A stretch of DNA of 64,000 nt from an uncultured Gemmatimonadales bacterium. GTDB taxonomy: Bacteria > Gemmatimonadota > Gemmatimonadetes > Gemmatimonadales > GWC2-71-9. Positions 1 to 64,000 of the stretch are shown here, piece by piece. Below the pieces are notes generated by a model. It saw only the letters and a program-made list of their open reading frames with translations, did not search any database and was not told the origin of the DNA. The stretch spans positions 1-64,000 of the forward strand of contig CAWCFX010000004.1 of assembly GCA_963795085.1 (NCBI GenBank), read 5' to 3'. A program made the translations under genes and the position numbers. The number at the start of each line of letters is the position of its first letter. Position 1 is the first letter of the stretch.

Positions 1-390
1 CAGCACAAGCTGCATTAAGCCGATTCGCGGCAGGCTCAGATCGGCACAGAACTGGCCGTTGGGCCATTGGCGTTGCGCGAGCAGTACATCAAAGTGACTG
101 GTGTCCAGCAGCCAAAGGGAGGGGCTTTCTGATCCGTCGTTGCAACGTACGGGTTCCGCGGCTGGGGCTTGCAGAGCAGCCACGGTAATGGAGCTGCACT
201 CCTGGCAGAAATCTCTTCGGGCAGATGATACCGCCGAGAGGTCTGTTCTGAAGGTATTCGGATTAAGCGTCGCTCTCGACATGGGCTACCTCTGTCCGAA
301 TCGACGACGAAGCGACCGACGCCCACGGACAACTGGGCCGCCGAACTCCTGAGCTGAGGTTACTGGTAGGTCATAACCGCGAAATATTGA

Positions 391-2500
391 TTACCGTGGC
401 GGGCTCAGCGCCAAAGGCGCTGAACGATAGGTGCCGGGAGAAAGTGCGAACTTCGTCGAGGCGTCTATCAGATCAAGGTACCTCGACCTGTTAGGGATCT
501 GTCGTCAGGCCGTAAATAGTACAGAACTGCATGACTGATCTGCAAACATCGGAGTAGCCAATCGTCGAACTGGACACTCTAACTGCAATGCCAGTCATGG
601 GGTTGACCTGAAGAAGCACGCTCTGCCGTTGAAGAAAGCCCGGGAGGCGTAGAGTGTCCCATCCAGCGCAAATGCGATGTCGCCTGCAGAGGCGAATCCT
701 GATCCAAATGAGCCTACATAGTCAAGGCATTCTTGTTGGACCGTCTAGATAATCCCCGAGGCGGCCGGATTGGCCCGAACAAAAAGGCGATCAGCCCGAT
801 CAAAACCAAGGGGGCGTTGGCGTGTCCAAGCCTCAACAGCCGCCAAACAGAGTAGCACGGCCAGTATTCGTATCAATGTTCCAAAGGGCGTCGAAGGGAG
901 TTCCCCAAAGGCTCCCGTCCGACGCTCGCGCAACGTCTGTAATTACGGTTCAAAGCCGGCTAACGCCTGGACAGGGCCAACCAGCTTATCAGTTCCTCGT
1001 CATTGTCGGTATGATGATATAAAGGTCGCTCGGTGGGCACACCGTTAGTTCCGGTACTGCTAGTCGCGTAAATAGCGGCAGAGCCCGCTGAAGTCGGGGA
1101 TTTCAGCGGCATTGAAGCTGGTAGGGTCATGCCGCTCGTCGGGTCAAGTATTCTGTGATAGTTGAATTGGCTGCAGGGTGGCGGTATCTAAGGCCAGCAA
1201 GAAGCAGACCGAGGCTAAAATACCGCCGCGGCGTAAAAGGAGGGTTGTCCAGAAGAACACCGTTAGGTTCACGCTGAAAGAGCTCAATGCCGATGCTGGA
1301 GATTGTTTGCGTCAGCGAAGACCGGAGGCTGGCGCGGTCCACTGCATGATACGCCTTCGACCTTCGTCAATAAGCCGCACGACCTCACCTTCGCGACCAA
1401 TACAGCAGTGCGCCTGACAAGCCGACCCCCCACAGAGCTGGTTCGTGTATCCCCAGACTAAAACATCTTCTAAGGTTTGATTCCTACCGCTGGCGGTCGA
1501 GTGTAGGACTATCAACGACACTGTGGCACTGCGCCGTGGCAGGCCCAGAAGAGCTTGGTCATCGAGAAGAGTCGCAACCAGTTGTCCAGGGTTCGACGTG
1601 CAGCCAACATTCCCAGCTCCAGATCTCGCCCTTGCGTCGGAGAAAGCGGAACAACCAACGCAAAGGTGGAGAAGCCCATGAAAGTGACTGTGACTGTGTT
1701 GTTGGAAAGGTCGAGGAGTGATGGCGGAGACTCCGTGTCCATGGTATCTGCCAGGGCCGCAAGGGAGCCGCTATTATCGCGGCGAAATACGATAATAGAA
1801 CCAGGGTTTCTAGATCCAAGTAGGCTGGGAGAATAGGGGAGTGTCAATGTAGCAGGGAACACAGCATTGCGTTCTGCACTGAGCTTGATAACGGGACCAA
1901 CGATTGATCGTAGCGTTGTGGATGACAGCGCAGTGGCGAAGGACATGGAGTCGCCAACGCTCATTGTAATTTTCGTTGGCTGGTCAAGTGCGCCGGGAGC
2001 AATGCGCAATGTAACGCCGGTTAATGGCGTCCCACTGGCGCCGGTGATTTGCCCGCCTTGGGGACCGAAGACTGCCTTCTTGGGTAACGGCTGGGAGGTG
2101 GAACGGTTGAACCGTCAGCTCCACAGCCATACTGCCACAGTATCGTCGCGCAATGAATGACATTCCAAATGCCACGTCGAGTTATGGATTGATTCAGCCT
2201 TGAGGGATTGAGAAGTGAGAGGACGGTCACACGATATCTCCTTAATGTAAGCTGTGTATGCCTCAGCAGGCCGGATAACGGTTCGCTCCCCAATAGACTG
2301 GTACAGGGTTAGTTCAGGTTATGCGACCAGAAGATGGATTCGCCCTGGATGAAGGACCGCATGGACCCGGGGTCAGCGGAACTGCCCGAGTCACTGTGGG
2401 GAACGAATCAATTGCACTAGGGAAAGAAGAACCCTCATTGACTCCCCACACCGGGAGCAGTCGATGCCACGGCCAGTTAACCTTGCCCCGGGGTCCCACA
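391..2500 (-). pseudogene. Multiply frameshifted large gene: ZU5-like region + N-acetylmuramoyl-L-alanine amidase (Amidase_2) domain + C-terminal beta-propeller repeats
   Basis: Stitching minus-strand frames gives VFGPQGGQITG..GVTLRIAPGALDQPTKIT (ZU5-like), then IVLHSTA..AH..IGREGEVVRLIDEG/RAYHA..SIGIEL..HRILDP/RHDPTSF (Amidase_2 motifs, about 1100-1520), then ITDVARASDGSLWG..GDIAFALDGTLYAS (propeller blades). Boundaries are approximate. Confidence 0.6.
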
Positions 2501-2545
2501 GGTATATGTCCTGACGCATGTTGCGTACACCTGAGCGTCGGTCTG

Positions 2546-3353
2546 TCATGAGCAAGTGCAAGTGAAGCTGCCAGTTCTGCGATTCCACATTGTTGAAATT
2601 TGATCTGCAGTCACTTGGAACGAAGGATCTGTGTTAGCACCAGCGTTTAGCTCCAAACCACTCTTGCTTACCGTCAGAATCCCGACGACAAAGGTTCTAG
2701 TTCCGCCTCGCGCGTCCAATAGCTTGACTGGCACCCGAACGGCCTCACCGTCGTTGATAGCTGCAATCATTTCTTCAGGCGTAGTCGGGAGGTGCTGGTC
2801 TACCTGACCATTCCTAATGCACTTCAGAGTGCCAAACGGATCACGATATACCCATGCGACTCCTGAGCGGTATTCGTGAAAACGAAGCATTACAGGGTAG
2901 ATGCGCGTTCCGCTGGGGGCGCCCAACCGTAGCTCCGCCGTACCCCCCTGGCTGACCATTGGAGCGCCGTATTCAACTCTTAAGACCGCCCCATAAAGGC
3001 GTCCGAGGTCGTCGAGGAGTTCTTCCGACACAAGACCTTACCTCGGATTCTGTCGGCGCGGCATCAGGTACCGTACTTGGCGACGCTGTGGCTGCGTTTC
3101 TGTTGGGGTTTGTTGCCCGCATCATGGCTTCAATCACTTTGTCAGGAACCCCAACTCCTTTTAGGGACACAAGAGCAGGTGGCTGAGTATCGAAGCGTGT
3201 CAAAGCCGCACGTTCAATGCTTTCGATGACAACTTGGTCCGATAAGCCTGCCTTGACCATACTGAGAACGTCCTGGTTGGTCATTCCCGGCTGGTTCTGT
3301 GGTAAAGCAAATACCTGAGGAGGGCCTGCAGTAATCATCAGCATCGCGGTCAT
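2546..3353 (-). pseudogene. Frameshifted exported hypothetical protein (ORFs 2973-3353 and 2546-3031)
   Basis: N-terminal MTNQDVLSMVKAGLSDQVVI..FDTQPPALVSLKGVGVPDKVIEAM helical module; the reading frame continues in another frame near 3030. Confidence 0.5.
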
Positions 3354-3456
3354 GAACCAGATAGCGACAGGCTCCGCAGATGCCTCCGCATGTGGATTCC
3401 TACTCCGCGCAACGGTTCCGTACGCTCTTCGCGAGGATTGTCGTAGGGTGGCCGAG

Positions 3457-3798
3457 TTATAGTGTTCGCGCCTGAAGGAGGAGTTGGACTCGCGGAAGGT
3501 TAGGCATCCGCGTGGAGCAGGACATTGGTAGTGACGACATGAGCATGTGTTTCGGCTTACTCTGCCACGAGTGCTGACAATTGGGACACACCGTCGGCTT
3601 CCTACCGCCGAGGAGCGCCAAAAGTCCTATCGGAAAGGCGCACACTGAAACGATGATTGCCCAAGTGGGATAGCCACCCTGCTGAGCAAGCGTGCCGCAT
3701 TTGGGGCAGGAATGTTGGCCATTGAATCGTCTCACGGTGAGGGTAGAATACGTGCCAAGCGAGCTATCCAAACTGCTAGTAGGGGTAAGAGCAAACAT
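3457..3798 (-). CDS. LITAF-like membrane-associated zinc-ribbon protein (true start and stop uncertain)
   Basis: CPKC - hydrophobic stretch (WAIIVSVCAFPIGLLALL) - CPNC. Confidence 0.6.
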   Translation of the reverse strand: MFALTPTSSLDSSLGTYSTLTVRRFNGQHSCPKCGTLAQQGGYPTWAIIVSVCAFPIGLLALLGGRKPTVCPNCQHSWQSKPKHMLMSSLPMSCSTRMPNLPRVQLLLQARTL

Positions 3799-3868
3799 TT
3801 GTCGAGTATCGTGAGAACCCTATGTGTAGAATAGCTTTTCACTGTGTTGAGAAGCCCCACCGAGGACA

Positions 3869-4168
3869 CTAGCCCTTGGAGAGGATCGACAACACAACAA
3901 ACGGCACGGCCGGGTTAAAAACCATTGCCGCCATCCAACCCCCCGAGGCCAGCGACTCAATAGCCCTCGTGACACCGCAACCGGGACAGGGAAGCCCTGT
4001 GAGAGCTTTCAGCAAGCAGAACGTCCCGAGCGAGCCATCGAGGGGAAGGAGGACAGCTGGCCAGGTAAGTACAGTGAGCATTAGACATGACATGACTCCT
4101 CGGGCTAGGAGGTGTCTCGCCCAGTGGGAGTAGGGAGCTGGAAGAAGCAACACGTTAGGGAGCCACAT
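3869..4168 (-). CDS. DUF2752 family membrane protein (3' end possibly frameshifted)
   Basis: CLLKALTGLPCPGCGVTRA signature. Confidence 0.8.
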   Translation of the reverse strand: MWLPNVLLLPAPYSHWARHLLARGVMSCLMLTVLTWPAVLLPLDGSLGTFCLLKALTGLPCPGCGVTRAIESLASGGWMAAMVFNPAVPFVVLSILSKG

Positions 4169-4338
4169 TTGATCGAGCGTGTACCTTTCAAATAGAATGG
4201 CGCAAAGGCTCCCACAATCCTGTACCGGCCTGAGCGCAGAGTTATGACGTCATGAAGTTGGTTGGATGCTAGCTATCGGCGATCGCCGTGCGAGTCATTG
4301 GCTAACAGGCGCTCGTGCCACGGCATGATGGAAAATCC

Positions 4339-4896
4339 TCATATATTCATTGCTTGAGCTTTCTCGTCGTGCGCTATCCGTTCACTGCAGTGTCGAGAAA
4401 GGCCAGCAGTATCTGACCCACTGCCACGATAAGAACTCCAACGGAGTAAACAACAGTGCCTGCGATTACTCCAGACAAAATGCCTCCAAACAGTGCCGCA
4501 GGTCCAAGCCGGGCGGTGGTTGTAGTTCTGCAAGAATCAAAAGACCGCAGAGCATCACTCCAATTATTTGGATCGAACTTCCGTACGCAACTATTGAGAG
4601 GGCTACGACATAGCTGTCACTATAGCGCGTTAGAACTTGTGCAAACGCTGGTGGCTTTTTGCCGACGGGTCGAGAGTGAATGGAGTTGCGATTGATCTCG
4701 CGTCGGCTGTCCGGTTATTACCGAGGAGTCAGGCTGAAGCCCTGTCTTGTCTCCCTTATTGTGGTGGCAGCAGCGTCGGCCTTCTCCGTGTTGGAGCGAG
4801 AGTGGGGTTTATTGTTGGCTAGTCGTGGACTTGAGCAATTCCAGCAACGTCGAACTGCTCTTCATTTTCTTCCCCACACTGCTCGCACGTCCACAT
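4339..4896 (-). pseudogene. Frameshifted membrane protein with N-terminal RanBP2-like zinc finger
   Basis: ATG at 4896 gives MWTCEQCGEENEEQFDV/CWNC once one T is restored; C-terminal TM segments GGILSGVIAGTVVYSVGVLIVAVGQILLAFLDTAVN. Confidence 0.6.
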
Positions 4897-5160
4897 GGTC
4901 GCCCCCGCAGATCAGGCTCCTTTGTAGCCCAACTTTGACTCCCTGTACACAGCCAATACCCTCTGCCCGGAACAGTCCGCCAGTCATGGTAATGGCCCCG
5001 CCCCGCGAACTCACCACCACAACTCCCTTGCGACCCACCTCACATCGCTTAGTATCCCCCGCAGGTACCGAGTCCGCGAGACCCCCCGCAATTTCGATCC
5101 AGGCCCCAGCCGCCCCCCTTTACACGCCACACTCCCCCAGCCTGGGAACCGGGGTTCTCA

Positions 5161-5435
5161 TCACCAGGCCCGCGGCATAGGACCCCACCTCGGGAGTTTC
5201 CGGGCTGGAACTCCGAGCAGGGTGTACCCGAGGCCCCCGATCCCGCCGGCCAGGGTGGCGGCCAGCAGTACGGCGATCGCCTCAACAACATGGCCTCGCC
5301 GGCAATGGCCTGCGGGAGCATGAACACCATCCGCCCGCCGACCACCACGAACAGGAACCCCGCTCCGAACACCATGGGCCGGAGCCACCGCGGCAGCCTC
5401 TCGAACCACTCGGCCAGGCGGGTGAGAAGAGACAT
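5161..5435 (-). pseudogene. Frameshifted or truncated small membrane protein
   Basis: Hydrophobic frame 5049-5480 switches to hydrophobic frame 5161-5409 near 5285. Confidence 0.4.
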
Positions 5436-5526
5436 CTCCAGGTCAGCCCTCATGCGAGCCCCAGCCAGGCCCACCCCCACCAGGATCCGGTGCTGCCCCA
5501 GCTCCAGGCGCGTACCGGGCCCACAC

Positions 5527-5934
5527 TCATGGAACGAATGTCAGCGTATCAACCAGGTGCGAACCACCCTGGTCATCGAGGACCCGAAGGATGAGCAGGT
5601 AGGAGGTGCCCGCCTGCAATGGTGAGAGACCCAGCAAACTTTGCTGCCCCTCCGGGGGCACCGTGCCGTACAGAATGCCGCTCCGGAGCCCGTTAAGCGG
5701 CGGGGCCCCGTTTCCCGAGTCAGTCACCAGCCAGGTGATGTTCCCGCCGGAGTCCCCCACCTGGAGGGTCCCTATGGTGCACTCCGGCTGCCACGTGATC
5801 ACCGGGGTAAGGCCAGCGGTGACCGAAGCCTCGGCGGTGCCTTCACAAGCGGTCGCCCCGGTAACCCTGGCAGGCTCCGTACTGCAGCCCGCCAGACCAA
5901 CAACCGCGGCCATGGCGATCAGCGAAGGATTCAT
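5527..5934 (-). CDS. Hypothetical lipoprotein
   Basis: MNPSLIAMAAVVGLAGC lipobox; beta-rich body. Confidence 0.7.
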   Translation of the reverse strand: MNPSLIAMAAVVGLAGCSTEPARVTGATACEGTAEASVTAGLTPVITWQPECTIGTLQVGDSGGNITWLVTDSGNGAPPLNGLRSGILYGTVPPEGQQSLLGLSPLQAGTSYLLILRVLDDQGGSHLVDTLTFVP

Positions 5935-6249
5935 GGTGCAGTCCCGATAAGAAGAGCTGTCCCCCACCCCCTGAGGTACTGTGCTGGGGCGCTCACAGGC
6001 CGGCAACCGGGCAACGGGAGCGCACCCCCCACCTCCAATCCAGTATGCACTGGGAAAAAAATTCCGGAAGGGGGCCTCTCCCCATTACCACCTTCACCTG
6101 GATCTCCACCGCCGCACACCCCCTCCCCCCCGTCCTCCGCCGAGGACAGCCCTGCCCTGAAAAGCGGAGTCACCCCCAATAGCCTCGCACTATGTTTTCG
6201 GGAAGCCTTCGCTCCGCCACTTCACCCTCCCGCTCCCGCCCGTCACCTG

Positions 6250-6725
6250 CCCGGTCCACCGCTACACCTTCCAGCTTCACTCCTGAAAAGTGCCGCTCCC
6301 CCTGCTTCACCGGCCTGGGTCCACTGTACCACCGGCCCGGTCCACTGCTCCACCGGCCCGAGTCCGCTGCTCCACCGGCCCGGGTCCACTGCATCACCGG
6401 CCTGGTCCACTGCACCACCGGCCCGGTCCCCCTGCACCACTGGACTGGTACCGCTGTACCACCAGCCCGCTACCGCTGTCACAGGCCACCGGTCCACCTC
6501 GGCAGGGCGCCGGTACCGTCGCTGGAGCCGGCCGGTCCACTTCTATAGATGGCCGGTCCGGTCCTGCACCTTCCCGGTCGCGGCCGGCAGCTCGCCCGGT
6601 CCGCTGCTGCAGATGACTGCTCCCCCTGCTCCACCGGACCGAGTCCACTGCGCCAGGGGACTGGTACCACTGCTCCACCGGACCGGGGCCACTGCACCAG
6701 CGGACCGGGGCCGCTGCTCACCCCG
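6250..6725. repeat. Degenerate tandem array with 21-22 bp period, core CCGGTCC(A/G)CTG..CACCGG, about 20 units
   Basis: Units such as cccggtccactgctccaccgg, cccgggtccactgcatcaccgg and actggtaccactgctccaccgg; central units keep only the CCGGT(C/A)C head. Confidence 0.85.
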
Positions 6726-7041
6726 GCACTCCCTCATTGTGAGTGCGAATGATCCGCGCCGACAGGCGACCGGTCCACCATTGTGAGGTGACCGAGCCCG
6801 ATCGAGTGGCGTTCGGTCGGCTGCTGCCGCCTGGCGGGTCACGGCTCAACCGCGGATCTCCCCGATCATCACCCCGCGCGTCATCCCTCGTCACCCTCAT
6901 GGCACGCCCGATGCGTTGGCACCCCGCTGACCGCGATGCTGTCGCGCAGGTGCTGACATCGCGGTCCCACGCGCAGTCAACCGGGGGGGCCGGATGCACC
7001 GCGACCGCTCGACTCCCCAACAGTTTCACAGGAGGTGTTGT

Positions 7042-7716
7042 ATGACCGGCCTCATGCTGGTCAAGTTCGGGATGTTTCGACGGGTCGCCGCGTTCCTGGC
7101 GGCCAACCCGCTGGGGTATCCCGAGGGCGACGCGGTCGTCGCCGAGGTAGGAGCGGCCGTCGAGCGGCTCAACGCGCTCATGGTCCAGCAGGAATCAGGA
7201 CAGCAGGCCTCGCGCAGCAGCACGCAGCAGCGCCAGCGCCTGCGCCGGACGATCTCCCGGGTCACGCTCCGCCACGTCCTCAGGGTGGCGAAGATGGTGG
7301 CCCCGACCCACCCGGATGTCGCGGGCGGGATCCGGCGTCCCGCGCCGGGGCAGGGCGAGCAGGACTTCCTCGCCCGGCTCAAGACGATCATCGAACAGGT
7401 GGACGCCAACCTCCCCGCCTTCACCCGCGCCGGTCTCTCGGCCGAGGGACTCGCGGAACTGAAGCGGCAGGTCGCGACGTACGAGCAGGCCATGCAGGAT
7501 GCTCATGCGGCGCGGCGGGCCCACACCGGGGCCAACAGCGAGATGCAACAGCAGATCGCCGAGCTGATGCGCCTGGTGCAGAACCTGGACGGCATCATCG
7601 GTCTCCGCTTCGAGGAGAAACCGGAGATGCTGGGCGCGTGGCGCAGCGCGCGCAACGTGGCCTGGCCGGAAGTCGAGGCCGGCCGGCCGCCGGAGGGCGA
7701 GCGGCCGGCCGCGTGA
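7042..7716 (+). CDS. Hypothetical alpha-helical/coiled-coil protein (224 aa)
   Basis: Strong RBS ACAGGAGGT before ATG 7042; host-like codon usage; helical composition. Confidence 0.85.
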   Translation: MTGLMLVKFGMFRRVAAFLAANPLGYPEGDAVVAEVGAAVERLNALMVQQESGQQASRSSTQQRQRLRRTISRVTLRHVLRVAKMVAPTHPDVAGGIRRPAPGQGEQDFLARLKTIIEQVDANLPAFTRAGLSAEGLAELKRQVATYEQAMQDAHAARRAHTGANSEMQQQIAELMRLVQNLDGIIGLRFEEKPEMLGAWRSARNVAWPEVEAGRPPEGERPAA

Positions 7717-7859
7717 AGGAGTGCGCGGTGAAGTAGCAGGTGTGTGAGTATTACCTTTATCAAGCAGGTGCTATCGTGTGGGGACTCGAGTCGGCCGGCG
7801 GCCGCTGATCGGAAGGTTCGATCGGAGGCCGCCGTCCTTTTTGGGTCACGAAGGCACGA
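7563..7859 (+). repeat. Direct repeat copy 1 (about 297 bp)
   Basis: Near-identical to 14693-14990 (a few substitutions and one extra T). Confidence 0.95.
7795..7842 (+). terminator. Intrinsic terminator
   Basis: GGCGGCC..GATCG-loop-CGATC..GGCCGCC hairpin followed by a T run; repeated at about 14925-14973. Confidence 0.65.
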
Positions 7860-7912
7860 ACCGCGAACAGGAAAAGCCGAAGGACAAAGCGGGAAATTGT
7901 CAAAAGCCCCCA

Positions 7913-8069
7913 ATTCCCTCAATTTCAACATTCCCTCGATTCCCTCAAATCCCTCAATTCCCCCATTCCCTCACTTTCATCAATTTCCACATTCCCGCAC
8001 TGTCCCCTTCTCCCTGTCCAGAATTTCTAACCCCCTGTCCCCCTTCCCCTGTACAGGGGAAGGGGGAAC
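7913..8069. repeat. (TCAATTCCC)n-like 9-mer repeats plus REP-like palindrome CCCCTTCCCCTGTACAGGGGAAGGGG
   Basis: Seen directly; the same families recur elsewhere in the window. Confidence 0.8.
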
Positions 8070-8514
8070 ACCTGGTGAGTGTGGGAGATGGTGATGGCTC
8101 GCGCGCGCGTGACGGCGCACTTGCACTGCGTCTCCCTGCCCTTCCCGGCCTGGCCGAGCTCAAGATCCATTTCGTCGAGTACCAAGGGTCCATTGGCGAC
8201 GCCAACCTGGCCCCGCGGACTCAAGCCGGCGCCCACGCAGAGATCCGGTTCCTGGCCCGGGAGATCATGACCATGGTCCAGCAGAGGGACGGGATCGGGG
8301 GTACCAGTTCCGCGACAAGCCCGGTGCGTGGCAGAGTTCGCGAAACGTGGCGTGGCCAACAGCGACTCTCAAGCCCGGAGTCTGATATCAAGCTGGATAA
8401 GCCGGCAGCATGAAGGGTGGTGGAGGTGGCAGGGTAGGGTGAAGTGGCAGCTGATCGGATTCGGTCAGCTGCCGCTTCGACTTAGCGCAGGAAAGTAAGC
8501 GCCTTCCTCACACT

Positions 8515-10398
8515 CTACGGGGTGTAGGCTTCATTGGAGGTTTGGACGGTGACGCTGGGATCGATGCCGCCGAAAGTATGGATCCGCCCGTTGATGGCGG
8601 CTCCTGAGAAATCGCTGCGGGGCGTTGGCATCGTTGCCAGCGACGTCCAGCTATTGGTGAGGGGCTCATACACATCCGAGTTCCCCGCCAATACCCCCCC
8701 ACCCGTATCCTGGCCACCAAAGACAAAGAGCTTACCGTTGAGCGAGGCCGAAGCTGAGTTGTACCGGGGTACCGGCATCGGCGCCACGGTGGTCCAGGCA
8801 TTGGTTACCGGATCGTACACGTCCACCTCGGCGGTCACCACGTTCAAGGCCTCCACTCCGCCCGCCACATACAGCTTGTTGTTCACTACGGTCACAATCG
8901 GATCCTGCCCGATGCGCGGGCGGGCCGGCAGGGCTGCCCAGGTATTCGCGACCGGGTCGTACTGATGCAGTTGACCGGCAATGGTCCCAGCCCCCAGGCA
9001 GCCGGTGTAGACATACAGCTTTCCGTTGATCGCTCCCGACCCCCCGCAGCCGCCCGCCATGGGCATCTGCGCTTTGGTCGTCCAGCTGTTGCTGCTGATG
9101 GTGTAGACATACAGCGTCCGGGTCGGTGCTCCTGCCGAATTGAACCCGCCCGGCACATAAATCTTGCCGCTGAGCACGGCCGCTCCATTCCCATTGGCGC
9201 GACCCGCCGGCAGCAGGGCCCGACTGCTCCAGGTATCCGAGTTGCCCGCGTAGGATTCTACAACCCGGCTGACGCTCCCGCCCACCGTATTACCACCAAT
9301 CGTGTACACCGTCGTCCCGGATACCGCCAAGGCATACGCCTGCCGGCCCGTCGGCATCCCCGCAAAAGCTCCCCACAAATCGCCTAGCGGGGTGTAGGCT
9401 TCATTGGAGGTTTGGACGGTGACGCTGGGATCGATGCCGCCGAAAGTATGGATCCGCCCGTTGATGGCGGCTCCTGAGAAATCGCTGCGGGGCGTTGGCA
9501 TCGTTGCCAGCGACGTCCAGCTATTGGTGAGGGGCTCATACACATCCGAGTTCCCCGCCAATACCCCCCCACCCGTATCCTGGCCACCAAAGACAAAGAG
9601 CTTACCGTTGAGCGAGGCCGAAGCTGAGTTGTACCGGGGTACCGGCATCGGCGCCACGGTGGTCCAGGCATTGGTTACCGGATCGTACACGTCCACCTCG
9701 GCGGTCACCACGTTCAAGGCCTCCACTCCGCCCGCCACATACAGCTTGTTGTTCACTACGGTCACAATCGGATCCTGCCCGATGCGCGGGCGGGCCGGCA
9801 GGGCTGCCCAGGTATTCGCGACCGGGTCGTACTGATGCAGTTGACCGGCAATGGTCCCAGCCCCCAGGCAGCCGGTGTAGACATACAGCTTTCCGTTGAT
9901 CGCTCCCGACCCCCCGCAGCCGCCCGCCATGGGCATCTGCGCTTTGGTCGTCCAGCTGTTGCTGCTGATGGTGTAGACATACAGCGTCCGGGTCGGTGCT
10001 CCTGCCGAATTGAACCCGCCCGGCACATAAATCTTGCCGCTGAGCACGGCCGCTCCATTCCCATTGGCGCGACCCGCCGGCAGCAGGGCCCGACTGCTCC
10101 AGGTATCCGAGTTGCCCGCGTAGGATTCTACAACCCGGCTGACGCTCCCGCCCACCGTATTACCACCAATCGTGTACACCGTCGTCCCGGATACCGCCAA
10201 GGCATACGCCTGCCGGCCCGTCGGCATCCCCGCAAAGGAGGCCCAGCTATCCCCGACGTTGGTGTGGAGTGAACGCTCCTGAGCAATGTCAGGAAAGGAT
10301 GGCTCGCTTGAGCCTGTCGGCGAATCTCGGAGGCAGGCTTGTGAGAGAACCACGGAACCCAGCACAAATCCTCTTAGCAACCGGCGGTAGGGCCACAT
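8515..10398 (-). CDS. Kelch repeat protein (putative lipoprotein) with two identical six-blade propellers
   Basis: GG..Y..W Kelch motifs; signal peptide ending SQAC; 290 aa internal period. Confidence 0.92.
   Translation of the reverse strand: MWPYRRLLRGFVLGSVVLSQACLRDSPTGSSEPSFPDIAQERSLHTNVGDSWASFAGMPTGRQAYALAVSGTTVYTIGGNTVGGSVSRVVESYAGNSDTWSSRALLPAGRANGNGAAVLSGKIYVPGGFNSAGAPTRTLYVYTISSNSWTTKAQMPMAGGCGGSGAINGKLYVYTGCLGAGTIAGQLHQYDPVANTWAALPARPRIGQDPIVTVVNNKLYVAGGVEALNVVTAEVDVYDPVTNAWTTVAPMPVPRYNSASASLNGKLFVFGGQDTGGGVLAGNSDVYEPLTNSWTSLATMPTPRSDFSGAAINGRIHTFGGIDPSVTVQTSNEAYTPLGDLWGAFAGMPTGRQAYALAVSGTTVYTIGGNTVGGSVSRVVESYAGNSDTWSSRALLPAGRANGNGAAVLSGKIYVPGGFNSAGAPTRTLYVYTISSNSWTTKAQMPMAGGCGGSGAINGKLYVYTGCLGAGTIAGQLHQYDPVANTWAALPARPRIGQDPIVTVVNNKLYVAGGVEALNVVTAEVDVYDPVTNAWTTVAPMPVPRYNSASASLNGKLFVFGGQDTGGGVLAGNSDVYEPLTNSWTSLATMPTPRSDFSGAAINGRIHTFGGIDPSVTVQTSNEAYTP
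8518..10236. repeat. Intragenic 849 bp direct repeat (8518-9366 and 9388-10236), 870 bp period
   Basis: No nucleotide difference found by eye; 21 bp unique spacer between copies. Confidence 0.92.
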
Positions 10399-10575
10399 AG
10401 AAAACTCCTCGATGAGGGGAAAGGGGCCCCCGACCGCGGCTCAGCCGCCTTGACGACCCACCAACCAGCCCACACCTTCCTCAGTGCGACCCGAGAAAAG
10501 CCCCTGTGCTGGACAAGTAGTGACCGGGGGGTATGCTATCCCTAGGCTAGCAACCCTCAGTCAGAAGGCCGTCAG

Positions 10576-13500
10576 ATGGCCAATGGTCACTCCCCCAGCG
10601 TCTCTCCTGACGCTCCGCTGACTCTTATCACCCTTGGCGGGGCGGCGCTCGTGTTGCCCGCCGGCGACGGCCCGCCCCAAATCGTCCTCGGGCCAGGCAA
10701 GCCGCTCGCCCTCCTCACCTACCTCGCCCTGACCCACGGCCACCGGGCCAGCCGGGAATTCCTGCTGGACCTGCTCTGGGCCGACCTGGAGCCCGACCGG
10801 GCTCGCCACGCCCTCCGGCAAACCATCTATTACCTCCGCCAGCCGCTGGGGGACGGGATCCTGAGTGGGACGGCAAACGAGGTGGAACTGGGACGCCTGA
10901 TTCGGGCCGACCGGGAGGACTTTCTCGACGCGGTGGACCGGGGGGACCTGGAATCGGCCTTCCGGCTCTATGGCGGGCCTTTCCTGCCCAACCTCTCGGT
11001 ACCCGGTGGCGCCGAGTTTGACGATTGGGTCCAAATCGAAAGAGGGAGGCTCAAGAGCATTTTCCATCGCTCCGCCGAGACGCTGGCGCGCCGGTACCTC
11101 GGCGGCTCTCGCGCCCGGGATGCGCAATCCATTGCCCGGCGGCTCAAGAAGGAAGATCCGCTCAGCGAGCCCGCCCGCCGTCTCCTGATCGAGGCATGCC
11201 TCGCCGCCCAGGATACGCTCTCGGCCCAGAATGAAGCCGACGAGCTGGAGGCAATGCTCCGGAGCGAGTCACGGACCGCGGATGCCGCAACGCGAAACGT
11301 TCTGACGCTGGTGCACCAGACGGGATTGATTGAAGGAAGGAGCGAGTCCACCTCGCTGGCGGTGGACCTCGTTGGCCGGGAGAAGATCTTCTCCGAAACC
11401 CTCGCCTCGTGGACCAGTGCCCGCGGCCGACCCGGCCGGCATCTCCACTTTTCGGGCGGTGCCGGGTTGGGCAAGACCCGGTTGCTCCTCGATCTTGCGG
11501 CCCGGCTCCGGACCCAGAGGTCCCGGGTGCTCTACCTCCGCTGCAATCCCGGGGAACGACAGATTCCCTACTCGTTCGCGGCCGAGCTGGCCCGCACCCT
11601 GGTTGAACTGCCAGGGGCGGCCGCGATCTCCTCAGCCGATGCAGCGGCGCTCGTCGCCCTGAGCCCGGCTGTTTCCGCCCGCTATTCCGCTGCCCCGCCC
11701 GATCCGTCCTCCGGCGACGAAGCACTTCGGCGCCGCACCTCGGCCCTGGTCCAGCTCATTCGGGTGGTGAGTGAAGAACACCCAATGGTGATCATGCTGG
11801 ACGACATGCACTGGCTGGACCTGCCGACCAGGACCATCCTCCGTGCCGTCCTCGATCATGTGGCCGAGTGGCCGGTTCTCCTGGTGACGGCGGCCCGTCC
11901 CCTGGCAACGAGCTGGCTGGAGAGTGATCACAGCCGGATCCAACACCTGGTGCCGCTGACCGCCAGACCAGGTCGGGCAGGTCCTCACCAGTCTGGCGTC
12001 ATTTCCGGACGAACCGTGGGCGCGCAAGCTGCCCAAGGCTCTTCATCAGGCCACGGGGGGCTCCCCGCTGCTGGTACTGGAGACCATCCAGCTCGCGCTC
12101 GAGCGAAATACCCTGGAGCGGAAGGGATCGGCCTGGAGCTGTCCTGATCCTGCCCGTCTGTCGGCCGACCTGCAGGGAGGGCAGCGCACTTCGGCACCGG
12201 ATCGGCAGTCTCGATCCGGCAGGAAGAGACATCCTTCTCGCCCTTGCCCTTGCCGGCGCACCGCTCTCGGCCACGAGATCTGGCTGACCTGCTCAGCCAC
12301 GAAGCGGCTCTGATTGAGACCGAACTGGGTGTCCTCGAACAGCGTGGCTTCGTGACGCAGGCGGACCATCACTGGAGACCGGCTCACGATGAGATCGCTG
12401 AACGGGCAGTGGAAGGGGCCACCCAGCAGGACCTGGCCCGGGTTCACGAGTCACTGGGCAGGCTGTACGCAAGACAACCTCATTCCGACCGGCAAACCCT
12501 GCTACGGGCCGCTCACCATCTCAGCGCGAGCAATTCGAAGGTAGAACTGGGCCGAGTCTACGTTCGATGGATGACGCTGGCCCGAAAGGAGCGGGACGGA
12601 AGGCGGTCACGTGATCTGGCGGTCGAGTTGCTTGGGGAAGCGGCTGACGAAGCGAGCGTTCAGCGCCTGGTCACATCACTCCCGGTATGGAATCGCATTC
12701 GACTCAGCTCCGCGGCCCGGGTGGGCGCAGTTGGTATTGGCCTTCTCGCTGTGATCGCCAGCGGACTCGCACTTCTTCCAGGCAAAGCGAGTCCCCCGGA
12801 AGCCAAGCTTGTATTTCTCGCGGGGCGAAACGAGCTCGGGTTACGAGATTCCGATCCGGCGCGAGGGCTGGCGATCGGCCGATCCGATCGCGCTCGCAGA
12901 GCAACAGGTCATCGACCATCCCCTGGGCCCCGGCCCCGCCGTGACCAACCTGGCGCCCAGCCCGGACGGCGTTCAGTGGGCTTATGTCCAGCAAATCGAC
13001 AATATCAACACCGTCGATGTTTATGTCTATTCAGCGGCGGGAGAACGGCTCCTCGTCCACGCACCGCGAGATGATGGAATGCCTGCCTGGTCTGGCGATG
13101 GAGCCCACATGGTAATTGCCACCGCCCGCTGGAGTCCCGAAGGGGCCGATGACTATGATATTGCCACTGTGAACCCGGCTACCGGCGAAGTCAGGCAGTC
13201 CACCGCCGGACCTGACTTTGATACCTCCCCCATGTACTCCCCGGACTCGCGCCAGATCGGTTTTCTCCGGCGTCCCCGGAAAGCGAGACCTTATGAGGTC
13301 TGCCTGATCCGCGATAACACCCGCCCCATGTCATGTCCCTTGAAGGGGATTCCCGAGGTCCTGGACTGGTATGGCTGGTACAATGAGTCACAGTGGTTGA
13401 TCAAGCTCGATAACAAAGGTATTCCTGACCTCGCCCTCTATGATATCCATACAGGTGACATGGAGATCATCGATCACGATGTATCCGCTGCGTACCTCGA

Positions 13501-14620
13501 CCCCACTCGGCGGTGGCTGGTCGTTCGCGCCCAACGGGCCGGAATGACTCGTTCGGCCTGGTATGTGTATCCGGTGGGCCAGCGGGAGCAGGAGCGGATG
13601 ATTGATCTGGGTGAGATTTCCATCGACGACTACAAGCCTCTCTGGGTACCAGTGCCTCGGGAAGGAAGCGAATCCAGGTCGGTGAGAATCGTTCAGCCTC
13701 CCGGCTCGATCCTGGCCGGAACGACCAGTCGCTTGCGGGCGCAGGCATTCAACCTCAAGGGCAGTCCCGTGCCCGCTCGAGGCGGCGTTGCCTGGGTGTC
13801 GCGGGACACCACCCTCCTATCGGTGGATTCAGCCGGAACAGCACGTGCGCACCGCGCCGGCCGGGTCTACGTCCTTGCGATTCTGAGAAGCAATCGTCGC
13901 CTGAGGGACTCGGTACCGCTCAGCATTAGCGAGCAGGCTCCGGTAGTGGTTTTCAGGGAGACCTGGGATCGCGGCATAGCCGCCTCGTGGATCCCGTTTG
14001 GGGAACCGCGACCCCAGGTGGCGACGGGACCTCAGGGAGTGAGAGGGTTCTGGAACCGGGGGGATGGTTCGTATGCCAGTGGAGCGTATAGTCGAAAGCA
14101 CTGGAGCGGTGAGTCAGGCCTCGGATTGTCTGTCAGGATCTCCGCTCGAATCACCCGAACGCAGTGGCAAAGCGCGATGATCGAGGTGGTCGGAGGATTG
14201 GACTCCTCAGAGTTGGGCCAATGGGACCACTCCACGACCATAATGCCGTTGAACGCCAGAGATCACCATCCGAGGCTTTGCGGACTGGGATACCCTGGCG
14301 GTGAAGGCGTTTTGGCTGTGAGCAGGATTGGCCTGACGGGAGGAGGTGGAGCAACGAGAAGCATCCCGGTTGATTCCAGCTTTGCGTCGGGCCGATGGTT
14401 CGAGGTGGTGGTACAAGTGTTCGCCGACGGGAGGTGCGGGTTCGCCGTCAACGGCATACCGGTCTGGCGGTCCGAGAATCCGGTGCTGCGTGACCGCGAG
14501 TTCGCCGTTCTGCTGGGCCACGGTTCCGCCGATACCAAAGTGCTGATCGGCCCAATCGAAGTCTGGCAGGGCGTGAGAACGGACATAGACTGGGGGCTGC
14601 TGGACGAGTCTGTGCAGTGA
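10576..14620 (+). pseudogene. SARP/BTAD transcriptional activator + AAA (P-loop) ATPase + TM helix + TolB-like propeller + Ig-like/lectin-like C-terminus, split by several frameshifts
   Basis: LGPGKPLALLTYLAL..ARHALRQTIYYLR (winged helix), DPLSEPARRLLI (BTAD), GGAGLGKT Walker A, IMLDDMHW Walker B, GGSPLL, TM at about 12720-12780, PAWSGDG/PMYSPDS repeats. Frame changes near 11965, 12180, 12270 and 12830. Confidence 0.8.
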
Positions 14621-14692
14621 TACTGACCGACAGGAATCATTCCCGCGGCTTGCCTGGAGTGCACAGCGCAGGGAGCAGCAGCAGCTTTCCGG

Positions 14693-14990
14693 GCTGATGC
14701 GCCTGGTGCAGAACCTGGACGGCATCATCGGTCTCCGCTTCGAGGAGAAACCGGAGATGCTGGGCGCGTGGCGCAGCGCCCGCAACGTGGCCTGGCCGGA
14801 AGTCGAGGCCGGGAGGCCGCCGGAGGGCGAGCGGCCGGCCGCGTGAAGGAGTGCGCGGTGAAGTAGCAGGTGTGTGAGTATTACCTTTATCAAGCAGGTG
14901 CTATCGTGTGGGGACTCGAGTCGGCCGGCGGCCGCTGATCGGAAGGTTCGATCGGAGGCCGCCGTCCTTTTTTGGGTCACGAAGGCACGA
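14693..14990 (+). repeat. Direct repeat copy 2: 3' remnant of the 7042-7716 gene plus its downstream region
   Basis: Encodes LMRLVQNLDGIIGLRFEEKPEMLGAWRSARNVAWPEVEAGRPPEGERPAA* with no 5' part. Confidence 0.95.
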
Positions 14991-15126
14991 GTAACAGGCA
15001 ACAAAAGCCGAACAACAAAGAAGGAAATTGTCAAAAGCGCCAAAAAAGAAAGGTATTTGGCCCTCTGGCCCCCTTGCCCCCCTGCCCCCTTGGTGTTCCT
15101 GCGTACCCTGCGGTGAGCTGTTGCTG

Positions 15127-15625
15127 TCGGCCTGCGGCCTCCTCGCAATGACTGTACAGGGTTCGATGGCTTAAGCGGGCTCCGGAGAAGGGGAAGCAGA
15201 TTGCCACTCGGCCTGCGGCCTCCTCGCAATGACTGTGCGGGGTTCGATGGCTTAAGCGGGCTCCGGAGAAGGGGAAGCAGATTGCCACGTCGGCCTGCGG
15301 CCTCCTCGCAATGACTGTGCAAGGTTCGATGGCTTAAGCGGGCTCCGGAGAAGGGGAAGCAGATTGCCACGTCGGCCTGCGGCCTCCTCGCAATGACTAT
15401 GCAAGGTTCGATGGCTTAAGTGAAGGGGAAGCAGATTGCCACGTCGGCCTGCGGCCTCCTCGCAATGACTGTACAGGGTTCGATGGCTTAAGCGGGCTCC
15501 GGAGAAGGGGAGCAGATTGCCACGTCGGCCTGCGGCCTCCTCGCAATGACATGCAAGGTTCGATGGCTGAAGCGGGCTCCGGAGAAGCAGATTGCCACGT
15601 CGGCCTGCGGCCTCCTCGCAATGAC
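15127..15625. repeat. Tandem array of about 81 bp units containing the REP-like core GATTGCCACGTCGGCCTGCGGCCTCCTCGCAATGAC (7 cores)
   Basis: Cores at about 15127, 15208, 15290, 15372, 15444, 15525 and 15600; linkers nearly identical. Confidence 0.92.
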
Positions 15626-15635
15626 CAATTACAAA

Positions 15636-15717
15636 TTCCAACATTCCCTCAATTCCCCCATTCCCTCAATTCCCCCATTCCCTCAATTCCCCCATTCCCT
15701 CAATTCCCCCATTCCCC
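15636..15717. repeat. (CATTCCCTCAATTCCCC)n-type short tandem repeat
   Basis: Seen directly. Confidence 0.85.
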
Positions 15718-15810
15718 ACCTTGCCGTCCCTCGCCTCCTGCCGGCTTGGTTTTACCCCGCGGGACGCCACCGCTCGAGCTTCGCACTATTGCCCAATGAG
15801 GACATGCCCC

Positions 15811-16284
15811 ATGCCCAAAAACACGATCTGTCTCTGGTACGACCACGATGCCGAAGCGGCCGCGCGCTTCTACGCCGCGACCTTCCCCGACAGCCAGGTC
15901 ACCGCCGTGCGCAAGGCGCCGGCCGACTATCCCGACGGCAAGGCCGGCGATGCCCTGACGGTCGAGTTCACCGTCATGGGCATCCCCTGCATCGGCCTCA
16001 ACGGCGGGCCCCACTTCAAGCAGAGCGAAGCCTTCTCCTTCCAGGTCCTGACCGATGACCAGGCGGAAACCGACCGCCTCTGGAACGCGATCGTGGCGAA
16101 CGGCGGGCAGGAAAGCATGTGCGGGTGGTGCAAGGACCGGTGGGGGGTGAGCTGGCAGATCACCCCGCGGGTCCTGACGGAGGCCATGGCCAAAGGCGGC
16201 GCGGCTGCCAAGCGCGCGTTCGACGCGATGATGCCGATGAAGAAAATCGATGTCGCGGCGATCGAGGCCGCGGTGCGGGGGTAG
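15811..16284 (+). CDS. VOC/PhnB-like protein (3-demethylubiquinone-9 3-methyltransferase-like family)
   Basis: ICLWYDHDAEAAARFY..LNGGPHFKQSEAFSFQV..CGWCKDRWGVSWQITP; RBS GAGGA. Confidence 0.92.
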   Translation: MPKNTICLWYDHDAEAAARFYAATFPDSQVTAVRKAPADYPDGKAGDALTVEFTVMGIPCIGLNGGPHFKQSEAFSFQVLTDDQAETDRLWNAIVANGGQESMCGWCKDRWGVSWQITPRVLTEAMAKGGAAAKRAFDAMMPMKKIDVAAIEAAVRG

Positions 16285-16480
16285 ACAGTGGGTCAGTGGG
16301 ACAGTGGGACAGTGGGACAGTGGGACAGTGGGACAGTGGGACAGTGGGACAGTGGGACAGTGGGACAGTGGGAAGGGGGCAAGGGGGCAAGGGGGCAAGG
16401 GGGCAAGGGGGCAGGCTGCCAAGAACCACCGTCCGGTTCCCCCTTCCCCTGCACGGGGGAAGGGGGACAGGGGGTTAGGG
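16285..16480 (+). repeat. (CAGTGGGA)n octamer, then (GGGGCAAG)n, then REP-like palindrome
   Basis: Begins immediately after the VOC stop codon. Confidence 0.92.
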
Positions 16481-16760
16481 ATGAAAACCGGTAAACGGTG
16501 AGCAGTAAGCGGTGAACGGGACCAGGGGCAAGACTCGAGTGCGACATTGCAGCTGGTCCTGACTTCAGTCCCGCTCACCGTTCACCGTTGACTGTTTACC
16601 GTACCCCGGTGTGCTGTGAGTTGCGTACTCTGCGGTGTGCTGTTCCTGTAGCACCCGGGGATGGCCCGATAGAAGTTGGTGATGAACGTCACAGTCGTCG
16701 CGGTCACGCCCGGGCTATCATCCGGGTCGACTGGGACAAAAGTCACCACCAGGCAGGCTG

Positions 16761-17540
16761 ATGTCATTTCGTAGACGATTCACGAGCGCGGTCCGATCTC
16801 CCGACAAGGTTGCTGCTGCGGCTCTCCATTATGTGCTCACCCCCATCGGTCACCGCGATTTCCGGCGCTTTGTCGTGCTGTCGCGGTCCCGGACGGGGTC
16901 CAATCTGCTCATCTCGATGCTGAGCTCGCATCCCCGGATCCACGCGAAAGGAGAGTTGTTGCGCCGGCTGGACGGACGCGATCCCGCGCGGGTGCTCGGC
17001 GGGGTGTTCGGCCGCCAGCCGTTCTACGTGAAAGCCGCCGGCTTCAAGATGTTCTATTACCACCCGCTGGATGATCAGACCGGCACCACGTGGAAGCTCC
17101 TGGCCTCCGTCGAGGACCTGCACATCATTCATCTCAAGCGACGAAACATCCTTCGCACCCTGGTATCCCGGGCCATCGCGGGCCATACCAACCAGTGGAC
17201 TGCCCCCGCCAGGCGGGAGACGCGGAGGGGGCACTGCACCGCGTTGACGTTATCCCCCGACGAGCTTCGCGCCGGCTTTCGGGAAACCCGGCAGTGGGAA
17301 CAATCTTCCGAGCATCGCTTCGGGACCTATCCCACAATAACGATTGAGTATGAAGACCTGGTTGACAATCCGGAGCTGGTGTTCGGCCAGGCCTGCAATT
17401 TTGTGAAGGTGCCCTACCAGAGGCCGAAGACCGCCATCACCCGGCAGAATAGCCGGAGCCTTCGCGACACCCTGGCCAACTACGACGAACTCAAGTCGGA
17501 GTTTGCCGGGAGCGAATGGGAGCCATGGTTTGAGGAGTGA
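16761..17540 (+). CDS. P-loop sulfotransferase (Stf0/Sulfotransfer_3-like)
   Basis: FVVLSRSRTGSNLLISMLSSHP (5'-PSB loop), IIHLKRRNILRTLVS (3'-PB), IEYEDLVDNP. Confidence 0.85.
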   Translation: MSFRRRFTSAVRSPDKVAAAALHYVLTPIGHRDFRRFVVLSRSRTGSNLLISMLSSHPRIHAKGELLRRLDGRDPARVLGGVFGRQPFYVKAAGFKMFYYHPLDDQTGTTWKLLASVEDLHIIHLKRRNILRTLVSRAIAGHTNQWTAPARRETRRGHCTALTLSPDELRAGFRETRQWEQSSEHRFGTYPTITIEYEDLVDNPELVFGQACNFVKVPYQRPKTAITRQNSRSLRDTLANYDELKSEFAGSEWEPWFEE

Positions 17541-17901
17541 AGGCAATAGGGCCGCAAACAACTTTGATTTAGTGATTGTGTGTTTTTGTGATTTAGTGAT
17601 TTACAGCAACAGCACACCGCAGAGCATCCGCAGATTTCGCAGAAACAAACCCCACCAATCGCTAAACCACTAAACCCACAATCACCAATTCCCGAACACC
17701 TGGCCCTTCGTTCCCCCTTCCCCCGAACGGGGGAAGGGGGACAGGGGGTTAGGGATCTCGGGAGAGTCACCGCGACACGGCAACAGCCCAGTGGACGCCG
17801 AGACGTCGCTGAGTTCGCAATGACTCCGCGAGGCTTCTGCGTCCTCTGCCGTCAGCTGTTACCGCCTTCCGCCTTACCGCCTTACCGCCTACCTTCCACC
17901 C

Positions 17902-18681
17902 GTGCCACCTCCGCTGCTCGCGCCCCCCAACCGGGGCCTCCTGCTCGACACGGTGGTCCTCGCCGGCAACCTCCTCGGCGTCTTCCTCCTCGAGGGGTTG
18001 TTCCACGACCTCCTCCGCCAGGCCGCGGCCGACGACCCCAGCGCGATCCGGCTGCTCTTCGCCGGCGCCGTCCTGCTCTTTGTCCTGGCCCCCCTGGGCG
18101 CCACCCTCAAGCGCTGGCATTACCACCACCGCCGCGAGGAAGAAGGACTCTCCCCGGCCGCGCCGGATCTCCTCGGCGGCTGCCTCTTCAACCCGATCTT
18201 CTATTTCTGCCTCGCCGCCGTCATCTTCGCCGCCGTCAACGCGTTCATCATGCAGCAGGCGTTCGGCAACCGGGAACCCGGCGGCGCCATCTTCGTGTCG
18301 TCCATCCTGGGCGGGCTGGTGCTCATCATTCTGCACACCGTGCTGGTCTACCGCTACTTCTCGCCGCCCCGGCACCCACCCCGCTCAGCCTTCCTCCGCT
18401 CGCCGGTATCCGGATGGCTCGGCGATGCCTGTCTCTTCCTCAACATGCTGCTCTTTCAGCTGATCTGGAACCTGCTCTCGTTCGCCGGCCTGGGACCGCC
18501 CGGGAGCGCGCTGGACGCGGTTGCCCGCCTCCTGGTGCTGGCATTCCTCGCGCTGCTCCTCTACTTCCCACCCCGGATGTTCTACCTGGCCGAAGATGGG
18601 GACAAGGCGCGGACCTGGGCGATGATCCTGCTGGCGAACAGCCCGGTGATTGTGAGGATGGTGCTGGGGGCGAAGATATAG
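17902..18681 (+). CDS. Multi-pass membrane hypothetical protein
   Basis: About 7 hydrophobic segments; GC3-rich codon usage. Confidence 0.8.
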   Translation: MPPPLLAPPNRGLLLDTVVLAGNLLGVFLLEGLFHDLLRQAAADDPSAIRLLFAGAVLLFVLAPLGATLKRWHYHHRREEEGLSPAAPDLLGGCLFNPIFYFCLAAVIFAAVNAFIMQQAFGNREPGGAIFVSSILGGLVLIILHTVLVYRYFSPPRHPPRSAFLRSPVSGWLGDACLFLNMLLFQLIWNLLSFAGLGPPGSALDAVARLLVLAFLALLLYFPPRMFYLAEDGDKARTWAMILLANSPVIVRMVLGAKI

Positions 18682-18873
18682 GACAGTGGGACAGTGGGTC
18701 AGTGGGACAGTGGGACAGTGGGACAGTGGGACAGTGGGACAGTGGGACAGTGGGACAGTGGGACAGTGGGACAGTGGGTCAGTGGGTCAGTGGGACAGTG
18801 GGTCAGTGGGACAGTGGGTCAGTGGGTCAGTGGGTCAGTGGGTCAGTGGGACAGTGGGGCAGTGGGACAGTGG
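18682..18873 (+). repeat. (CAGTGGGA/CAGTGGGT)n octamer array, over 20 units
   Basis: Starts right after the stop codon at 18681. Confidence 0.95.
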
Positions 18874-18924
18874 GGGGCAAGGGGGGTCAACAGCTGATGC
18901 GGAGTTCCGGGGCGATTGCGAGAA

Positions 18925-19161
18925 ACAGCAACAGCTCACCGCAGAGGACGCAGGGACAGCATGACGCTGAGTCCGCAGATGGCACCTTAGTGACGCGGGT
19001 TTCCTTGAGACGACAAGAGCACGAAACTACAAAGGATGAAAGAAAGGGAATTATGAAACGACAGCCTATTCGGCTCTTGTACTGTTGTCGTGTCTTGTAG
19101 TTCCTGCATTTGTAGTTCCTGCTTTGAAGTTGCGGCGTACTCTGCGGTGGGCTGTTGCTGT
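18925..19161. mobile_element. MITE-like element with about 22 bp imperfect terminal inverted repeats (ACAGCAACAGCTCACCGCAGAG)
   Basis: TIR pair; interior related to 20270-20553 and 25200-25305. No transposase in the window. Confidence 0.5.
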
Positions 19162-19237
19162 CACCAGGGTCGGATGACTCGAACGGGCTTCAAGGCAAGG
19201 AGAGCGGATTGCTTCGACGGCCTTCGGCCCCTGGCGA

Positions 19238-20125
19238 TCAGGGTTTCGCGCCGAAACCGCGAGCCCACGTTGCGAATGCCGGGGTCAGCCCGTCCAGCTC
19301 CCCCAGCACCGAGTCGGTAGTCCACTCCTGTGCGTGACCCCAGGGCAGGCGCCGCAGCTCGATGAGCAGCCGGGTGCCATGGGCATCGTGGAGCTCCGCC
19401 GCACGAAGGTTCAGCATCAGCTGGTACCACTCGTAGGTCCGGGCCAGCTCGCGCCCGCCGAGTGAGCCCATGAACCGCCAATCCAGCGAGATCACCGCGG
19501 GGGTAAACGCGGCCACCTCGGCGGCCCACTCCTGCCTGGCCGCCCTGGCCCAGGCGGGGTCAACCGACGCGATGTAGTCATAGGCGAAATACGTCGCGAC
19601 CAGCTCGCGGAACCAGTGCACCGGGATGTAGTCGGCGGTGTCGCCGGCCCGGTAGTATTCCTTCGCCGCCACGTGCCCGTATTCGTGGAGGGTGACGAAA
19701 TCCACCAGCCGCCGTCCGGCCACGGGGCTCCGCCCCTCGACCAGGAGCCCGGTGGTCAGTGAGGACGGCACCACCAGCAGCCGGTCGTTCATTGCCGGCC
19801 AGGGGATGGCGTACGGGATGCCGGGGATGTCGGCAAACCAGTCATCCGGGCCGAGCGCGGCCAGCTGGAGTGGGAAGGACAGGCCCAGCTCGGCGTCAAA
19901 CATCGCGGCCGCGCTCTCGACAAGCACCGCAAGCTCCCGGGCCCGCGCGCGATCGGCGGCCGCAAAGTGAGCGGTGACCCGCCCCACCTGCTCGGTCGCC
20001 AGGCCCAGGCGAGACAGCACCGCCATCGGCGCTTCGGCTTGCGCCGAGGCCGGCGACGGCAACGCTGCCAGCCCAGCGGCGAGCGACACGGCAACCGCGG
20101 CCGTACATGAAAGCCATCGTGCCAT
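19238..20125 (-). CDS. Secreted protein with HExxH zinc-metallopeptidase motif
   Basis: Signal peptide MARWLSCTAAVAVSLAAGLAA..ASAQ; TLHEYGH..WFRELVA gluzincin-like pattern. Confidence 0.72.
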   Translation of the reverse strand: MARWLSCTAAVAVSLAAGLAALPSPASAQAEAPMAVLSRLGLATEQVGRVTAHFAAADRARARELAVLVESAAAMFDAELGLSFPLQLAALGPDDWFADIPGIPYAIPWPAMNDRLLVVPSSLTTGLLVEGRSPVAGRRLVDFVTLHEYGHVAAKEYYRAGDTADYIPVHWFRELVATYFAYDYIASVDPAWARAARQEWAAEVAAFTPAVISLDWRFMGSLGGRELARTYEWYQLMLNLRAAELHDAHGTRLLIELRRLPWGHAQEWTTDSVLGELDGLTPAFATWARGFGAKP

Positions 20126-20269
20126 CTTGCACCTTACTCTCTCGGGGCCGGATGCGACCGACGGGGGAAGTGATCTGTCCGCGGTGACTGCCAACGCGAA
20201 GGACGATGTCCGAGCATAAGCCCGCCGCACGGGCTGGGCAACCGGTGACCTTGTTGGCTCCACCAGCAG

Positions 20270-20553
20270 CCTGCAACAGCTCTCCGCAGAGGACAGTAAA
20301 GGCACGGCGCTGAGTTCGCGGATTGACGCGTGTGGACGCGAGCTTCGTTGAGGCGGCAAAAGCCTGAACTACAAATGATGAAAACAAGTGGAATAATGAA
20401 GAACGGCCTATTCAGTCTCTTGATTGTTGTTGTTCTTTGTAGTTCCTGCTTTTGTTGTTTGTAGTTCGTGCTTTCGTTCTTTGTAGTCCCTGCTGTTGCT
20501 GTCCCTGCGAACTCTGCGAAACCTCTGCGCCCTCTGCGGTGAGCTGTTGCAGG
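20270..20553. mobile_element. MITE-like element, same TIR family
   Basis: CCTGCAACAGCTCTCCGCAGAGG ... CCTCTGCGGTGAGCTGTTGCAGG. Confidence 0.5.
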
Positions 20554-20718
20554 ACTACACAAGCAGGAACGATTCCCTTTGTTGTTTCCTTTGGAGGAGT
20601 TGCTTTGCTGTTCGTGCTTTCGTGATAAGGGCAGAGTCCGACTGAACAGCTAGGCAGATTGCTTCGTCGGCCTGCGGCCTCCTCGCAATGACTCGTAAGG
20701 GTCTCGACCACTCACCGT

Positions 20719-20835
20719 CCCACTGACCCACTGTCCCACTGACCCACTGTCCCACTGACCCACTGACCCACTGACCCACTGTCCCACTGTCCCACTGTCC
20801 CACTGTCCCACTGTCCCACTGTCCCACTGTCCCAC
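20719..20835 (-). repeat. (CAGTGGGA)n octamer array on the minus strand
   Basis: Abuts the stop codon of 20836-22071. Confidence 0.95.
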
Positions 20836-22071
20836 TTAAAGGAACCCAAACACCACCGGCAGCAGGAACGCCACCAGCGCGGCCCAGGCGATATAGACCG
20901 GCAGGTAGCCGGTGACCGCGCGCCTGAGGTCGGCCAGGCCGGCCCGCCCCCGCACCACCTGCAGATAGGACCGGCAGATCCACGCCAGGTGCACCATGAT
21001 CACCAGGTTGGCGCCGAGCACCGTCACCCGGTTGGGGGTGAACCCGAAGGAGGCCAGCCGGAACAGGATGGCGGCCAGCGCGATCGCGTCGATCAGGAGG
21101 GTGACCGCGGCGAGGGCAATGTTGATGTAGTCGGTGGCGCCGGTCCTGGTGTCCTCGCTCCGCTCCACGATCGAGAAGACGGTGATCCCGGTGACCAGCA
21201 GAAGGAGTCCGTTGAAGGTGATCAGGAAGCTGCGGTCGAAGAAGGGGTTCTGGCCGCCCACGAAAACCACGGCCAGGTAGGTGACGGCCATGACCAGGAA
21301 GAGCGGCGCGAAGACCCGGGCCAGCACCGCCAGGATCCCGGTGCGACGCTTGAACACGGCATCGTACAGGTAGGTCCCCGCCACCGGCACCGCCGCGGCG
21401 CCCAGGACGGCCGCGTTCTCGAAGTAGAGCTCCTCGATATCGCCGAAGACCATCCCGAACAGGGCCACCGTCACCCCGCTGAACACCATCCCTCCCAGCG
21501 CGACCAGGCTGGCCAGCACGAGCAGCTCGCCATTGTAGCGGACGAAGCGGATCCGCGCGTCGGTCTCCCGCCAGGCAGCGCCAGTGAAGACGAGTCCCAG
21601 GAATCCCCAGAACAGCACCGGGAGGTGAATCAATGCCATCACCACCGAGTCGGTGTCCGAGGGAAGCACGCTCACGTAGGTGCCCGCCACCAGGGCGAGG
21701 CCCAGTCCCAGCGCCAGGTGGCGGCGGTCCCGGGTTTCCTTCCAGAACCAGGCGGAGAGCGCCAGGAGGACCAGCATCGGCGCGAACCGCGGGTAGTACC
21801 ACTCCTCGCCGAGGAGGAGGGCGGGGAGCCGGACGCCGGCGCCGGCGATCAGGGCGATGAGAATCGCCGCGGCCAGTCCTCGGCGGGCTGTCACGCCGTC
21901 CGTAGGCTCCTGGTACTCGAGCCGCGCCCGCCAGACCCTGAGGGCCACCGAGCCGGGCTCGGCCAGCAAGGCCCCCTCAAGCAGGCGGCGGAACACCGCC
22001 GGGTCCTTCCTATATAGTGCCTCCAGTTCGTCGGGGTCGCCGGGGAGCTGGGCAATGGGGCTGGATGTCAC
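20836..22071 (-). CDS. DUF4153-like polytopic membrane protein
   Basis: LEALYRKDP..WRARL N-terminus, many TMs, FRLASFGFTPNRVTVLGANL motif. Confidence 0.75.
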   Translation of the reverse strand: MTSSPIAQLPGDPDELEALYRKDPAVFRRLLEGALLAEPGSVALRVWRARLEYQEPTDGVTARRGLAAAILIALIAGAGVRLPALLLGEEWYYPRFAPMLVLLALSAWFWKETRDRRHLALGLGLALVAGTYVSVLPSDTDSVVMALIHLPVLFWGFLGLVFTGAAWRETDARIRFVRYNGELLVLASLVALGGMVFSGVTVALFGMVFGDIEELYFENAAVLGAAAVPVAGTYLYDAVFKRRTGILAVLARVFAPLFLVMAVTYLAVVFVGGQNPFFDRSFLITFNGLLLLVTGITVFSIVERSEDTRTGATDYINIALAAVTLLIDAIALAAILFRLASFGFTPNRVTVLGANLVIMVHLAWICRSYLQVVRGRAGLADLRRAVTGYLPVYIAWAALVAFLLPVVFGFL

Positions 22072-22217
22072 GCGCGGTGTTCTCCCTGGGACGGGTTCGG
22101 GTATGGGCTTGGGGGTGCCATACAGAGAGCTTTGTAGAATAAAGTATAGTGGAAGGGTCAGGCTGTCAACGGCCAGGGGAAATGTTGGAATTGAAGGAAT
22201 GTTGGAATTTGTAATTG

Positions 22218-22650
22218 GTCATTGCGAGGGGAGGCCGCTGGTCTAGTTAGTCATTGCGAGGAGGCCGCAGGCCGACGTGGCCACCTGAAGGGACCTGGGA
22301 GTCTGTCCTTCCGTCGGCCTGGGAGTCTTCATAGTCATTGCGAGGAGCGCGCAGACGTCAACAGTCATTGCGAGGAGGCCGCAGGCCGACGTGGCAATCT
22401 GCTCGCCCGGCTCCGGAGCGGGCTTCCTGCCCACCCAAGCCAGATTGCTTCGTCGCGCTCCGCGCTCCTCGCAATGACTATGGAAGCTTCCTGGGCGAAA
22501 GAACCTGCTCTCCCTGCCACCGGAACATAGCGTAGTCATTGCGAGGAGGCCGCAGGCCGACGTGGCAATCTGCTCGCCCGGCTCCGGAGCGGGCTTCCTG
22601 CCCACCCAAGCCAGATTGCTTCGTCGCGCTCCGCGCTCCTCGCAAAGACT
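22218..22650. repeat. Cluster of GTCATTGCGAG..GGCAATCT / AGATTGCTTCG..CTCGCAATGAC REP-like inverted pairs
   Basis: Same family as 15127-15625 and 24473-25105. Confidence 0.9.
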
Positions 22651-22716
22651 ATGGAAACCCCCATGCGAAAGATGACTGCGCCAAACAATAGCGTCAGTTA
22701 TTGCGCCACGCGCTTC

Positions 22717-24378
22717 TTACCGCCTTCCCGCCAGGGCCATAACAGCCGCCAGGGCCGGGTCCTTCCCCTGGAAGAAGTCCGTCGAACTCAAGGGCACCGG
22801 CAGGTCCGGCGCGATCCAGGTGCGCTGGTCTTCCCAGTCCGAATTCATGTGCATCCGGTTGGAGATGTTGACCTGGAGCCGGCTGTAGGGCAGCACGGTA
22901 CCGGTCCCCTCCCCTGTGAAATTGGGGGACGAGCCGGTCGGCTCGCCGACGAAGACCGGGTGGAGCAGCCATTCCAGCTTGCTCACGAAGTTCTGCGCCG
23001 CGGAGTAGGTGTGCCGGCTGGTGATCACGTAGATGCGGCGCCCGGTGTCCGCCGCGGCGAACGAGGCGAGGGCCTGGATCAGCGGGGGCAGCAGGAAGGT
23101 GTTGCCGCCGCCGTTCAGCCGCACGTCCACGACCAGGTTGCGGTAGGCCGGGTCGCCGAGCTGGCCCGCCAGCCGCCGCGCGAAGGCCGCGAGGCCCAGG
23201 GAATCATTATTGGCGACCGCATTGAAGTTGAAATAGAGCGCCTGCGCCTCCGGCAGGTCCCGGGTCCAGTAGTGCCGGCTCCGTTCCAGGTAGAAAGGGC
23301 GCGGGCCCTCGATGGGAGCCGACAACCCGGGGGAGGACCGGAGCGGGCCGCCCGCCAGCCGGGCCGTTCGGCGCCGGCCGTCCTGGCCCTCCAGCAGCAC
23401 GTCCACCGTTCCGTCGGGATTGGCGGCGCCGACCTCCGCCAGGAGCGCGGTGTTGACCAGCGCCGCGGGCAGCCGGGCCTGCAGGTTTACGTCGTTGTCC
23501 CTGGTAATGAAAGGCGCCACCGCCCTGGAAGCCTCCTCGATGGTCATCCGGCCAATACTCACGACCCGGCTCCCCGTGTGCCGGCTTGCGTCCCCGACCC
23601 CGCTGACCACGAAGACGCCGTCGCTGAAGAGGTAGAGGTTGAGCGGCAGCATGCGCATGGCGGAGTCGCTGGGCACGCCGCTGTGGCCGTCGCCCAGCAT
23701 GGCCACCGCCCGGCGCAGCCCGAGCTTGATGCTCATGTCGCTCAAGGCGGGCACCCGGGCTTTCAGGGCAGCCACCGAATCGATGAACGCCCGAGACCAG
23801 GCCGGCCGCTCCGGGTGCACGTGCATCCGCTGTGCTTCCCGCTGGAAGAAATCGAGGTCGCGCCGCCATCGTTCATCGCGCGAGAGCGCAGGGTCGGTGC
23901 GGGGGTAGATCCCGGCCAGGCGGGTCGAGTCGCGGAGCGGCGCGAGCTCGTTCATTTCGTACACCCGCTGGGGGTGCTGCACCCGGTGGGCGGCGGCCCG
24001 TTCCAGCCAGTCCAGCGCCGTTGTCGGACGGCCGGCCGCCAGGTGCATCAGGCCCACCTGGAGGGCCGAGTTGCCGCGGTTGAAGGCGCCGAGGGTGTAG
24101 GCCTGGGTGAAAGCGCCGGCGGCCTCGTCCCACTGCTGCTTCGCCGCGGCGGCCTGGCCGTAGCGCCGCCAGAGGTAGGCGTCGGCCGAGTCGAGCGGCG
24201 CGACCCTTCGCAGCAGCGCCAGCGCCGAGTCCGGCGGTCCCGACTCGGCGAGCGCGATGCTCCGGTTCTTGGCCAGGTAGAGCTCGACCGGGGTCAAGCC
24301 CTGGGCGCTGGCGGCGGGGGCGGCCCCTGAAAGGAGGCACAGGCAGACCAGGCCGCGACGGTAGAGTGGGGCACGCAT
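22717..24378 (-). CDS. TPR-containing S41-family peptidase-like protein, secreted
   Basis: Signal peptide, TPR-like helices, LGDGHS, LVVDVRLNGGG, TYSAAQNF, FVGEPTG, IAPD. Confidence 0.85.
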   Translation of the reverse strand: MRAPLYRRGLVCLCLLSGAAPAASAQGLTPVELYLAKNRSIALAESGPPDSALALLRRVAPLDSADAYLWRRYGQAAAAKQQWDEAAGAFTQAYTLGAFNRGNSALQVGLMHLAAGRPTTALDWLERAAAHRVQHPQRVYEMNELAPLRDSTRLAGIYPRTDPALSRDERWRRDLDFFQREAQRMHVHPERPAWSRAFIDSVAALKARVPALSDMSIKLGLRRAVAMLGDGHSGVPSDSAMRMLPLNLYLFSDGVFVVSGVGDASRHTGSRVVSIGRMTIEEASRAVAPFITRDNDVNLQARLPAALVNTALLAEVGAANPDGTVDVLLEGQDGRRRTARLAGGPLRSSPGLSAPIEGPRPFYLERSRHYWTRDLPEAQALYFNFNAVANNDSLGLAAFARRLAGQLGDPAYRNLVVDVRLNGGGNTFLLPPLIQALASFAAADTGRRIYVITSRHTYSAAQNFVSKLEWLLHPVFVGEPTGSSPNFTGEGTGTVLPYSRLQVNISNRMHMNSDWEDQRTWIAPDLPVPLSSTDFFQGKDPALAAVMALAGRR

Positions 24379-24472
24379 AGGGCCAGAGGGGTGGAGGGTG
24401 AATCAGGAGTGGCCGGCCAGATAGACGAGCGAGCGCGATGAAAGGTTGGGCGGTTCGGCGCGGACGTCAACA

Positions 24473-25105
24473 GTCATGGCGAGGAGGCCGCAGGGCCTGG
24501 GTAGTCATTGCGAGGAGGCCGCAGGCCCAAGTAGTCATTGCGAGGAGGCCGCAGGCCGACGTGGCAATCTGCTCGCCCGGCTCCGGAGCGGCTTCCTGCC
24601 CACCCGAGCCAGATTGCTTCGTCGCGCTGCGCGCTCCTCGCAATGACTATGGAAACTCCGTGCGAAAGAACCTGCTCCCTGCCGCCGGAAATAGGCAGTC
24701 ATTGCGAGGAGGCCGCAGGCCGACGTGGCAATCTGCTCGCCCGGCTCCGGAGCGGGCTTCCTGCCCACCCGAGCCAGATTGCTTCGTCGCGCTGCGCGCT
24801 CCTCGCAATGACTATGGAAGCTTCCTGTGCGAAAGAACCTGCTCCCTGCCGCCGGAACATAGGGCAGTCATTGCGAGGAGGCCGCAGGATCTGGGTAGTC
24901 ATTGCGAGGAGGCCGCAGGCCGACGTGGCAATCTGCTCGCCCGGCTCCGGAGCGGGCTTCCTGCCCACCCAAGCCAGATTGCTTCGTCGCGCTGCGCGCT
25001 CCTCGCAATGACTATGGAAGCTTCGTGTGCGAACGAACCTGCTCCCTGCCGCCGGAACATAGGGCAGTCATTGCGAGGAGGCCGCAGGCCGACGTGGCAA
25101 TCTGC
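24473..25105. repeat. Cluster of REP-like inverted pairs arranged as repeated modules of about 165-200 bp
   Basis: Three near-identical modules plus partial copies. Confidence 0.9.
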
Positions 25106-25323
25106 TTACCTGCCCAGCCAAGCTCTGCTCTATCACGAAAGCACGAACGGCGAAGCCGGCACTACAAAGTTGCAACAGCCGGACCACAAAAGACGAAACA
25201 CGAAGGGAATAGTGAGAAGACGACCTATTCAGCTGTTTTGCTGTTTTCGTGTTTTGTAGTTCCTGCTTTTGTAGTTGCTGCGTCCTCTGTGGTGAGCTGT
25301 TGCAGTCTATCCCCAAGTTACTG

Positions 25324-28300
25324 TTACCGCAGCGGCCGCATCCGATACAGCCACCAGATCCGCCGCTTCCGCGCCGGCTTCCGCTGCCTCCATCCCATCA
25401 TCATCGCCGGCACGAAGAACAGCGCCCCGAGCGTCCCCGCGACCGTCCCGCCCACCGTCGCCAGCGCGATACTGCCGAACAGCTCGTCCGCCTTGGTGCC
25501 CACCGCCAGCGGGATAAGGCTCGCCAGCGTCGTCAGCGTCACCAGCATGATGATGCCCACTCGGTCCCGGGCCGCCCACACCACGTCCCGGCCCGACAGG
25601 CCGCGGCGGGACCCAGGGGGTGAGGCCCGCCGCACCAGCGCCGCATCCACCACCAGGATGATCTGGTTCACCGCCAGGCCCACCACCAGGATCACTCCGA
25701 CCGCCGCCTCCCGGCTGAACGAAGCCTTGGCGATCCAGAACGCCGCCGCCGACCCGGCCAGCGCCAGCGGAAGGCCGAGGAACACCATCCCGGCCGCCCA
25801 GCCGGAGTCGAACACCATCATCACCGCCAGCAGCACCATGACGATCCCCAGCGCGAACACCAGCCAGAGCCCCTTCGTGCTTTCGTCCACCGCCCAGCCG
25901 AACTCGTTGTCCGCCACGCTGTAGCCCGGCGGCACCGAGATGGACTGCATGAACGCCTCGTGGGTCCGGTTGGCCAGTTTCTGGGGACCCCGGAACTCGT
26001 AAGTCACCAGCCGCACGTACTGCTGGTCTTCCCGGTTGATGGTCGTGAGCGCCTCCCGCTCGCCCACGCTGGCGACGTCCACGATCCGGGCCGGGCTCCC
26101 CGCCCGGTTGGGCAGCATCGCCTGCCGGAGCTGGTCCATGGTCCGGTCCCGGGCCCCGGCGTCCTTCACGTTGACCAGGATCTTCTCCCCGCCGATCTCC
26201 AGCTCGGTCGCGCCGACCGGCCCCCGAACCTCGCGGCTCACCGCCGCCGACAGGTCGCGCGCGGTGAGACCGAACCGGGCCAGCGCCGCCCGGTCGGGGT
26301 TGAGCACCACGCTGAACGCCTTGTCCCGCTGCCAGAAGCTGGCGGCGTTCACGTCCACGTCCTTGACCCGGGGAATCCGCTCCAGCCGCCGCTTGAGATC
26401 CAGCGCCAGCTGTTCCACCCCCGAGAACGAATAGCCCAGCACCTTGATCTGAAAGGAAGAGGCCGACCCGCCCCCGCCGGAGAAGAACCCGGGGCCGTTG
26501 CCCCGCACCCCGACGCTGGCGCCGCCTACCAGGACGGCGCGCTGGGTCAGCTGCTCTTCCATTATATAGGGCGCCGCGCCGTACTCGGCGGCCTTGGTGA
26601 ACAGCACGGTCATCCGCGCCCCGTCCGGCGATCCCATTGCCTCCACCTGCTCCACCCCCTGACCCCCCACCGCGAGGGCCTCGAACTCCCGCATCGCGCG
26701 GTCCAGGCTGGAAGGATCCGAGCCGCGGGGAAAGTTCATCCACGCCGTGAGCGTGGTCCGCTGGCCATACCAGTTCCCGAAAGAGGAACGGGGGACCTTC
26801 TTGACGAAGCCATAGACCGCGGCCGCCATCAGCACCGCCGCCAGCCCCAGGGTAAACGGCCGCCAGCGCAGCGAGCCGATCACGATCCGGGCATAGGCCC
26901 GGCTCAGGCGGGGCCAGTGCCCGGTGCTGATCCCGTGCCCCGCGGCAAGCGCCGGGATCATCACCACCGACGACACGATGGACCAGCCCAGCGCCAGCAG
27001 GAACGCCACCGCGAAGGGGACGAAGGCCGCCCGGGCATTCCCCTGTAGATATAGAAAGGGCAGCAGCACCACGGCCGTGGTGAGGGTGGACCCCAGCACC
27101 GCAGGCAGGATCCGCCGCCCCGCCCCCGAGCGGCCCTCCACCGTGTCCGGCGCCAGCCGCAGCCGCTCCACCACCACCACCCCGTTCTGCACCAGGATCC
27201 CGATCCCCATCCCCAGTCCCGCCAGGGTCAGCAGGTTGGCCGGGATCTCCAGCAGAAAGAGCCCCAGCGCGGTGCCGGCGATGGCGATGGCCGCGCTCCC
27301 CATCACCAGCAGCACCGACTTGCCGTTCCGGAGCGCGATCACCAGCACCACCATGACCGCGACAAAGGCGATCCCGCCCCGCAGCACCAGGTCCCGCAGC
27401 TGTTTGCGGAGCACGACGCTCTCGTCGGACCGCACCTCGAGCCGGACTCCCGGCGGCAGGATCCGCTTGATCTCGTCCATCGCGGCCCGGGCCCGCGCGG
27501 CGGTCTTGATGGCGTCGGCGCCGGGCAGCCGCGCAATATCAAGACTCACTGCCGGCACCCCGTTCACCCGGTAGAACATGTCCCGCGAGTCTTCCTCCAG
27601 CCGGATCTCGGCCAGCTCCCCTACCCGGAAGATCCGGCCCGCGGGCCCCGCCACCGGCAGGCTGGCCAGGTCCTCGATGACCGCCGGCTGATCCCGGAGC
27701 ACCACCGGACGCTCGGCCGGACCGGCACGGTCCCTCCCCAGCGATTGCACCAGCCGGGCATTGCCAACGGCCTCGCGCAGCGCTTCGGGCGAGATCCCCA
27801 GTTGCCGCAACCGCTGGCCGTCGTAGGTGACCGAGACCCGGACCTCCGCCGCGCTGGAGAGGTTGACTCCCGCCACGCCGGATACCGCGCTGATCCGCGG
27901 CTTGATCTGCTCTTCCGCCAGCTTCACCAGCGTGGCCGGCGTGTAGGGGCCGTACACCGTGTACTCGAGCAGCGACTGCTCGCTCAGCTCTTCGGGGACG
28001 TAGTTACCGACGTAGGGAGAAGTGGACCCGTCGGGGAACTCGGGGCGCAGCAGCTCGATCCGCTCCAGGATGGCGAGCCGGGCCATCTGGACGTTGGCCT
28101 TCTCTTCCAGGTCCACCGTGATCCGGGTGCGGCCGTCGCTGGACTCGCTGCTCACCTTCTTCACGTCGCGCACCGCCTGGATCGCGGCCTCGATCGGCGA
28201 GGTCAGGTAGGACTCCACCAGCTCGGCGGACGCGCCGGGCCAGGAGGCGGTGACCATGAGGCGGGGCAGTTCGACCACCGGCCGCGTCGCGAGCGGGAGC

Positions 28301-28386
28301 CGGGCAAAGGCGAGCGCGCCGGCCAGGATCAGCGCCAGGCTGGTGGCCCAGACGACGGCGGGACGGTGGGCGGCCCAGGTGATCAT
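25324..28386 (-). CDS. RND efflux permease subunit (AcrB/AcrD/AcrF family), subunit 2
   Basis: 1020 aa; WPGASAELVESYLTSPIE; 12-TM RND layout; LTTLASLIPLA. Confidence 0.93.
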   Translation of the reverse strand: MITWAAHRPAVVWATSLALILAGALAFARLPLATRPVVELPRLMVTASWPGASAELVESYLTSPIEAAIQAVRDVKKVSSESSDGRTRITVDLEEKANVQMARLAILERIELLRPEFPDGSTSPYVGNYVPEELSEQSLLEYTVYGPYTPATLVKLAEEQIKPRISAVSGVAGVNLSSAAEVRVSVTYDGQRLRQLGISPEALREAVGNARLVQSLGRDRAGPAERPVVLRDQPAVIEDLASLPVAGPAGRIFRVGELAEIRLEEDSRDMFYRVNGVPAVSLDIARLPGADAIKTAARARAAMDEIKRILPPGVRLEVRSDESVVLRKQLRDLVLRGGIAFVAVMVVLVIALRNGKSVLLVMGSAAIAIAGTALGLFLLEIPANLLTLAGLGMGIGILVQNGVVVVERLRLAPDTVEGRSGAGRRILPAVLGSTLTTAVVLLPFLYLQGNARAAFVPFAVAFLLALGWSIVSSVVMIPALAAGHGISTGHWPRLSRAYARIVIGSLRWRPFTLGLAAVLMAAAVYGFVKKVPRSSFGNWYGQRTTLTAWMNFPRGSDPSSLDRAMREFEALAVGGQGVEQVEAMGSPDGARMTVLFTKAAEYGAAPYIMEEQLTQRAVLVGGASVGVRGNGPGFFSGGGGSASSFQIKVLGYSFSGVEQLALDLKRRLERIPRVKDVDVNAASFWQRDKAFSVVLNPDRAALARFGLTARDLSAAVSREVRGPVGATELEIGGEKILVNVKDAGARDRTMDQLRQAMLPNRAGSPARIVDVASVGEREALTTINREDQQYVRLVTYEFRGPQKLANRTHEAFMQSISVPPGYSVADNEFGWAVDESTKGLWLVFALGIVMVLLAVMMVFDSGWAAGMVFLGLPLALAGSAAAFWIAKASFSREAAVGVILVVGLAVNQIILVVDAALVRRASPPGSRRGLSGRDVVWAARDRVGIIMLVTLTTLASLIPLAVGTKADELFGSIALATVGGTVAGTLGALFFVPAMMMGWRQRKPARKRRIWWLYRMRPLR

Positions 28387-28407
28387 GCGCGACCTTTTTC
28401 CTCGCCC

Positions 28408-28602
28408 CCCGGCCCCCTCTCCATTTCATGGAGAGGGGGAGATGCCGCGGCCCTTTCCTCCTTATAGGGGCGCCTATGAACCCCTCCCCTCTCCACGAAG
28501 TGGAGAGGGGCCGGGGGTGAGGCAGGGGCCAGGGGCGAGGTCATGGCGACGAAGGAGGAGTCCCTCCCCTCTCCACGAAGTGGAGAGGGGCCGGGGGTGA
28601 GG
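28408..28602. repeat. Three REP-like palindromes CCCCTCTCCA(C/T)..TGGAGAGGGG
   Basis: At about 28408-28439, 28480-28522 and 28562-28602. Confidence 0.88.
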
Positions 28603-31600
28603 CAGGCCCCTGGTGCGACGAACGCCGCTCCACCACCGCGTACGCCGTCGGCAGCAGGAAGAACGTCACCAGCGTAGCGCTGATCGAGCCGCCGATGATG
28701 CCCGCCGCGAGCGGCTGGTACAGCTCGCCGCCGCTCCCCAGCCCCAGCACCAGCGGCAGCACGCCGACGATGGTGGTGAGCGAGGTCATCGTGATGGCAC
28801 GGAGCCGCTGCCGCCCGCCCAGCTTCACCGCCTCGTTCACCGAATGGCCCTGCGCCCGGAACCGGCGGATCGCGTCCAGCTTCACCACCGCGTCGTTGTC
28901 CGCGATGCCGATCATCACCACCATGCCGATCAGCGAGACGGCGTTGAGACTCTGCCCGGTGAGCCAGAGCACAATGATCCCGCCGGCCCCCGCCAATGGC
29001 ACCGTCGTCATGATCAGCAGCGGCGTGGTGAACGAGGCGAACTCTCCCGCCAGCACCAGGAAAACCAGCGCCACCGAGAGCAGCGCCACCACGCTCAACT
29101 CGCTGGTGGTGCGCCGCTGCTCGACATCGGCGCCGGCCAGCTCCCAGCTGAGGCCGGGCGGAATGGCGAGTCCCGCCATCGCCTGCTGGACATCCCGGGT
29201 AGCCCGCGCGGTGCCGCCCCGCTCCACCGCCGCCTCGATGACCGAGACCGGCCGCTGGTTCACCCGCACCACCTCGATCGGCGCCCGCACCTCGCGCACC
29301 TGCACCAGCTGACCCACCGGGATCCCCCGCACCGTGGTGGCCAGCGCCGCATCGAGGTCCTCGTTGGCCTTGCCGGCAAACCGCACCGTGATCGGAGTGC
29401 GGCGGTCGGTCTCCCGGAAATCGGTCGCCTTGATCCCTCCGAGCCCCCCCGAGAGCGCCGCCACCACCTCTTCCACCGAGAGGCCGCGCAGCGCGATCCG
29501 CTGCCGCTCCAGCGTCACCTCGATGATGTCCTGGGTCCCGGCAAAGGCGTCCCGTACATCCGCCAGCGTGCGAAGGCCCCGCAGCTTCCCGCGCGCGCTG
29601 TCGGCCCAGGCCTCCGCCTCCGCCGGCTTGAGCGCGCTGACCTCCACCCGCACCAGCCGCCCCTCCCGCCCGATCAGGCTGCCGAACTCCGACTGCCCCG
29701 CCAGGTCCAGCGCCAGCGCCCCCTGGGCCAGGTCCGGCACCGCGGCCCGGAGCCGATCGGCAAATTCCGCGGCGTCCTCCCGTCCCGGCACCGGGATGAT
29801 CAGCTGCGCCGAGCTGGACGAACCCGGTTCGGCGCCGGCGAGGATCTCTTCGTCGGTCGCCACGCCGATCCGGCTGAACACGTTGGCGGAGCCGAGACGC
29901 TGAGCGGCGGCTTCGATGCGGCCCACCTGCCGCCGGGTCTCTTCCAGCGCGGTGCCTTCGGGCAGGTTGAACGCCGCCACCACCACGCCTTCATCCACCT
30001 GCGGCAGGATTTCCCGGGGGAGCCGGACGGCGATCGCGGCGGTCACCACCACCGCGGCCAGGGCGATGCCGAACACGGTGGCGGGGTGGCGCAGGCACCA
30101 GTCCATGCCATGCTCGTAGCCGTCGGCGACTCGGGAACCGAGGGCGGACAACCGGTCGGACCGTCGGACGGGCGGACTGGCCTTCCGCCGTCGCACCATC
30201 ATCACCGGCATCAGCGTCAGCGCCAGCAGCAGCGACGCTCCCACCGAGGTCACCACGCTGAGCGACAGGTCCCGGAACAGCGCCGCGGCGAGGCCGCGCA
30301 CGAAGACGATGGGCCCGAAGACCAGCAGCGTGGTCAGCGTCCCCGCGATGAGCGGGCCGGAGACCTCTTCCGCCGCGGTGCGGGCCGCGTCCCGGTCGCT
30401 GAACCCGGCCTCCCGGTAGCGTCCCGTGGCCTCGGCGACCACGATGGCGTTGTCCACCAGGAGGCCGACGCCGAGGGCCAGCCCGCCCAGCGAGAGCACG
30501 TTGATGGTCACGTCGAGGGCCTGCAGGACCACCAGGGCGATCAGCACCGAGAGCGGGATCACCAGCGCGATCGCGATGGATGAACGGAAATCCCGGAGAA
30601 AGAGCAGGATCACCAGCAGCGAGAGAATGCCGCCGGCCACGATCTCCTGCGACAGGTTGGAGAGCGCGTCCTTGACGAACTCGGCCTGCGCCGCGACAAC
30701 CGTCAGCGTGATATCGGGGAACTCGCCCTGCAGCAGTGCGACGGCGTCGTAGAGGTTGTTGGTGACGGCCACCGTGTTCGAACCGGCGTCCTTGTACACC
30801 ACCAGGCCCACGGCGGGCTTCCCTTCCAGCTGCACCACCGTGCGGGGATCCGCGGTGGTCAGGCTGACCGTGGCGACGTCGCGGAGCCGCAAGGTCCCGC
30901 TGTTGCCCAGCGGGGTCTCGCCGATCTCGGCGATGCTGCGGAACTCGGTGAGCGCGAGGACCGAGAACCGGAACTGGCCCCGGCGGATCGTCCCTCCCGG
31001 GGAACTCCAGTTGGCCGCCTGGAGCGCGTCGGCGATGTTCTCGGGAGAGAGTCCCAGGTTGCGGAGCCGGTCGGGTTCCGCTTCCACCCGGATCTCGTCC
31101 TCCGGCGCACCCACCACCGCGACGCTGGCTACGCCGTCCAGCTGCTCCAGCCTTCGGGCATGCACTTCGGCGGCGGTCCGCGCGATGGAGCGCAGGTCGC
31201 CCGGGCCGGTGAGGCCCAGCATCGCGATGGGTCGCTGTCCCGGGTCGCTGGTGAGCAGCGTGGGCCGCTCGGCCCGCTCCGGCAGCTGGCCGCGGATGTT
31301 GTCCAGCCGTTCGCGGACGTTGAGCACCGTGGACGGCATGTCGGTGCCCCAGGCAAACCGGGCGGTGGTGGTCACCTCCTCGTTCCGGCTCACCGAGCGC
31401 AGCTCCACCAGCCCTGGCGTCGCGGCGATGGCCTGTTCGATCGGCTCGGCTACCAGGCGCGACGCTTCGGCGGCGGCGGAGCCGGGGTAGCTGGTACGGA
31501 CCGTGAGAACGGGAAGGGTGACGTCGGGGAGCAGCGAGACCGGGAGCCGGGAGAGCGACACGGCGCCCACCAGCACCAGGGCGAGCACCGTGGCGACGGT

Positions 31601-31639
31601 GGTGACGGGGCGCCGGATGGCATAGGAGCTTAGCGACAA
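28541..31639 (-). CDS. RND efflux permease subunit (AcrB/AcrD/AcrF family), subunit 1
   Basis: 1032 aa; IRRPVTT, YPGSAAAE, LLVDNAIVV, RLRAITMTSLTT. Confidence 0.95.
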   Translation of the reverse strand: MSLSSYAIRRPVTTVATVLALVLVGAVSLSRLPVSLLPDVTLPVLTVRTSYPGSAAAEASRLVAEPIEQAIAATPGLVELRSVSRNEEVTTTARFAWGTDMPSTVLNVRERLDNIRGQLPERAERPTLLTSDPGQRPIAMLGLTGPGDLRSIARTAAEVHARRLEQLDGVASVAVVGAPEDEIRVEAEPDRLRNLGLSPENIADALQAANWSSPGGTIRRGQFRFSVLALTEFRSIAEIGETPLGNSGTLRLRDVATVSLTTADPRTVVQLEGKPAVGLVVYKDAGSNTVAVTNNLYDAVALLQGEFPDITLTVVAAQAEFVKDALSNLSQEIVAGGILSLLVILLFLRDFRSSIAIALVIPLSVLIALVVLQALDVTINVLSLGGLALGVGLLVDNAIVVAEATGRYREAGFSDRDAARTAAEEVSGPLIAGTLTTLLVFGPIVFVRGLAAALFRDLSLSVVTSVGASLLLALTLMPVMMVRRRKASPPVRRSDRLSALGSRVADGYEHGMDWCLRHPATVFGIALAAVVVTAAIAVRLPREILPQVDEGVVVAAFNLPEGTALEETRRQVGRIEAAAQRLGSANVFSRIGVATDEEILAGAEPGSSSSAQLIIPVPGREDAAEFADRLRAAVPDLAQGALALDLAGQSEFGSLIGREGRLVRVEVSALKPAEAEAWADSARGKLRGLRTLADVRDAFAGTQDIIEVTLERQRIALRGLSVEEVVAALSGGLGGIKATDFRETDRRTPITVRFAGKANEDLDAALATTVRGIPVGQLVQVREVRAPIEVVRVNQRPVSVIEAAVERGGTARATRDVQQAMAGLAIPPGLSWELAGADVEQRRTTSELSVVALLSVALVFLVLAGEFASFTTPLLIMTTVPLAGAGGIIVLWLTGQSLNAVSLIGMVVMIGIADNDAVVKLDAIRRFRAQGHSVNEAVKLGGRQRLRAITMTSLTTIVGVLPLVLGLGSGGELYQPLAAGIIGGSISATLVTFFLLPTAYAVVERRSSHQGPASPPAPLHFVERGGTPPSSP

Positions 31640-31647
31640 ACCCTGAG

Positions 31648-31804
31648 CCCCTGTCCCCCTTCCCCGGACCGGGGAAGGGGGAACTGACCGCAGGGTACCC
31701 GAAACGCATCCGTCATCACTCGAATGATTCTCCTCCGGGTCCCCCCTTCCCCTGTCCAGGGGAAGGGGACGGGGGTTGGGGATCCTGTCCAGGAGAGGGG
31801 GACG
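31648..31804. repeat. REP-like palindromes CCCCTTCCCC..GGGGAAGGGG
   Basis: Same family as those at 8030, 16438 and 17711. Confidence 0.8.
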
Positions 31805-31834
31805 GGGGTCTGTGCCCCTGTAATGGGACTGGGG

Positions 31835-32956
31835 TCAGGGCTGCTCGCGTGCCGAAACGACTCGCACCGGCGCGCCATGGGTCAGCGTCAGGTGTCCCTC
31901 GATCAGCACCGTGTCGCCGGCGGCGACGGGGATCTGGCCCGTCACCGAGTCGGGGAGCACTTCGGTCTCGGACCCGTTGCTCAGGCCCGGCAGGATGTAC
32001 ACCCACTCGGCGGTGCTGTTGCGGACCACGAAGACCAGGGGCCGGCCGTCGCGCTCGATCACCGCGCGGGAGGGCACGATGGTCCGGCCGGACAGGCGGT
32101 TGGCTTCGAGCCGGACGTCGGCGTACATCCCGGGGCGGAGGTTGCCGTTGTTGCGGGCGCGGATCAGGGCCCGGCCGGCCCGCTTCACGCTGTCGATCAT
32201 CGGGAGCACGGCGCTGACCCGGCCGTACACCGGCCGCCCCGGCGACGCGGCCGCCGTGATCACCGCTTCGCCGCCGACCCTGATCAGCGGCAGGTCGTGC
32301 TCCAGGATCTGCGCCTCGATCCGGAGGTTGGTCACGTCCACCACGGACGCGATGTCCTCACCGCCGTTCACCCGCTCGCCGGCGGCCACGTTCACCTCGT
32401 CCACGATCCCGTCGAAGGGCGCTTCGATCGTGGCCCGCTCCTGGTCCAGCTTCGCCTTCTCGAGCCGGATCCGCGCCGCGGTGACACCAGCGCGGGACTC
32501 CGCATTCTTTCGCCGGTCTTCCGGCACCGCGCGGCCGGTGGCGATCGAGTCGGGCACGATGTAGTCCCGGTAGGCGATCATCGCCTGTTCCAGCGAGGCT
32601 TCGGCCTCCCGCACCGCGATGTCGAAGGGCCGGGGGTCCAGCTTCACCAGCGTTTCGCCTTTTCGCACCATCGCGCCGGGGCGCACCAGCACCTCCGTCA
32701 CCGTTCCGCTCAGCTCGGCCTTGAGTTGGGCATAGGCATCGGACTGGACCTGGCCGGTGGTGACCACCGAGAGCACCAGGTCTCCGCGGCGCACCTCGGC
32801 GCCAGCCACGGGAAGGGACATCCCCGAGCTGTCGCCGGCGGCGGCCGCGGAGTCGGCGGGCGCTCCTTCGGCACCGGCGTCCTTGCCCTTGCAGGCGGGG
32901 AAGAGGGCGAGTGCGCCGAGGAGTGCGGCTATATGGGTCCGCGGGAGAGGCGTCAT
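31835..32956 (-). CDS. RND periplasmic adaptor (membrane fusion protein), lipoprotein
   Basis: LFPAC lipobox; G.V.EVLVRPG..V.KGETLVKLD; IEAPFDGIV; LRPGMYA. Confidence 0.93.
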   Translation of the reverse strand: MTPLPRTHIAALLGALALFPACKGKDAGAEGAPADSAAAAGDSSGMSLPVAGAEVRRGDLVLSVVTTGQVQSDAYAQLKAELSGTVTEVLVRPGAMVRKGETLVKLDPRPFDIAVREAEASLEQAMIAYRDYIVPDSIATGRAVPEDRRKNAESRAGVTAARIRLEKAKLDQERATIEAPFDGIVDEVNVAAGERVNGGEDIASVVDVTNLRIEAQILEHDLPLIRVGGEAVITAAASPGRPVYGRVSAVLPMIDSVKRAGRALIRARNNGNLRPGMYADVRLEANRLSGRTIVPSRAVIERDGRPLVFVVRNSTAEWVYILPGLSNGSETEVLPDSVTGQIPVAAGDTVLIEGHLTLTHGAPVRVVSAREQP

Positions 32957-33051
32957 GTGTTCCGGTCTGATGAGCGGAGCGGTGGATTCGTCGCAGCGGG
33001 ACTCGTAAGAGACGTTCCAGGACACTGAAACGGTTGGCTCTGCCAGCCCGG

Positions 33052-33546
33052 CTACGCGCTGCTGGCCTGCCCGGCGTCGAGGTGAGCCCGGATCCGGTCC
33101 AGCTCCGTCACCAGCGCGGGCAGGAGCAGGGCAGTCCCCCCACGGAGAAGGATAGCACCGGGTTTCAGGTTGAGCAGTCCTTCGAGGGTCCGGTAGATGG
33201 TGGAGGGGTTATGGCCTTCGGCCAGCGCGGCCTGGGCAAAGGGGTCGCCACCCTCCGCCCGCGCCACCAGGTCATAGACCCGGAACCAGCGTTTGAGGAA
33301 GCCCCACCGGGGCAGGTTCAGGGCGAGGAGGTGAGAGCGGAGGGCATGCCGGTCCTTGAGCCCCAGGTGTTGTGCCTGGACCTGGGCGGTGCGGGTCCAT
33401 GAGCGGTCCCGGGCCACGAGCAGGAGGAAAGCAAGCGCCGGCCCGGTGACCGGGAGGGTCTTGAGGTCTGCTTCAAGCGCGGGCAAGACGGGTTCTCGGG
33501 GGGGGGGGCATCTTGTGGAGTATGCCGGCCAAACGAGAGTCGTCAA
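33052..33546 (-). CDS. AraC-like helix-turn-helix regulator (start uncertain because of a G11 tract)
   Basis: AQHLGLKDRHALRSHL and FAQAALAEGHNPSTIYRTLEGLLNLKP resemble the two AraC HTH motifs. Confidence 0.55.
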   Translation of the reverse strand: MTTLVWPAYSTRCPPPREPVLPALEADLKTLPVTGPALAFLLLVARDRSWTRTAQVQAQHLGLKDRHALRSHLLALNLPRWGFLKRWFRVYDLVARAEGGDPFAQAALAEGHNPSTIYRTLEGLLNLKPGAILLRGGTALLLPALVTELDRIRAHLDAGQASSA

Positions 33547-33750
33547 GGCCCCGGGCGGGCATGGGTAGAATCGGACTCCTGATTGCGCGCAAAAGGCATA
33601 GACACCATGGTTGAAGTCGTTACCGTTGGGACCGAACTCCTAACTATGGAGCGTTAGTCACGCCAGGCACTTCAGATCAACGGTACCGATCGATGACGTG
33701 AGATCGTTGTCTGAGGGAAGCCACAATGTCCCGCCCACGGGAGGTCGTCC

Positions 33751-34080
33751 ATGCGAGCTCGCTGGCTTGGTGTCATTCTACTTTCGCTAGGTTTCGTTGC
33801 CTTTCTGGCCTCACGGCCGAACTCACTCAACGCTGAAACCCCATCAACCCTTTCAGGGGCAATTGTTTGCGTAACTCAGGCCGCGGTGTTTGATCCAACT
33901 GAGCTTTCCGGAAACGAAACCTTGGGTGCGATAGCGATGCAGGATGCGCAATGCCCCTCGGGTCAGAAGTGCTGCATTTCAAATCACTGCAATTGCGGAC
34001 AGCCACCTAAGCCCGCATGCTGTGATGCAACCTGTTCCTGCGTGTGCATCCCGACCGGGTCGAATTGCTGTAATAATTGA
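33751..34080 (+). CDS. Small secreted cysteine-rich peptide precursor (109 aa)
   Basis: RBS GGGAGGT; Sec signal peptide (..SLNA-E); C-terminal 42 aa contain 12 Cys. Confidence 0.85.
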   Translation: MRARWLGVILLSLGFVAFLASRPNSLNAETPSTLSGAIVCVTQAAVFDPTELSGNETLGAIAMQDAQCPSGQKCCISNHCNCGQPPKPACCDATCSCVCIPTGSNCCNN

Positions 34081-34202
34081 ATGACTCATTCAGGACAGTT
34101 GCTACGTGCCTGAGGCTTGCACCCAGATCGCTGGGGCATGCCTCAGGCATTCCACTCACGCCCTACTCTCCTTCCACGCGAATCCTGATTCTTCAGCACA
34201 TA

Positions 34203-35315
34203 ATGTCACTTCGACATCTATCAGTGACACTGGCCATATCTCTCTGCATGGGATGCCGTGACGCAGGCGAACTCCGCATCGCGTGGACGATTCCCTTGGG
34301 ACAGGACACCTCCGTCGGATTGCCCGTTTCAGTTTCGGCAGGCCCTGACCGCACTGTCCTCGTTGCCGATGTTCAGCGAGGAGTCCTGCATCGTTGGAGC
34401 CTGGAGGGCAATAGGCTCTCCTCCTTCGGCACACCCGGTCGTTCTCCTGGCAGTTCTATGTCACCCTCTCTTGTCAGAACGTTGCGCGACACCATCATGG
34501 TATGGGACCGAGTGCAGCAGCGTGTCACGCTAATCTCACATGCTGGCAGCTTCTTAGGTATGGAGGAGATTGCTATCTGGCCCGCCAGGGATGGCTTTGT
34601 CAGGGCCTTTATGAAGGACGGAAACTCCTGGCTCCTCTGGCTACAGGAGCGCTCCCAGAAGTCAGGATTAGTCCAAGTCTCAAGCAGGATCATTCAGGCG
34701 AGAGACGTTTACGACACTCTCTCTGTGGCGGCTGGTCCTACCACCGTCGGCATACAGACAGTCGATTCACAGTACTCCCTAACCTTTCGATCACCATTCA
34801 ATCACCGTGCACTCGTCATGTTTGGGTCCCAGACTATTATTGGACTGTCCAGTTTGTCCGATTCGATTGCCTATCCAGGACGCTCTGTGCTTGCTCGAAA
34901 GACATTGGGGTTGGAGTCCATTCCTTCAGACCACCAGCGGCAGCGCGCCTATCGCGATTCAAGTATTCTTGGAATTGTACACCTGTTGCAGGACAGCTCC
35001 AAGATGGTCAACGCGGGAGAGGGGCAACTGGTTGCGCTATTCACCTCCTTCCTGGACACCGTGTCTCTCCCGAGTGTGATGCCGACTTTCTACTCTGCAA
35101 CACTTGATTCGACTGATCACCTCTGGGTCCTTGTCAACGGGAGTTCTCCCGCACAGCTTCAATGGATGCGTTATAACCTTCGCGACACCAGCCCTCCAAA
35201 AGTTATGGCGCGAGTAGCGTCGCGCAGAGTGGTCGATGCATTTGCTATGCCACATGCATTGGTGACTCTTGAGAGTGATAGCCACGGCGAATCTTGGATT
35301 GTCTTTTATGAATAG
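34203..35315 (+). CDS. Six-bladed beta-propeller (NHL-like) lipoprotein
   Basis: LCMGC lipobox; VLVADV..SFGTPGRSPG..P..DTIMVWD; LDSTDHLWV. Confidence 0.75.
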   Translation: MSLRHLSVTLAISLCMGCRDAGELRIAWTIPLGQDTSVGLPVSVSAGPDRTVLVADVQRGVLHRWSLEGNRLSSFGTPGRSPGSSMSPSLVRTLRDTIMVWDRVQQRVTLISHAGSFLGMEEIAIWPARDGFVRAFMKDGNSWLLWLQERSQKSGLVQVSSRIIQARDVYDTLSVAAGPTTVGIQTVDSQYSLTFRSPFNHRALVMFGSQTIIGLSSLSDSIAYPGRSVLARKTLGLESIPSDHQRQRAYRDSSILGIVHLLQDSSKMVNAGEGQLVALFTSFLDTVSLPSVMPTFYSATLDSTDHLWVLVNGSSPAQLQWMRYNLRDTSPPKVMARVASRRVVDAFAMPHALVTLESDSHGESWIVFYE

Positions 35316-36441
35316 ATTCCCGCGGTGGCCGGGATTGACCGCGTGTCTTCTGGGCGCTGGCATGATACATCTTTTTGGTCAGGCTCGCACTGCGCGGGAA
35401 GTGTGGAGTCGCGACAGCTTGCTTCACCCACTCTACCAGGTCCAGTCGCTGGGACTGGTGCAGGATTCCATACTGTGGGTAAGCGACGGTGGCACCGGAA
35501 TCCACCGGCTTACGACTGGGGGCCGGTATCTCGGTTCCGTTGGCAGGGAAGGCGAAGGGCCAGGCGAGTATCGATGGCCGTGGCACATCCAGGTGCTGGG
35601 CGACACCGTTGTGGTCTTCGACCGGCGCCTGCTCCGGCTGAACTTGTACACGGCGGATGGGGCGTTTCAGCGGTCCACACCGATGCAGGTCCTCGACAAC
35701 ATTCATGGACGTTTCAGGGGAATCGCCCGCCATCCGAATGGCTGGCTGGTCTGGACCGACAATTATCCCGCGGGAAGTCCGCGGCCCCACGAACAATCCT
35801 CATTCGTGTGGCTCATCGGCCTGAATGGCACACCGCGTGACACCCTCGTCACCTTCCCCGGGCCCGAGAGCATCATCCTCAGGGAAACTGGTACTTCCTC
35901 CCGAATCGACGCGCCGTTCCAACGGCGACCGTTCGTGCTCTTCACAGGCGACAGCATCGTGATCGGCAACAATGGAACCGACCACGTGACGATGTACGGG
36001 AGATCTGGCCGGGTCCGTAGCCGGGTAATGATTCCATTGGCCGCAAAGCGGGTAACGGCCGGGGATCGGGCCGCATACCACAGCTACCGCCGAGCACGGT
36101 GGAACGAGGAGGTCGAACAGCAGAATTACGGTCCGGAGATGAGACGGGTGTTTGCCGAGCGCTTTGACCAGATCATGGGACTCGTGCGCTATCCATCGAC
36201 CTGGCAACGCTATGAGTTGATGCTCCGTGACACCGAGGGAGATCTCTGGTTTTTGCTCCCGGCCAGCGGACCGGCGCGCACCTGGGTCGAACTGTCGGCC
36301 TCGGGCCGGATCAAGCAACGAATTCTGGTCAGGCACAAGGCAGCCGTGCTGCACGCGGTGATCGACGGCAACATGATGTACAGCGGTGAGTGGGACGAGG
36401 ATGCGGGCAAAGGCAGGGTGGCGGCATACTCTCTTCGATAA
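35308..36441 (+). CDS. Six-bladed beta-propeller (NHL-like) protein
   Basis: VGREGEGPGEYRWP..GDTVVVFD; DTEGDLWF; overlaps the stop of the upstream gene. Confidence 0.85.
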   Translation: MNRFPRWPGLTACLLGAGMIHLFGQARTAREVWSRDSLLHPLYQVQSLGLVQDSILWVSDGGTGIHRLTTGGRYLGSVGREGEGPGEYRWPWHIQVLGDTVVVFDRRLLRLNLYTADGAFQRSTPMQVLDNIHGRFRGIARHPNGWLVWTDNYPAGSPRPHEQSSFVWLIGLNGTPRDTLVTFPGPESIILRETGTSSRIDAPFQRRPFVLFTGDSIVIGNNGTDHVTMYGRSGRVRSRVMIPLAAKRVTAGDRAAYHSYRRARWNEEVEQQNYGPEMRRVFAERFDQIMGLVRYPSTWQRYELMLRDTEGDLWFLLPASGPARTWVELSASGRIKQRILVRHKAAVLHAVIDGNMMYSGEWDEDAGKGRVAAYSLR

Positions 36442-36805
36442 GAAGCGAAGCGCGCCGCCCGCGTTGTAATGTCTGCCCTTCCAGCCTGGAGCCAGCAAAC
36501 CCACGGTAAGCAACGCCCGCGACGGGTCCACGAGGCGGCGAGTCAGACCGCCAGTCGCCCCATACATGGCCAGGTACCGACGTTTGCCAACCGGGGCAAG
36601 CCCAGTGTGGCTGGGGGCTGGGTCTGGCTGATGCTTTCAGGTTCTCCAGCTGACCTCGCGTCTCAGACCGCCCGCTCCTACCTGACCTTGCGAGCCTACC
36701 TGTGGCGTTCAGGACCTAGTGGTCGATACTGGCGGGGCACGGATCTATATCCCATACTGCTAGTCGATGCTCTGGCGCTACAATGTTGTTCGAGAGGATC
36801 CTGCC

Positions 36806-37084
36806 ATGAGAACCATCAGGTACTTCACCGGGCTGCTCGTGCTCCTCGTCGCTCCCGAGGCGGGCCTGGCCCAGGTCAAGGACGCCACGGGTGGAGTGGT
36901 CCCGTTGAAAGCCTCCGCAGTGAGCGAGCACCTCCTGCTGGAGGGAAACTTGTCGTTGGTGCTGATTCACCCAGGCCTGAGACTTGACGGAGTTCTTGAC
37001 ATCCGCCTGGACAATGAACTCGACTTGGGACTTGGCCTGACTGTCAGTCACGGCACGATTCGGCCAAGGCGGCTTCTCGACTAG
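36806..37084 (+). CDS. Small secreted hypothetical protein (92 aa)
   Basis: RBS GAGAGGA; signal peptide MRTIRYFTGLLVLLVAPEAGLAQ. Confidence 0.6.
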   Translation: MRTIRYFTGLLVLLVAPEAGLAQVKDATGGVVPLKASAVSEHLLLEGNLSLVLIHPGLRLDGVLDIRLDNELDLGLGLTVSHGTIRPRRLLD

Positions 37085-37194
37085 GAGGTCGCGGCCAGAT
37101 CGTGGGGCTGCCAACTCTGCGAGTGGTTTGCCACGTACTCTGCGGTGAGCTGTTATCCCCGGCTCGGCGCACCACCCTCGGTGGGGCATCAGAC

Positions 37195-38328
37195 ATGTTG
37201 AGGGACCGCCATCCTCCGCCCATCGCACCTACGCTGTGGCTTCTCAATAGTCTCGGAATGGTGGTGCTCTTCGGTCCCTCATCGGATCTCGCGGCCCAGA
37301 CCGCCCGGGCCGTACCGGCGCTCGCGATCCCCGGTGATGCACCCGGCTACTTCGTCAATCGCGTCGCCGCGATCGCCATCGCGTCCGATAGCAGTATCCT
37401 TGTCCTCGACCCGGTCGAAGCCAGGATCTACCGCTTTGACCGCCGGGGCCGGTACCTGGACGGCTGGGGGAGACAGGGCAGCGGGCCGGGCGAGTGGCGC
37501 CGACCTTCCACGCTCGGCTGGCGGGGCGATACCCTCTGGGCGTTCGATCCCGCACTCGCCCGGCTCAGCCTGTACGCACCGAGTGGGGGGTTCCATCGCA
37601 GCATCCAGCTGCCGGCGAGCGGGAAGGCGGTCTACCAGGCGGATGGTTCACTCGCGACGCTCTCCGTCATGAGCTACGGTAGCGCCGGGATCCGGGGCCC
37701 GCCCATCATCGCGGTCCGGTACAATGCCGCCGGACGCCTTGCCGATACCCTGATCAAGCTGCCCTCGGCCTACCGGGTGCTGGTGTACCCTCTAGGCGGG
37801 CGCACCAGCGTCGGGCAGCAGCCGTTCGAAGACGGCCCCCTCGTGGTCGGCGCGCTCAATGGCAGCGGCTGGCTGGTGGTACGGCGGGACGCAACCGGCA
37901 TCCCGGTCCGGCTGACCCGGATTGACCCCGCCGGCGACACCCTCTTCCAGCGTGCGATTCGCCTCCCGCCTCGGCGACTTACCCGAGCGCAGGTGGCCAG
38001 CGCCGTGGCAGACCTGGAGGCGGAAGGTCCCCGGCAGCCGGACCTGGGGGCGACCATCGAAGCGGCGCTGTACAAGCCCCGCTATCTCCCGCCGATTTCC
38101 GACGCGCTGGTCGGGGAGGACTCGACAATCTGGCTCCGCGGAACCATGCTCTGGGAACAGACGATCCGGTGGCTGGTGCTGGATCCCCACGGAGAAAAGC
38201 TCTTCGAGCTGGACCTGCCGACCGCATTCCGGCCCTTCGTGGCCACCCGGTCGATGGTATGGGGGGCCGAGCCGAATGAATCAGGCGTGCCGGTGGTGAA
38301 AACGATCAGGATCGCTGTCGAGCCCTGA
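37195..38328 (+). CDS. Six-bladed beta-propeller (NHL-like) protein
   Basis: WGRQGSGPGEWRRP..GDTLWAFD; GEDSTIWL. Confidence 0.85.
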   Translation: MLRDRHPPPIAPTLWLLNSLGMVVLFGPSSDLAAQTARAVPALAIPGDAPGYFVNRVAAIAIASDSSILVLDPVEARIYRFDRRGRYLDGWGRQGSGPGEWRRPSTLGWRGDTLWAFDPALARLSLYAPSGGFHRSIQLPASGKAVYQADGSLATLSVMSYGSAGIRGPPIIAVRYNAAGRLADTLIKLPSAYRVLVYPLGGRTSVGQQPFEDGPLVVGALNGSGWLVVRRDATGIPVRLTRIDPAGDTLFQRAIRLPPRRLTRAQVASAVADLEAEGPRQPDLGATIEAALYKPRYLPPISDALVGEDSTIWLRGTMLWEQTIRWLVLDPHGEKLFELDLPTAFRPFVATRSMVWGAEPNESGVPVVKTIRIAVEP

Positions 38329-38410
38329 GGGCGCCGAGTCAAGGCTGCGAACTCTGCGAGTTGTTTGCCGCGTACCGACACACTGCACTCTGCACTCTGC
38401 ACTCTGCACT

Positions 38411-38707
38411 CTATCTCACCTGCGCCCCCGGCATCGGGTGAATCTCGAAGCTGAAGCCGGCCTGCGACTGGATCGCCGGGTCCTCCCCGGCGAATCCCTG
38501 CATCGTGGACTCGTCCTCGGCCTCGACCACCGCGATGCCGTAGGTGCCCTTCGGGTCCATCACCGGCCCGTACGCCACCACCGAGCCCGCCTGGATCAGC
38601 CCGGCCCAGTAGCCGAAATGCGCCTGCATGATGCCGCCCTCGGCCTCGGTCATGTCCGTCGGAAAACTCGGCCGCGGCGGGAGAAGCTTGTAGAGGAAAT
38701 AGTTCAC
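38411..38707 (-). CDS. YciI family protein
   Basis: MQAHFGYW..GPVMDPKGTYGIAVV..EDPA. Confidence 0.85.
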   Translation of the reverse strand: MNYFLYKLLPPRPSFPTDMTEAEGGIMQAHFGYWAGLIQAGSVVAYGPVMDPKGTYGIAVVEAEDESTMQGFAGEDPAIQSQAGFSFEIHPMPGAQVR

Positions 38708-38842
38708 GTGAAATCCCTTGACATGGTTCAGAGAAAAGCACACCGCCGAGTTCGCAGAAGAGGCGCCGAGTTCGCAGTTGACTCCGACGCCGGTGCGGCC
38801 TCTGCGTATGCTGTTGCAGTGCTACAGACCACCAGGTTGTCT

Positions 38843-38954
38843 TGAACAGCTCATCGCAGAGTGCGCAGAACCGGTCCCAGAGTTCGCGGTGACTCCGATG
38901 CCGCTGCGACCTCTGCGCTCTGATGTTGCCGCGTACTCTGCGATGAGCTGTTCA
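38843..38954. repeat. Short element with a perfect 20 bp inverted repeat (TGAACAGCTCATCGCAGAGT)
   Basis: Same TIR family as 18925 and 20270. Confidence 0.75.
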
Positions 38955-39015
38955 GGTACTCCCCCGGTCGACCAGGCTGACCTTCGACCGTCAGTCGGCA
39001 ATCGGCAATCGGCAA

Positions 39016-40155
39016 TTACAGTTTGTATCTCTCCAGGTGCTGCAGATCATCCCGATCGGTCTGCCGGAGATAGATCACCCCGTTCCCGAACCCCACCATC
39101 CGCCGGCCGGCCGGGAGCAGCACCTGCGTCTTGAATTGGCCGCCCGCGTCGAACACGTCCATCACCCGCGGCGCACCCGCCGGCACGCTCCGCTCCACCC
39201 AGGCCTCGCCGGCCGGGGATACCCACACCGCCGAGAACACCGGCTTCACCGCCGGCCACTCGGTCTCCGCGATGGCGTTCTCCTCGGCGTCCTCCGCCCG
39301 CCCGCCCCGGCCAAACGACATGCTCACCTGGCCGTTCCGGTTCTCCATGTTGACGCTGAGCGCGTTGGACAGGTCGGCCACGTACTCCCGCTTGTCCGGG
39401 TCGCGCACCGGCACCGGGGCGACCCGCACCGGCGTGCCGCGCACCACGCGGCCGTCCGGGGTGACCCAGTCCACCCGGTACTCCTGCCCCCGGGCGATGG
39501 CCACCTGGCCGGCCGGGCCCACCGCCCAGCTGTCCTGTACCGGGTAGGGCCGGGGACGCTGCACCATCCGCTGGTTGTTCTGCCCGCCCGAGGTCTGGGT
39601 GTTCATCTCGGGGAGCTTCACCTTCGCCACGGTATCGAAGGCGGAGCGGGCCCGGTCCCAGCGGACCACCACCGCCGAATCGGGGATACGGCCGCCCATG
39701 CCGGGCTGGAAATATACCCGGCCCTGCGCATCCACACCGCGAGGCAGGATCATCATCATTCGGGGCGGGCTTCCCACCGCGATCGGCGCCGACTCGCGGT
39801 ACTTGCCGTCCGCCGCGAGATAGTTGAGCCGCGCGTTGCCCAGGTCCATGAGCAGCGTACCGCCGCCCGGCAGCGGGAACAGCGCATCGGGCGCCTTGTA
39901 CTCGCCCGGCCCCTGGCCCACCCGTCCCAGCGTTTCCCCCCGGCCCGTCTTGAAATCGGCGAGCATCAGCACCTCGTCGATGCCGTCCGCCACCAGCACT
40001 CGACCGTCGGGAAGCTCCCGGAGCCCGCGAATGGAACTGAAAGCGTGGGGGAACCGGGCGTCGGCGGCCGTCAGCCGGCGCTCGGGGACCTGCTGGGCCG
40101 CCGCCGGGAGGGCGAGGATGACAGCCGCGGCCGCCAGCAGAAAGGTTCGCATCAT
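39016..40155 (-). CDS. Six-bladed beta-propeller secreted protein
   Basis: Signal peptide; RELPDGRVLVAD..GRVGQGPGEYKAP; VGFGNGVIYL. Confidence 0.88.
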   Translation of the reverse strand: MMRTFLLAAAAVILALPAAAQQVPERRLTAADARFPHAFSSIRGLRELPDGRVLVADGIDEVLMLADFKTGRGETLGRVGQGPGEYKAPDALFPLPGGGTLLMDLGNARLNYLAADGKYRESAPIAVGSPPRMMMILPRGVDAQGRVYFQPGMGGRIPDSAVVVRWDRARSAFDTVAKVKLPEMNTQTSGGQNNQRMVQRPRPYPVQDSWAVGPAGQVAIARGQEYRVDWVTPDGRVVRGTPVRVAPVPVRDPDKREYVADLSNALSVNMENRNGQVSMSFGRGGRAEDAEENAIAETEWPAVKPVFSAVWVSPAGEAWVERSVPAGAPRVMDVFDAGGQFKTQVLLPAGRRMVGFGNGVIYLRQTDRDDLQHLERYKL

Positions 40156-40211
40156 GATGGTCTTCCCGGTTGGAGATGAACAACAAAATTACAAATTGCA
40201 AATTACAAATC

Positions 40212-41354
40212 TTAAATTGTATAACTTTCCAGCCACTGAATATCGTCGCCGTCCGTCCGCACCAGGTACACGCTGTTCTTCCCGAAGCCGGCGATCCGCC
40301 GGTCCCGGGGCAGGGTCACGGTACGCACGAAGGTACCCTGCTGGTCGAAGACGTCCACCGTGGGCACCGGGTCGCCGCCCCGGCGGGAGCGCAGCAGCCA
40401 GAGCTGGCCATTGGGCGCGACCCATGCACTGTTCCGCCCGGGGAAGGGCGGCTTGAACCCGGGGTACTGGGGCGCCGGCATGTTCACCGTCGGGGGGGGC
40501 CCCGATGCCCCGGGGCCACTCCCGAACGTTACCCGCGGAGCACCCTGGGCCCTCTGCTGTGACTCGCGGTCGGCATCGTTCACCCGGACCGGCTGGTGGC
40601 GATTGACCGGCCCGGAGGTCCGCTGCTTCGCCGGAGAATACCAGTCCACATGGAAATCCGTTACGCGCGCCACCGCCATCCGGCCATCGGCGCCCACCGC
40701 CCAGGTGTCTTCGGGGCTGAACGGCTCCGGCCGCATCATCATCATGCGGCCCTGCCCGGAGCTGGATGTCCGCATGGTCATGGCGGTGATCTTGAGGAAG
40801 GTCACGGTATCCACCGTCGCCCGCCGCCGGTCCCACCGCAGCACCGGCACCGAGTCGGGCGGTGATGCCATGCTGCCCGGCCCGCCCGGCGGGATCAGGC
40901 TTCCCCGGAAATAGATCCGGCCCGCCAGGTCTGAATACTGTGGATCGGCGCCGATTCCGAGATTCTCGGGGAACGGGATGTGGCCGCCGGCCTTGCCGTT
41001 CGGCAGGATGATGAGAAAGCGGCGGTTCGACGGGTCCACCAACAAGGTTGAGTCTCCCGCCAGAGGCAGCAGCGCCCCGGGAAACGAGTACTCGCCGGGG
41101 CCCTGGCCCTCGCGCCCGACCCGCACCGCCGTGCCCGCGGTGAGGTCGAGCAACTGGACCGTTTTCTCCCCCGGATCGGCCACCAGGACCCTGCCGTTGG
41201 AGAGTTCCCGGATGGACCCGACATTGGTGAATCCGTCGGCGGACTGGGCCGTCGGCCGGCCCAGCGAAGGCCCGCCGGCCCGCTGCTGCGCCTGGCCAGT
41301 TGAATAGGGAACCGCACAGATACACGCGAATAGCAGAAACGACCCGGCCCGCAT
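40212..41354 (-). CDS. Six-bladed beta-propeller secreted protein, paralog of 39016-40155
   Basis: RELSNGRVLVAD..GREGQGPGEYSFP; AGFGKNSVYL. Confidence 0.88.
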   Translation of the reverse strand: MRAGSFLLFACICAVPYSTGQAQQRAGGPSLGRPTAQSADGFTNVGSIRELSNGRVLVADPGEKTVQLLDLTAGTAVRVGREGQGPGEYSFPGALLPLAGDSTLLVDPSNRRFLIILPNGKAGGHIPFPENLGIGADPQYSDLAGRIYFRGSLIPPGGPGSMASPPDSVPVLRWDRRRATVDTVTFLKITAMTMRTSSSGQGRMMMMRPEPFSPEDTWAVGADGRMAVARVTDFHVDWYSPAKQRTSGPVNRHQPVRVNDADRESQQRAQGAPRVTFGSGPGASGPPPTVNMPAPQYPGFKPPFPGRNSAWVAPNGQLWLLRSRRGGDPVPTVDVFDQQGTFVRTVTLPRDRRIAGFGKNSVYLVRTDGDDIQWLESYTI

Positions 41355-41476
41355 GCGAAATCTCCGGAATGGCGGAATGTCCCATGGGGATGCCTTGGGA
41401 GGAGCGAAGGTTGCAGAATCCCCCTTGCCCCCTTGCCCCCTTGCCGCCTTGCCCCCTGGCCCCCTTATATCAACCC

Positions 41477-43315
41477 GTGACTCTCTACGCCTCCGCCGCC
41501 CATCCCGATCCCCTCGATTTCCTGGCCGAAGTCTCGGTCTTCACGGGGGTAGATCCGGACCTGATGGCCGAACTGGCCGGCCAGGTGGAATGGTGTCACA
41601 TCCACGGTGGCGGGATCCTCTTCCGCCAGGGCGAGGAGGGGGACGCGCTGTACATGGTGGTAAGCGGCCGGCTCCGGGTCCTGGTGGAGCGGCCGGACGG
41701 CAAGGGGATTGAGCGGGTCCTTCGCGACGTTACCCGCGGCGAGACGGTAGGAGAACTCGCCCTGATCGCCGGCGAAGCCCGCTCGGCGACCGTCGTGGCG
41801 CTTCGGGACACCGAGCTGGGAAAAATCTCCCGCTCCGCCTTCTCCCGTCTCATGGAGCGGGATCCCCGTTCCATGCTGGGTATCACCCGCATGCTGGCCG
41901 GGTGGCTGACCAACCCGGCCCAGCCTGAGCCGGCGCACCCGGCTACGATCGCCCTGGTGCCGCTGGGGCGGGAGAGTCCGCTCGCGGACACCGCGAGGCA
42001 GCTAAGCGTGGCCCTTTCCCGTCTGGGCCGGACCCTTCATCTCAATTCGGCCATCATTGACCGGATGGTGGGGCCGGGAACCTCGCAACTGGGCGACCGC
42101 GATCCTGCCTACCCTGCCCTCACCCGTTGGCTCAACGACCAGGAAGCCGAGTACCAGTTCATCCTGTACCAGGCCGACCTCGAGTATTCGCCGTGGACCA
42201 TGCGCTGCCTCAGCCAGGCCGACCGTATCCTCCAGGTGGCCCGAAACGGCGATGGGCCGGCCGGGGAGAGCGGCTTTGGTCCCCGCGGGTCGGCCGGCGC
42301 CATCGGCGGCGGGGCCGACCAGGAACTGGTCCTGGTGCACGAGGCGGGGTACCCGGGCGGCACCGCCGAGTGGCTGAGCCGGGGTGATTTCCGCACCCAC
42401 CATCATGTGAAGCTGGATGGCGGCCCGGACTTCGACCGGCTGGCCCGCCACCTCAATGGGACGGCGGTGGGCCTGGTGCTGGGCGGCGGGGGCGCGCGGG
42501 GGTTCGCTCATATCGGGGTGATCAAGGCGCTCCGCGAGCTGGGTATTCCCGTGGACCGGCTGGGCGGCACCAGCATGGGGGCCGTCATCGCCGCGCAGTA
42601 CGCCGCCGGGATGTCCCCCGAAGAGATGGTGGAGCTGAACCGCCGCGGGTGGATCGGCTTCCGCCCCCACCGCGACTTTACCCTGCCCTTGATCTCCATG
42701 CTGTCGGGCCGCGCCGCCGGCCGGATGCTCAAGATGATGTTCGGCGACCGGATGATCGAGGACCTGTGGCTCAACTACTACTGCGTCTCGACCAACCTGA
42801 GCCGCGCGGAACTGATGGTGCACCGGCAGGGCCCGGTTAGGCGGTGGGTCCGGGCCAGTATCGCCCTGCCCGGCTCGGCGCCGCCGCTCATCGGCGACGC
42901 GGGGGACCTGCTGATTGATGGGGGGGTGCTCGACAACGTCCCCATCGGGGCCATGCAGCAGCTGGGCGAGGCCAGCATCATCGCCGTGGACGTCTCGCCG
43001 GACGTGGACCTGGTGGTGGATACCGGGCTCAAGCTGGCGCCCAGCCCCTGGCGGGTCCTGGGCGACCGGGTGCGGGGCCGCGACAGCCGCAGATTCCCCA
43101 GCCTCTTTCAAATTCTCTACAGAACCTCGGTGCTCTCGAGTATCCGGCTGGGCAAGGAGCGGCGGGACGGAGTGGCCCTCTACCTGGAGCCCCCCGCCGG
43201 CGGGTTTGATATCTTCGCGATGGATCGGATTGATGCGATCGTGGAGGTGGGATACCGTTATACCATGGAACAGCTGACCAGCGGCGCCGTCAGGTTGCCG
43301 GGGTGGCCAACCTGA
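41477..43315 (+). CDS. Cyclic-nucleotide-binding patatin-like phospholipase (NTE family)
   Basis: LFRQGEEGDALY..GELALI..RSATV (cNMP); GGGGARG, GTSMG, DGG. Confidence 0.93.
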   Translation: MTLYASAAHPDPLDFLAEVSVFTGVDPDLMAELAGQVEWCHIHGGGILFRQGEEGDALYMVVSGRLRVLVERPDGKGIERVLRDVTRGETVGELALIAGEARSATVVALRDTELGKISRSAFSRLMERDPRSMLGITRMLAGWLTNPAQPEPAHPATIALVPLGRESPLADTARQLSVALSRLGRTLHLNSAIIDRMVGPGTSQLGDRDPAYPALTRWLNDQEAEYQFILYQADLEYSPWTMRCLSQADRILQVARNGDGPAGESGFGPRGSAGAIGGGADQELVLVHEAGYPGGTAEWLSRGDFRTHHHVKLDGGPDFDRLARHLNGTAVGLVLGGGGARGFAHIGVIKALRELGIPVDRLGGTSMGAVIAAQYAAGMSPEEMVELNRRGWIGFRPHRDFTLPLISMLSGRAAGRMLKMMFGDRMIEDLWLNYYCVSTNLSRAELMVHRQGPVRRWVRASIALPGSAPPLIGDAGDLLIDGGVLDNVPIGAMQQLGEASIIAVDVSPDVDLVVDTGLKLAPSPWRVLGDRVRGRDSRRFPSLFQILYRTSVLSSIRLGKERRDGVALYLEPPAGGFDIFAMDRIDAIVEVGYRYTMEQLTSGAVRLPGWPT

Positions 43316-43466
43316 CGCTCGCCTTGGCGCGATCGAGAAAAACGGTTCCCTGGCCAAAGCCCAGCAGGGAGGTATCCAGGGGCCGGCGGATCTCGCCCAG
43401 GGGCTCCGCCTGGTCGTTGTAAATCTCATACACCGTGCTGCAGAGTTTCGATGCCATCAGTACCAT
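43290..43466 (-). pseudogene. Internally deleted beta-propeller gene (58 aa remnant)
   Basis: RBS AGGAAAGGG + MVLMASKLCST joined in frame to VYEIYNDQAEPLGEIRRPLDTSLLGFGQGTVFL, which resembles the last blade of the 39016/40212 proteins. Confidence 0.55.
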
Positions 43467-43568
43467 GGTGCCCTTTCCTGTGATGCTGTATGGGGTTGGA
43501 TGCCAGGATGGCGGGAATGGTTGCGGAGGCGGGCGGCGGACCGGGGAGTTGGCCAGCCCTGGCCACGG

Positions 43569-43657
43569 TCCCACTGTCCCACTGTCCCACTGTCCCACTG
43601 CCCACTGACCCACTGTCCCACTGCCCACTGTCCCACTGACCCACTGACCCACTGACC
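43569..43657 (-). repeat. (CAGTGGGA/T)n octamer array
   Basis: Seen directly. Confidence 0.9.
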
Positions 43658-43681
43658 CCCTGTCCCCCTGTGCCCCCTTGA

Positions 43682-43712
43682 GCAAACCCTTTTCCCCCCA
43701 TGGGGTTCTCAT
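43682..43712 (+). promoter_or_regulatory. Putative ECF sigma promoter
   Basis: GCAAACC-N16-GTTCTCAT upstream of the ECF gene; matches 47263-47293. Confidence 0.55.
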
Positions 43713-43732
43713 CCCTGAAGGCAGCCACACGA

Positions 43733-44296
43733 ATGATTCCCGGGAGTGCCGTGACTGAGCAGAGCCTGATCCAGCGGGTCCTGGAGGGAGATCCTGGCGC
43801 CGAGCGCGAGCTGTACGACGCGTACGTGGACCGGGTCTTCCGGCTGGCCTACCGGATGGCCGGGGAGAGCGACCTGGCCCAGGACTTCGTCCAGGAGACC
43901 TTCATCAAGGTGTTCGGCCGGCTCAGCACCTTCCGGGGCGAGTCGGCGCTGGGAACCTGGATCACCTCGATCGCGATCTCGGTGGCGCTCAACGGGCTCC
44001 GGAAGGTGAAGCGGTTCCACCAGCGGGAAGCCAACCTTGAGGAAGCGGCGCTGGTCACAGGAGGGAGCAGCCGGCGCCCCGAGCCGGACCTCAAGAGCAG
44101 GATGCGGGAGGCGATCAGCCGGCTGCCGGAAGGGTACCGAACGGTGTTCGTGATGCATGACATGGAAGGCTATACCCACGAGGAGATCGGGACCGCGCTC
44201 GGGGTGCAGCCGGGGACTTCGAAAGCACAATTGTTCCGCGCCCGCGCCCGGTTGCGCGAAGCGCTCGCGGATTTCGCGGGAGAGACGGCGATATGA
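43733..44296 (+). CDS. ECF RNA polymerase sigma factor
   Basis: AQDFVQETFIK, FRGESALGTWI, LPEGYRTVFVMHDMEGYTHEEIG..GTSKAQLFRAR. Confidence 0.95.
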   Translation: MIPGSAVTEQSLIQRVLEGDPGAERELYDAYVDRVFRLAYRMAGESDLAQDFVQETFIKVFGRLSTFRGESALGTWITSIAISVALNGLRKVKRFHQREANLEEAALVTGGSSRRPEPDLKSRMREAISRLPEGYRTVFVMHDMEGYTHEEIGTALGVQPGTSKAQLFRARARLREALADFAGETAI

Positions 44297-44922
44297 CGGA
44301 CGATCAACTGGACGAACGGCTGCGCGCCCTGGCGGAAGGCTACCACCATCCGCCGGAGACCCCGCGCGAGGACATGTGGCAGGCTATTCAGCGGGGCCGG
44401 GTTGCCCAGCGGAGCCGGCGCCGCCCAACCTGGAGGCCCTACGCCTGGGGCGGACTTGCTGCCGCGGCCGTGCTGGTGGTGGGAATCCTGATCGGGACCC
44501 GCATCGAGACGAGCCAGCCCCAGCTGGCTGAGGAGAACCAGGGCGTCCCGGCTCAGCCCGGGAGCGGCAGCGACCGCGCATTCCGGATGGCCGCCGTGCA
44601 GTACCTGGGCGAGACCGAAGAGTTCCTTACCGTGTTCCGCGCCGACGCGCGGCAGGGCCAGCTGGATCCCACCGCATCCGCGCGGGCCCGCCAGCTGCTG
44701 TCGTCCAATCGCCTGCTCATGGACTCGCCGGCGGCGCAGGACCCCGAGATCAACGCCCTCCTGATGGACCTCGAACTGGTCCTCGCCGAGATCTCCCGGG
44801 TCTCCGGGTCGGCGCCGGCGCGGGGCGAAGCGGGACTCATCAACGAAGGCATTGAACAAGGCGGCCTGCTCGAGCGCCTGCGTACCGCCGTGCCGGCTGG
44901 ACAGCCGGGCATCGGCCTTTAA
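44293..44922 (+). CDS. Putative membrane anti-sigma factor
   Basis: ATGA overlap with the sigma gene; single TM (GLAAAAVLVVGILIG). Confidence 0.75.
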   Translation: MTDDQLDERLRALAEGYHHPPETPREDMWQAIQRGRVAQRSRRRPTWRPYAWGGLAAAAVLVVGILIGTRIETSQPQLAEENQGVPAQPGSGSDRAFRMAAVQYLGETEEFLTVFRADARQGQLDPTASARARQLLSSNRLLMDSPAAQDPEINALLMDLELVLAEISRVSGSAPARGEAGLINEGIEQGGLLERLRTAVPAGQPGIGL

Positions 44923-44937
44923 GGAGAGTAAACAGCC

Positions 44938-46359
44938 ATGCGTGCCACCACCCTGATGTTGACCCTCGCCGCGGCCGGAATGCCGCTCTACCTGGACCGC
45001 GGTCCCGTCCTCCAGGAAACGGCTACCGTCCAGACGGTGGCAGCCGAAGAGTTCCGGACCGATCCACCGGCGGCCTGGGCCGTCGAGGACCCGGCCGACT
45101 CCCTCTACCGGGAGGCGCGCGCCGCGCTCCGCCGCAACGATTACACCCGGGCCTCCACCCTGTTCCGCCAGGTGCGGGACAAGTACCCCCGTTCCGAGTA
45201 CGCGCCCGACGCCTACTACTGGGAAGCGTTCGCGCTGTACCGGGCCGGCGGCAAAACCAACCTGCAGCAGGCCCGGGAAGCGCTTCGGCTGCAGCGGCAG
45301 CGCCATGCCCGGCAAGCCGACACCTCGGATGCCCGCTCGCTGGCGACCCGGGTGTGCGGCGCCCTGGCCCGGATGGGCGATTCCGAGTGCGCCGAGCTGA
45401 TCACCGAGCGTGCCTCGGCGGTAGCCGGCGGGAGCTCCTCCGGCGGAGCGGCCTCGAGCAGCGGCCGGAACTCCGGGCGCTGCCCCGATGAGGAAGACGA
45501 CATGCGGGTCGAGGCGCTCAATGCCGTGCTGCAGATGGACGCCGACCGCGCCATGCCGCTGCTCCGCCGGGTGCTGGAACGGCGCGACGAGTGCTCCGCT
45601 CCGCTCCGGCGGAAGGCGATCTTCCTGGTGTCGCAGCAGCGGACCAGCGAGACCGAGAACATCCTGCTGGCGGCCGCCCGGAACGACCCCGACCCCGAGG
45701 TGCGGGAGCAGTCGGTCTTCTGGCTCTCCCAGGTCGGAACCGACCGCTCGGTGAGCGCCCTCGATTCCATCCTGCGGAGTTCCACCGATCCCAAGCTGCA
45801 GGAGAAGGCCATTTTCGCCCTCTCCCAGGTGAACAACGCCCGCGCCGGCGCCGCCATCCGGGAGTTCGCCGAGCGGAATGATGTGCGGGACGAGTTGCGG
45901 GAGCAGGCCATCTTCTGGATCGGGCAGCAGAACCGGCCGGAAAACGCCCGCTACCTGCAGACGCTCTTTGGCCGGATCAACTCCCAGGAACTCAAGGAGA
46001 AGATCATCTTCTCCCTCTCCCAGATGCAGGGCGAGGAGAACACCCGCTGGATCATGAACATTGCCCTGGACGAGGCCCAGAACATTGCCATGCGGAAGCA
46101 GGCGCTCTTCTGGGCCGGGCAGACCGGGGGCAGCCTCCCGGAACTGCTCGCGCTCTACGGGCGGATCCAGAACCCGGAGATGAAGGAGCAGCTGATCTTC
46201 GTGTACTCGCAGCGGCGGGAGAAGGCGGCGGTGGACAAGCTGCTGGACATCGCCCGGAACGACAGCGACCGGGAGATGCGGAAGAAGGCCCTCTTCTGGC
46301 TCTCCCAGTCAAACGACCCCCGGGTGGTGGACCTGCTGCAGGAGATTATCGACCAATGA
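44938..46359 (+). CDS. HEAT repeat protein with N-terminal TPR-like domain
   Basis: Repeated ..R..A(I/V)FWL(S/G)Q units; YPRSEYAPDAYYW. Confidence 0.88.
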   Translation: MRATTLMLTLAAAGMPLYLDRGPVLQETATVQTVAAEEFRTDPPAAWAVEDPADSLYREARAALRRNDYTRASTLFRQVRDKYPRSEYAPDAYYWEAFALYRAGGKTNLQQAREALRLQRQRHARQADTSDARSLATRVCGALARMGDSECAELITERASAVAGGSSSGGAASSSGRNSGRCPDEEDDMRVEALNAVLQMDADRAMPLLRRVLERRDECSAPLRRKAIFLVSQQRTSETENILLAAARNDPDPEVREQSVFWLSQVGTDRSVSALDSILRSSTDPKLQEKAIFALSQVNNARAGAAIREFAERNDVRDELREQAIFWIGQQNRPENARYLQTLFGRINSQELKEKIIFSLSQMQGEENTRWIMNIALDEAQNIAMRKQALFWAGQTGGSLPELLALYGRIQNPEMKEQLIFVYSQRREKAAVDKLLDIARNDSDREMRKKALFWLSQSNDPRVVDLLQEIIDQ

Positions 46360-47129
46360 GAACGATCACCCTGGTGGTGCTGGGGCTGGCCGGGCTGGCC
46401 GCCCACCCCGCGAGCGCCCAGTCGCTCGCGGCCCGGATCAGCGAAGTGCGCGAGGGTACGGTGCGTTTCAGTTTCAAGTCCCGGCCGGACGTCTGCGGCA
46501 GCGGCGAGCACAGCATCCAGACCGGCTCGGGCCGCCACTTCGGCACCTGGAATTCGGACGATGTGAGCCGGAGCGACTGCGTGTATGGCCCGGTGCATCT
46601 CCGGGTCACCCGGAGCGGCGGAACGGTCACCCGGATCGGGGTCACGGTGGGAGCCTGGGCCGGCACGGGCGGCACCAGCCTCGGCATGGTCTCCACCCGG
46701 GAGGCCGCGGCGTGGCTGATGGCCCTCGCCAGGAACAGCGAGACCAAGGCCGGGGGCGAGGCCATGTTCGCCGTCACCCTGGCGGACAGCGTCACCCCAT
46801 GGCCCGAGATGCTCGCCATCGCGCGGGACGCATCGGTGCGCCAGGACACCCGCAAGCAGGCCGTCTTCTGGCTGGGCCAGGCCGCGGGCGACGCCGCCAC
46901 CAAGGGGCTGACCGAGCTGGCGGAGGACGATGACGGGGACCGCGAAGTGCGGGAGTCGGCGGTGTTCGCGCTCTCCCAGTTGAAGAACGACCAGGGTGTG
47001 CCGGCGCTGGTGCGCATCGCGCGCAGCAACGGCGACCCCAGGATCCGCCGCACCGCATTGTTCTGGCTGGGCCAGTCGGAAGACCCGCGGGCGCTGGACC
47101 TCTTCGAAGAGCTGCTCGTCCGCCAGTAG
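46356..47129 (+). CDS. Secreted HEAT repeat protein
   Basis: Signal peptide; RKQAVFWLGQ, RESAVFALSQ, RRTALFWLGQ. Confidence 0.88.
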   Translation: MRTITLVVLGLAGLAAHPASAQSLAARISEVREGTVRFSFKSRPDVCGSGEHSIQTGSGRHFGTWNSDDVSRSDCVYGPVHLRVTRSGGTVTRIGVTVGAWAGTGGTSLGMVSTREAAAWLMALARNSETKAGGEAMFAVTLADSVTPWPEMLAIARDASVRQDTRKQAVFWLGQAAGDAATKGLTELAEDDDGDREVRESAVFALSQLKNDQGVPALVRIARSNGDPRIRRTALFWLGQSEDPRALDLFEELLVRQ

Positions 47130-47262
47130 AACGATGGACGGTCCAGTAGAACGATTGCCGGTAATGAAGGGAAGGCCGGCGGTTTGCCTCCGCCGGCCTT
47201 CGCCGTTTCGCCGCATCCCCCGCCCCCGGCTCACGTTTCACCGCTTCTGCAACGTACCACCA

Positions 47263-47293
47263 GTAAACCTTTTTCCCGTTTCTCCGTTCTAAT
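47263..47293 (+). promoter_or_regulatory. Putative ECF sigma promoter
   Basis: GTAAACC-N16-GTTCTAAT, same spacing as 43682-43712. Confidence 0.55.
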
Positions 47294-47341
47294 AGGTGTA
47301 GCCGCGTTCCAAACGTTGCAACCTCTACAAGAACGGTTCTT

Positions 47342-49990
47342 ATGGCACTCCCCGTGGCGGGGCTTCTGGCCCTCGTTTTGGTGCAACAGGCGTCCACTAC
47401 ACCGGTCGCGTTCCCCGTGTCGACCCCTGCGGAAGTCCGCGCGGTCCGCGCCACGGCAGGTATTTCGATTGACGGGATACTGGATGAGCCGTCGTGGCAG
47501 GGCCAGCACGGGGTGTCCGCCTTTACCCAGCGGGAGCCGGACCAGGGCTCGGCGCCCACCGAGCGCACCCTGGTCTTCATGGCGTTTGACAACGAGGCCA
47601 TCTACGTCGGCGCCCGGCTCTTCGATTCTTCCCCCGATTCGGTAGTGGCCCGCCTGGCCCGGCGGGACCGGTACACCAGCGCCGACATGTTTTACGTTTT
47701 TCTCGATCCCTATCTTGACCGGCGCACCGGTTTCTACTTCGCGGTCAACGCCGCAGGGACCCTCTACGATGGGGTACTCTACAACGACGATTGGGACGAC
47801 GATAACTGGGACGGGGTCTGGGAGGCGAAGACAATGCGGGACGCCGAGGGGTGGACCGTGGAGATGCGCATCCCGTATTCCCAGCTGCGCTTTCACCAGG
47901 CCGACCAGCAGCGCTGGGGTATCAACTTCAAGCGGGAGATCGCCCGGAAGAACGAGCAGACCTATCTCACCTTCACACCCAGGAACCAGAGCGGGTTTGT
48001 CTCACGTTTCGTTCCGCTGGTCGGCATTGACGGAGTGAAGCCGCCGGCACGGCTCGAGATTCTTCCCTATATCACCTCCCGGGCGTCGATGACCAACCCG
48101 GCCGCCGGGAATCCGTTCAACGACGGGCGGGAGCTGTCCACCAGCGTGGGGACCGATCTCAAGTTCGGCATCGGCAGCAACCTGACGGTGGACGCGACCA
48201 TCAACCCGGACTTCGGCCAGGTCGAGGTGGACCCCGCGGTGGTCAACCTGAGCGACTTCGAGACCTTCTTTCCCGAGAAGCGGCCCTTTTTCATCGAGGG
48301 CTCGACCATCTTCGATTTCGGGTACGGCGGGTCCAACAACAACTGGGGGTTCAACTGGGGGAACCCGGACTTCTTCTATACCCGGCGCGTGGGCCGCGCG
48401 CCCCAGGGCAGAGTTCCCTCCAGTGACTACGCCCGTTCCCCTGACGGGACCAGCATCCTCGGCGCCGCGAAACTGACGGGCAAGGTGGCCGGGTGGAACT
48501 TCGGCACCATGCAGGCGCTGACCGGGCGGGAGATGGCCCGGCTGGACGTGGGCGGCAGCCGGAGCGAGGCGGAGGTGGAACCCCGATCGTGGTACGGAGT
48601 GCTCCGCTCCCAGCGCGAGATGAACGGGGGCGCCCAGGGCATCGGCCTCATCGCCACGTCCACCCTGCGGGACTTCGACGATCCCCGGCTCCGGAACGAG
48701 ATCAACAGTTCGGCCTTCACCCTGGGGGTGGATGGGTGGACCTTCCTGGACCGGGACAAGGTGTGGGTCATCTCCGGATGGACCGGGGCCAGCATGGTGC
48801 AGGGCTCGGCCGAACGGATCACCCGCCTGCAGCGCAGCTCGCTGCACTATTTCCAGCGGCCCGATGCCGCGCATCTCGACCTGGACCCGTCTGCCACCTC
48901 GCTCAGCGGGCTGGCCGGCCGGGTCGCGCTCAACAAGCAGAAGGGCAACTGGCGCTTCAACTCCGCGCTCGGCGTGGTCACCCCCGGCTTCGACGTCAAC
49001 GACCTCGGGTTCCAGAGCCGCACCGACGTCATCAACACGCACGCCGTGGTGGGCCGCCGGTGGTCCACCCCTGGCAAGACCTTTCGGTTCGTGAATACCA
49101 ATACCGCCCTGTTCGGCCTCTGGGACTTCGGTGGGGAGCTGACCGGGGCCGGCGTGTTCCACAACGCCTACTTCCAGTTCCTGAACTATCACAGCATCGA
49201 ATACATCCTGGCCGTCAACCCCGACCGGCTGAGCAACCGGCTGACGCGGGGGGGCCCCTATACCCGGACTCCGGCGGGGATTGAAGCGGGCCTGTTCTAC
49301 AGTTCGGACGAGCGGAAGTCGGTCTCGTTCAATGCGAACATCTACACCTACACCGCGCAGGAGCGATCCAGTGTGAACCGGGAGGTCTCGGCCGGCGTGG
49401 AATGGCGGCCCAGCTCGAACATGACGCTCTCGTTCTCGCCCCGGGTCTCGCGGAGCTTCACCGCGGCGCAGTACGTGGGTACCTTCGCCGACCCGATGGC
49501 TACCGAGACCTTCGGCAACCGGTATGTCTTCGCCGAGCTGGGACAGACCTCGCTCTCCGGCGATATCCGGATGAACTGGATCTTCAATCCCAAGCTGAGC
49601 CTGGAGTTGTTCGCCCAGCCGCTGATCGCCTCGGGCGACTATTACCACTTCAAGGAACTGGCGAAGCCGCGGACCTACGACTTCAACCGCTACGGCCAGA
49701 ACGGCTCCACCTTTGACGGCCAGACCTACACAGCCGATCCCGATGGCCCCGGCCCCGCCACCCCGATCGCGGTGGGCAATCCCGACTTCAACTTCCGCTC
49801 GCTCCGGGGCAACGCGGTGCTCCGCTGGGAATACCTGCCCGGCTCCACCCTCTTCCTGGTCTGGACCCAGAGCCGGTCCAGCGTGGAGAATATCGGCAAC
49901 TTCCGGTTCGGCCATTCGGCGGGTGAACTGCTCCGGGCCGACGCGGACAACATCTTTGCGGTCAAGCTGACGTACTGGTGGAATCCGTAG
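47342..49990 (+). CDS. CBM9-like + DUF5916 outer-membrane protein
   Basis: IDGILDEPSW, GWTVEMRIPYSQLRF, TINPDFGQVEVD, FFPEKRPFFIEG, C-terminal KLTYWWNP. Confidence 0.88.
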   Translation: MALPVAGLLALVLVQQASTTPVAFPVSTPAEVRAVRATAGISIDGILDEPSWQGQHGVSAFTQREPDQGSAPTERTLVFMAFDNEAIYVGARLFDSSPDSVVARLARRDRYTSADMFYVFLDPYLDRRTGFYFAVNAAGTLYDGVLYNDDWDDDNWDGVWEAKTMRDAEGWTVEMRIPYSQLRFHQADQQRWGINFKREIARKNEQTYLTFTPRNQSGFVSRFVPLVGIDGVKPPARLEILPYITSRASMTNPAAGNPFNDGRELSTSVGTDLKFGIGSNLTVDATINPDFGQVEVDPAVVNLSDFETFFPEKRPFFIEGSTIFDFGYGGSNNNWGFNWGNPDFFYTRRVGRAPQGRVPSSDYARSPDGTSILGAAKLTGKVAGWNFGTMQALTGREMARLDVGGSRSEAEVEPRSWYGVLRSQREMNGGAQGIGLIATSTLRDFDDPRLRNEINSSAFTLGVDGWTFLDRDKVWVISGWTGASMVQGSAERITRLQRSSLHYFQRPDAAHLDLDPSATSLSGLAGRVALNKQKGNWRFNSALGVVTPGFDVNDLGFQSRTDVINTHAVVGRRWSTPGKTFRFVNTNTALFGLWDFGGELTGAGVFHNAYFQFLNYHSIEYILAVNPDRLSNRLTRGGPYTRTPAGIEAGLFYSSDERKSVSFNANIYTYTAQERSSVNREVSAGVEWRPSSNMTLSFSPRVSRSFTAAQYVGTFADPMATETFGNRYVFAELGQTSLSGDIRMNWIFNPKLSLELFAQPLIASGDYYHFKELAKPRTYDFNRYGQNGSTFDGQTYTADPDGPGPATPIAVGNPDFNFRSLRGNAVLRWEYLPGSTLFLVWTQSRSSVENIGNFRFGHSAGELLRADADNIFAVKLTYWWNP

Positions 49991-49996
49991 GGAGAA

Positions 49997-50047
49997 CAGA
50001 GTGCAGAGTGCAGAGTGCAGAGTGCAGAGTACTCTGCACTCTGCACT
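49997..50047. repeat. (GAGTGCA)n heptamer with inverted copy forming a hairpin; also at 38381-38411
   Basis: gagtgcagagtgcagagt-actctgcactctgcact. Confidence 0.8.
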
Positions 50048-50126
50048 GGCTTTTGTCAGCGTCATGTAATCCCGCTGTCATGTTTCTCTGTTCCCCGCCG
50101 GGGCCCCGGGCCCTACATTCCCGGGC

Positions 50127-51194
50127 ATGTCCAGACTCCTCCTCTGCCTCGTGGCCCTCTGCCTGGCGTGCGGCAACCGCCAGGCGACCGAGGTGCCGAT
50201 GACCGTGCTGGGCGCGCCAGCCGATTCTACCGCGCTCCCCTATTCCTACATCTCCGACGCGGTGCATCTTGGTGGCGACCGCTGGGCCTTCGTGGCGCCC
50301 ACCGAACGGGCCGCCGTGGTCGCGGACCTTTCCTCCGATTCTTTCCAGGTGCTGGGCGGCCCCCGGCCGACCCAGTACCAGGAGCCCTACGCGATCTTCC
50401 GGGCCGGCGACTCTCTCTACATCAGCGACTGGGGCCGGCGGAGCCTGACCGTCTGGTCCACGGCGGGGGGGTTCGGCCGCGCCATCCCGGCCAGCGCCTT
50501 CGTCTCCGGTGCGCTTCCCCGCGCGCGGGATGGCCAGGGCCGGTTCTACTCGGTAATACATCCCCCCGCCCGCAACGACGGCAGCGGCAACCGTGATTCA
50601 GCATACGTCGTCATGATGTCCGCCGATCTCTCCCGGGTTGACACGGTGGGCAGGCTGGCGCCGCCCGACATCGCGGAAGTGGTGGGCCAGTCCGGGCGCC
50701 GCTACACGCCGCGGGCCATGAGCGGAGCGGATGGGTGGGGGGTCATGCCGGATGGCACCATCTGGATTGCGCGGGTGGACCAGAACCGCGTGGACCGGCG
50801 CGGCGCCGACGGCAAGTGGCGGAAGGGCCGCGCCTTGCCGGACCGGGTTCTCACCGTGGAGGAGGACGACCGCCAGCAGTTCCTGGAACAGTTTCCGGTC
50901 GAGCTTCGCCACGATGCGGCCCAGACCCCCTTCGCGATCATCAAGCCGCCGTTCCAGTCCGGTTTCGCCGGCCCGGGCGGCAGCGTCTGGCTGGTGAAGA
51001 ACCATTCGTTACGCGACTCGACCCGGATGGCGCAGGTCGTCGGTCCCGACGGCGACCTGAAGCAGCAACTAGAGTTCCCCGGTTATGGGCGGGTGGTCGG
51101 CACCAGCGGCGACCGGATCCTGGTGACCGAGTTGTCTGAGTCGGGGCATTGGCTGCTGGTCTACCGGGTGCCGCAGCCGGAACCCGGCATGTAG
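50127..51194 (+). CDS. Beta-propeller lipoprotein, divergent member of the same family
   Basis: CLAC lipobox; GDSLYISD; DGQGRFY; WGVMPDGTIWIAR. Confidence 0.8.
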   Translation: MSRLLLCLVALCLACGNRQATEVPMTVLGAPADSTALPYSYISDAVHLGGDRWAFVAPTERAAVVADLSSDSFQVLGGPRPTQYQEPYAIFRAGDSLYISDWGRRSLTVWSTAGGFGRAIPASAFVSGALPRARDGQGRFYSVIHPPARNDGSGNRDSAYVVMMSADLSRVDTVGRLAPPDIAEVVGQSGRRYTPRAMSGADGWGVMPDGTIWIARVDQNRVDRRGADGKWRKGRALPDRVLTVEEDDRQQFLEQFPVELRHDAAQTPFAIIKPPFQSGFAGPGGSVWLVKNHSLRDSTRMAQVVGPDGDLKQQLEFPGYGRVVGTSGDRILVTELSESGHWLLVYRVPQPEPGM

Positions 51195-51274
51195 GGTGCG
51201 CGCGCCTGGACGTGCTCTTGACCGGTTCCGTGGTATGCCCCAGGACCATTGAGGAATGACTTGTTCGCCAATGG

Positions 51275-52768
51275 CTAGTGCGGCAGAACCGGTCCCAGTG
51301 CCAGCAATCCCAGCCAGATCACGACGAAGCTGCTCAGGTCCATCAGCACGCCGACCTTGATCATCCTCCAGAGCGGCACCAGGCCGGTTCCAAAGGCGAT
51401 GGCGTTGGGTGGTGTAGAGACCGGGAAGATGAACCCACTGGTGGCGGCGATACCGGCCCCGATGGCCGGCGCCACCGGATCGAGACCGGAGGCCTGGGCG
51501 GCCGCGATGATGATTGGAATAATCAGGGTGGCGGAGGCGGTATTGGACGCGAACTCGCTCAGCAGGATCGAGGCGGCGATGCTCACCGCCAGGAGACCGG
51601 CCGGTGTGGACGCGATCCCGATCTGGCTGATCTCCATCCCCAGCCACTGCGCGATCCCGAGGTCAGCCGCCAGCGTCCCCAGCGACAATCCCCCGCCGAA
51701 GAGGATCACGATTCCCCAGTTGAGCCGCCGGCCCTGCTCCCAGGTTAGTGCGAACTTGCGGTCCTTCCAGTTTACCGGCGCCAGGAACAGCAGTGATGCG
51801 GCCAGGAGCGCCACCCCGGCCTCGGGAAAGAGGCGGACCAGCGTCCGGGTGACGGGCGCGTCGGCACCCAACGCCGCCCCGGCCAGTCCCGGCACCATCC
51901 AGAGGGTGGCCGCGAGCGCGAACGCGACCAGGGTCCAGCGCCGTCCGGCCCGCTGGGACGCCGGTTCGGCGCCTGGGCGTATGATGGCGGGTTCGAGTTG
52001 AGCGCGGGGCGGAGTGCCCAGCACCGTGCGCACCCAGAACACCGCCACCGGCAGGAGGACCAGTGCGATGGGCACCCCGAACGTGAGCCAGGACGCGAAC
52101 GAGATCCGGGTGCCGGTCATTCGCTCCAGGAATCCCGCCGCGAGGAGGTTGGGCGGGGTTCCGATCAACGTTGCGAGTCCGCCGATGGATGAACAGTAGG
52201 CCACCGTAAGCACCAGCCCGCTCGCCCAGCCGGGGACGTCTCGCGGCTCCTCCGGTGCTTCGGATTCTTCGCCAAGCGACTCGCGCACGGCGCCGATCGC
52301 GACGGGCGTCAGCAGGGCCGCCGTCGCGGTGTTGGAGAGAAAGCTCGACATCGACGCCGAGGCGACCGCAAACCCGGATGTAACCCCGCCCCCTGATTTG
52401 CCCACCATGCGACTGTGGAGCATGGCCGCGGCAATTCGCTTGTCCAGCCCATAGGTACGGAACGCCTCGGCCAGGAGGAAGCTGCCGATGATCAGGAAGA
52501 TCACCGGGTCGGCGTACGGAGCGAACACCTCCCGCGCCGGGGCCGTTCCCGTCACGACCACCAGCGCGGAGGCCAGCAGTGCCGTGGCGGGAAGGGGAAT
52601 CGACTCGCTCATCCAGTACACGATGGCCAGCGTGATGATGGCGAGGAGGCGCTGCGCCTCCGGGGATTGGCTTGCCGGGTTCCACCAGTAAACGGCCAGT
52701 GCCAGCACCGGCCCTAGCGCCAGGCCAGCCGTGGCCATGCGGCGTTCGAACAGCGCGGTGGAGGACAT
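51275..52768 (-). CDS. DASS/SLC13 family anion symporter
   Basis: SNTATAALLTP, TLIGTPPNL, SEFASNTASA, PVSTPPNAI. Confidence 0.92.
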   Translation of the reverse strand: MSSTALFERRMATAGLALGPVLALAVYWWNPASQSPEAQRLLAIITLAIVYWMSESIPLPATALLASALVVVTGTAPAREVFAPYADPVIFLIIGSFLLAEAFRTYGLDKRIAAAMLHSRMVGKSGGGVTSGFAVASASMSSFLSNTATAALLTPVAIGAVRESLGEESEAPEEPRDVPGWASGLVLTVAYCSSIGGLATLIGTPPNLLAAGFLERMTGTRISFASWLTFGVPIALVLLPVAVFWVRTVLGTPPRAQLEPAIIRPGAEPASQRAGRRWTLVAFALAATLWMVPGLAGAALGADAPVTRTLVRLFPEAGVALLAASLLFLAPVNWKDRKFALTWEQGRRLNWGIVILFGGGLSLGTLAADLGIAQWLGMEISQIGIASTPAGLLAVSIAASILLSEFASNTASATLIIPIIIAAAQASGLDPVAPAIGAGIAATSGFIFPVSTPPNAIAFGTGLVPLWRMIKVGVLMDLSSFVVIWLGLLALGPVLPH

Positions 52769-52839
52769 GGAAGAGCAATATAGGAGCGAAACGGCGGATA
52801 GGGCGACCAAGGCACCGGCGGAGCTTCGCTTACGAGCTG

Positions 52840-53241
52840 CTACGGCCTGACCACGGCTTCGCCGACAGCTGCTCGCTTCCGCAGCACGCCGCCCAGCACA
52901 TTGCCGGGAAGCAGGAGCGCGAGAAATGTCAGGTGATACCAGACCGGCAGCAGGCTCCAGTAGCTGATCTCGAACGCGATGCCGATGCAGAGCTGTACCC
53001 CGCCGAGGGCCGCTGAATGGAGCAGTGGCCTGGTCCGGGCAATGACCGCCGTGAGATAACCCGCCGTAATGCCGAAAACGAAGCTCGCCACCAGGTAGCC
53101 CACAAGTACACCGACATGCCCGAGATAACGCTCAGGGTCGATGAGGTGGGGAAAGACCGCAATCATCAATTGGTTGAACGGAACCCAGAGCAGGCTCCAG
53201 GCGATGGCACCGGCGAGGACGGACAGTGTGCTGCGCAGCAT
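52840..53241 (-). CDS. Four-TM membrane hypothetical protein
   Basis: RBS AGGAGG; hydrophobic; PVWYHLTFL. Confidence 0.78.
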   Translation of the reverse strand: MLRSTLSVLAGAIAWSLLWVPFNQLMIAVFPHLIDPERYLGHVGVLVGYLVASFVFGITAGYLTAVIARTRPLLHSAALGGVQLCIGIAFEISYWSLLPVWYHLTFLALLLPGNVLGGVLRKRAAVGEAVVRP

Positions 53242-53284
53242 TGGGGACCTCCTGGAGGTTGGGAGTTGCCGAGGGAGGTAATAT

Positions 53285-53300
53285 GTGATATATTTATCAC
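53285..53300. promoter_or_regulatory. Palindromic operator GTGATA-N4-TATCAC
   Basis: Inverted repeat 2 bp before the ArsR start codon, in the divergent intergenic region. Confidence 0.65.
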
Positions 53301-53302
53301 CT

Positions 53303-53668
53303 ATGCAACCTGACCACCTGGAACCCGCCTGGCGCGCGCTGTCTAACCCGTTGCGGCGGCAGATGTTGGACATCTTGCGCGAGTCCCCGCTTCCGACCGG
53401 TGCACTGGGGGCCCACTTCCCGGGCCACTCCCGGTTTGCGGTGATGCAGCACCTGCGGGTGCTTGAAGAGGGGGGTCTGGTGGTGCGGCGGAAGGAGGGA
53501 CGCCTGACCATCAATCATCTCAACCCGGTGCCCATCCAGCAGATTCACGACCGCTGGGTCACCCGCTACGAACGACACTGGACGGAAGCCCTGCTGGATC
53601 TCAAGGCCCAGCTGGAAACCCCTGCTGCCAGCGATAGCGCCGAGCCTGGAAATGCCTGCACGGGGTGA
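53303..53668 (+). CDS. ArsR/SmtB family regulator
   Basis: WRALSNPLRRQMLDIL..SRFAVMQHLRVLEEGGLV. Confidence 0.9.
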   Translation: MQPDHLEPAWRALSNPLRRQMLDILRESPLPTGALGAHFPGHSRFAVMQHLRVLEEGGLVVRRKEGRLTINHLNPVPIQQIHDRWVTRYERHWTEALLDLKAQLETPAASDSAEPGNACTG

Positions 53669-53775
53669 CGTCCTGGTGACTCTTTTTTTCTTGCTCTTTG
53701 TGGTTCGGCGGTTGTTTGTCCTGGGGTTCGTGCCTACGTGATCTCTGATTTCCTTAACCCGTAACGGAGCCAGCC

Positions 53776-54303
53776 ATGCCGGCCGACCAGCTTCCCCCTT
53801 TCATTACCTCTGTCGACATCATGGTCCCTATCCAGAAAGTCTGGACCGAGATCACCAAGACAGGCAGCATCCAGCCCGCGATCTACAACACGGTGCTCGA
53901 GATGCAGCCGGCACCGGGCAGCCGGCTCCGTTATTACAGCCCCAACCGGAAACGGGTGTTCGTGCTGGGCGAGGTGCTGGAGCTGGAGCCGCCCCGCAAG
54001 TTCAAGCACACCTACCACTTCCTCATGAACGGCAAGGAGCCGCCCACGGTCGTCACCTGGGAACTGGCCGAGATCCCGGGCGGTACCCGTGTCACCCTCA
54101 CGCACGCCGGCTTCACCGCGGCCCACAAGGGCGCCGGTAAGCAGCAGGCGGGGTGGCAGGAGATCCTCGGTCTGCTCAAGAGCGAGCTGGAGACCGGCGG
54201 CATTCCCTTCAAGACCCGGATGATGTACGGCATGATGGGGGCGATGTCCTTCATGCTGCCAAGGAGCACAAAGGTGGAAGAGGCGGAGCGGCTGTTTTCC
54301 TAG
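53776..54303 (+). CDS. SRPBCC/AHSA1 domain protein
   Basis: GEVLELEPPRKF..GGTRVTLTH..GWQEIL..LKSELETG. Confidence 0.88.
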   Translation: MPADQLPPFITSVDIMVPIQKVWTEITKTGSIQPAIYNTVLEMQPAPGSRLRYYSPNRKRVFVLGEVLELEPPRKFKHTYHFLMNGKEPPTVVTWELAEIPGGTRVTLTHAGFTAAHKGAGKQQAGWQEILGLLKSELETGGIPFKTRMMYGMMGAMSFMLPRSTKVEEAERLFS

Positions 54304-54384
54304 CGAGGGTGGCGGCGGCGGAGTTTCCGGACGGAGCCCACCGCCAGGGTGAGCGCCAAAGGCGCTGCCCCAACCGGTGCGTAT

Positions 54385-55116
54385 CTAGAGGTCCTGGTGC
54401 GCCGAAGGTTCTGCCGGGGGCGGGGGCGCCGGTGTGTCCCGGTCGCTCTTCCGCCGGTTGCGTCTCCGGCCTTCCTCGTACCATTTCCTGGTAATTTCGC
54501 CGGCCAGTTTCCGGTTGCCGAGCCCGAACGCCAGGCCGGCCGCCAGGGCGATAGCGCCCAGAATCAGGATGAACGCGGAGGTCACGATTTCCTCCGCCAC
54601 GCCCACCTGCTGCAGGGCCATGAACACGGAGATCAGGACGACGGCCGTCTTGGCCAGCTTGGCCAGGATCGGCACCCCTTCGACCTGCCCCGCCGAGGCG
54701 ACGATCAGCCCCCGCACGAACTCGCCCACGATGATGCCGAGGATGACGATGACAATGCCGGCGATCAGGGTGGGAATGAATCCCAGCATCAGGCCGAACA
54801 TCTCGTTGATACTTTCCAGCCCCAGCGCCGCACTTGCCAGCAGGATCACCACCAGCATGACCAGCCAGAACATGAGCTTCCCGATGGCGTGGACCGGGTC
54901 CAGGTAGGGACGGGCCCGGTCCACCGCTTCCGCCAGCCCGCCTTCCTGCGCCATCCGGTTGAAGTCCATCCGCTTGAGTACCCGGTCCACCCAGCGCTCG
55001 ATCTGCTTGGCGAGGAGATACCCCGCCAGCAGGACCAGCACCGCCGCGATGACTGCGGGCGCCATCCGGGCCAGCTCATACGCCCCGAGCCGCAGGCGAT
55101 CCCATAACTCGTACAT
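54385..55116 (-). CDS. Conserved TM-helix repeat protein (CmpX/MscS-related)
   Basis: TM_helix-like repeats; LAFGLG motif. Confidence 0.8.
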   Translation of the reverse strand: MYELWDRLRLGAYELARMAPAVIAAVLVLLAGYLLAKQIERWVDRVLKRMDFNRMAQEGGLAEAVDRARPYLDPVHAIGKLMFWLVMLVVILLASAALGLESINEMFGLMLGFIPTLIAGIVIVILGIIVGEFVRGLIVASAGQVEGVPILAKLAKTAVVLISVFMALQQVGVAEEIVTSAFILILGAIALAAGLAFGLGNRKLAGEITRKWYEEGRRRNRRKSDRDTPAPPPPAEPSAHQDL

Positions 55117-55214
55117 CAAGGCTCCTTGGTTATCACGAAGGCACGAACGAAAGACAAAGAACGGAGATGGCTAAGTGGTCAACTGTTCGAGCTCGTGATG
55201 CAGCGGATCAGCCT

Positions 55215-56249
55215 TCAGGATATCTCCAGCACGATCTTTCCCGACTGCTCGCCCGCCGCCAGCCGTTCGAAGGCAGTGGAGCTTTCATCCAGGGGAAAGA
55301 CCCGGTCCACCAGCGGCCAGAGCTTCCCCGCCCCAGCCAGGCCGACGATCTCCTGGTACTCCGACCAGTTCCCCATGGTCGAGCCCAGGATGGAGTACTG
55401 GTACCAGAAGAGCCTTCGTACGTCCGTCGTGACCATCGGGCCCGTGGTTCCGCCGCAGGTCACCAGGCGGCCCAGCCGGCCCAGGCAGCGCAGCGACTTC
55501 TCCCACGTCTTCTCGCCCACGTTGTCCACCACCACCTCGACCCCCCGCTTGCTGGTCAACTTCCGCACCTCCGCGGCCACATCCTGGGTCGCATGGTTCA
55601 GCGTGAAGTCGGCGCCCAGCTCCCGGGCCCGCGCCAGCTTCGCGTCGGAAGAGCTGGTCGCGATCACCCGGGCACCCAGGAGCTTCGAGATCTGCAGCGA
55701 GGCGAGGCTCACCCCCCCGCCGATGCCCCAGATCAGCACCGTTTCGCCCGCCCGAAGCCGCGCCCTGGTGACCAGCATGCGCCACGCGGTAAGCGTCGCC
55801 AGCGAGAACGCGGCCGCCTGGGGCCACGGCATATCAGCCGGTACCCGGCCCAGGTTCCGGGCCGGGACCACGACGAACTCCGCGGCGGTGCCGGGGACAT
55901 GCTCGCCCAGCAGCCGGTACGTCTCGCACAGCGAGTGCTCCCCGCCGAGGCAGCTCTCGCACCGATAGCAGGAGAGCCCGGGATTGATCATGACCCGGTC
56001 TCCCGGTGCCCAGCCCGTGACCCCACTCCCCACCGACTCAATGACCCCGGCGCCATCGCCGGCCATAACGTGGGGGAACCTGTAGCGCACCCCCGGCAGC
56101 CCCTGCAGCACGAAGAGATCGAGCCGGTTGAGCGCGGCCGCCTGGATCCGAACCAGGACATCTTCGGGGTCGGCAATCCCGGGCGCGGGGACATCCTGGA
56201 CGGCCAGAAACTCGGGTCCGCCCAACTGGGTGAGGGTGAGGGCTTTCAT
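55215..56249 (-). CDS. Zinc-binding (MDR) dehydrogenase
   Basis: AAALNRLD, CYRCESCLGGEHSLC, IWGIGGGVS, GKIVL. Confidence 0.92.
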   Translation of the reverse strand: MKALTLTQLGGPEFLAVQDVPAPGIADPEDVLVRIQAAALNRLDLFVLQGLPGVRYRFPHVMAGDGAGVIESVGSGVTGWAPGDRVMINPGLSCYRCESCLGGEHSLCETYRLLGEHVPGTAAEFVVVPARNLGRVPADMPWPQAAAFSLATLTAWRMLVTRARLRAGETVLIWGIGGGVSLASLQISKLLGARVIATSSSDAKLARARELGADFTLNHATQDVAAEVRKLTSKRGVEVVVDNVGEKTWEKSLRCLGRLGRLVTCGGTTGPMVTTDVRRLFWYQYSILGSTMGNWSEYQEIVGLAGAGKLWPLVDRVFPLDESSTAFERLAAGEQSGKIVLEIS

Positions 56250-56264
56250 GGTGCGGGGAAGATA

Positions 56265-56390
56265 AGGGAATTGAGGGAATTGATGGAATTGAGGGAATTG
56301 AGGGAATTGAGGGAATTGAGGGAATTGAGGAATTGAGGGAATTGGGCTGTTCAATTCCAACATTCCTTCAATTCCAACATTCCTTCAATT
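56265..56390. repeat. (GAGGGAATT)n nonamer with partial inverted copy
   Basis: Seen directly. Confidence 0.88.
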
Positions 56391-58585
56391 CAGAACACCA
56401 CCTGCTCGTTCAGCACCAGCGGAACCTGGAATGGCGCACCGCCGCCGACCGGCACCAGCGAGAAGGTGAACTCGGCCTTGCCGCGCCGTGGGTCGGTGAC
56501 CCGGCCGGCCACTACCGCCAACCGGTCGCCGGTCCGACTGACACCCAGGGAGGTGATCGCGGCGGGGCTGCTGTAGATAGCGCCGGCCACACCGCCGGCT
56601 GCGGGCAGCCGCATGACCTGCCACCCCGCCCGCTTGACCTCCGCCCCATACGCCAGATCGCCGTTCGGAAAGAATGCCGGGGCCGATTCCTTTTCCCGTG
56701 TGTTGGAGAGGTTCAGCTGGTTCGACCCATCGATGTCCATCCGGTACACTTCCACGTTGCCGTCCCGGCCCGACAGGAACGCGATCCACCTCCCGTCCGG
56801 AGAGACGGCGGGAGAGGAATTGCCTCCCCCGAGGCTGGTCAGCTGGCGGATATCCCCGCCATTTACGTCCATGCTGAAGATCTGGGTGGCCCCGCCCCGG
56901 GTGCCGGTGAAGACCAGGCGGGTGCCATCCGGCGTCCACCCCGCATCGCCGTCGGGGCCTGGTAACGCGGCGACCCGCCGAATGTTCTGTCCATCCGCGT
57001 CCACCAGGTAGAGGTCATAGTCACCGCCCCGGTTGGAGCTGAAGACGATGGTCGTGCGGTCCGGGCTCAGCGCGGCCTGCACGTTCTGAAAACTGTCGGC
57101 CAGAATGGGCACCATCCGGCTCGGGTCCTTCCAGCCGACCTGGTAGATGCCGAACTGGGGCCCGCCGCGGTTGGCGGAATAGACCACATCGCCGACGACA
57201 AAGACATCGGCGGTCGCGCTCCTCCCCCAGGGCGTCGTTGCGGTCAGCCGGGCCCGGCCAAACCCGGTGGCCTCCACCACGCCGTCGTTCCCCACGACCG
57301 CCGCGGTGATCCGGTCCGAGGTCCATTGCAGGTGCTCGGCCGGACTCAGCACGGCACCGCTCTCATCCACCAGGTTGGCCTTGACCTGCGTCCGGGCGCC
57401 CAGTTCCATCGAAAAGCGGGTCTGATCCAGCGCAATGCCGCCCGGCACCACTTCGACCACCCAGGAGACCGGGTCGAACCCCCGGGCTCGCAACGTCACC
57501 GTGGTGGTGCCGAGCCCGAGCGCGGTGATCTCTCCCCTGGCCGGGTCGTACCCGGCGACGGCACTGTCTCCCACTTCCCACCAGAGCGTCGCCTCCGGCA
57601 CTGGTGTGGAGTCCGCGGCTTCGGCCTGCACGGTCAGCGCGCGGGTCCCGCGCAGCGGCATTCGCAGGATGCCGGCGCTGGGCTTCGGCGTCACCACGAG
57701 GGTCTCCACCGGCTTGTGCACCCGGACCGGGATGCGTCGCTCCTGGAAGAAACCGGCGATGATTATCTCAGCCTCCCCCGGCACCATCGCCTGCACGATG
57801 CCGGTCGGTCCAACCCGGACAATGTCGGGATGACTGGACCGCCACTGCAGCCCGGCGCGAAGTTCCCGGTTGCCATGGGACGGCACCGTTGCCGTGATGG
57901 TATCGAGGTCATACGGCGCCAGAATCAGCCGGGCGGGTGCCAGGGAAATCTCGGCGGCGCTGATCTCCACGGGCGCCGTCGCGGCCAGGCCGCCGGCAGC
58001 GCTCGCCTGTACGATGGCCGTCCCCGGCGCCAGGCCGACGATGACGCCCTCGGCGTCCACGGCGACCGTTTCCGGAGTCAGCGACTTCCAGATAATCCGC
58101 GGCAGCTCGGCCGCGGAGCCGTCATCCCGAAACGCCCGGATGACCAGGCGGCGATTCTCGGAGGGGAGCAAATACACCGGGCTCGGCTCGATGGTGATCA
58201 TCGAAGCCGGCGGGCTGGCAGCCGGAACTGGAGAGGTCGCGGCCTCGGTGGTGGTCTGGGGCTGATTCACCGACTCTACTGAGACTGCGACGCTGAATGA
58301 CTTCTGGCCGGCGCTCACCTGGACGATGGCGGCGCCCGGTTTGAGCCCGATGATCACCCCGTCGGCCTGGGCCTGGGCGACGGTCGGGTTGTTGGAGCTG
58401 AAGGTGAACCGTATCGTGGGAATCAGGTTGCCGCCGGTGTCGAACGCGGCCGCAAACAGCGCCTGCTTCTGGCCCACTCGGAGCGTGACCGTCTCCGGGG
58501 TGACCTGGACTTCAGACACGTTCTGGGCCCGAAGGGCCCCGGGAATGAGGATGAGTGAGAGAACTAATGCCGAAGTCAGTCGCAC
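56390..58585 (-). CDS. Secreted Ig-like (Big_2) repeat protein with C-terminal TolB-like PD40 propeller
   Basis: RBS GAGGTG; repeated W.S..P.V..V...G...G...G.A units; SPDRTTIVFSSNRGGDYDLY, SPDGRWIAFLSGRDGNVEVY. Confidence 0.88.
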   Translation of the reverse strand: MRLTSALVLSLILIPGALRAQNVSEVQVTPETVTLRVGQKQALFAAAFDTGGNLIPTIRFTFSSNNPTVAQAQADGVIIGLKPGAAIVQVSAGQKSFSVAVSVESVNQPQTTTEAATSPVPAASPPASMITIEPSPVYLLPSENRRLVIRAFRDDGSAAELPRIIWKSLTPETVAVDAEGVIVGLAPGTAIVQASAAGGLAATAPVEISAAEISLAPARLILAPYDLDTITATVPSHGNRELRAGLQWRSSHPDIVRVGPTGIVQAMVPGEAEIIIAGFFQERRIPVRVHKPVETLVVTPKPSAGILRMPLRGTRALTVQAEAADSTPVPEATLWWEVGDSAVAGYDPARGEITALGLGTTTVTLRARGFDPVSWVVEVVPGGIALDQTRFSMELGARTQVKANLVDESGAVLSPAEHLQWTSDRITAAVVGNDGVVEATGFGRARLTATTPWGRSATADVFVVGDVVYSANRGGPQFGIYQVGWKDPSRMVPILADSFQNVQAALSPDRTTIVFSSNRGGDYDLYLVDADGQNIRRVAALPGPDGDAGWTPDGTRLVFTGTRGGATQIFSMDVNGGDIRQLTSLGGGNSSPAVSPDGRWIAFLSGRDGNVEVYRMDIDGSNQLNLSNTREKESAPAFFPNGDLAYGAEVKRAGWQVMRLPAAGGVAGAIYSSPAAITSLGVSRTGDRLAVVAGRVTDPRRGKAEFTFSLVPVGGGAPFQVPLVLNEQVVF

Positions 58586-59245
58586 AGTATCACCTCGAAA
58601 GAGCTTCACCCGGAGGAGCGCAGGGGAGGCCGGGACTCGTTGAGATAAGCGATCCGTCCTGCCAGACAAGGCAAAGGGCAAGCCATGGACGAATGACATA
58701 AGTCCATGGGAGATCAGGGGGTAGCTGGATCCCTCCGGACCGGCGTTTTTTCTGTACACGTCTCCTGCGACCGGCGGTCTGCCCCTGCTACTGGAGGTGA
58801 TGCAAGTCAACCCTGTTCAATAACTTAAGCTATTTGCCCGACGCCAACTGGACCTTGAGCTCTCCGGCTTCGTCACCGGGAGTATTGGCGACGACTAACA
58901 CATTGGGATCGTGGCCTCACCTTTAGTCGACCACAGCCCCCGCTCCGAGAGGTAAACCATTTAGCAACTTTGAGATATGTACCCACTTTGCGCGAGCAGG
59001 GACTTCACCAGGGGCCACGCATCTCGCCCCGGAGTCTGGAAAGTTGCGGTGCTCGTCGCCGCCCCTCGTCGCCAGAAGCCCCGGTGTTTCGGGAGTCCGA
59101 CGCGGCGGGCACCTCGCGGTCCGAGTGCCTTGCAGAACCACTCAACTTGTGCAAGTTATATCCATCAAATGTCTGTCAGGCGCACAGGCGCGTCAAATAC
59201 CTGCGGCGGGTCGCGCCGCTCGAGTCTTCCCTGGGAGCTACAACG

Positions 59246-59701
59246 ATGGCCGACCTGAACGAGGAGATGGGCTGGTCTGGAGCGGGCTGGATGGATCCTA
59301 CGCCGCTTTCCCCTGAGCCGGAGCCGATGTCGCCCTTCAGCGCGGCCCGGGAAGAAACCATGCCGAACGCGGAGGAGGGGCCAGCGGTAAAGCCCAAGGC
59401 CGCCGCCCGGCCCCGGAAGAAGGCCGCGAAGAAGCCGGCCAAGAAGGCAGTCGCGAAGAAGCCGGCCAAGAAGGCGAAGAAGAAGGCCGCCGCGAAGAAA
59501 TCAAAGGGGAAGAAAGCGGCAAAGAAGAAGGCCGGTGGCAAATCCAAGGGCTCCGGAAAGAAGAGCGCCAAGAAGAGCGTTAAGAAGAAGAGTGCCAAGA
59601 AGAAGAGTGCCGGCAAGAAAGGCGCAGGAAAGAAGAAAGGATCCGGCAAAAAGAATAAGGCGAAGAGCGGCAAGAAGGGCGGTAAGAAGAAGAAGCGGTA
59701 G
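59246..59701 (+). CDS. Histone H1-like Lys/Ala-rich protein
   Basis: RBS GGGAG; acidic N-terminus followed by KKAAKKPAKK repeats. Confidence 0.75.
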   Translation: MADLNEEMGWSGAGWMDPTPLSPEPEPMSPFSAAREETMPNAEEGPAVKPKAAARPRKKAAKKPAKKAVAKKPAKKAKKKAAAKKSKGKKAAKKKAGGKSKGSGKKSAKKSVKKKSAKKKSAGKKGAGKKKGSGKKNKAKSGKKGGKKKKR

Positions 59702-59709
59702 CCGAGAAT

Positions 59710-59742
59710 CCCCCCTCCCGATCAGGCGAGGGGGGCTTTTTG
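59710..59742 (+). terminator. Intrinsic terminator overlapping the otsB stop
   Basis: CCCCCCTC-loop-GAGGGGGG followed by CTTTTT. Confidence 0.7.
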
Positions 59743-60516
59743 TTCCCGCCTGGCCCGCTCCAGCCGATGGAGCCACCGGGCCAGGGTAGCGGGACTGGGA
59801 GTCCGGAATTGCGCGCCCCGCGGCCGGCGTCCTACCGCGATAGTCAGCGCCTTGGGGCCCAGCGCTCGAAAGGCGTCTTCGTCGGTCGTGTCATCCCCTG
59901 CGTACAGCACATGGCTCAGCGGAACCTTGCCTTTTTCGGTGCGTTCCAGCCACCGCTTCACGGCGGCGCCCTTATCGGCTCCCCGGGCGCGGACGTCGAT
60001 GACCCGCCGTCCCTTGAGGGCCTCCACCTCTTTTCCCATCAGGGCTCCGCGCACCATGCTCAGCAGCCGCCCCAGTTCCTCGGGCGAGAGCCGGTGGTGA
60101 AGCGCCACCGAATGGCCCTTCGATTCCAGCCGCACACCGGGCCAACTGCGTTCCAGTTCCCGGGCAATGGCGGTGGTAGCGGTCCTGAGGCCGGGATGGT
60201 CCCGAGCGGTCCAGTTGGCCACCCGGCGTTGCCGCAGCAGCTCGGCGCCATGGTTGCCGAGGATTCCGTCGAACTCCCCGCCCATGACGCGGTGGGCATC
60301 GCGGGCGGCCCGTCCGCTCACCAGCACCACGCTGGCCCCGGTCCGGCGGAGCGCCTGCAGCAGGTCGCGGGTCTTGCGGGGAGTCCGAGCGTCTTCCGGG
60401 CGGGACACGATCGGCGCCAGGGTTCCGTCCACATCCAGGAAGAGCACCGGCCGGGGCGCGGCCGCCAGCCGCTCGAACGCCGCCCGGCCCGCGCTGGCGG
60501 AGAGCGGCTGGGTCAC
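59722..60516 (-). CDS. otsB: Trehalose-6-phosphate phosphatase
   Basis: FLDVDGTL, LVSGR, GNHGAE, DKG, AGDDTTDEDAF. Confidence 0.93.
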   Translation of the reverse strand: MTQPLSASAGRAAFERLAAAPRPVLFLDVDGTLAPIVSRPEDARTPRKTRDLLQALRRTGASVVLVSGRAARDAHRVMGGEFDGILGNHGAELLRQRRVANWTARDHPGLRTATTAIARELERSWPGVRLESKGHSVALHHRLSPEELGRLLSMVRGALMGKEVEALKGRRVIDVRARGADKGAAVKRWLERTEKGKVPLSHVLYAGDDTTDEDAFRALGPKALTIAVGRRPRGAQFRTPSPATLARWLHRLERARREQKAPLA

Positions 60517-61973
60517 CGCCGTCCCCGGAGTTTCTTGACGTCGCTGAAAATGCTCTTCATCCAGTCCTGAACGGTGTTGGTACTGACCTGCTTCTGCATG
60601 ATGCGGAGCCGGACGGCCCGCTCCCGGGGACCCATCGACAGCGCCACATGAAGCGTCCTGGCCAGCGACACCTCATCGTACGGGTTGATCAGCAGGGCGC
60701 CTTCCAGTTCTTCGGCCGCGCCGGCGAACTGGCTCAGCAGCAGCACGCCCAGCTTTTCCCCCTGGGCGGCCACGAACTCCTTGGCGACCAGGTTCATGCC
60801 GTCCTGCACCGGCGAGACGATGCAGACCGACGCCGCCTGGTACCACGCCACCAGGGTGGAGAGGTCCAGATTCTCGCGGATGTGCAGGATGGGCTTCCAG
60901 TTGTCCCGCCGGTGGGCCGCGTTGATGTCGCGCACCAGGATCGCGATCTCCCGTTCCAGGTCCTGGTATTCCGAGATGTCGCTGCGGGAAGGAACCGCGA
61001 CCTGGACCAGGGTGACCCGGCCATGCCACTCGGGGTGCTCGTCCAGCATGCGGCCGAACGCCGACAGCCGGTGGGGTATTCCCTTGGTGTAGTCGGCCCG
61101 GTCCACCCCCAGCACCAGCTGGCCGTCGGAGGGCACGTGCTCCCGGATCAGGCGCTTGCTGTGTTCCTGGATCTCGGGCCGGGCCGCCAGCCGATGGATG
61201 GTGCGCACGTCGATGGAGATCGGGTAGGCCCGGATGGTGGTCTTGTGCCCCCGGTAACGCACGACGCCGTTCTTGACGTCGGCCTTGGCGCCGGGAATCA
61301 GGTCGGCCACGCAGGCGATGAAATTGACGACGTGCCGGCGGGTGTGGAATCCCAGCAGGTCGTTACCCAGCAGTCCCCGCAGGAGGGCCCGCGCCGCGGG
61401 CAGCGCCCGCAGGATGTCCGGCGGCGGCCAGGGAATGTGCCAGAACTGGTGAATGAAGAGCCGCGGCGTATGTTGAAGCATCCCGGCAACCAGGCCCAGG
61501 TGGTAGTCGTGCACCCAGACGGTCGCCCGGCGACCCGCCGCCTCTTCGATGGCGGCCCTGGCAAACCGGCGGTTGACCGCCACGTAGGTCTTCCAGGAGT
61601 CGGCGTTGAAGCTGAAATGGGTCAGTTGCAGGTGGCAAAGGGGCCAGAGGGAACGGTTGGCGATGTCCAGGTAGTACGCCTCGATTTCCTTTTCGGTAAG
61701 CGCGATACGCCGGAGCAGGAATGAAGGATTGTCCGGCGGAACCAGGATCCGGCCGTCCCGGTCGGTGACCTCGAAATCGGCGGCGCCGCTTCCCCAGGCG
61801 ATCCAGGTGCCGCCCGTCTCGGTGACGGCCGGCTGGAGGGCGGCGGTCACGCCACCGGCCGGGGACCCCGCCACCGGGGCGCCATCGGGCCCGAAATCGT
61901 GTTCGATGGGTTCCCGGTTGCTGAGAAGAATGAGGCGCGGACCATCAGAACGGGTATTTCGCAGCTTGACCAT
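60513..61973 (-). CDS. otsA: Trehalose-6-phosphate synthase
   Basis: SNREP, WVHDYHL, FWHIPWP, GVDRADYTKG, DGMNLVAKEF. Confidence 0.95.
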   Translation of the reverse strand: MVKLRNTRSDGPRLILLSNREPIEHDFGPDGAPVAGSPAGGVTAALQPAVTETGGTWIAWGSGAADFEVTDRDGRILVPPDNPSFLLRRIALTEKEIEAYYLDIANRSLWPLCHLQLTHFSFNADSWKTYVAVNRRFARAAIEEAAGRRATVWVHDYHLGLVAGMLQHTPRLFIHQFWHIPWPPPDILRALPAARALLRGLLGNDLLGFHTRRHVVNFIACVADLIPGAKADVKNGVVRYRGHKTTIRAYPISIDVRTIHRLAARPEIQEHSKRLIREHVPSDGQLVLGVDRADYTKGIPHRLSAFGRMLDEHPEWHGRVTLVQVAVPSRSDISEYQDLEREIAILVRDINAAHRRDNWKPILHIRENLDLSTLVAWYQAASVCIVSPVQDGMNLVAKEFVAAQGEKLGVLLLSQFAGAAEELEGALLINPYDEVSLARTLHVALSMGPRERAVRLRIMQKQVSTNTVQDWMKSIFSDVKKLRGRR

Positions 61974-62032
61974 GTCTCGCCGGTACGGGATATTCTCAAC
62001 ATAACGAATTTTCTTCCATTCAAGGGAATATC

Positions 62033-62488
62033 ATGTCATCCCGCTGGCTCCTGTTGGGCCTGGCACTGGGATGTGCCCGGCCCGTTCCGCGGCCCCAGCC
62101 CTCGATGGACCCGGGCCGGCTGGACACCCCGCTCCTGCGCCAGTTCACCCACGCGGCGGCCGCCTGGAACCGCGGGGATCTCGAGGCCTTCATGGCGGAC
62201 TATCCGCGGGACAGCACCCCGACCTACGTCGCCGGCACGGAGACCCTTCGCGGCTATGACGCCATCCGCGGCCGCTATGCGCCGAGTTTTGCCCCTGGCG
62301 CCCGGCGGGACAGTCTCCGTTTCGAAAACTTCAGCGTCCGTCCCATCAGCGGCGACTACGCCCTGGTCACGGCCCGATTCATCCTGTATGCCAACGGCCG
62401 GACCACTGCCAGCGGTCCGTTCACACTCCTCATGCACCGGCGCCCGGAAGGGTGGAAGATTCTTCATGACCATTCATCGAGCGATTAG
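62033..62488 (+). CDS. NTF2-like (DUF4440/SnoaL-like) lipoprotein
   Basis: ALGC lipobox; AWNRGDLEAFMADY..GWKILHDHSS. Confidence 0.85.
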   Translation: MSSRWLLLGLALGCARPVPRPQPSMDPGRLDTPLLRQFTHAAAAWNRGDLEAFMADYPRDSTPTYVAGTETLRGYDAIRGRYAPSFAPGARRDSLRFENFSVRPISGDYALVTARFILYANGRTTASGPFTLLMHRRPEGWKILHDHSSSD

Positions 62489-63827
62489 GACCCTTTTCTT
62501 TCCCGCGCTCCTGCTTTGGGCGGCTGCCTGCGGCCGCGGGGAGAAGGACCGGATCGCCCTGGTGGGCGGGACCGTCATCGACATCGGGGACGGCTCCACG
62601 GTACCCAACGCGGTGGTGGTCATCTACAAGACCCGTATCGAAACGGTGGCGTCCGCCGCGGGATTCGAGATTCCCAAGCGAGCCGTGCAGATCGACGTGT
62701 CGGGGCGCTACCTGATTCCCGGCCTGATCGATGCCCACGCCCACGTCCGGCGCTGGGCCCTGCCCCGGTATCTGGCGTATGGGGTCACCACCGTCCGCGA
62801 CCTCCACGGCGCCGGCGACTCCATTGCGGCCCTCCGCGACGAGGTCAACCTTGGTGCCATTCCCGGCCCCCGCATGTTCATCGCGGGGGCCATGATTGAC
62901 GGGCCGTCGTCCAGCTTCGCCGAGGCGGGCCTCGCCCGGACACCGGCGGAGGCCCGGAAACTGGTCGACGACCGGGTCCTGAACCACACCGACCTGATCA
63001 AGGTCTACACCCGGATCACGCCCGACCTGCTCCGCCCCCTGGTCATCGAAGCCGGGACGCTGAGCCTGCCGGTGGCCGCGCACCTGGGACTCACCGATGC
63101 CATCACCGCGGCGCGGGCCGGCGTCCGGAGCATCGAGCACCTCACCGGCGTGCCGGAAGCCGCCGCCAACCCTGCGCCTTTCTTCGCGGCGCATACCCGG
63201 TCGCTCTTCGACGGCTGGAATTACTTCGAGCGAAGCTGGGGCAGCCTCGATTCCACCAGCCTGTCACGGGTGGCGCAGGCGCTGGCGGAATCGCGGGTGT
63301 ACATGGTGCCGACGCTGGTGCTGCACGAGATCTACAGCCGCCTGGACGACCCGGCCATGCTCGCCAACGCCGCCCTGGCCATCGTCCCCGATTCGGAGAA
63401 GACCCTCTGGGACGTACCGAACATGATCCGGCGCGCCGGCTGGACCGCCGCAGACTTTGCGGCCTTTCGGCAGGCCCGGACCAACCAGGACCTGTTCATC
63501 CGGGAGTTCCGCGGCGCGGGAGGGATACTGGTAGCCGGCACCGATGCCTCCAGCCCGATGATCATCCCCGGCCTGAGCCTGCACCGGGAGCTGGAGCTGC
63601 TGGTGGCCGCCGGCCTCTCTCCCCGGGACGCCCTCTCGGCCGCGACCCGGAGCGCGGCGGCGCTGCTCGCCGCCGATTCCCTGGGGCGGATCGCGCCCGG
63701 CAAAGTGGCCGACATCCTCATTCTGACCGCAAATCCGCTGGAGAACATCTCCAATACCCAGACCATCGAACGGGTGATTCTCCGCGGGCTGGTATACGGC
63801 ACCGATTCACTCCGCGCCGACTGGTAA
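62466..63827 (+). CDS. Amidohydrolase family lipoprotein
   Basis: PGLIDAHAH, SIEH, AGTD, GRIAPGKVADILIL..NPL. Confidence 0.92.
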   Translation: MTIHRAIRTLFFPALLLWAAACGRGEKDRIALVGGTVIDIGDGSTVPNAVVVIYKTRIETVASAAGFEIPKRAVQIDVSGRYLIPGLIDAHAHVRRWALPRYLAYGVTTVRDLHGAGDSIAALRDEVNLGAIPGPRMFIAGAMIDGPSSSFAEAGLARTPAEARKLVDDRVLNHTDLIKVYTRITPDLLRPLVIEAGTLSLPVAAHLGLTDAITAARAGVRSIEHLTGVPEAAANPAPFFAAHTRSLFDGWNYFERSWGSLDSTSLSRVAQALAESRVYMVPTLVLHEIYSRLDDPAMLANAALAIVPDSEKTLWDVPNMIRRAGWTAADFAAFRQARTNQDLFIREFRGAGGILVAGTDASSPMIIPGLSLHRELELLVAAGLSPRDALSAATRSAAALLAADSLGRIAPGKVADILILTANPLENISNTQTIERVILRGLVYGTDSLRADW

Positions 63828-63830
63828 CCG

Positions 63831-64000
63831 ATGTCCTTGTCGCGGCTGCTGCTCGCGTGGGTGCTGGTCAGCGCATGGTTCCTGGCCGTCGAACAGATAG
63901 AGAAACGACTGGCCGGCTCCCCCGCCGCCGGCCGGCTCCGCGCGGGCTGGAGGGTGTACCTCGCCGACGCGCTGCTCCTGACGCTGTTCGCCGGCCTGTG
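63831..64000 (+). CDS. Membrane protein, partial (runs off the window)
   Basis: ATG 3 bp after the amidohydrolase stop; open hydrophobic frame MSLSRLLLAWVLVSAWFLAV. Confidence 0.6.
   Translation, partial: MSLSRLLLAWVLVSAWFLAVEQIEKRLAGSPAAGRLRAGWRVYLADALLLTLFAGL

Follow-up and report, generated by a model that had tools for sequence, protein, structure and literature searches.

A two-permease RND pump locus with NHL-type propeller genes and a gene for a cysteine-rich mini-protein in a Gemmatimonadales bacterium

Few bacterial machines have been studied as thoroughly as RND pumps, and those of the MdtABC and MuxABC type contain two different permeases. In the NVEALA loci of Bacteroidota, genes for small exported proteins precede tandem arrays of DUF5128-like propellers. 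Gemmatimonadota abound in soils and have received little attention, and any envelope system specific to this phylum is therefore informative. NHLRC2 and SOQ1 (PMC6107167) are fused analogues of cassettes that combine a Cys-rich peptide, a thioredoxin-like protein and an NHL propeller. The locus described here places a two-permease RND pump next to genes for propellers and for a small Cys-rich protein, and lies in a window of 64,000 nucleotides (the whole stretch of DNA that was analysed) from the genome of an uncultured Gemmatimonadales bacterium, G000. Protein families were scanned in 21 ORFs between 20.8 and 51.2 kb of this window, and the genomes of 60 relatives were compared, G001 denoting a genome of the same genus.

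Genes of the locus

The features of the locus are as follows.

25324..28386, minus strand: RND permease 1, 1020 aa, more divergent than permease 2 (ACR_tran, E 1.9e-125)
28541..31639, minus strand: RND permease 2, 1032 aa (ACR_tran, E 2.7e-211)
31835..33025, minus strand: MFP, periplasmic adaptor (TIGR01730, E 1.7e-50; HlyD_D23)
33052..33546, minus strand: regulator-like gene, 164 aa, on the same strand as the MFP gene and 26 bp upstream of it
33751..34080, plus strand: exported mini-protein, 109 aa, with a signal-peptide-like N-terminus and an RBS
34106..34150, plus strand: strong RNA hairpin without a U-tract, between the peptide gene and P1 (inverted repeat I5)
34203..35315, plus strand: P1, divergent propeller with a lipoprotein-like signal (25% identity to P2, E 7e-15)
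35269..36441, plus strand: P2, six-bladed NHL-type propeller, likely start 35308, L-T-A-C lipobox, 55 homologues
36806..37084, plus strand: candidate ORF for a small exported protein without Cys, upstream of P3, with a start (MRTIRYF) resembling a signal peptide and no family match
37102..38328, plus strand: P3, propeller, likely start 37195 (DUF5128, E 1.6e-5)
38411..38743, minus strand: YCII-domain gene within the inserted segment (PF03795, E 6.8e-7)
39016..40155, minus strand: P4, propeller of the pump-upstream subfamily, with an orthologue directly before the MFP gene in G001
40212..41354, minus strand: P5, propeller of the pump-upstream subfamily, 35% identical to P4, with orthologues in G001, G002 and G004

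The genes listed in a preliminary description of this DNA are real, namely two RND permeases, an MFP, the 164-aa gene, the peptide and five NHL-type six-bladed propellers. The two ACR_tran permeases and the MFP form one operon that fits the two-permease RND type, with orthologues in relatives at 55-64% identity for permease 1 and 66-72% for permease 2, and with MFP orthologues of at least 49% identity in 12 of the 60 relatives. An OEP gene is found elsewhere in G000, beside a MacB-like transporter (C1:686892-688412).

The 164-aa gene, separated from the divergent peptide gene by a 204-bp gap, had been described as an AraC-like regulator of the peptide system. No HMM supports the AraC-like label, as the ORF has no Pfam, NCBIfam or PDB-profile match and no HMM match at E <= 10, and a five-sequence profile retrieves no AraC structure; what points to it is that, by language-model features, the nearest clusters come from Gemmatimonadota and HTH_18 is carried by two of these, at similarities of 0.96 (192 shared features) and 0.94. 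Because the gene lies on the pump strand directly before the MFP gene, and homologues in G002 and G004 sit beside the 3' end of RND1, at the opposite end of the pump operon, it belongs with the pump and not with the peptide.

Propellers at the pump and an inserted peptide cassette

P1-P5 align with a common G-x-G-P-G-E motif. P3 is the only window propeller to pass the Pfam DUF5128 gathering score (24.7 vs 22.9 bits), and P1, P2, P4 and P5 are tied to DUF5128/NHL propellers through alignment, profile and BLAST. A profile trained on the five propellers scores each of these training sequences at E <= 1e-134 and retrieves eight more in G000, where the remaining paralogs are dispersed among unrelated genes. 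P1 has no match besides itself in a search of 5.8 billion proteins. For P2, the sole paralog modelled, the prediction (pLDDT 89, pTM 0.85) is a six-bladed NHL-type propeller whose top Foldseek matches are the Brat, Mei-P26 and TRIM NHL domains (E ~1e-10; target-normalised TM 0.72-0.74 against NHL domains) together with the B. fragilis exported protein 4raa. In a tree built with FastTree only and containing long branches (P1 2.05, P3 1.7), P4 and P5 fall in a clade (SH-like 97) mostly of pump-upstream propellers from other genomes, and P1 and P2 form a separate group (support 82) with the propellers of the peptide-bearing loci L021, L022 and L023.

Judged from gene order, the link between propellers and pump is conserved. 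Among 15 homologous two-permease RND loci fetched from relatives, 12 have propeller genes beside pump genes or between permease genes, a count that overstates independence as the relatives are kin. The propellers are co-directional and directly upstream of the MFP gene in L126, L127, L128 and L129, upstream of the pump on one or both strands in L121 and L125, and between the two permeases in L130, L131 and L132, as they are in L026 with 4-nt overlaps; lipoboxes are visible in these embedded propellers, and several relatives' propellers match DUF5128. The three loci without a propeller are L122, L124 and L123, the last with an upstream flank of only 1 kb. The preliminary description had made its proposal depend on a recurrent neighbourhood of peptide and propeller at homologous pumps, and the outcome favours part of it; the propellers do recur, and the 12-Cys peptide family is found at 0 of the 15 loci. 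When sampling is centred on propellers instead, RND or MFP genes are nearby at 10 of 79 loci. Within G000, the two-permease locus is the only RND locus with propellers, and two single-permease RND loci lie more than 165 kb from any propeller. In relatives' paralogous operons, whose order is MFP, TolC-like gene, permease, propeller lipoprotein and permease, OEP genes are confirmed in four cases (L130, L131, L133, L135). No literature or database family describing the propeller-pump pairing was found, nor any published description of propeller lipoproteins as conserved RND operon partners.

The mini-protein consists of a signal peptide, an N-terminal part of ~40 aa and a 42-aa core. The gene of the 12-Cys peptide initially reported is real, and its predicted product has 13 Cys in total, C41 and the twelve in the last 42 residues. 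Its gene has the RBS GGGAGG 6 nt before the ATG, and inspection of the sequence indicates that its signal is Sec-type, as opposed to a cytoplasmic leader; as originally noted, no RiPP-modifying enzyme accompanies it, the 21 scanned ORFs (20.8-51.2 kb) containing no member of the radical SAM, YcaO or LanM families. Five homologues among 1.84 billion representatives (E 9e-23 to 4.5e-4) and two more on the metagenome contigs L022 and L023 bring this rare family to eight members, aligned with 10 invariant Cys and a conserved block C-x-C-G-G-P-G-Q-P-x-C-C-D-G-T-C, and thereby establish the conservation of the ORF on which the preliminary description had made its proposal depend. No member was found in the 60 relatives (best non-self E 0.02), and in Pfam the peptide has no match at E <= 10. 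The hairpin that follows the gene is stable, with the segment 34078-34205 folding at -46.1 kcal/mol (z -4.4; 0 of 200 shuffles as stable), and is not seen in L021.

As far as sequence can tell, the link between peptide and propeller is also conserved. In all four loci with available context (G000, L021, L022 and L023), a propeller gene lies on the same strand within ~1.2 kb downstream of the peptide gene, and with 13 propeller ORFs across the 3.9 Mb of G000, chance adjacency would be below 1% per locus. In L021, the propeller after the peptide homologue shares 39% identity with P2; in L022 and L023 the gene immediately after the peptide encodes a lipoprotein with no detectable propeller similarity. 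Among relatives, the gene most similar to P2 (G028, 32% identity) is preceded by an ORF without Cys. The family adjoins a pump only in G000, one of the four contexts, as the L022 and L023 cassettes lie away from any pump and the L021 contig is too short to tell.

Relative to G001, in which P4 and the MFP gene are 211 bp apart, the window contains an insertion of ~6 kb (33026-39015) with the regulator-like gene, the peptide gene, P1-P3 and the YCII gene, the last of which shows no sign of membership in the module. The segment is absent from G001 and the junction carries different DNA in G002, in agreement with the variable cassette suggested earlier, and the reported drop in GC over the peptide and first propeller is equally real (0.53-0.57 over 33500-35500 vs ~0.70 in the pump genes). 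GC3 is 0.52 in the peptide gene, 0.58 in P1, 0.72 in P2, 0.80 in P3, 0.85-0.90 in P4/P5 and 0.91 in the RND genes. The flanks of the cassette vary, being the pump and P4 in G000, mutM and purD in L022 and rpoC in L023; mutM and purD, which the cassette separates in L022, are direct neighbours in G000 (C1:369685-371734). Direct repeats of 33 nt (D1, 37106-37138, and D4, 38343-38375) bracket P3.

Competing accounts of the locus

We give about even credence to a reading in which the locus may be a composite of two conserved pairings, an ancestral propeller-pump module and an acquired peptide/propeller cassette. The ancestral module would consist of the NHL/DUF5128-like exported or lipoprotein propellers P4 and P5 directly before the MFP and two divergent permeases, all co-transcribed, and since stop and start codons overlap in the paralogous operons, it is probable that propellers and pump act together in the periplasm. 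The low-GC cassette would have been gained horizontally, within the ~6-kb insertion that separates P4 from the MFP gene, and would encode a Sec-exported mini-protein with its own propeller subfamily (P1, P2 and perhaps P3); its presence away from pumps suggests that it is self-contained. The mini-protein is most likely exported, probably folds into a knot of five or six disulfides, and is most likely bound or handled by its cognate propeller lipoproteins. It is doubtful that the neighbouring pump in G000 has the peptide as a cargo or ligand.

The full system first put forward, in which the RND pump releases an antimicrobial or signal peptide and the propellers serve as immunity proteins or receptors, appears rather improbable. 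The recurrence of propellers at homologous pumps fits it, tandem and fast-diverging propellers would suit an arms race, small Cys-containing exported ORFs (heuristic candidates) head propeller-pump arrays in L125, L065, L103 and L025, and the hairpin after the peptide gene resembles the layout of precursor genes. However, the inter-Cys loops of the peptide are conserved and not hypervariable, the cassettes of L022 and L023 have no adjacent pump, and the candidate L125 peptide occurs in one of 151 genomes, its own. Cassettes at housekeeping sites are consistent with pure juxtaposition, whereby the cassette landed in the propeller array by paralog recombination with no functional tie to the pump, and propeller-pump adjacency reflects shared regulation or ancestry only. 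The three junction states within the genus (G000, G001, G002) and the REP-like repeats flanking P3 and YCII point the same way, yet propellers between permeases with overlapping codons are hard to explain without shared function, an objection that bears on the propeller-pump tie and not on the peptide; on balance, juxtaposition is unlikely.

Two further accounts concern the peptide itself. Its C-x-C and CC motifs and conserved Gly/Pro loops would befit a small subunit that binds a metal or cofactor within a periplasmic propeller enzyme, in the manner of methylamine dehydrogenase with its light and heavy chains or of metallothionein- or CDGSH-like binders, and a PDB-sequence profile search aligns the C-x-C...P-x-C-C-D-G-T-C block with CDGSH domains. 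This is very unlikely, as the CDGSH match is not significant (E 0.21) and Pfam offers none, the mature part has no conserved Trp and hence no TTQ- or CTQ-type cofactor, and the family's signals are mostly Sec-type, not twin-arginine. For a methylamine-dehydrogenase-like pair, there are no light- or heavy-chain Pfam matches either. Hitch-hiking of the peptide beside the propellers without interaction, or decay of its gene, is extremely unlikely; the peptide is missing from G000's called proteins in the 5.8-billion collection, whereas P1 and P2 are present, and its codon-position GC is flat (0.52/0.57/0.52), but the frame is intact and has an RBS, and the eight full-length homologues retain the signal peptide and 10 Cys.

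Should the propeller-pump link of the composite reading be functional, the propellers would represent a new accessory component for a major transporter class, and could open a release route for folded, disulfide-rich peptides in Gram-negative-type bacteria. A quite unlikely extension is that two-permease RND pumps of Gemmatimonadota and neighbouring phyla have a hitherto unrecognised periplasmic component in DUF5128-type propeller lipoproteins, which would capture Sec-exported disulfide-rich mini-proteins and pass them to the pump for outer-membrane release, in a two-step peptide secretion with swappable cassettes. The 12-Cys protein defines an unannotated family and, together with its propellers, a compact gene pair that is expressible and testable.

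Comparison with described systems

As in pumps of the MdtABC/MuxABC type, one MFP gene is followed by two paralogous ACR_tran permease genes. The window differs in that its permeases are only 27% identical to each other and score 340 and 560 bits, far under the NCBIfam multidrug cut-off of 1250, in that the ORFs scanned from 20.8 to 51.2 kb, 21 in all, include no OEP/TolC gene, and in that the conserved neighbourhood includes propeller lipoprotein genes. P2 is predicted to share the six-bladed NHL-type fold of eukaryotic NHL domains and of DUF5128 (PF17170; e.g., B. fragilis BF0058, PDB 4raa), a family for which no literature mention was found; however, four of the five window paralogs fall below the Pfam threshold, and the P2 model contains a helical hairpin insert at residues 264-304.

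The triad of Cys-rich peptide, thioredoxin-like protein and NHL propeller resembles the focal locus in that a small exported Cys-rich protein is paired with an exported NHL propeller, but no thioredoxin-fold gene is present at 33.0-39.0 kb or among the scanned ORFs of the related loci L021-L023, and the focal peptide family shows no sequence relationship to such cassettes. A second locus of G000 (C1:1090069-1094464) holds all three parts of the triad, with two 8-Cys ORFs, a DsbA-like gene (Thioredoxin_4, E 2.4e-11) and broken propellers.

For the NVEALA loci, no literature mention was found. A genome-wide search for PF14055 is silent in G000 and equally so in control genomes. The window peptide, with no Pfam match at E <= 10, has none to NVEALA; yet in the window too, a small exported protein precedes tandem DUF5128-like propellers.

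Gene layout of the window

The source genome (G000) comprises 3.89 Mb at 67% GC in 6 contigs, and the window is the 64 kb with which contig 4 begins. Almost all named relatives of the G000 proteins come from Gemmatimonadota MAGs, so the genome is taken to belong to this phylum. The genes surrounding the exported cysteine-rich mini-protein (the focal peptide) include the periplasmic adaptor (MFP) of the RND pump and five paralogous six-bladed NHL-type propellers (P1 to P5).

25324-28386 and 28541-31639, minus: two RND permeases
31835-33025, minus: MFP
33052-33546, minus: regulator-like ORF, 164 aa, 26 bp before the MFP
33751-34080, plus: Cys-rich peptide gene, 109 aa, separated from the 164-aa ORF by a 204-bp gap
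34203-35315, plus: P1 propeller
35269-36441, plus: P2 propeller
37102-38328, plus: P3 propeller
38411-38743, minus: YCII gene
39016-40155, minus: P4 propeller
40212-41354, minus: P5 propeller

The model of P2 (pLDDT 89) has the six-bladed fold of NHL-type propellers and carries an inserted helical hairpin; its closest solved structures are NHL domains. GC content drops to 0.53-0.57 across the peptide gene and P1, and GC3 climbs stepwise from the peptide (0.52) through P1 (0.58), P2 (0.72) and P3 (0.80) to P4 and P5 (0.85-0.90). The gene content and the GC dip at the peptide and P1 in the preliminary description are borne out, with ORFs, families, the P2 fold, GC and GC3 in agreement. Its AraC-like label for the 164-aa gene has no HMM backing, its sole basis being that the protein's features resemble those of clusters carrying HTH_18. 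A homologue of the 164-aa protein in another genome (L107; G031:C37, 463-1881 minus) is fused to a C-terminal region of ~330 aa with putative YVTN-type propeller repeats, recognized by eye only. Scanning for promoters and terminators gives signal no higher than in shuffled sequence. Parts of the region occur, in small shares, in 4 soil-metagenome DNA runs from one study, with no RNA run among those listed.

The cysteine-rich peptide family

The focal peptide gene carries GGGAGG 6 nt upstream of its ATG and encodes a signal-peptide-like N-terminus and 13 cysteines, 12 of them within the last 42 residues. It fits no family in Pfam, NCBIfam, PDB or Protein Atlas, is without a match among 5.8 billion proteins searched by word index, and is not found in 60 relatives (best non-self E = 0.02). 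The unpublished genome G018 enters solely as one of these 60, and no conclusion depends on it in particular. An exhaustive phmmer search of 1.84 billion representatives recovers five full-length homologues of 103-110 aa (E 9e-23 to 4.5e-4), and a pattern scan of metagenome contigs yields four loci, namely that of the protein homologue P0005, two new members (L022 and L023) and a weak relative (L024). Among 185,579 species-representative genomes, the same pattern returns 24 matches and no confirmed relative. In the alignment of eight family sequences, an N-terminal hydrophobic signal and 10 invariant cysteines are present in all, and the block C-x-C-G-G-P-G-Q-P-x-C-C-D-G-T-C is kept. Judged by this conservation, the focal peptide evidently represents a genuine, rare family, and the earlier proposal of a peptide gene holds against the concern that the ORF might not be conserved.

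The invariant residues within 80-95 (window 33988-34035), C-x-C...P-x-C-C-D-G-T-C, align with the CDGSH iron-sulfur motif at E 0.21, which is not significant, and the peptide has Cys at the position where that motif has its His ligand. The model of the focal peptide (pLDDT 58) is too poor for a fold search.

Peptide-propeller pairing and the inserted segment

Propellers lie downstream of the peptide gene in all four informative contexts (G000 and the metagenome contigs L021, L022 and L023). The L021 peptide gene has a propeller gene 76 nt behind it, whose product shares 39% identity with P2. A lipoprotein gene stands between peptide gene and propeller in L022; in L023, a lipoprotein gene likewise comes next, then two propellers and, farther downstream, a third propeller as a fragment. 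These lipoproteins have no significant similarity to propellers or to P1. The weak match L024 (E 4e-4) is set aside as a miss; it is a lipoprotein whose linker is rich in Asp and Thr, and its 2.3-kb contig shows no propeller. A prediction of the complex between peptide residues 29-109 and P2 residues 40-390 scores 0.31, 0.01 and 0.01, which is evidence neither way. An RNA hairpin with a 19-bp stem lies between the peptide gene and P1 (window 34106-34150; z -4.4, 0/200 shuffles as stable, no U-tract) and is not present in the equivalent gap of L021.

The flanks of the cassette vary by locus. In L022 it lies between mutM and purD, which directly adjoin each other in G000 (contig 1, 369685-371734), and in L023 it follows rpoB and rpoC, genes 68-69% identical to the G000 copies. 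In the same-genus genome G001, P5, P4 and MFP are contiguous, with a P4-MFP spacer of 211 bp that has no similarity to the window, and in G002, also of the same genus, a MocR-like regulator occupies the place of the segment at the MFP. Window 33026-39015, in which P1-P3 lie together with the peptide, YCII and regulator-like genes, is therefore a derived insertion.

REP-like repeats stand on either side of P3 and of YCII. These short, partly palindromic intergenic repeats occupy window 28400-28604, 31637-31808, 37106-37154, 38343-38412 and 38744-38959, and the four same-genus genomes have copies of them, 83-98% identical, on many contigs; a 33-nt direct repeat is found on both sides of P3 and a 24-nt inverted pair near YCII. 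The P2-P3 interval (36469-37084) contains a candidate Cys-free exported ORF (36806-37084) and a stretch of 46 nt (36629-36674) that matches the P3 signal-peptide region at 74% identity and is possibly the remnant of a further propeller gene.

A second locus with Cys-rich peptides in G000 (L020; contig 1, 1084000-1098000) is an island of 52% GC that carries restriction-type genes, an integrase and an IS3-type transposase, and its propeller genes are split into fragments.

7892-8062 and 8170-8376 of L020, minus: two paralogous 8-Cys small ORFs
8556-8978 of L020, minus: DsbA-like gene

L020 looks like a decayed triad of Cys-peptide, thioredoxin and propeller. It differs from the focal cassette in its DsbA-like gene, as no thioredoxin-fold gene is found among the scanned ORFs of the latter.

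Propellers at RND pumps and the reading of the locus

The link to the pump was tested with MFP homologues from 60 relatives, giving 15 loci that were scored with a propeller profile and the pump proteins. Nine are orthologous operons (MFP 49-65% identical); in six of them, between one and six propeller genes precede the MFP, the propeller gene in L128 overlapping the MFP start; L122 and L124 are without a propeller, and the L123 contig stops 1 kb upstream. The other six are paralogous operons (MFP 32-36% identical) and all have propellers, placed between the two permease genes in three (L130, L131, L132), with genes for the outer-membrane factor confirmed in four (L130, L131, L133, L135). Propellers thus occur at 12/15 RND loci against an expected value of ~0.06 for a 17-kb window if propellers are as dense as in G000 (13 in 3.9 Mb), a comparison in which independence is overstated by the kinship of the genomes. 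In a propeller-centred sample of 79 loci from species-representative genomes, RND or MFP genes lie within 6 kb at 10, including L026, where permease, propeller and permease follow one another with 4-nt overlaps. Propeller loci with pump genes extend beyond Gemmatimonadota to Fodinibius and a Melioribacteraceae MAG. Propellers embedded between permeases bear lipoprotein signals. Within G000, propellers at pumps are confined to the two-permease pump; the two single-permease RND loci lie >165 kb from any propeller, and the remaining propeller paralogs are scattered among unrelated genes. A reading of the pump adjacency as incidental is overturned for the propellers by the 12/15 RND loci and 10/79 propeller loci.

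A FastTree phylogeny of 64 propellers, whose long branches call for careful reading, places P4 and P5 in a starred clade of mostly pump-upstream propellers from other genomes, gathers 6/8 between-permease propellers in one starred clade, and sets P1 and P2 with the partner propellers of L021, L022 and L023 in a separate group. In window 43700-51194, a sixth propeller paralog (50127-51194) is accompanied by a DUF5916 protein (47342-49990), two HEAT-repeat genes and an ECF sigma factor. L036 shows synteny with the ECF and HEAT genes (73% and 51% identity), which in that locus stand just upstream of a five-propeller array running into a pump operon. DUF5916 is not recurrent at pump loci (0/15 RND loci, 1/79 propeller loci).

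Some propeller-pump arrays begin with other small exported Cys-containing candidate ORFs, identified by a heuristic filter.

L125: two paralogous candidate ORFs, then propeller, MFP and two permeases
L065: one candidate ORF, then two propellers, MFP and two permeases
L103: one candidate ORF, then propeller and permease
L025: one candidate ORF between permease and propeller array

The filter finds seven small Cys-rich exported ORFs (one junk) in 0.85 Mb of propeller loci versus 12 in the 3.9-Mb genome, which is only suggestive of enrichment near propellers. The notion of a conserved exporter with variable peptide/propeller cassettes beside it is a live idea and not established, since these head-of-array ORFs are only candidates and the L125 peptide is confined to its own genome among the 151 searched. 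Propeller genes also have two other families of small exported ORFs as neighbours, one of ~110 aa with 2 Cys, whose stop overlaps the propeller start, the other of about 150-170 aa with 7 Cys. In L043, L046, L048 (Palauibacter MAGs), L060 and L084 they immediately precede propellers, and an ORF of these families in L023 (13646-14101) comes after the two propellers.

Taken together, the locus joins two conserved, undescribed pairings, peptide with propeller and propeller with pump. The peptide would be Sec-exported, then disulfide-folded and bound by its propellers, while the propeller lipoproteins could have a periplasmic role beside the pump. The preliminary description expected a recurrent peptide/propeller neighbourhood at homologous pumps and one system exporting the peptide, a reading that proves partly right: the two pairings stand, but the 12-Cys family is found at the pump in G000 only, and a single peptide-export system is not demonstrated. 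That the pump moves the peptide seems unlikely.

In the literature, no published work was found on NVEALA or DUF5128, and nothing relevant on bacterial gene clusters pairing cysteine-rich proteins with NHL repeats or on a link between RND efflux and the NHL repeat; for secreted cysteine-rich proteins of Gemmatimonad, nothing relevant is among the matches listed. For beta-propeller immunity proteins, the one precedent found, and a loose one, would be the Tse1/Tsi1 study (PMC3391265).
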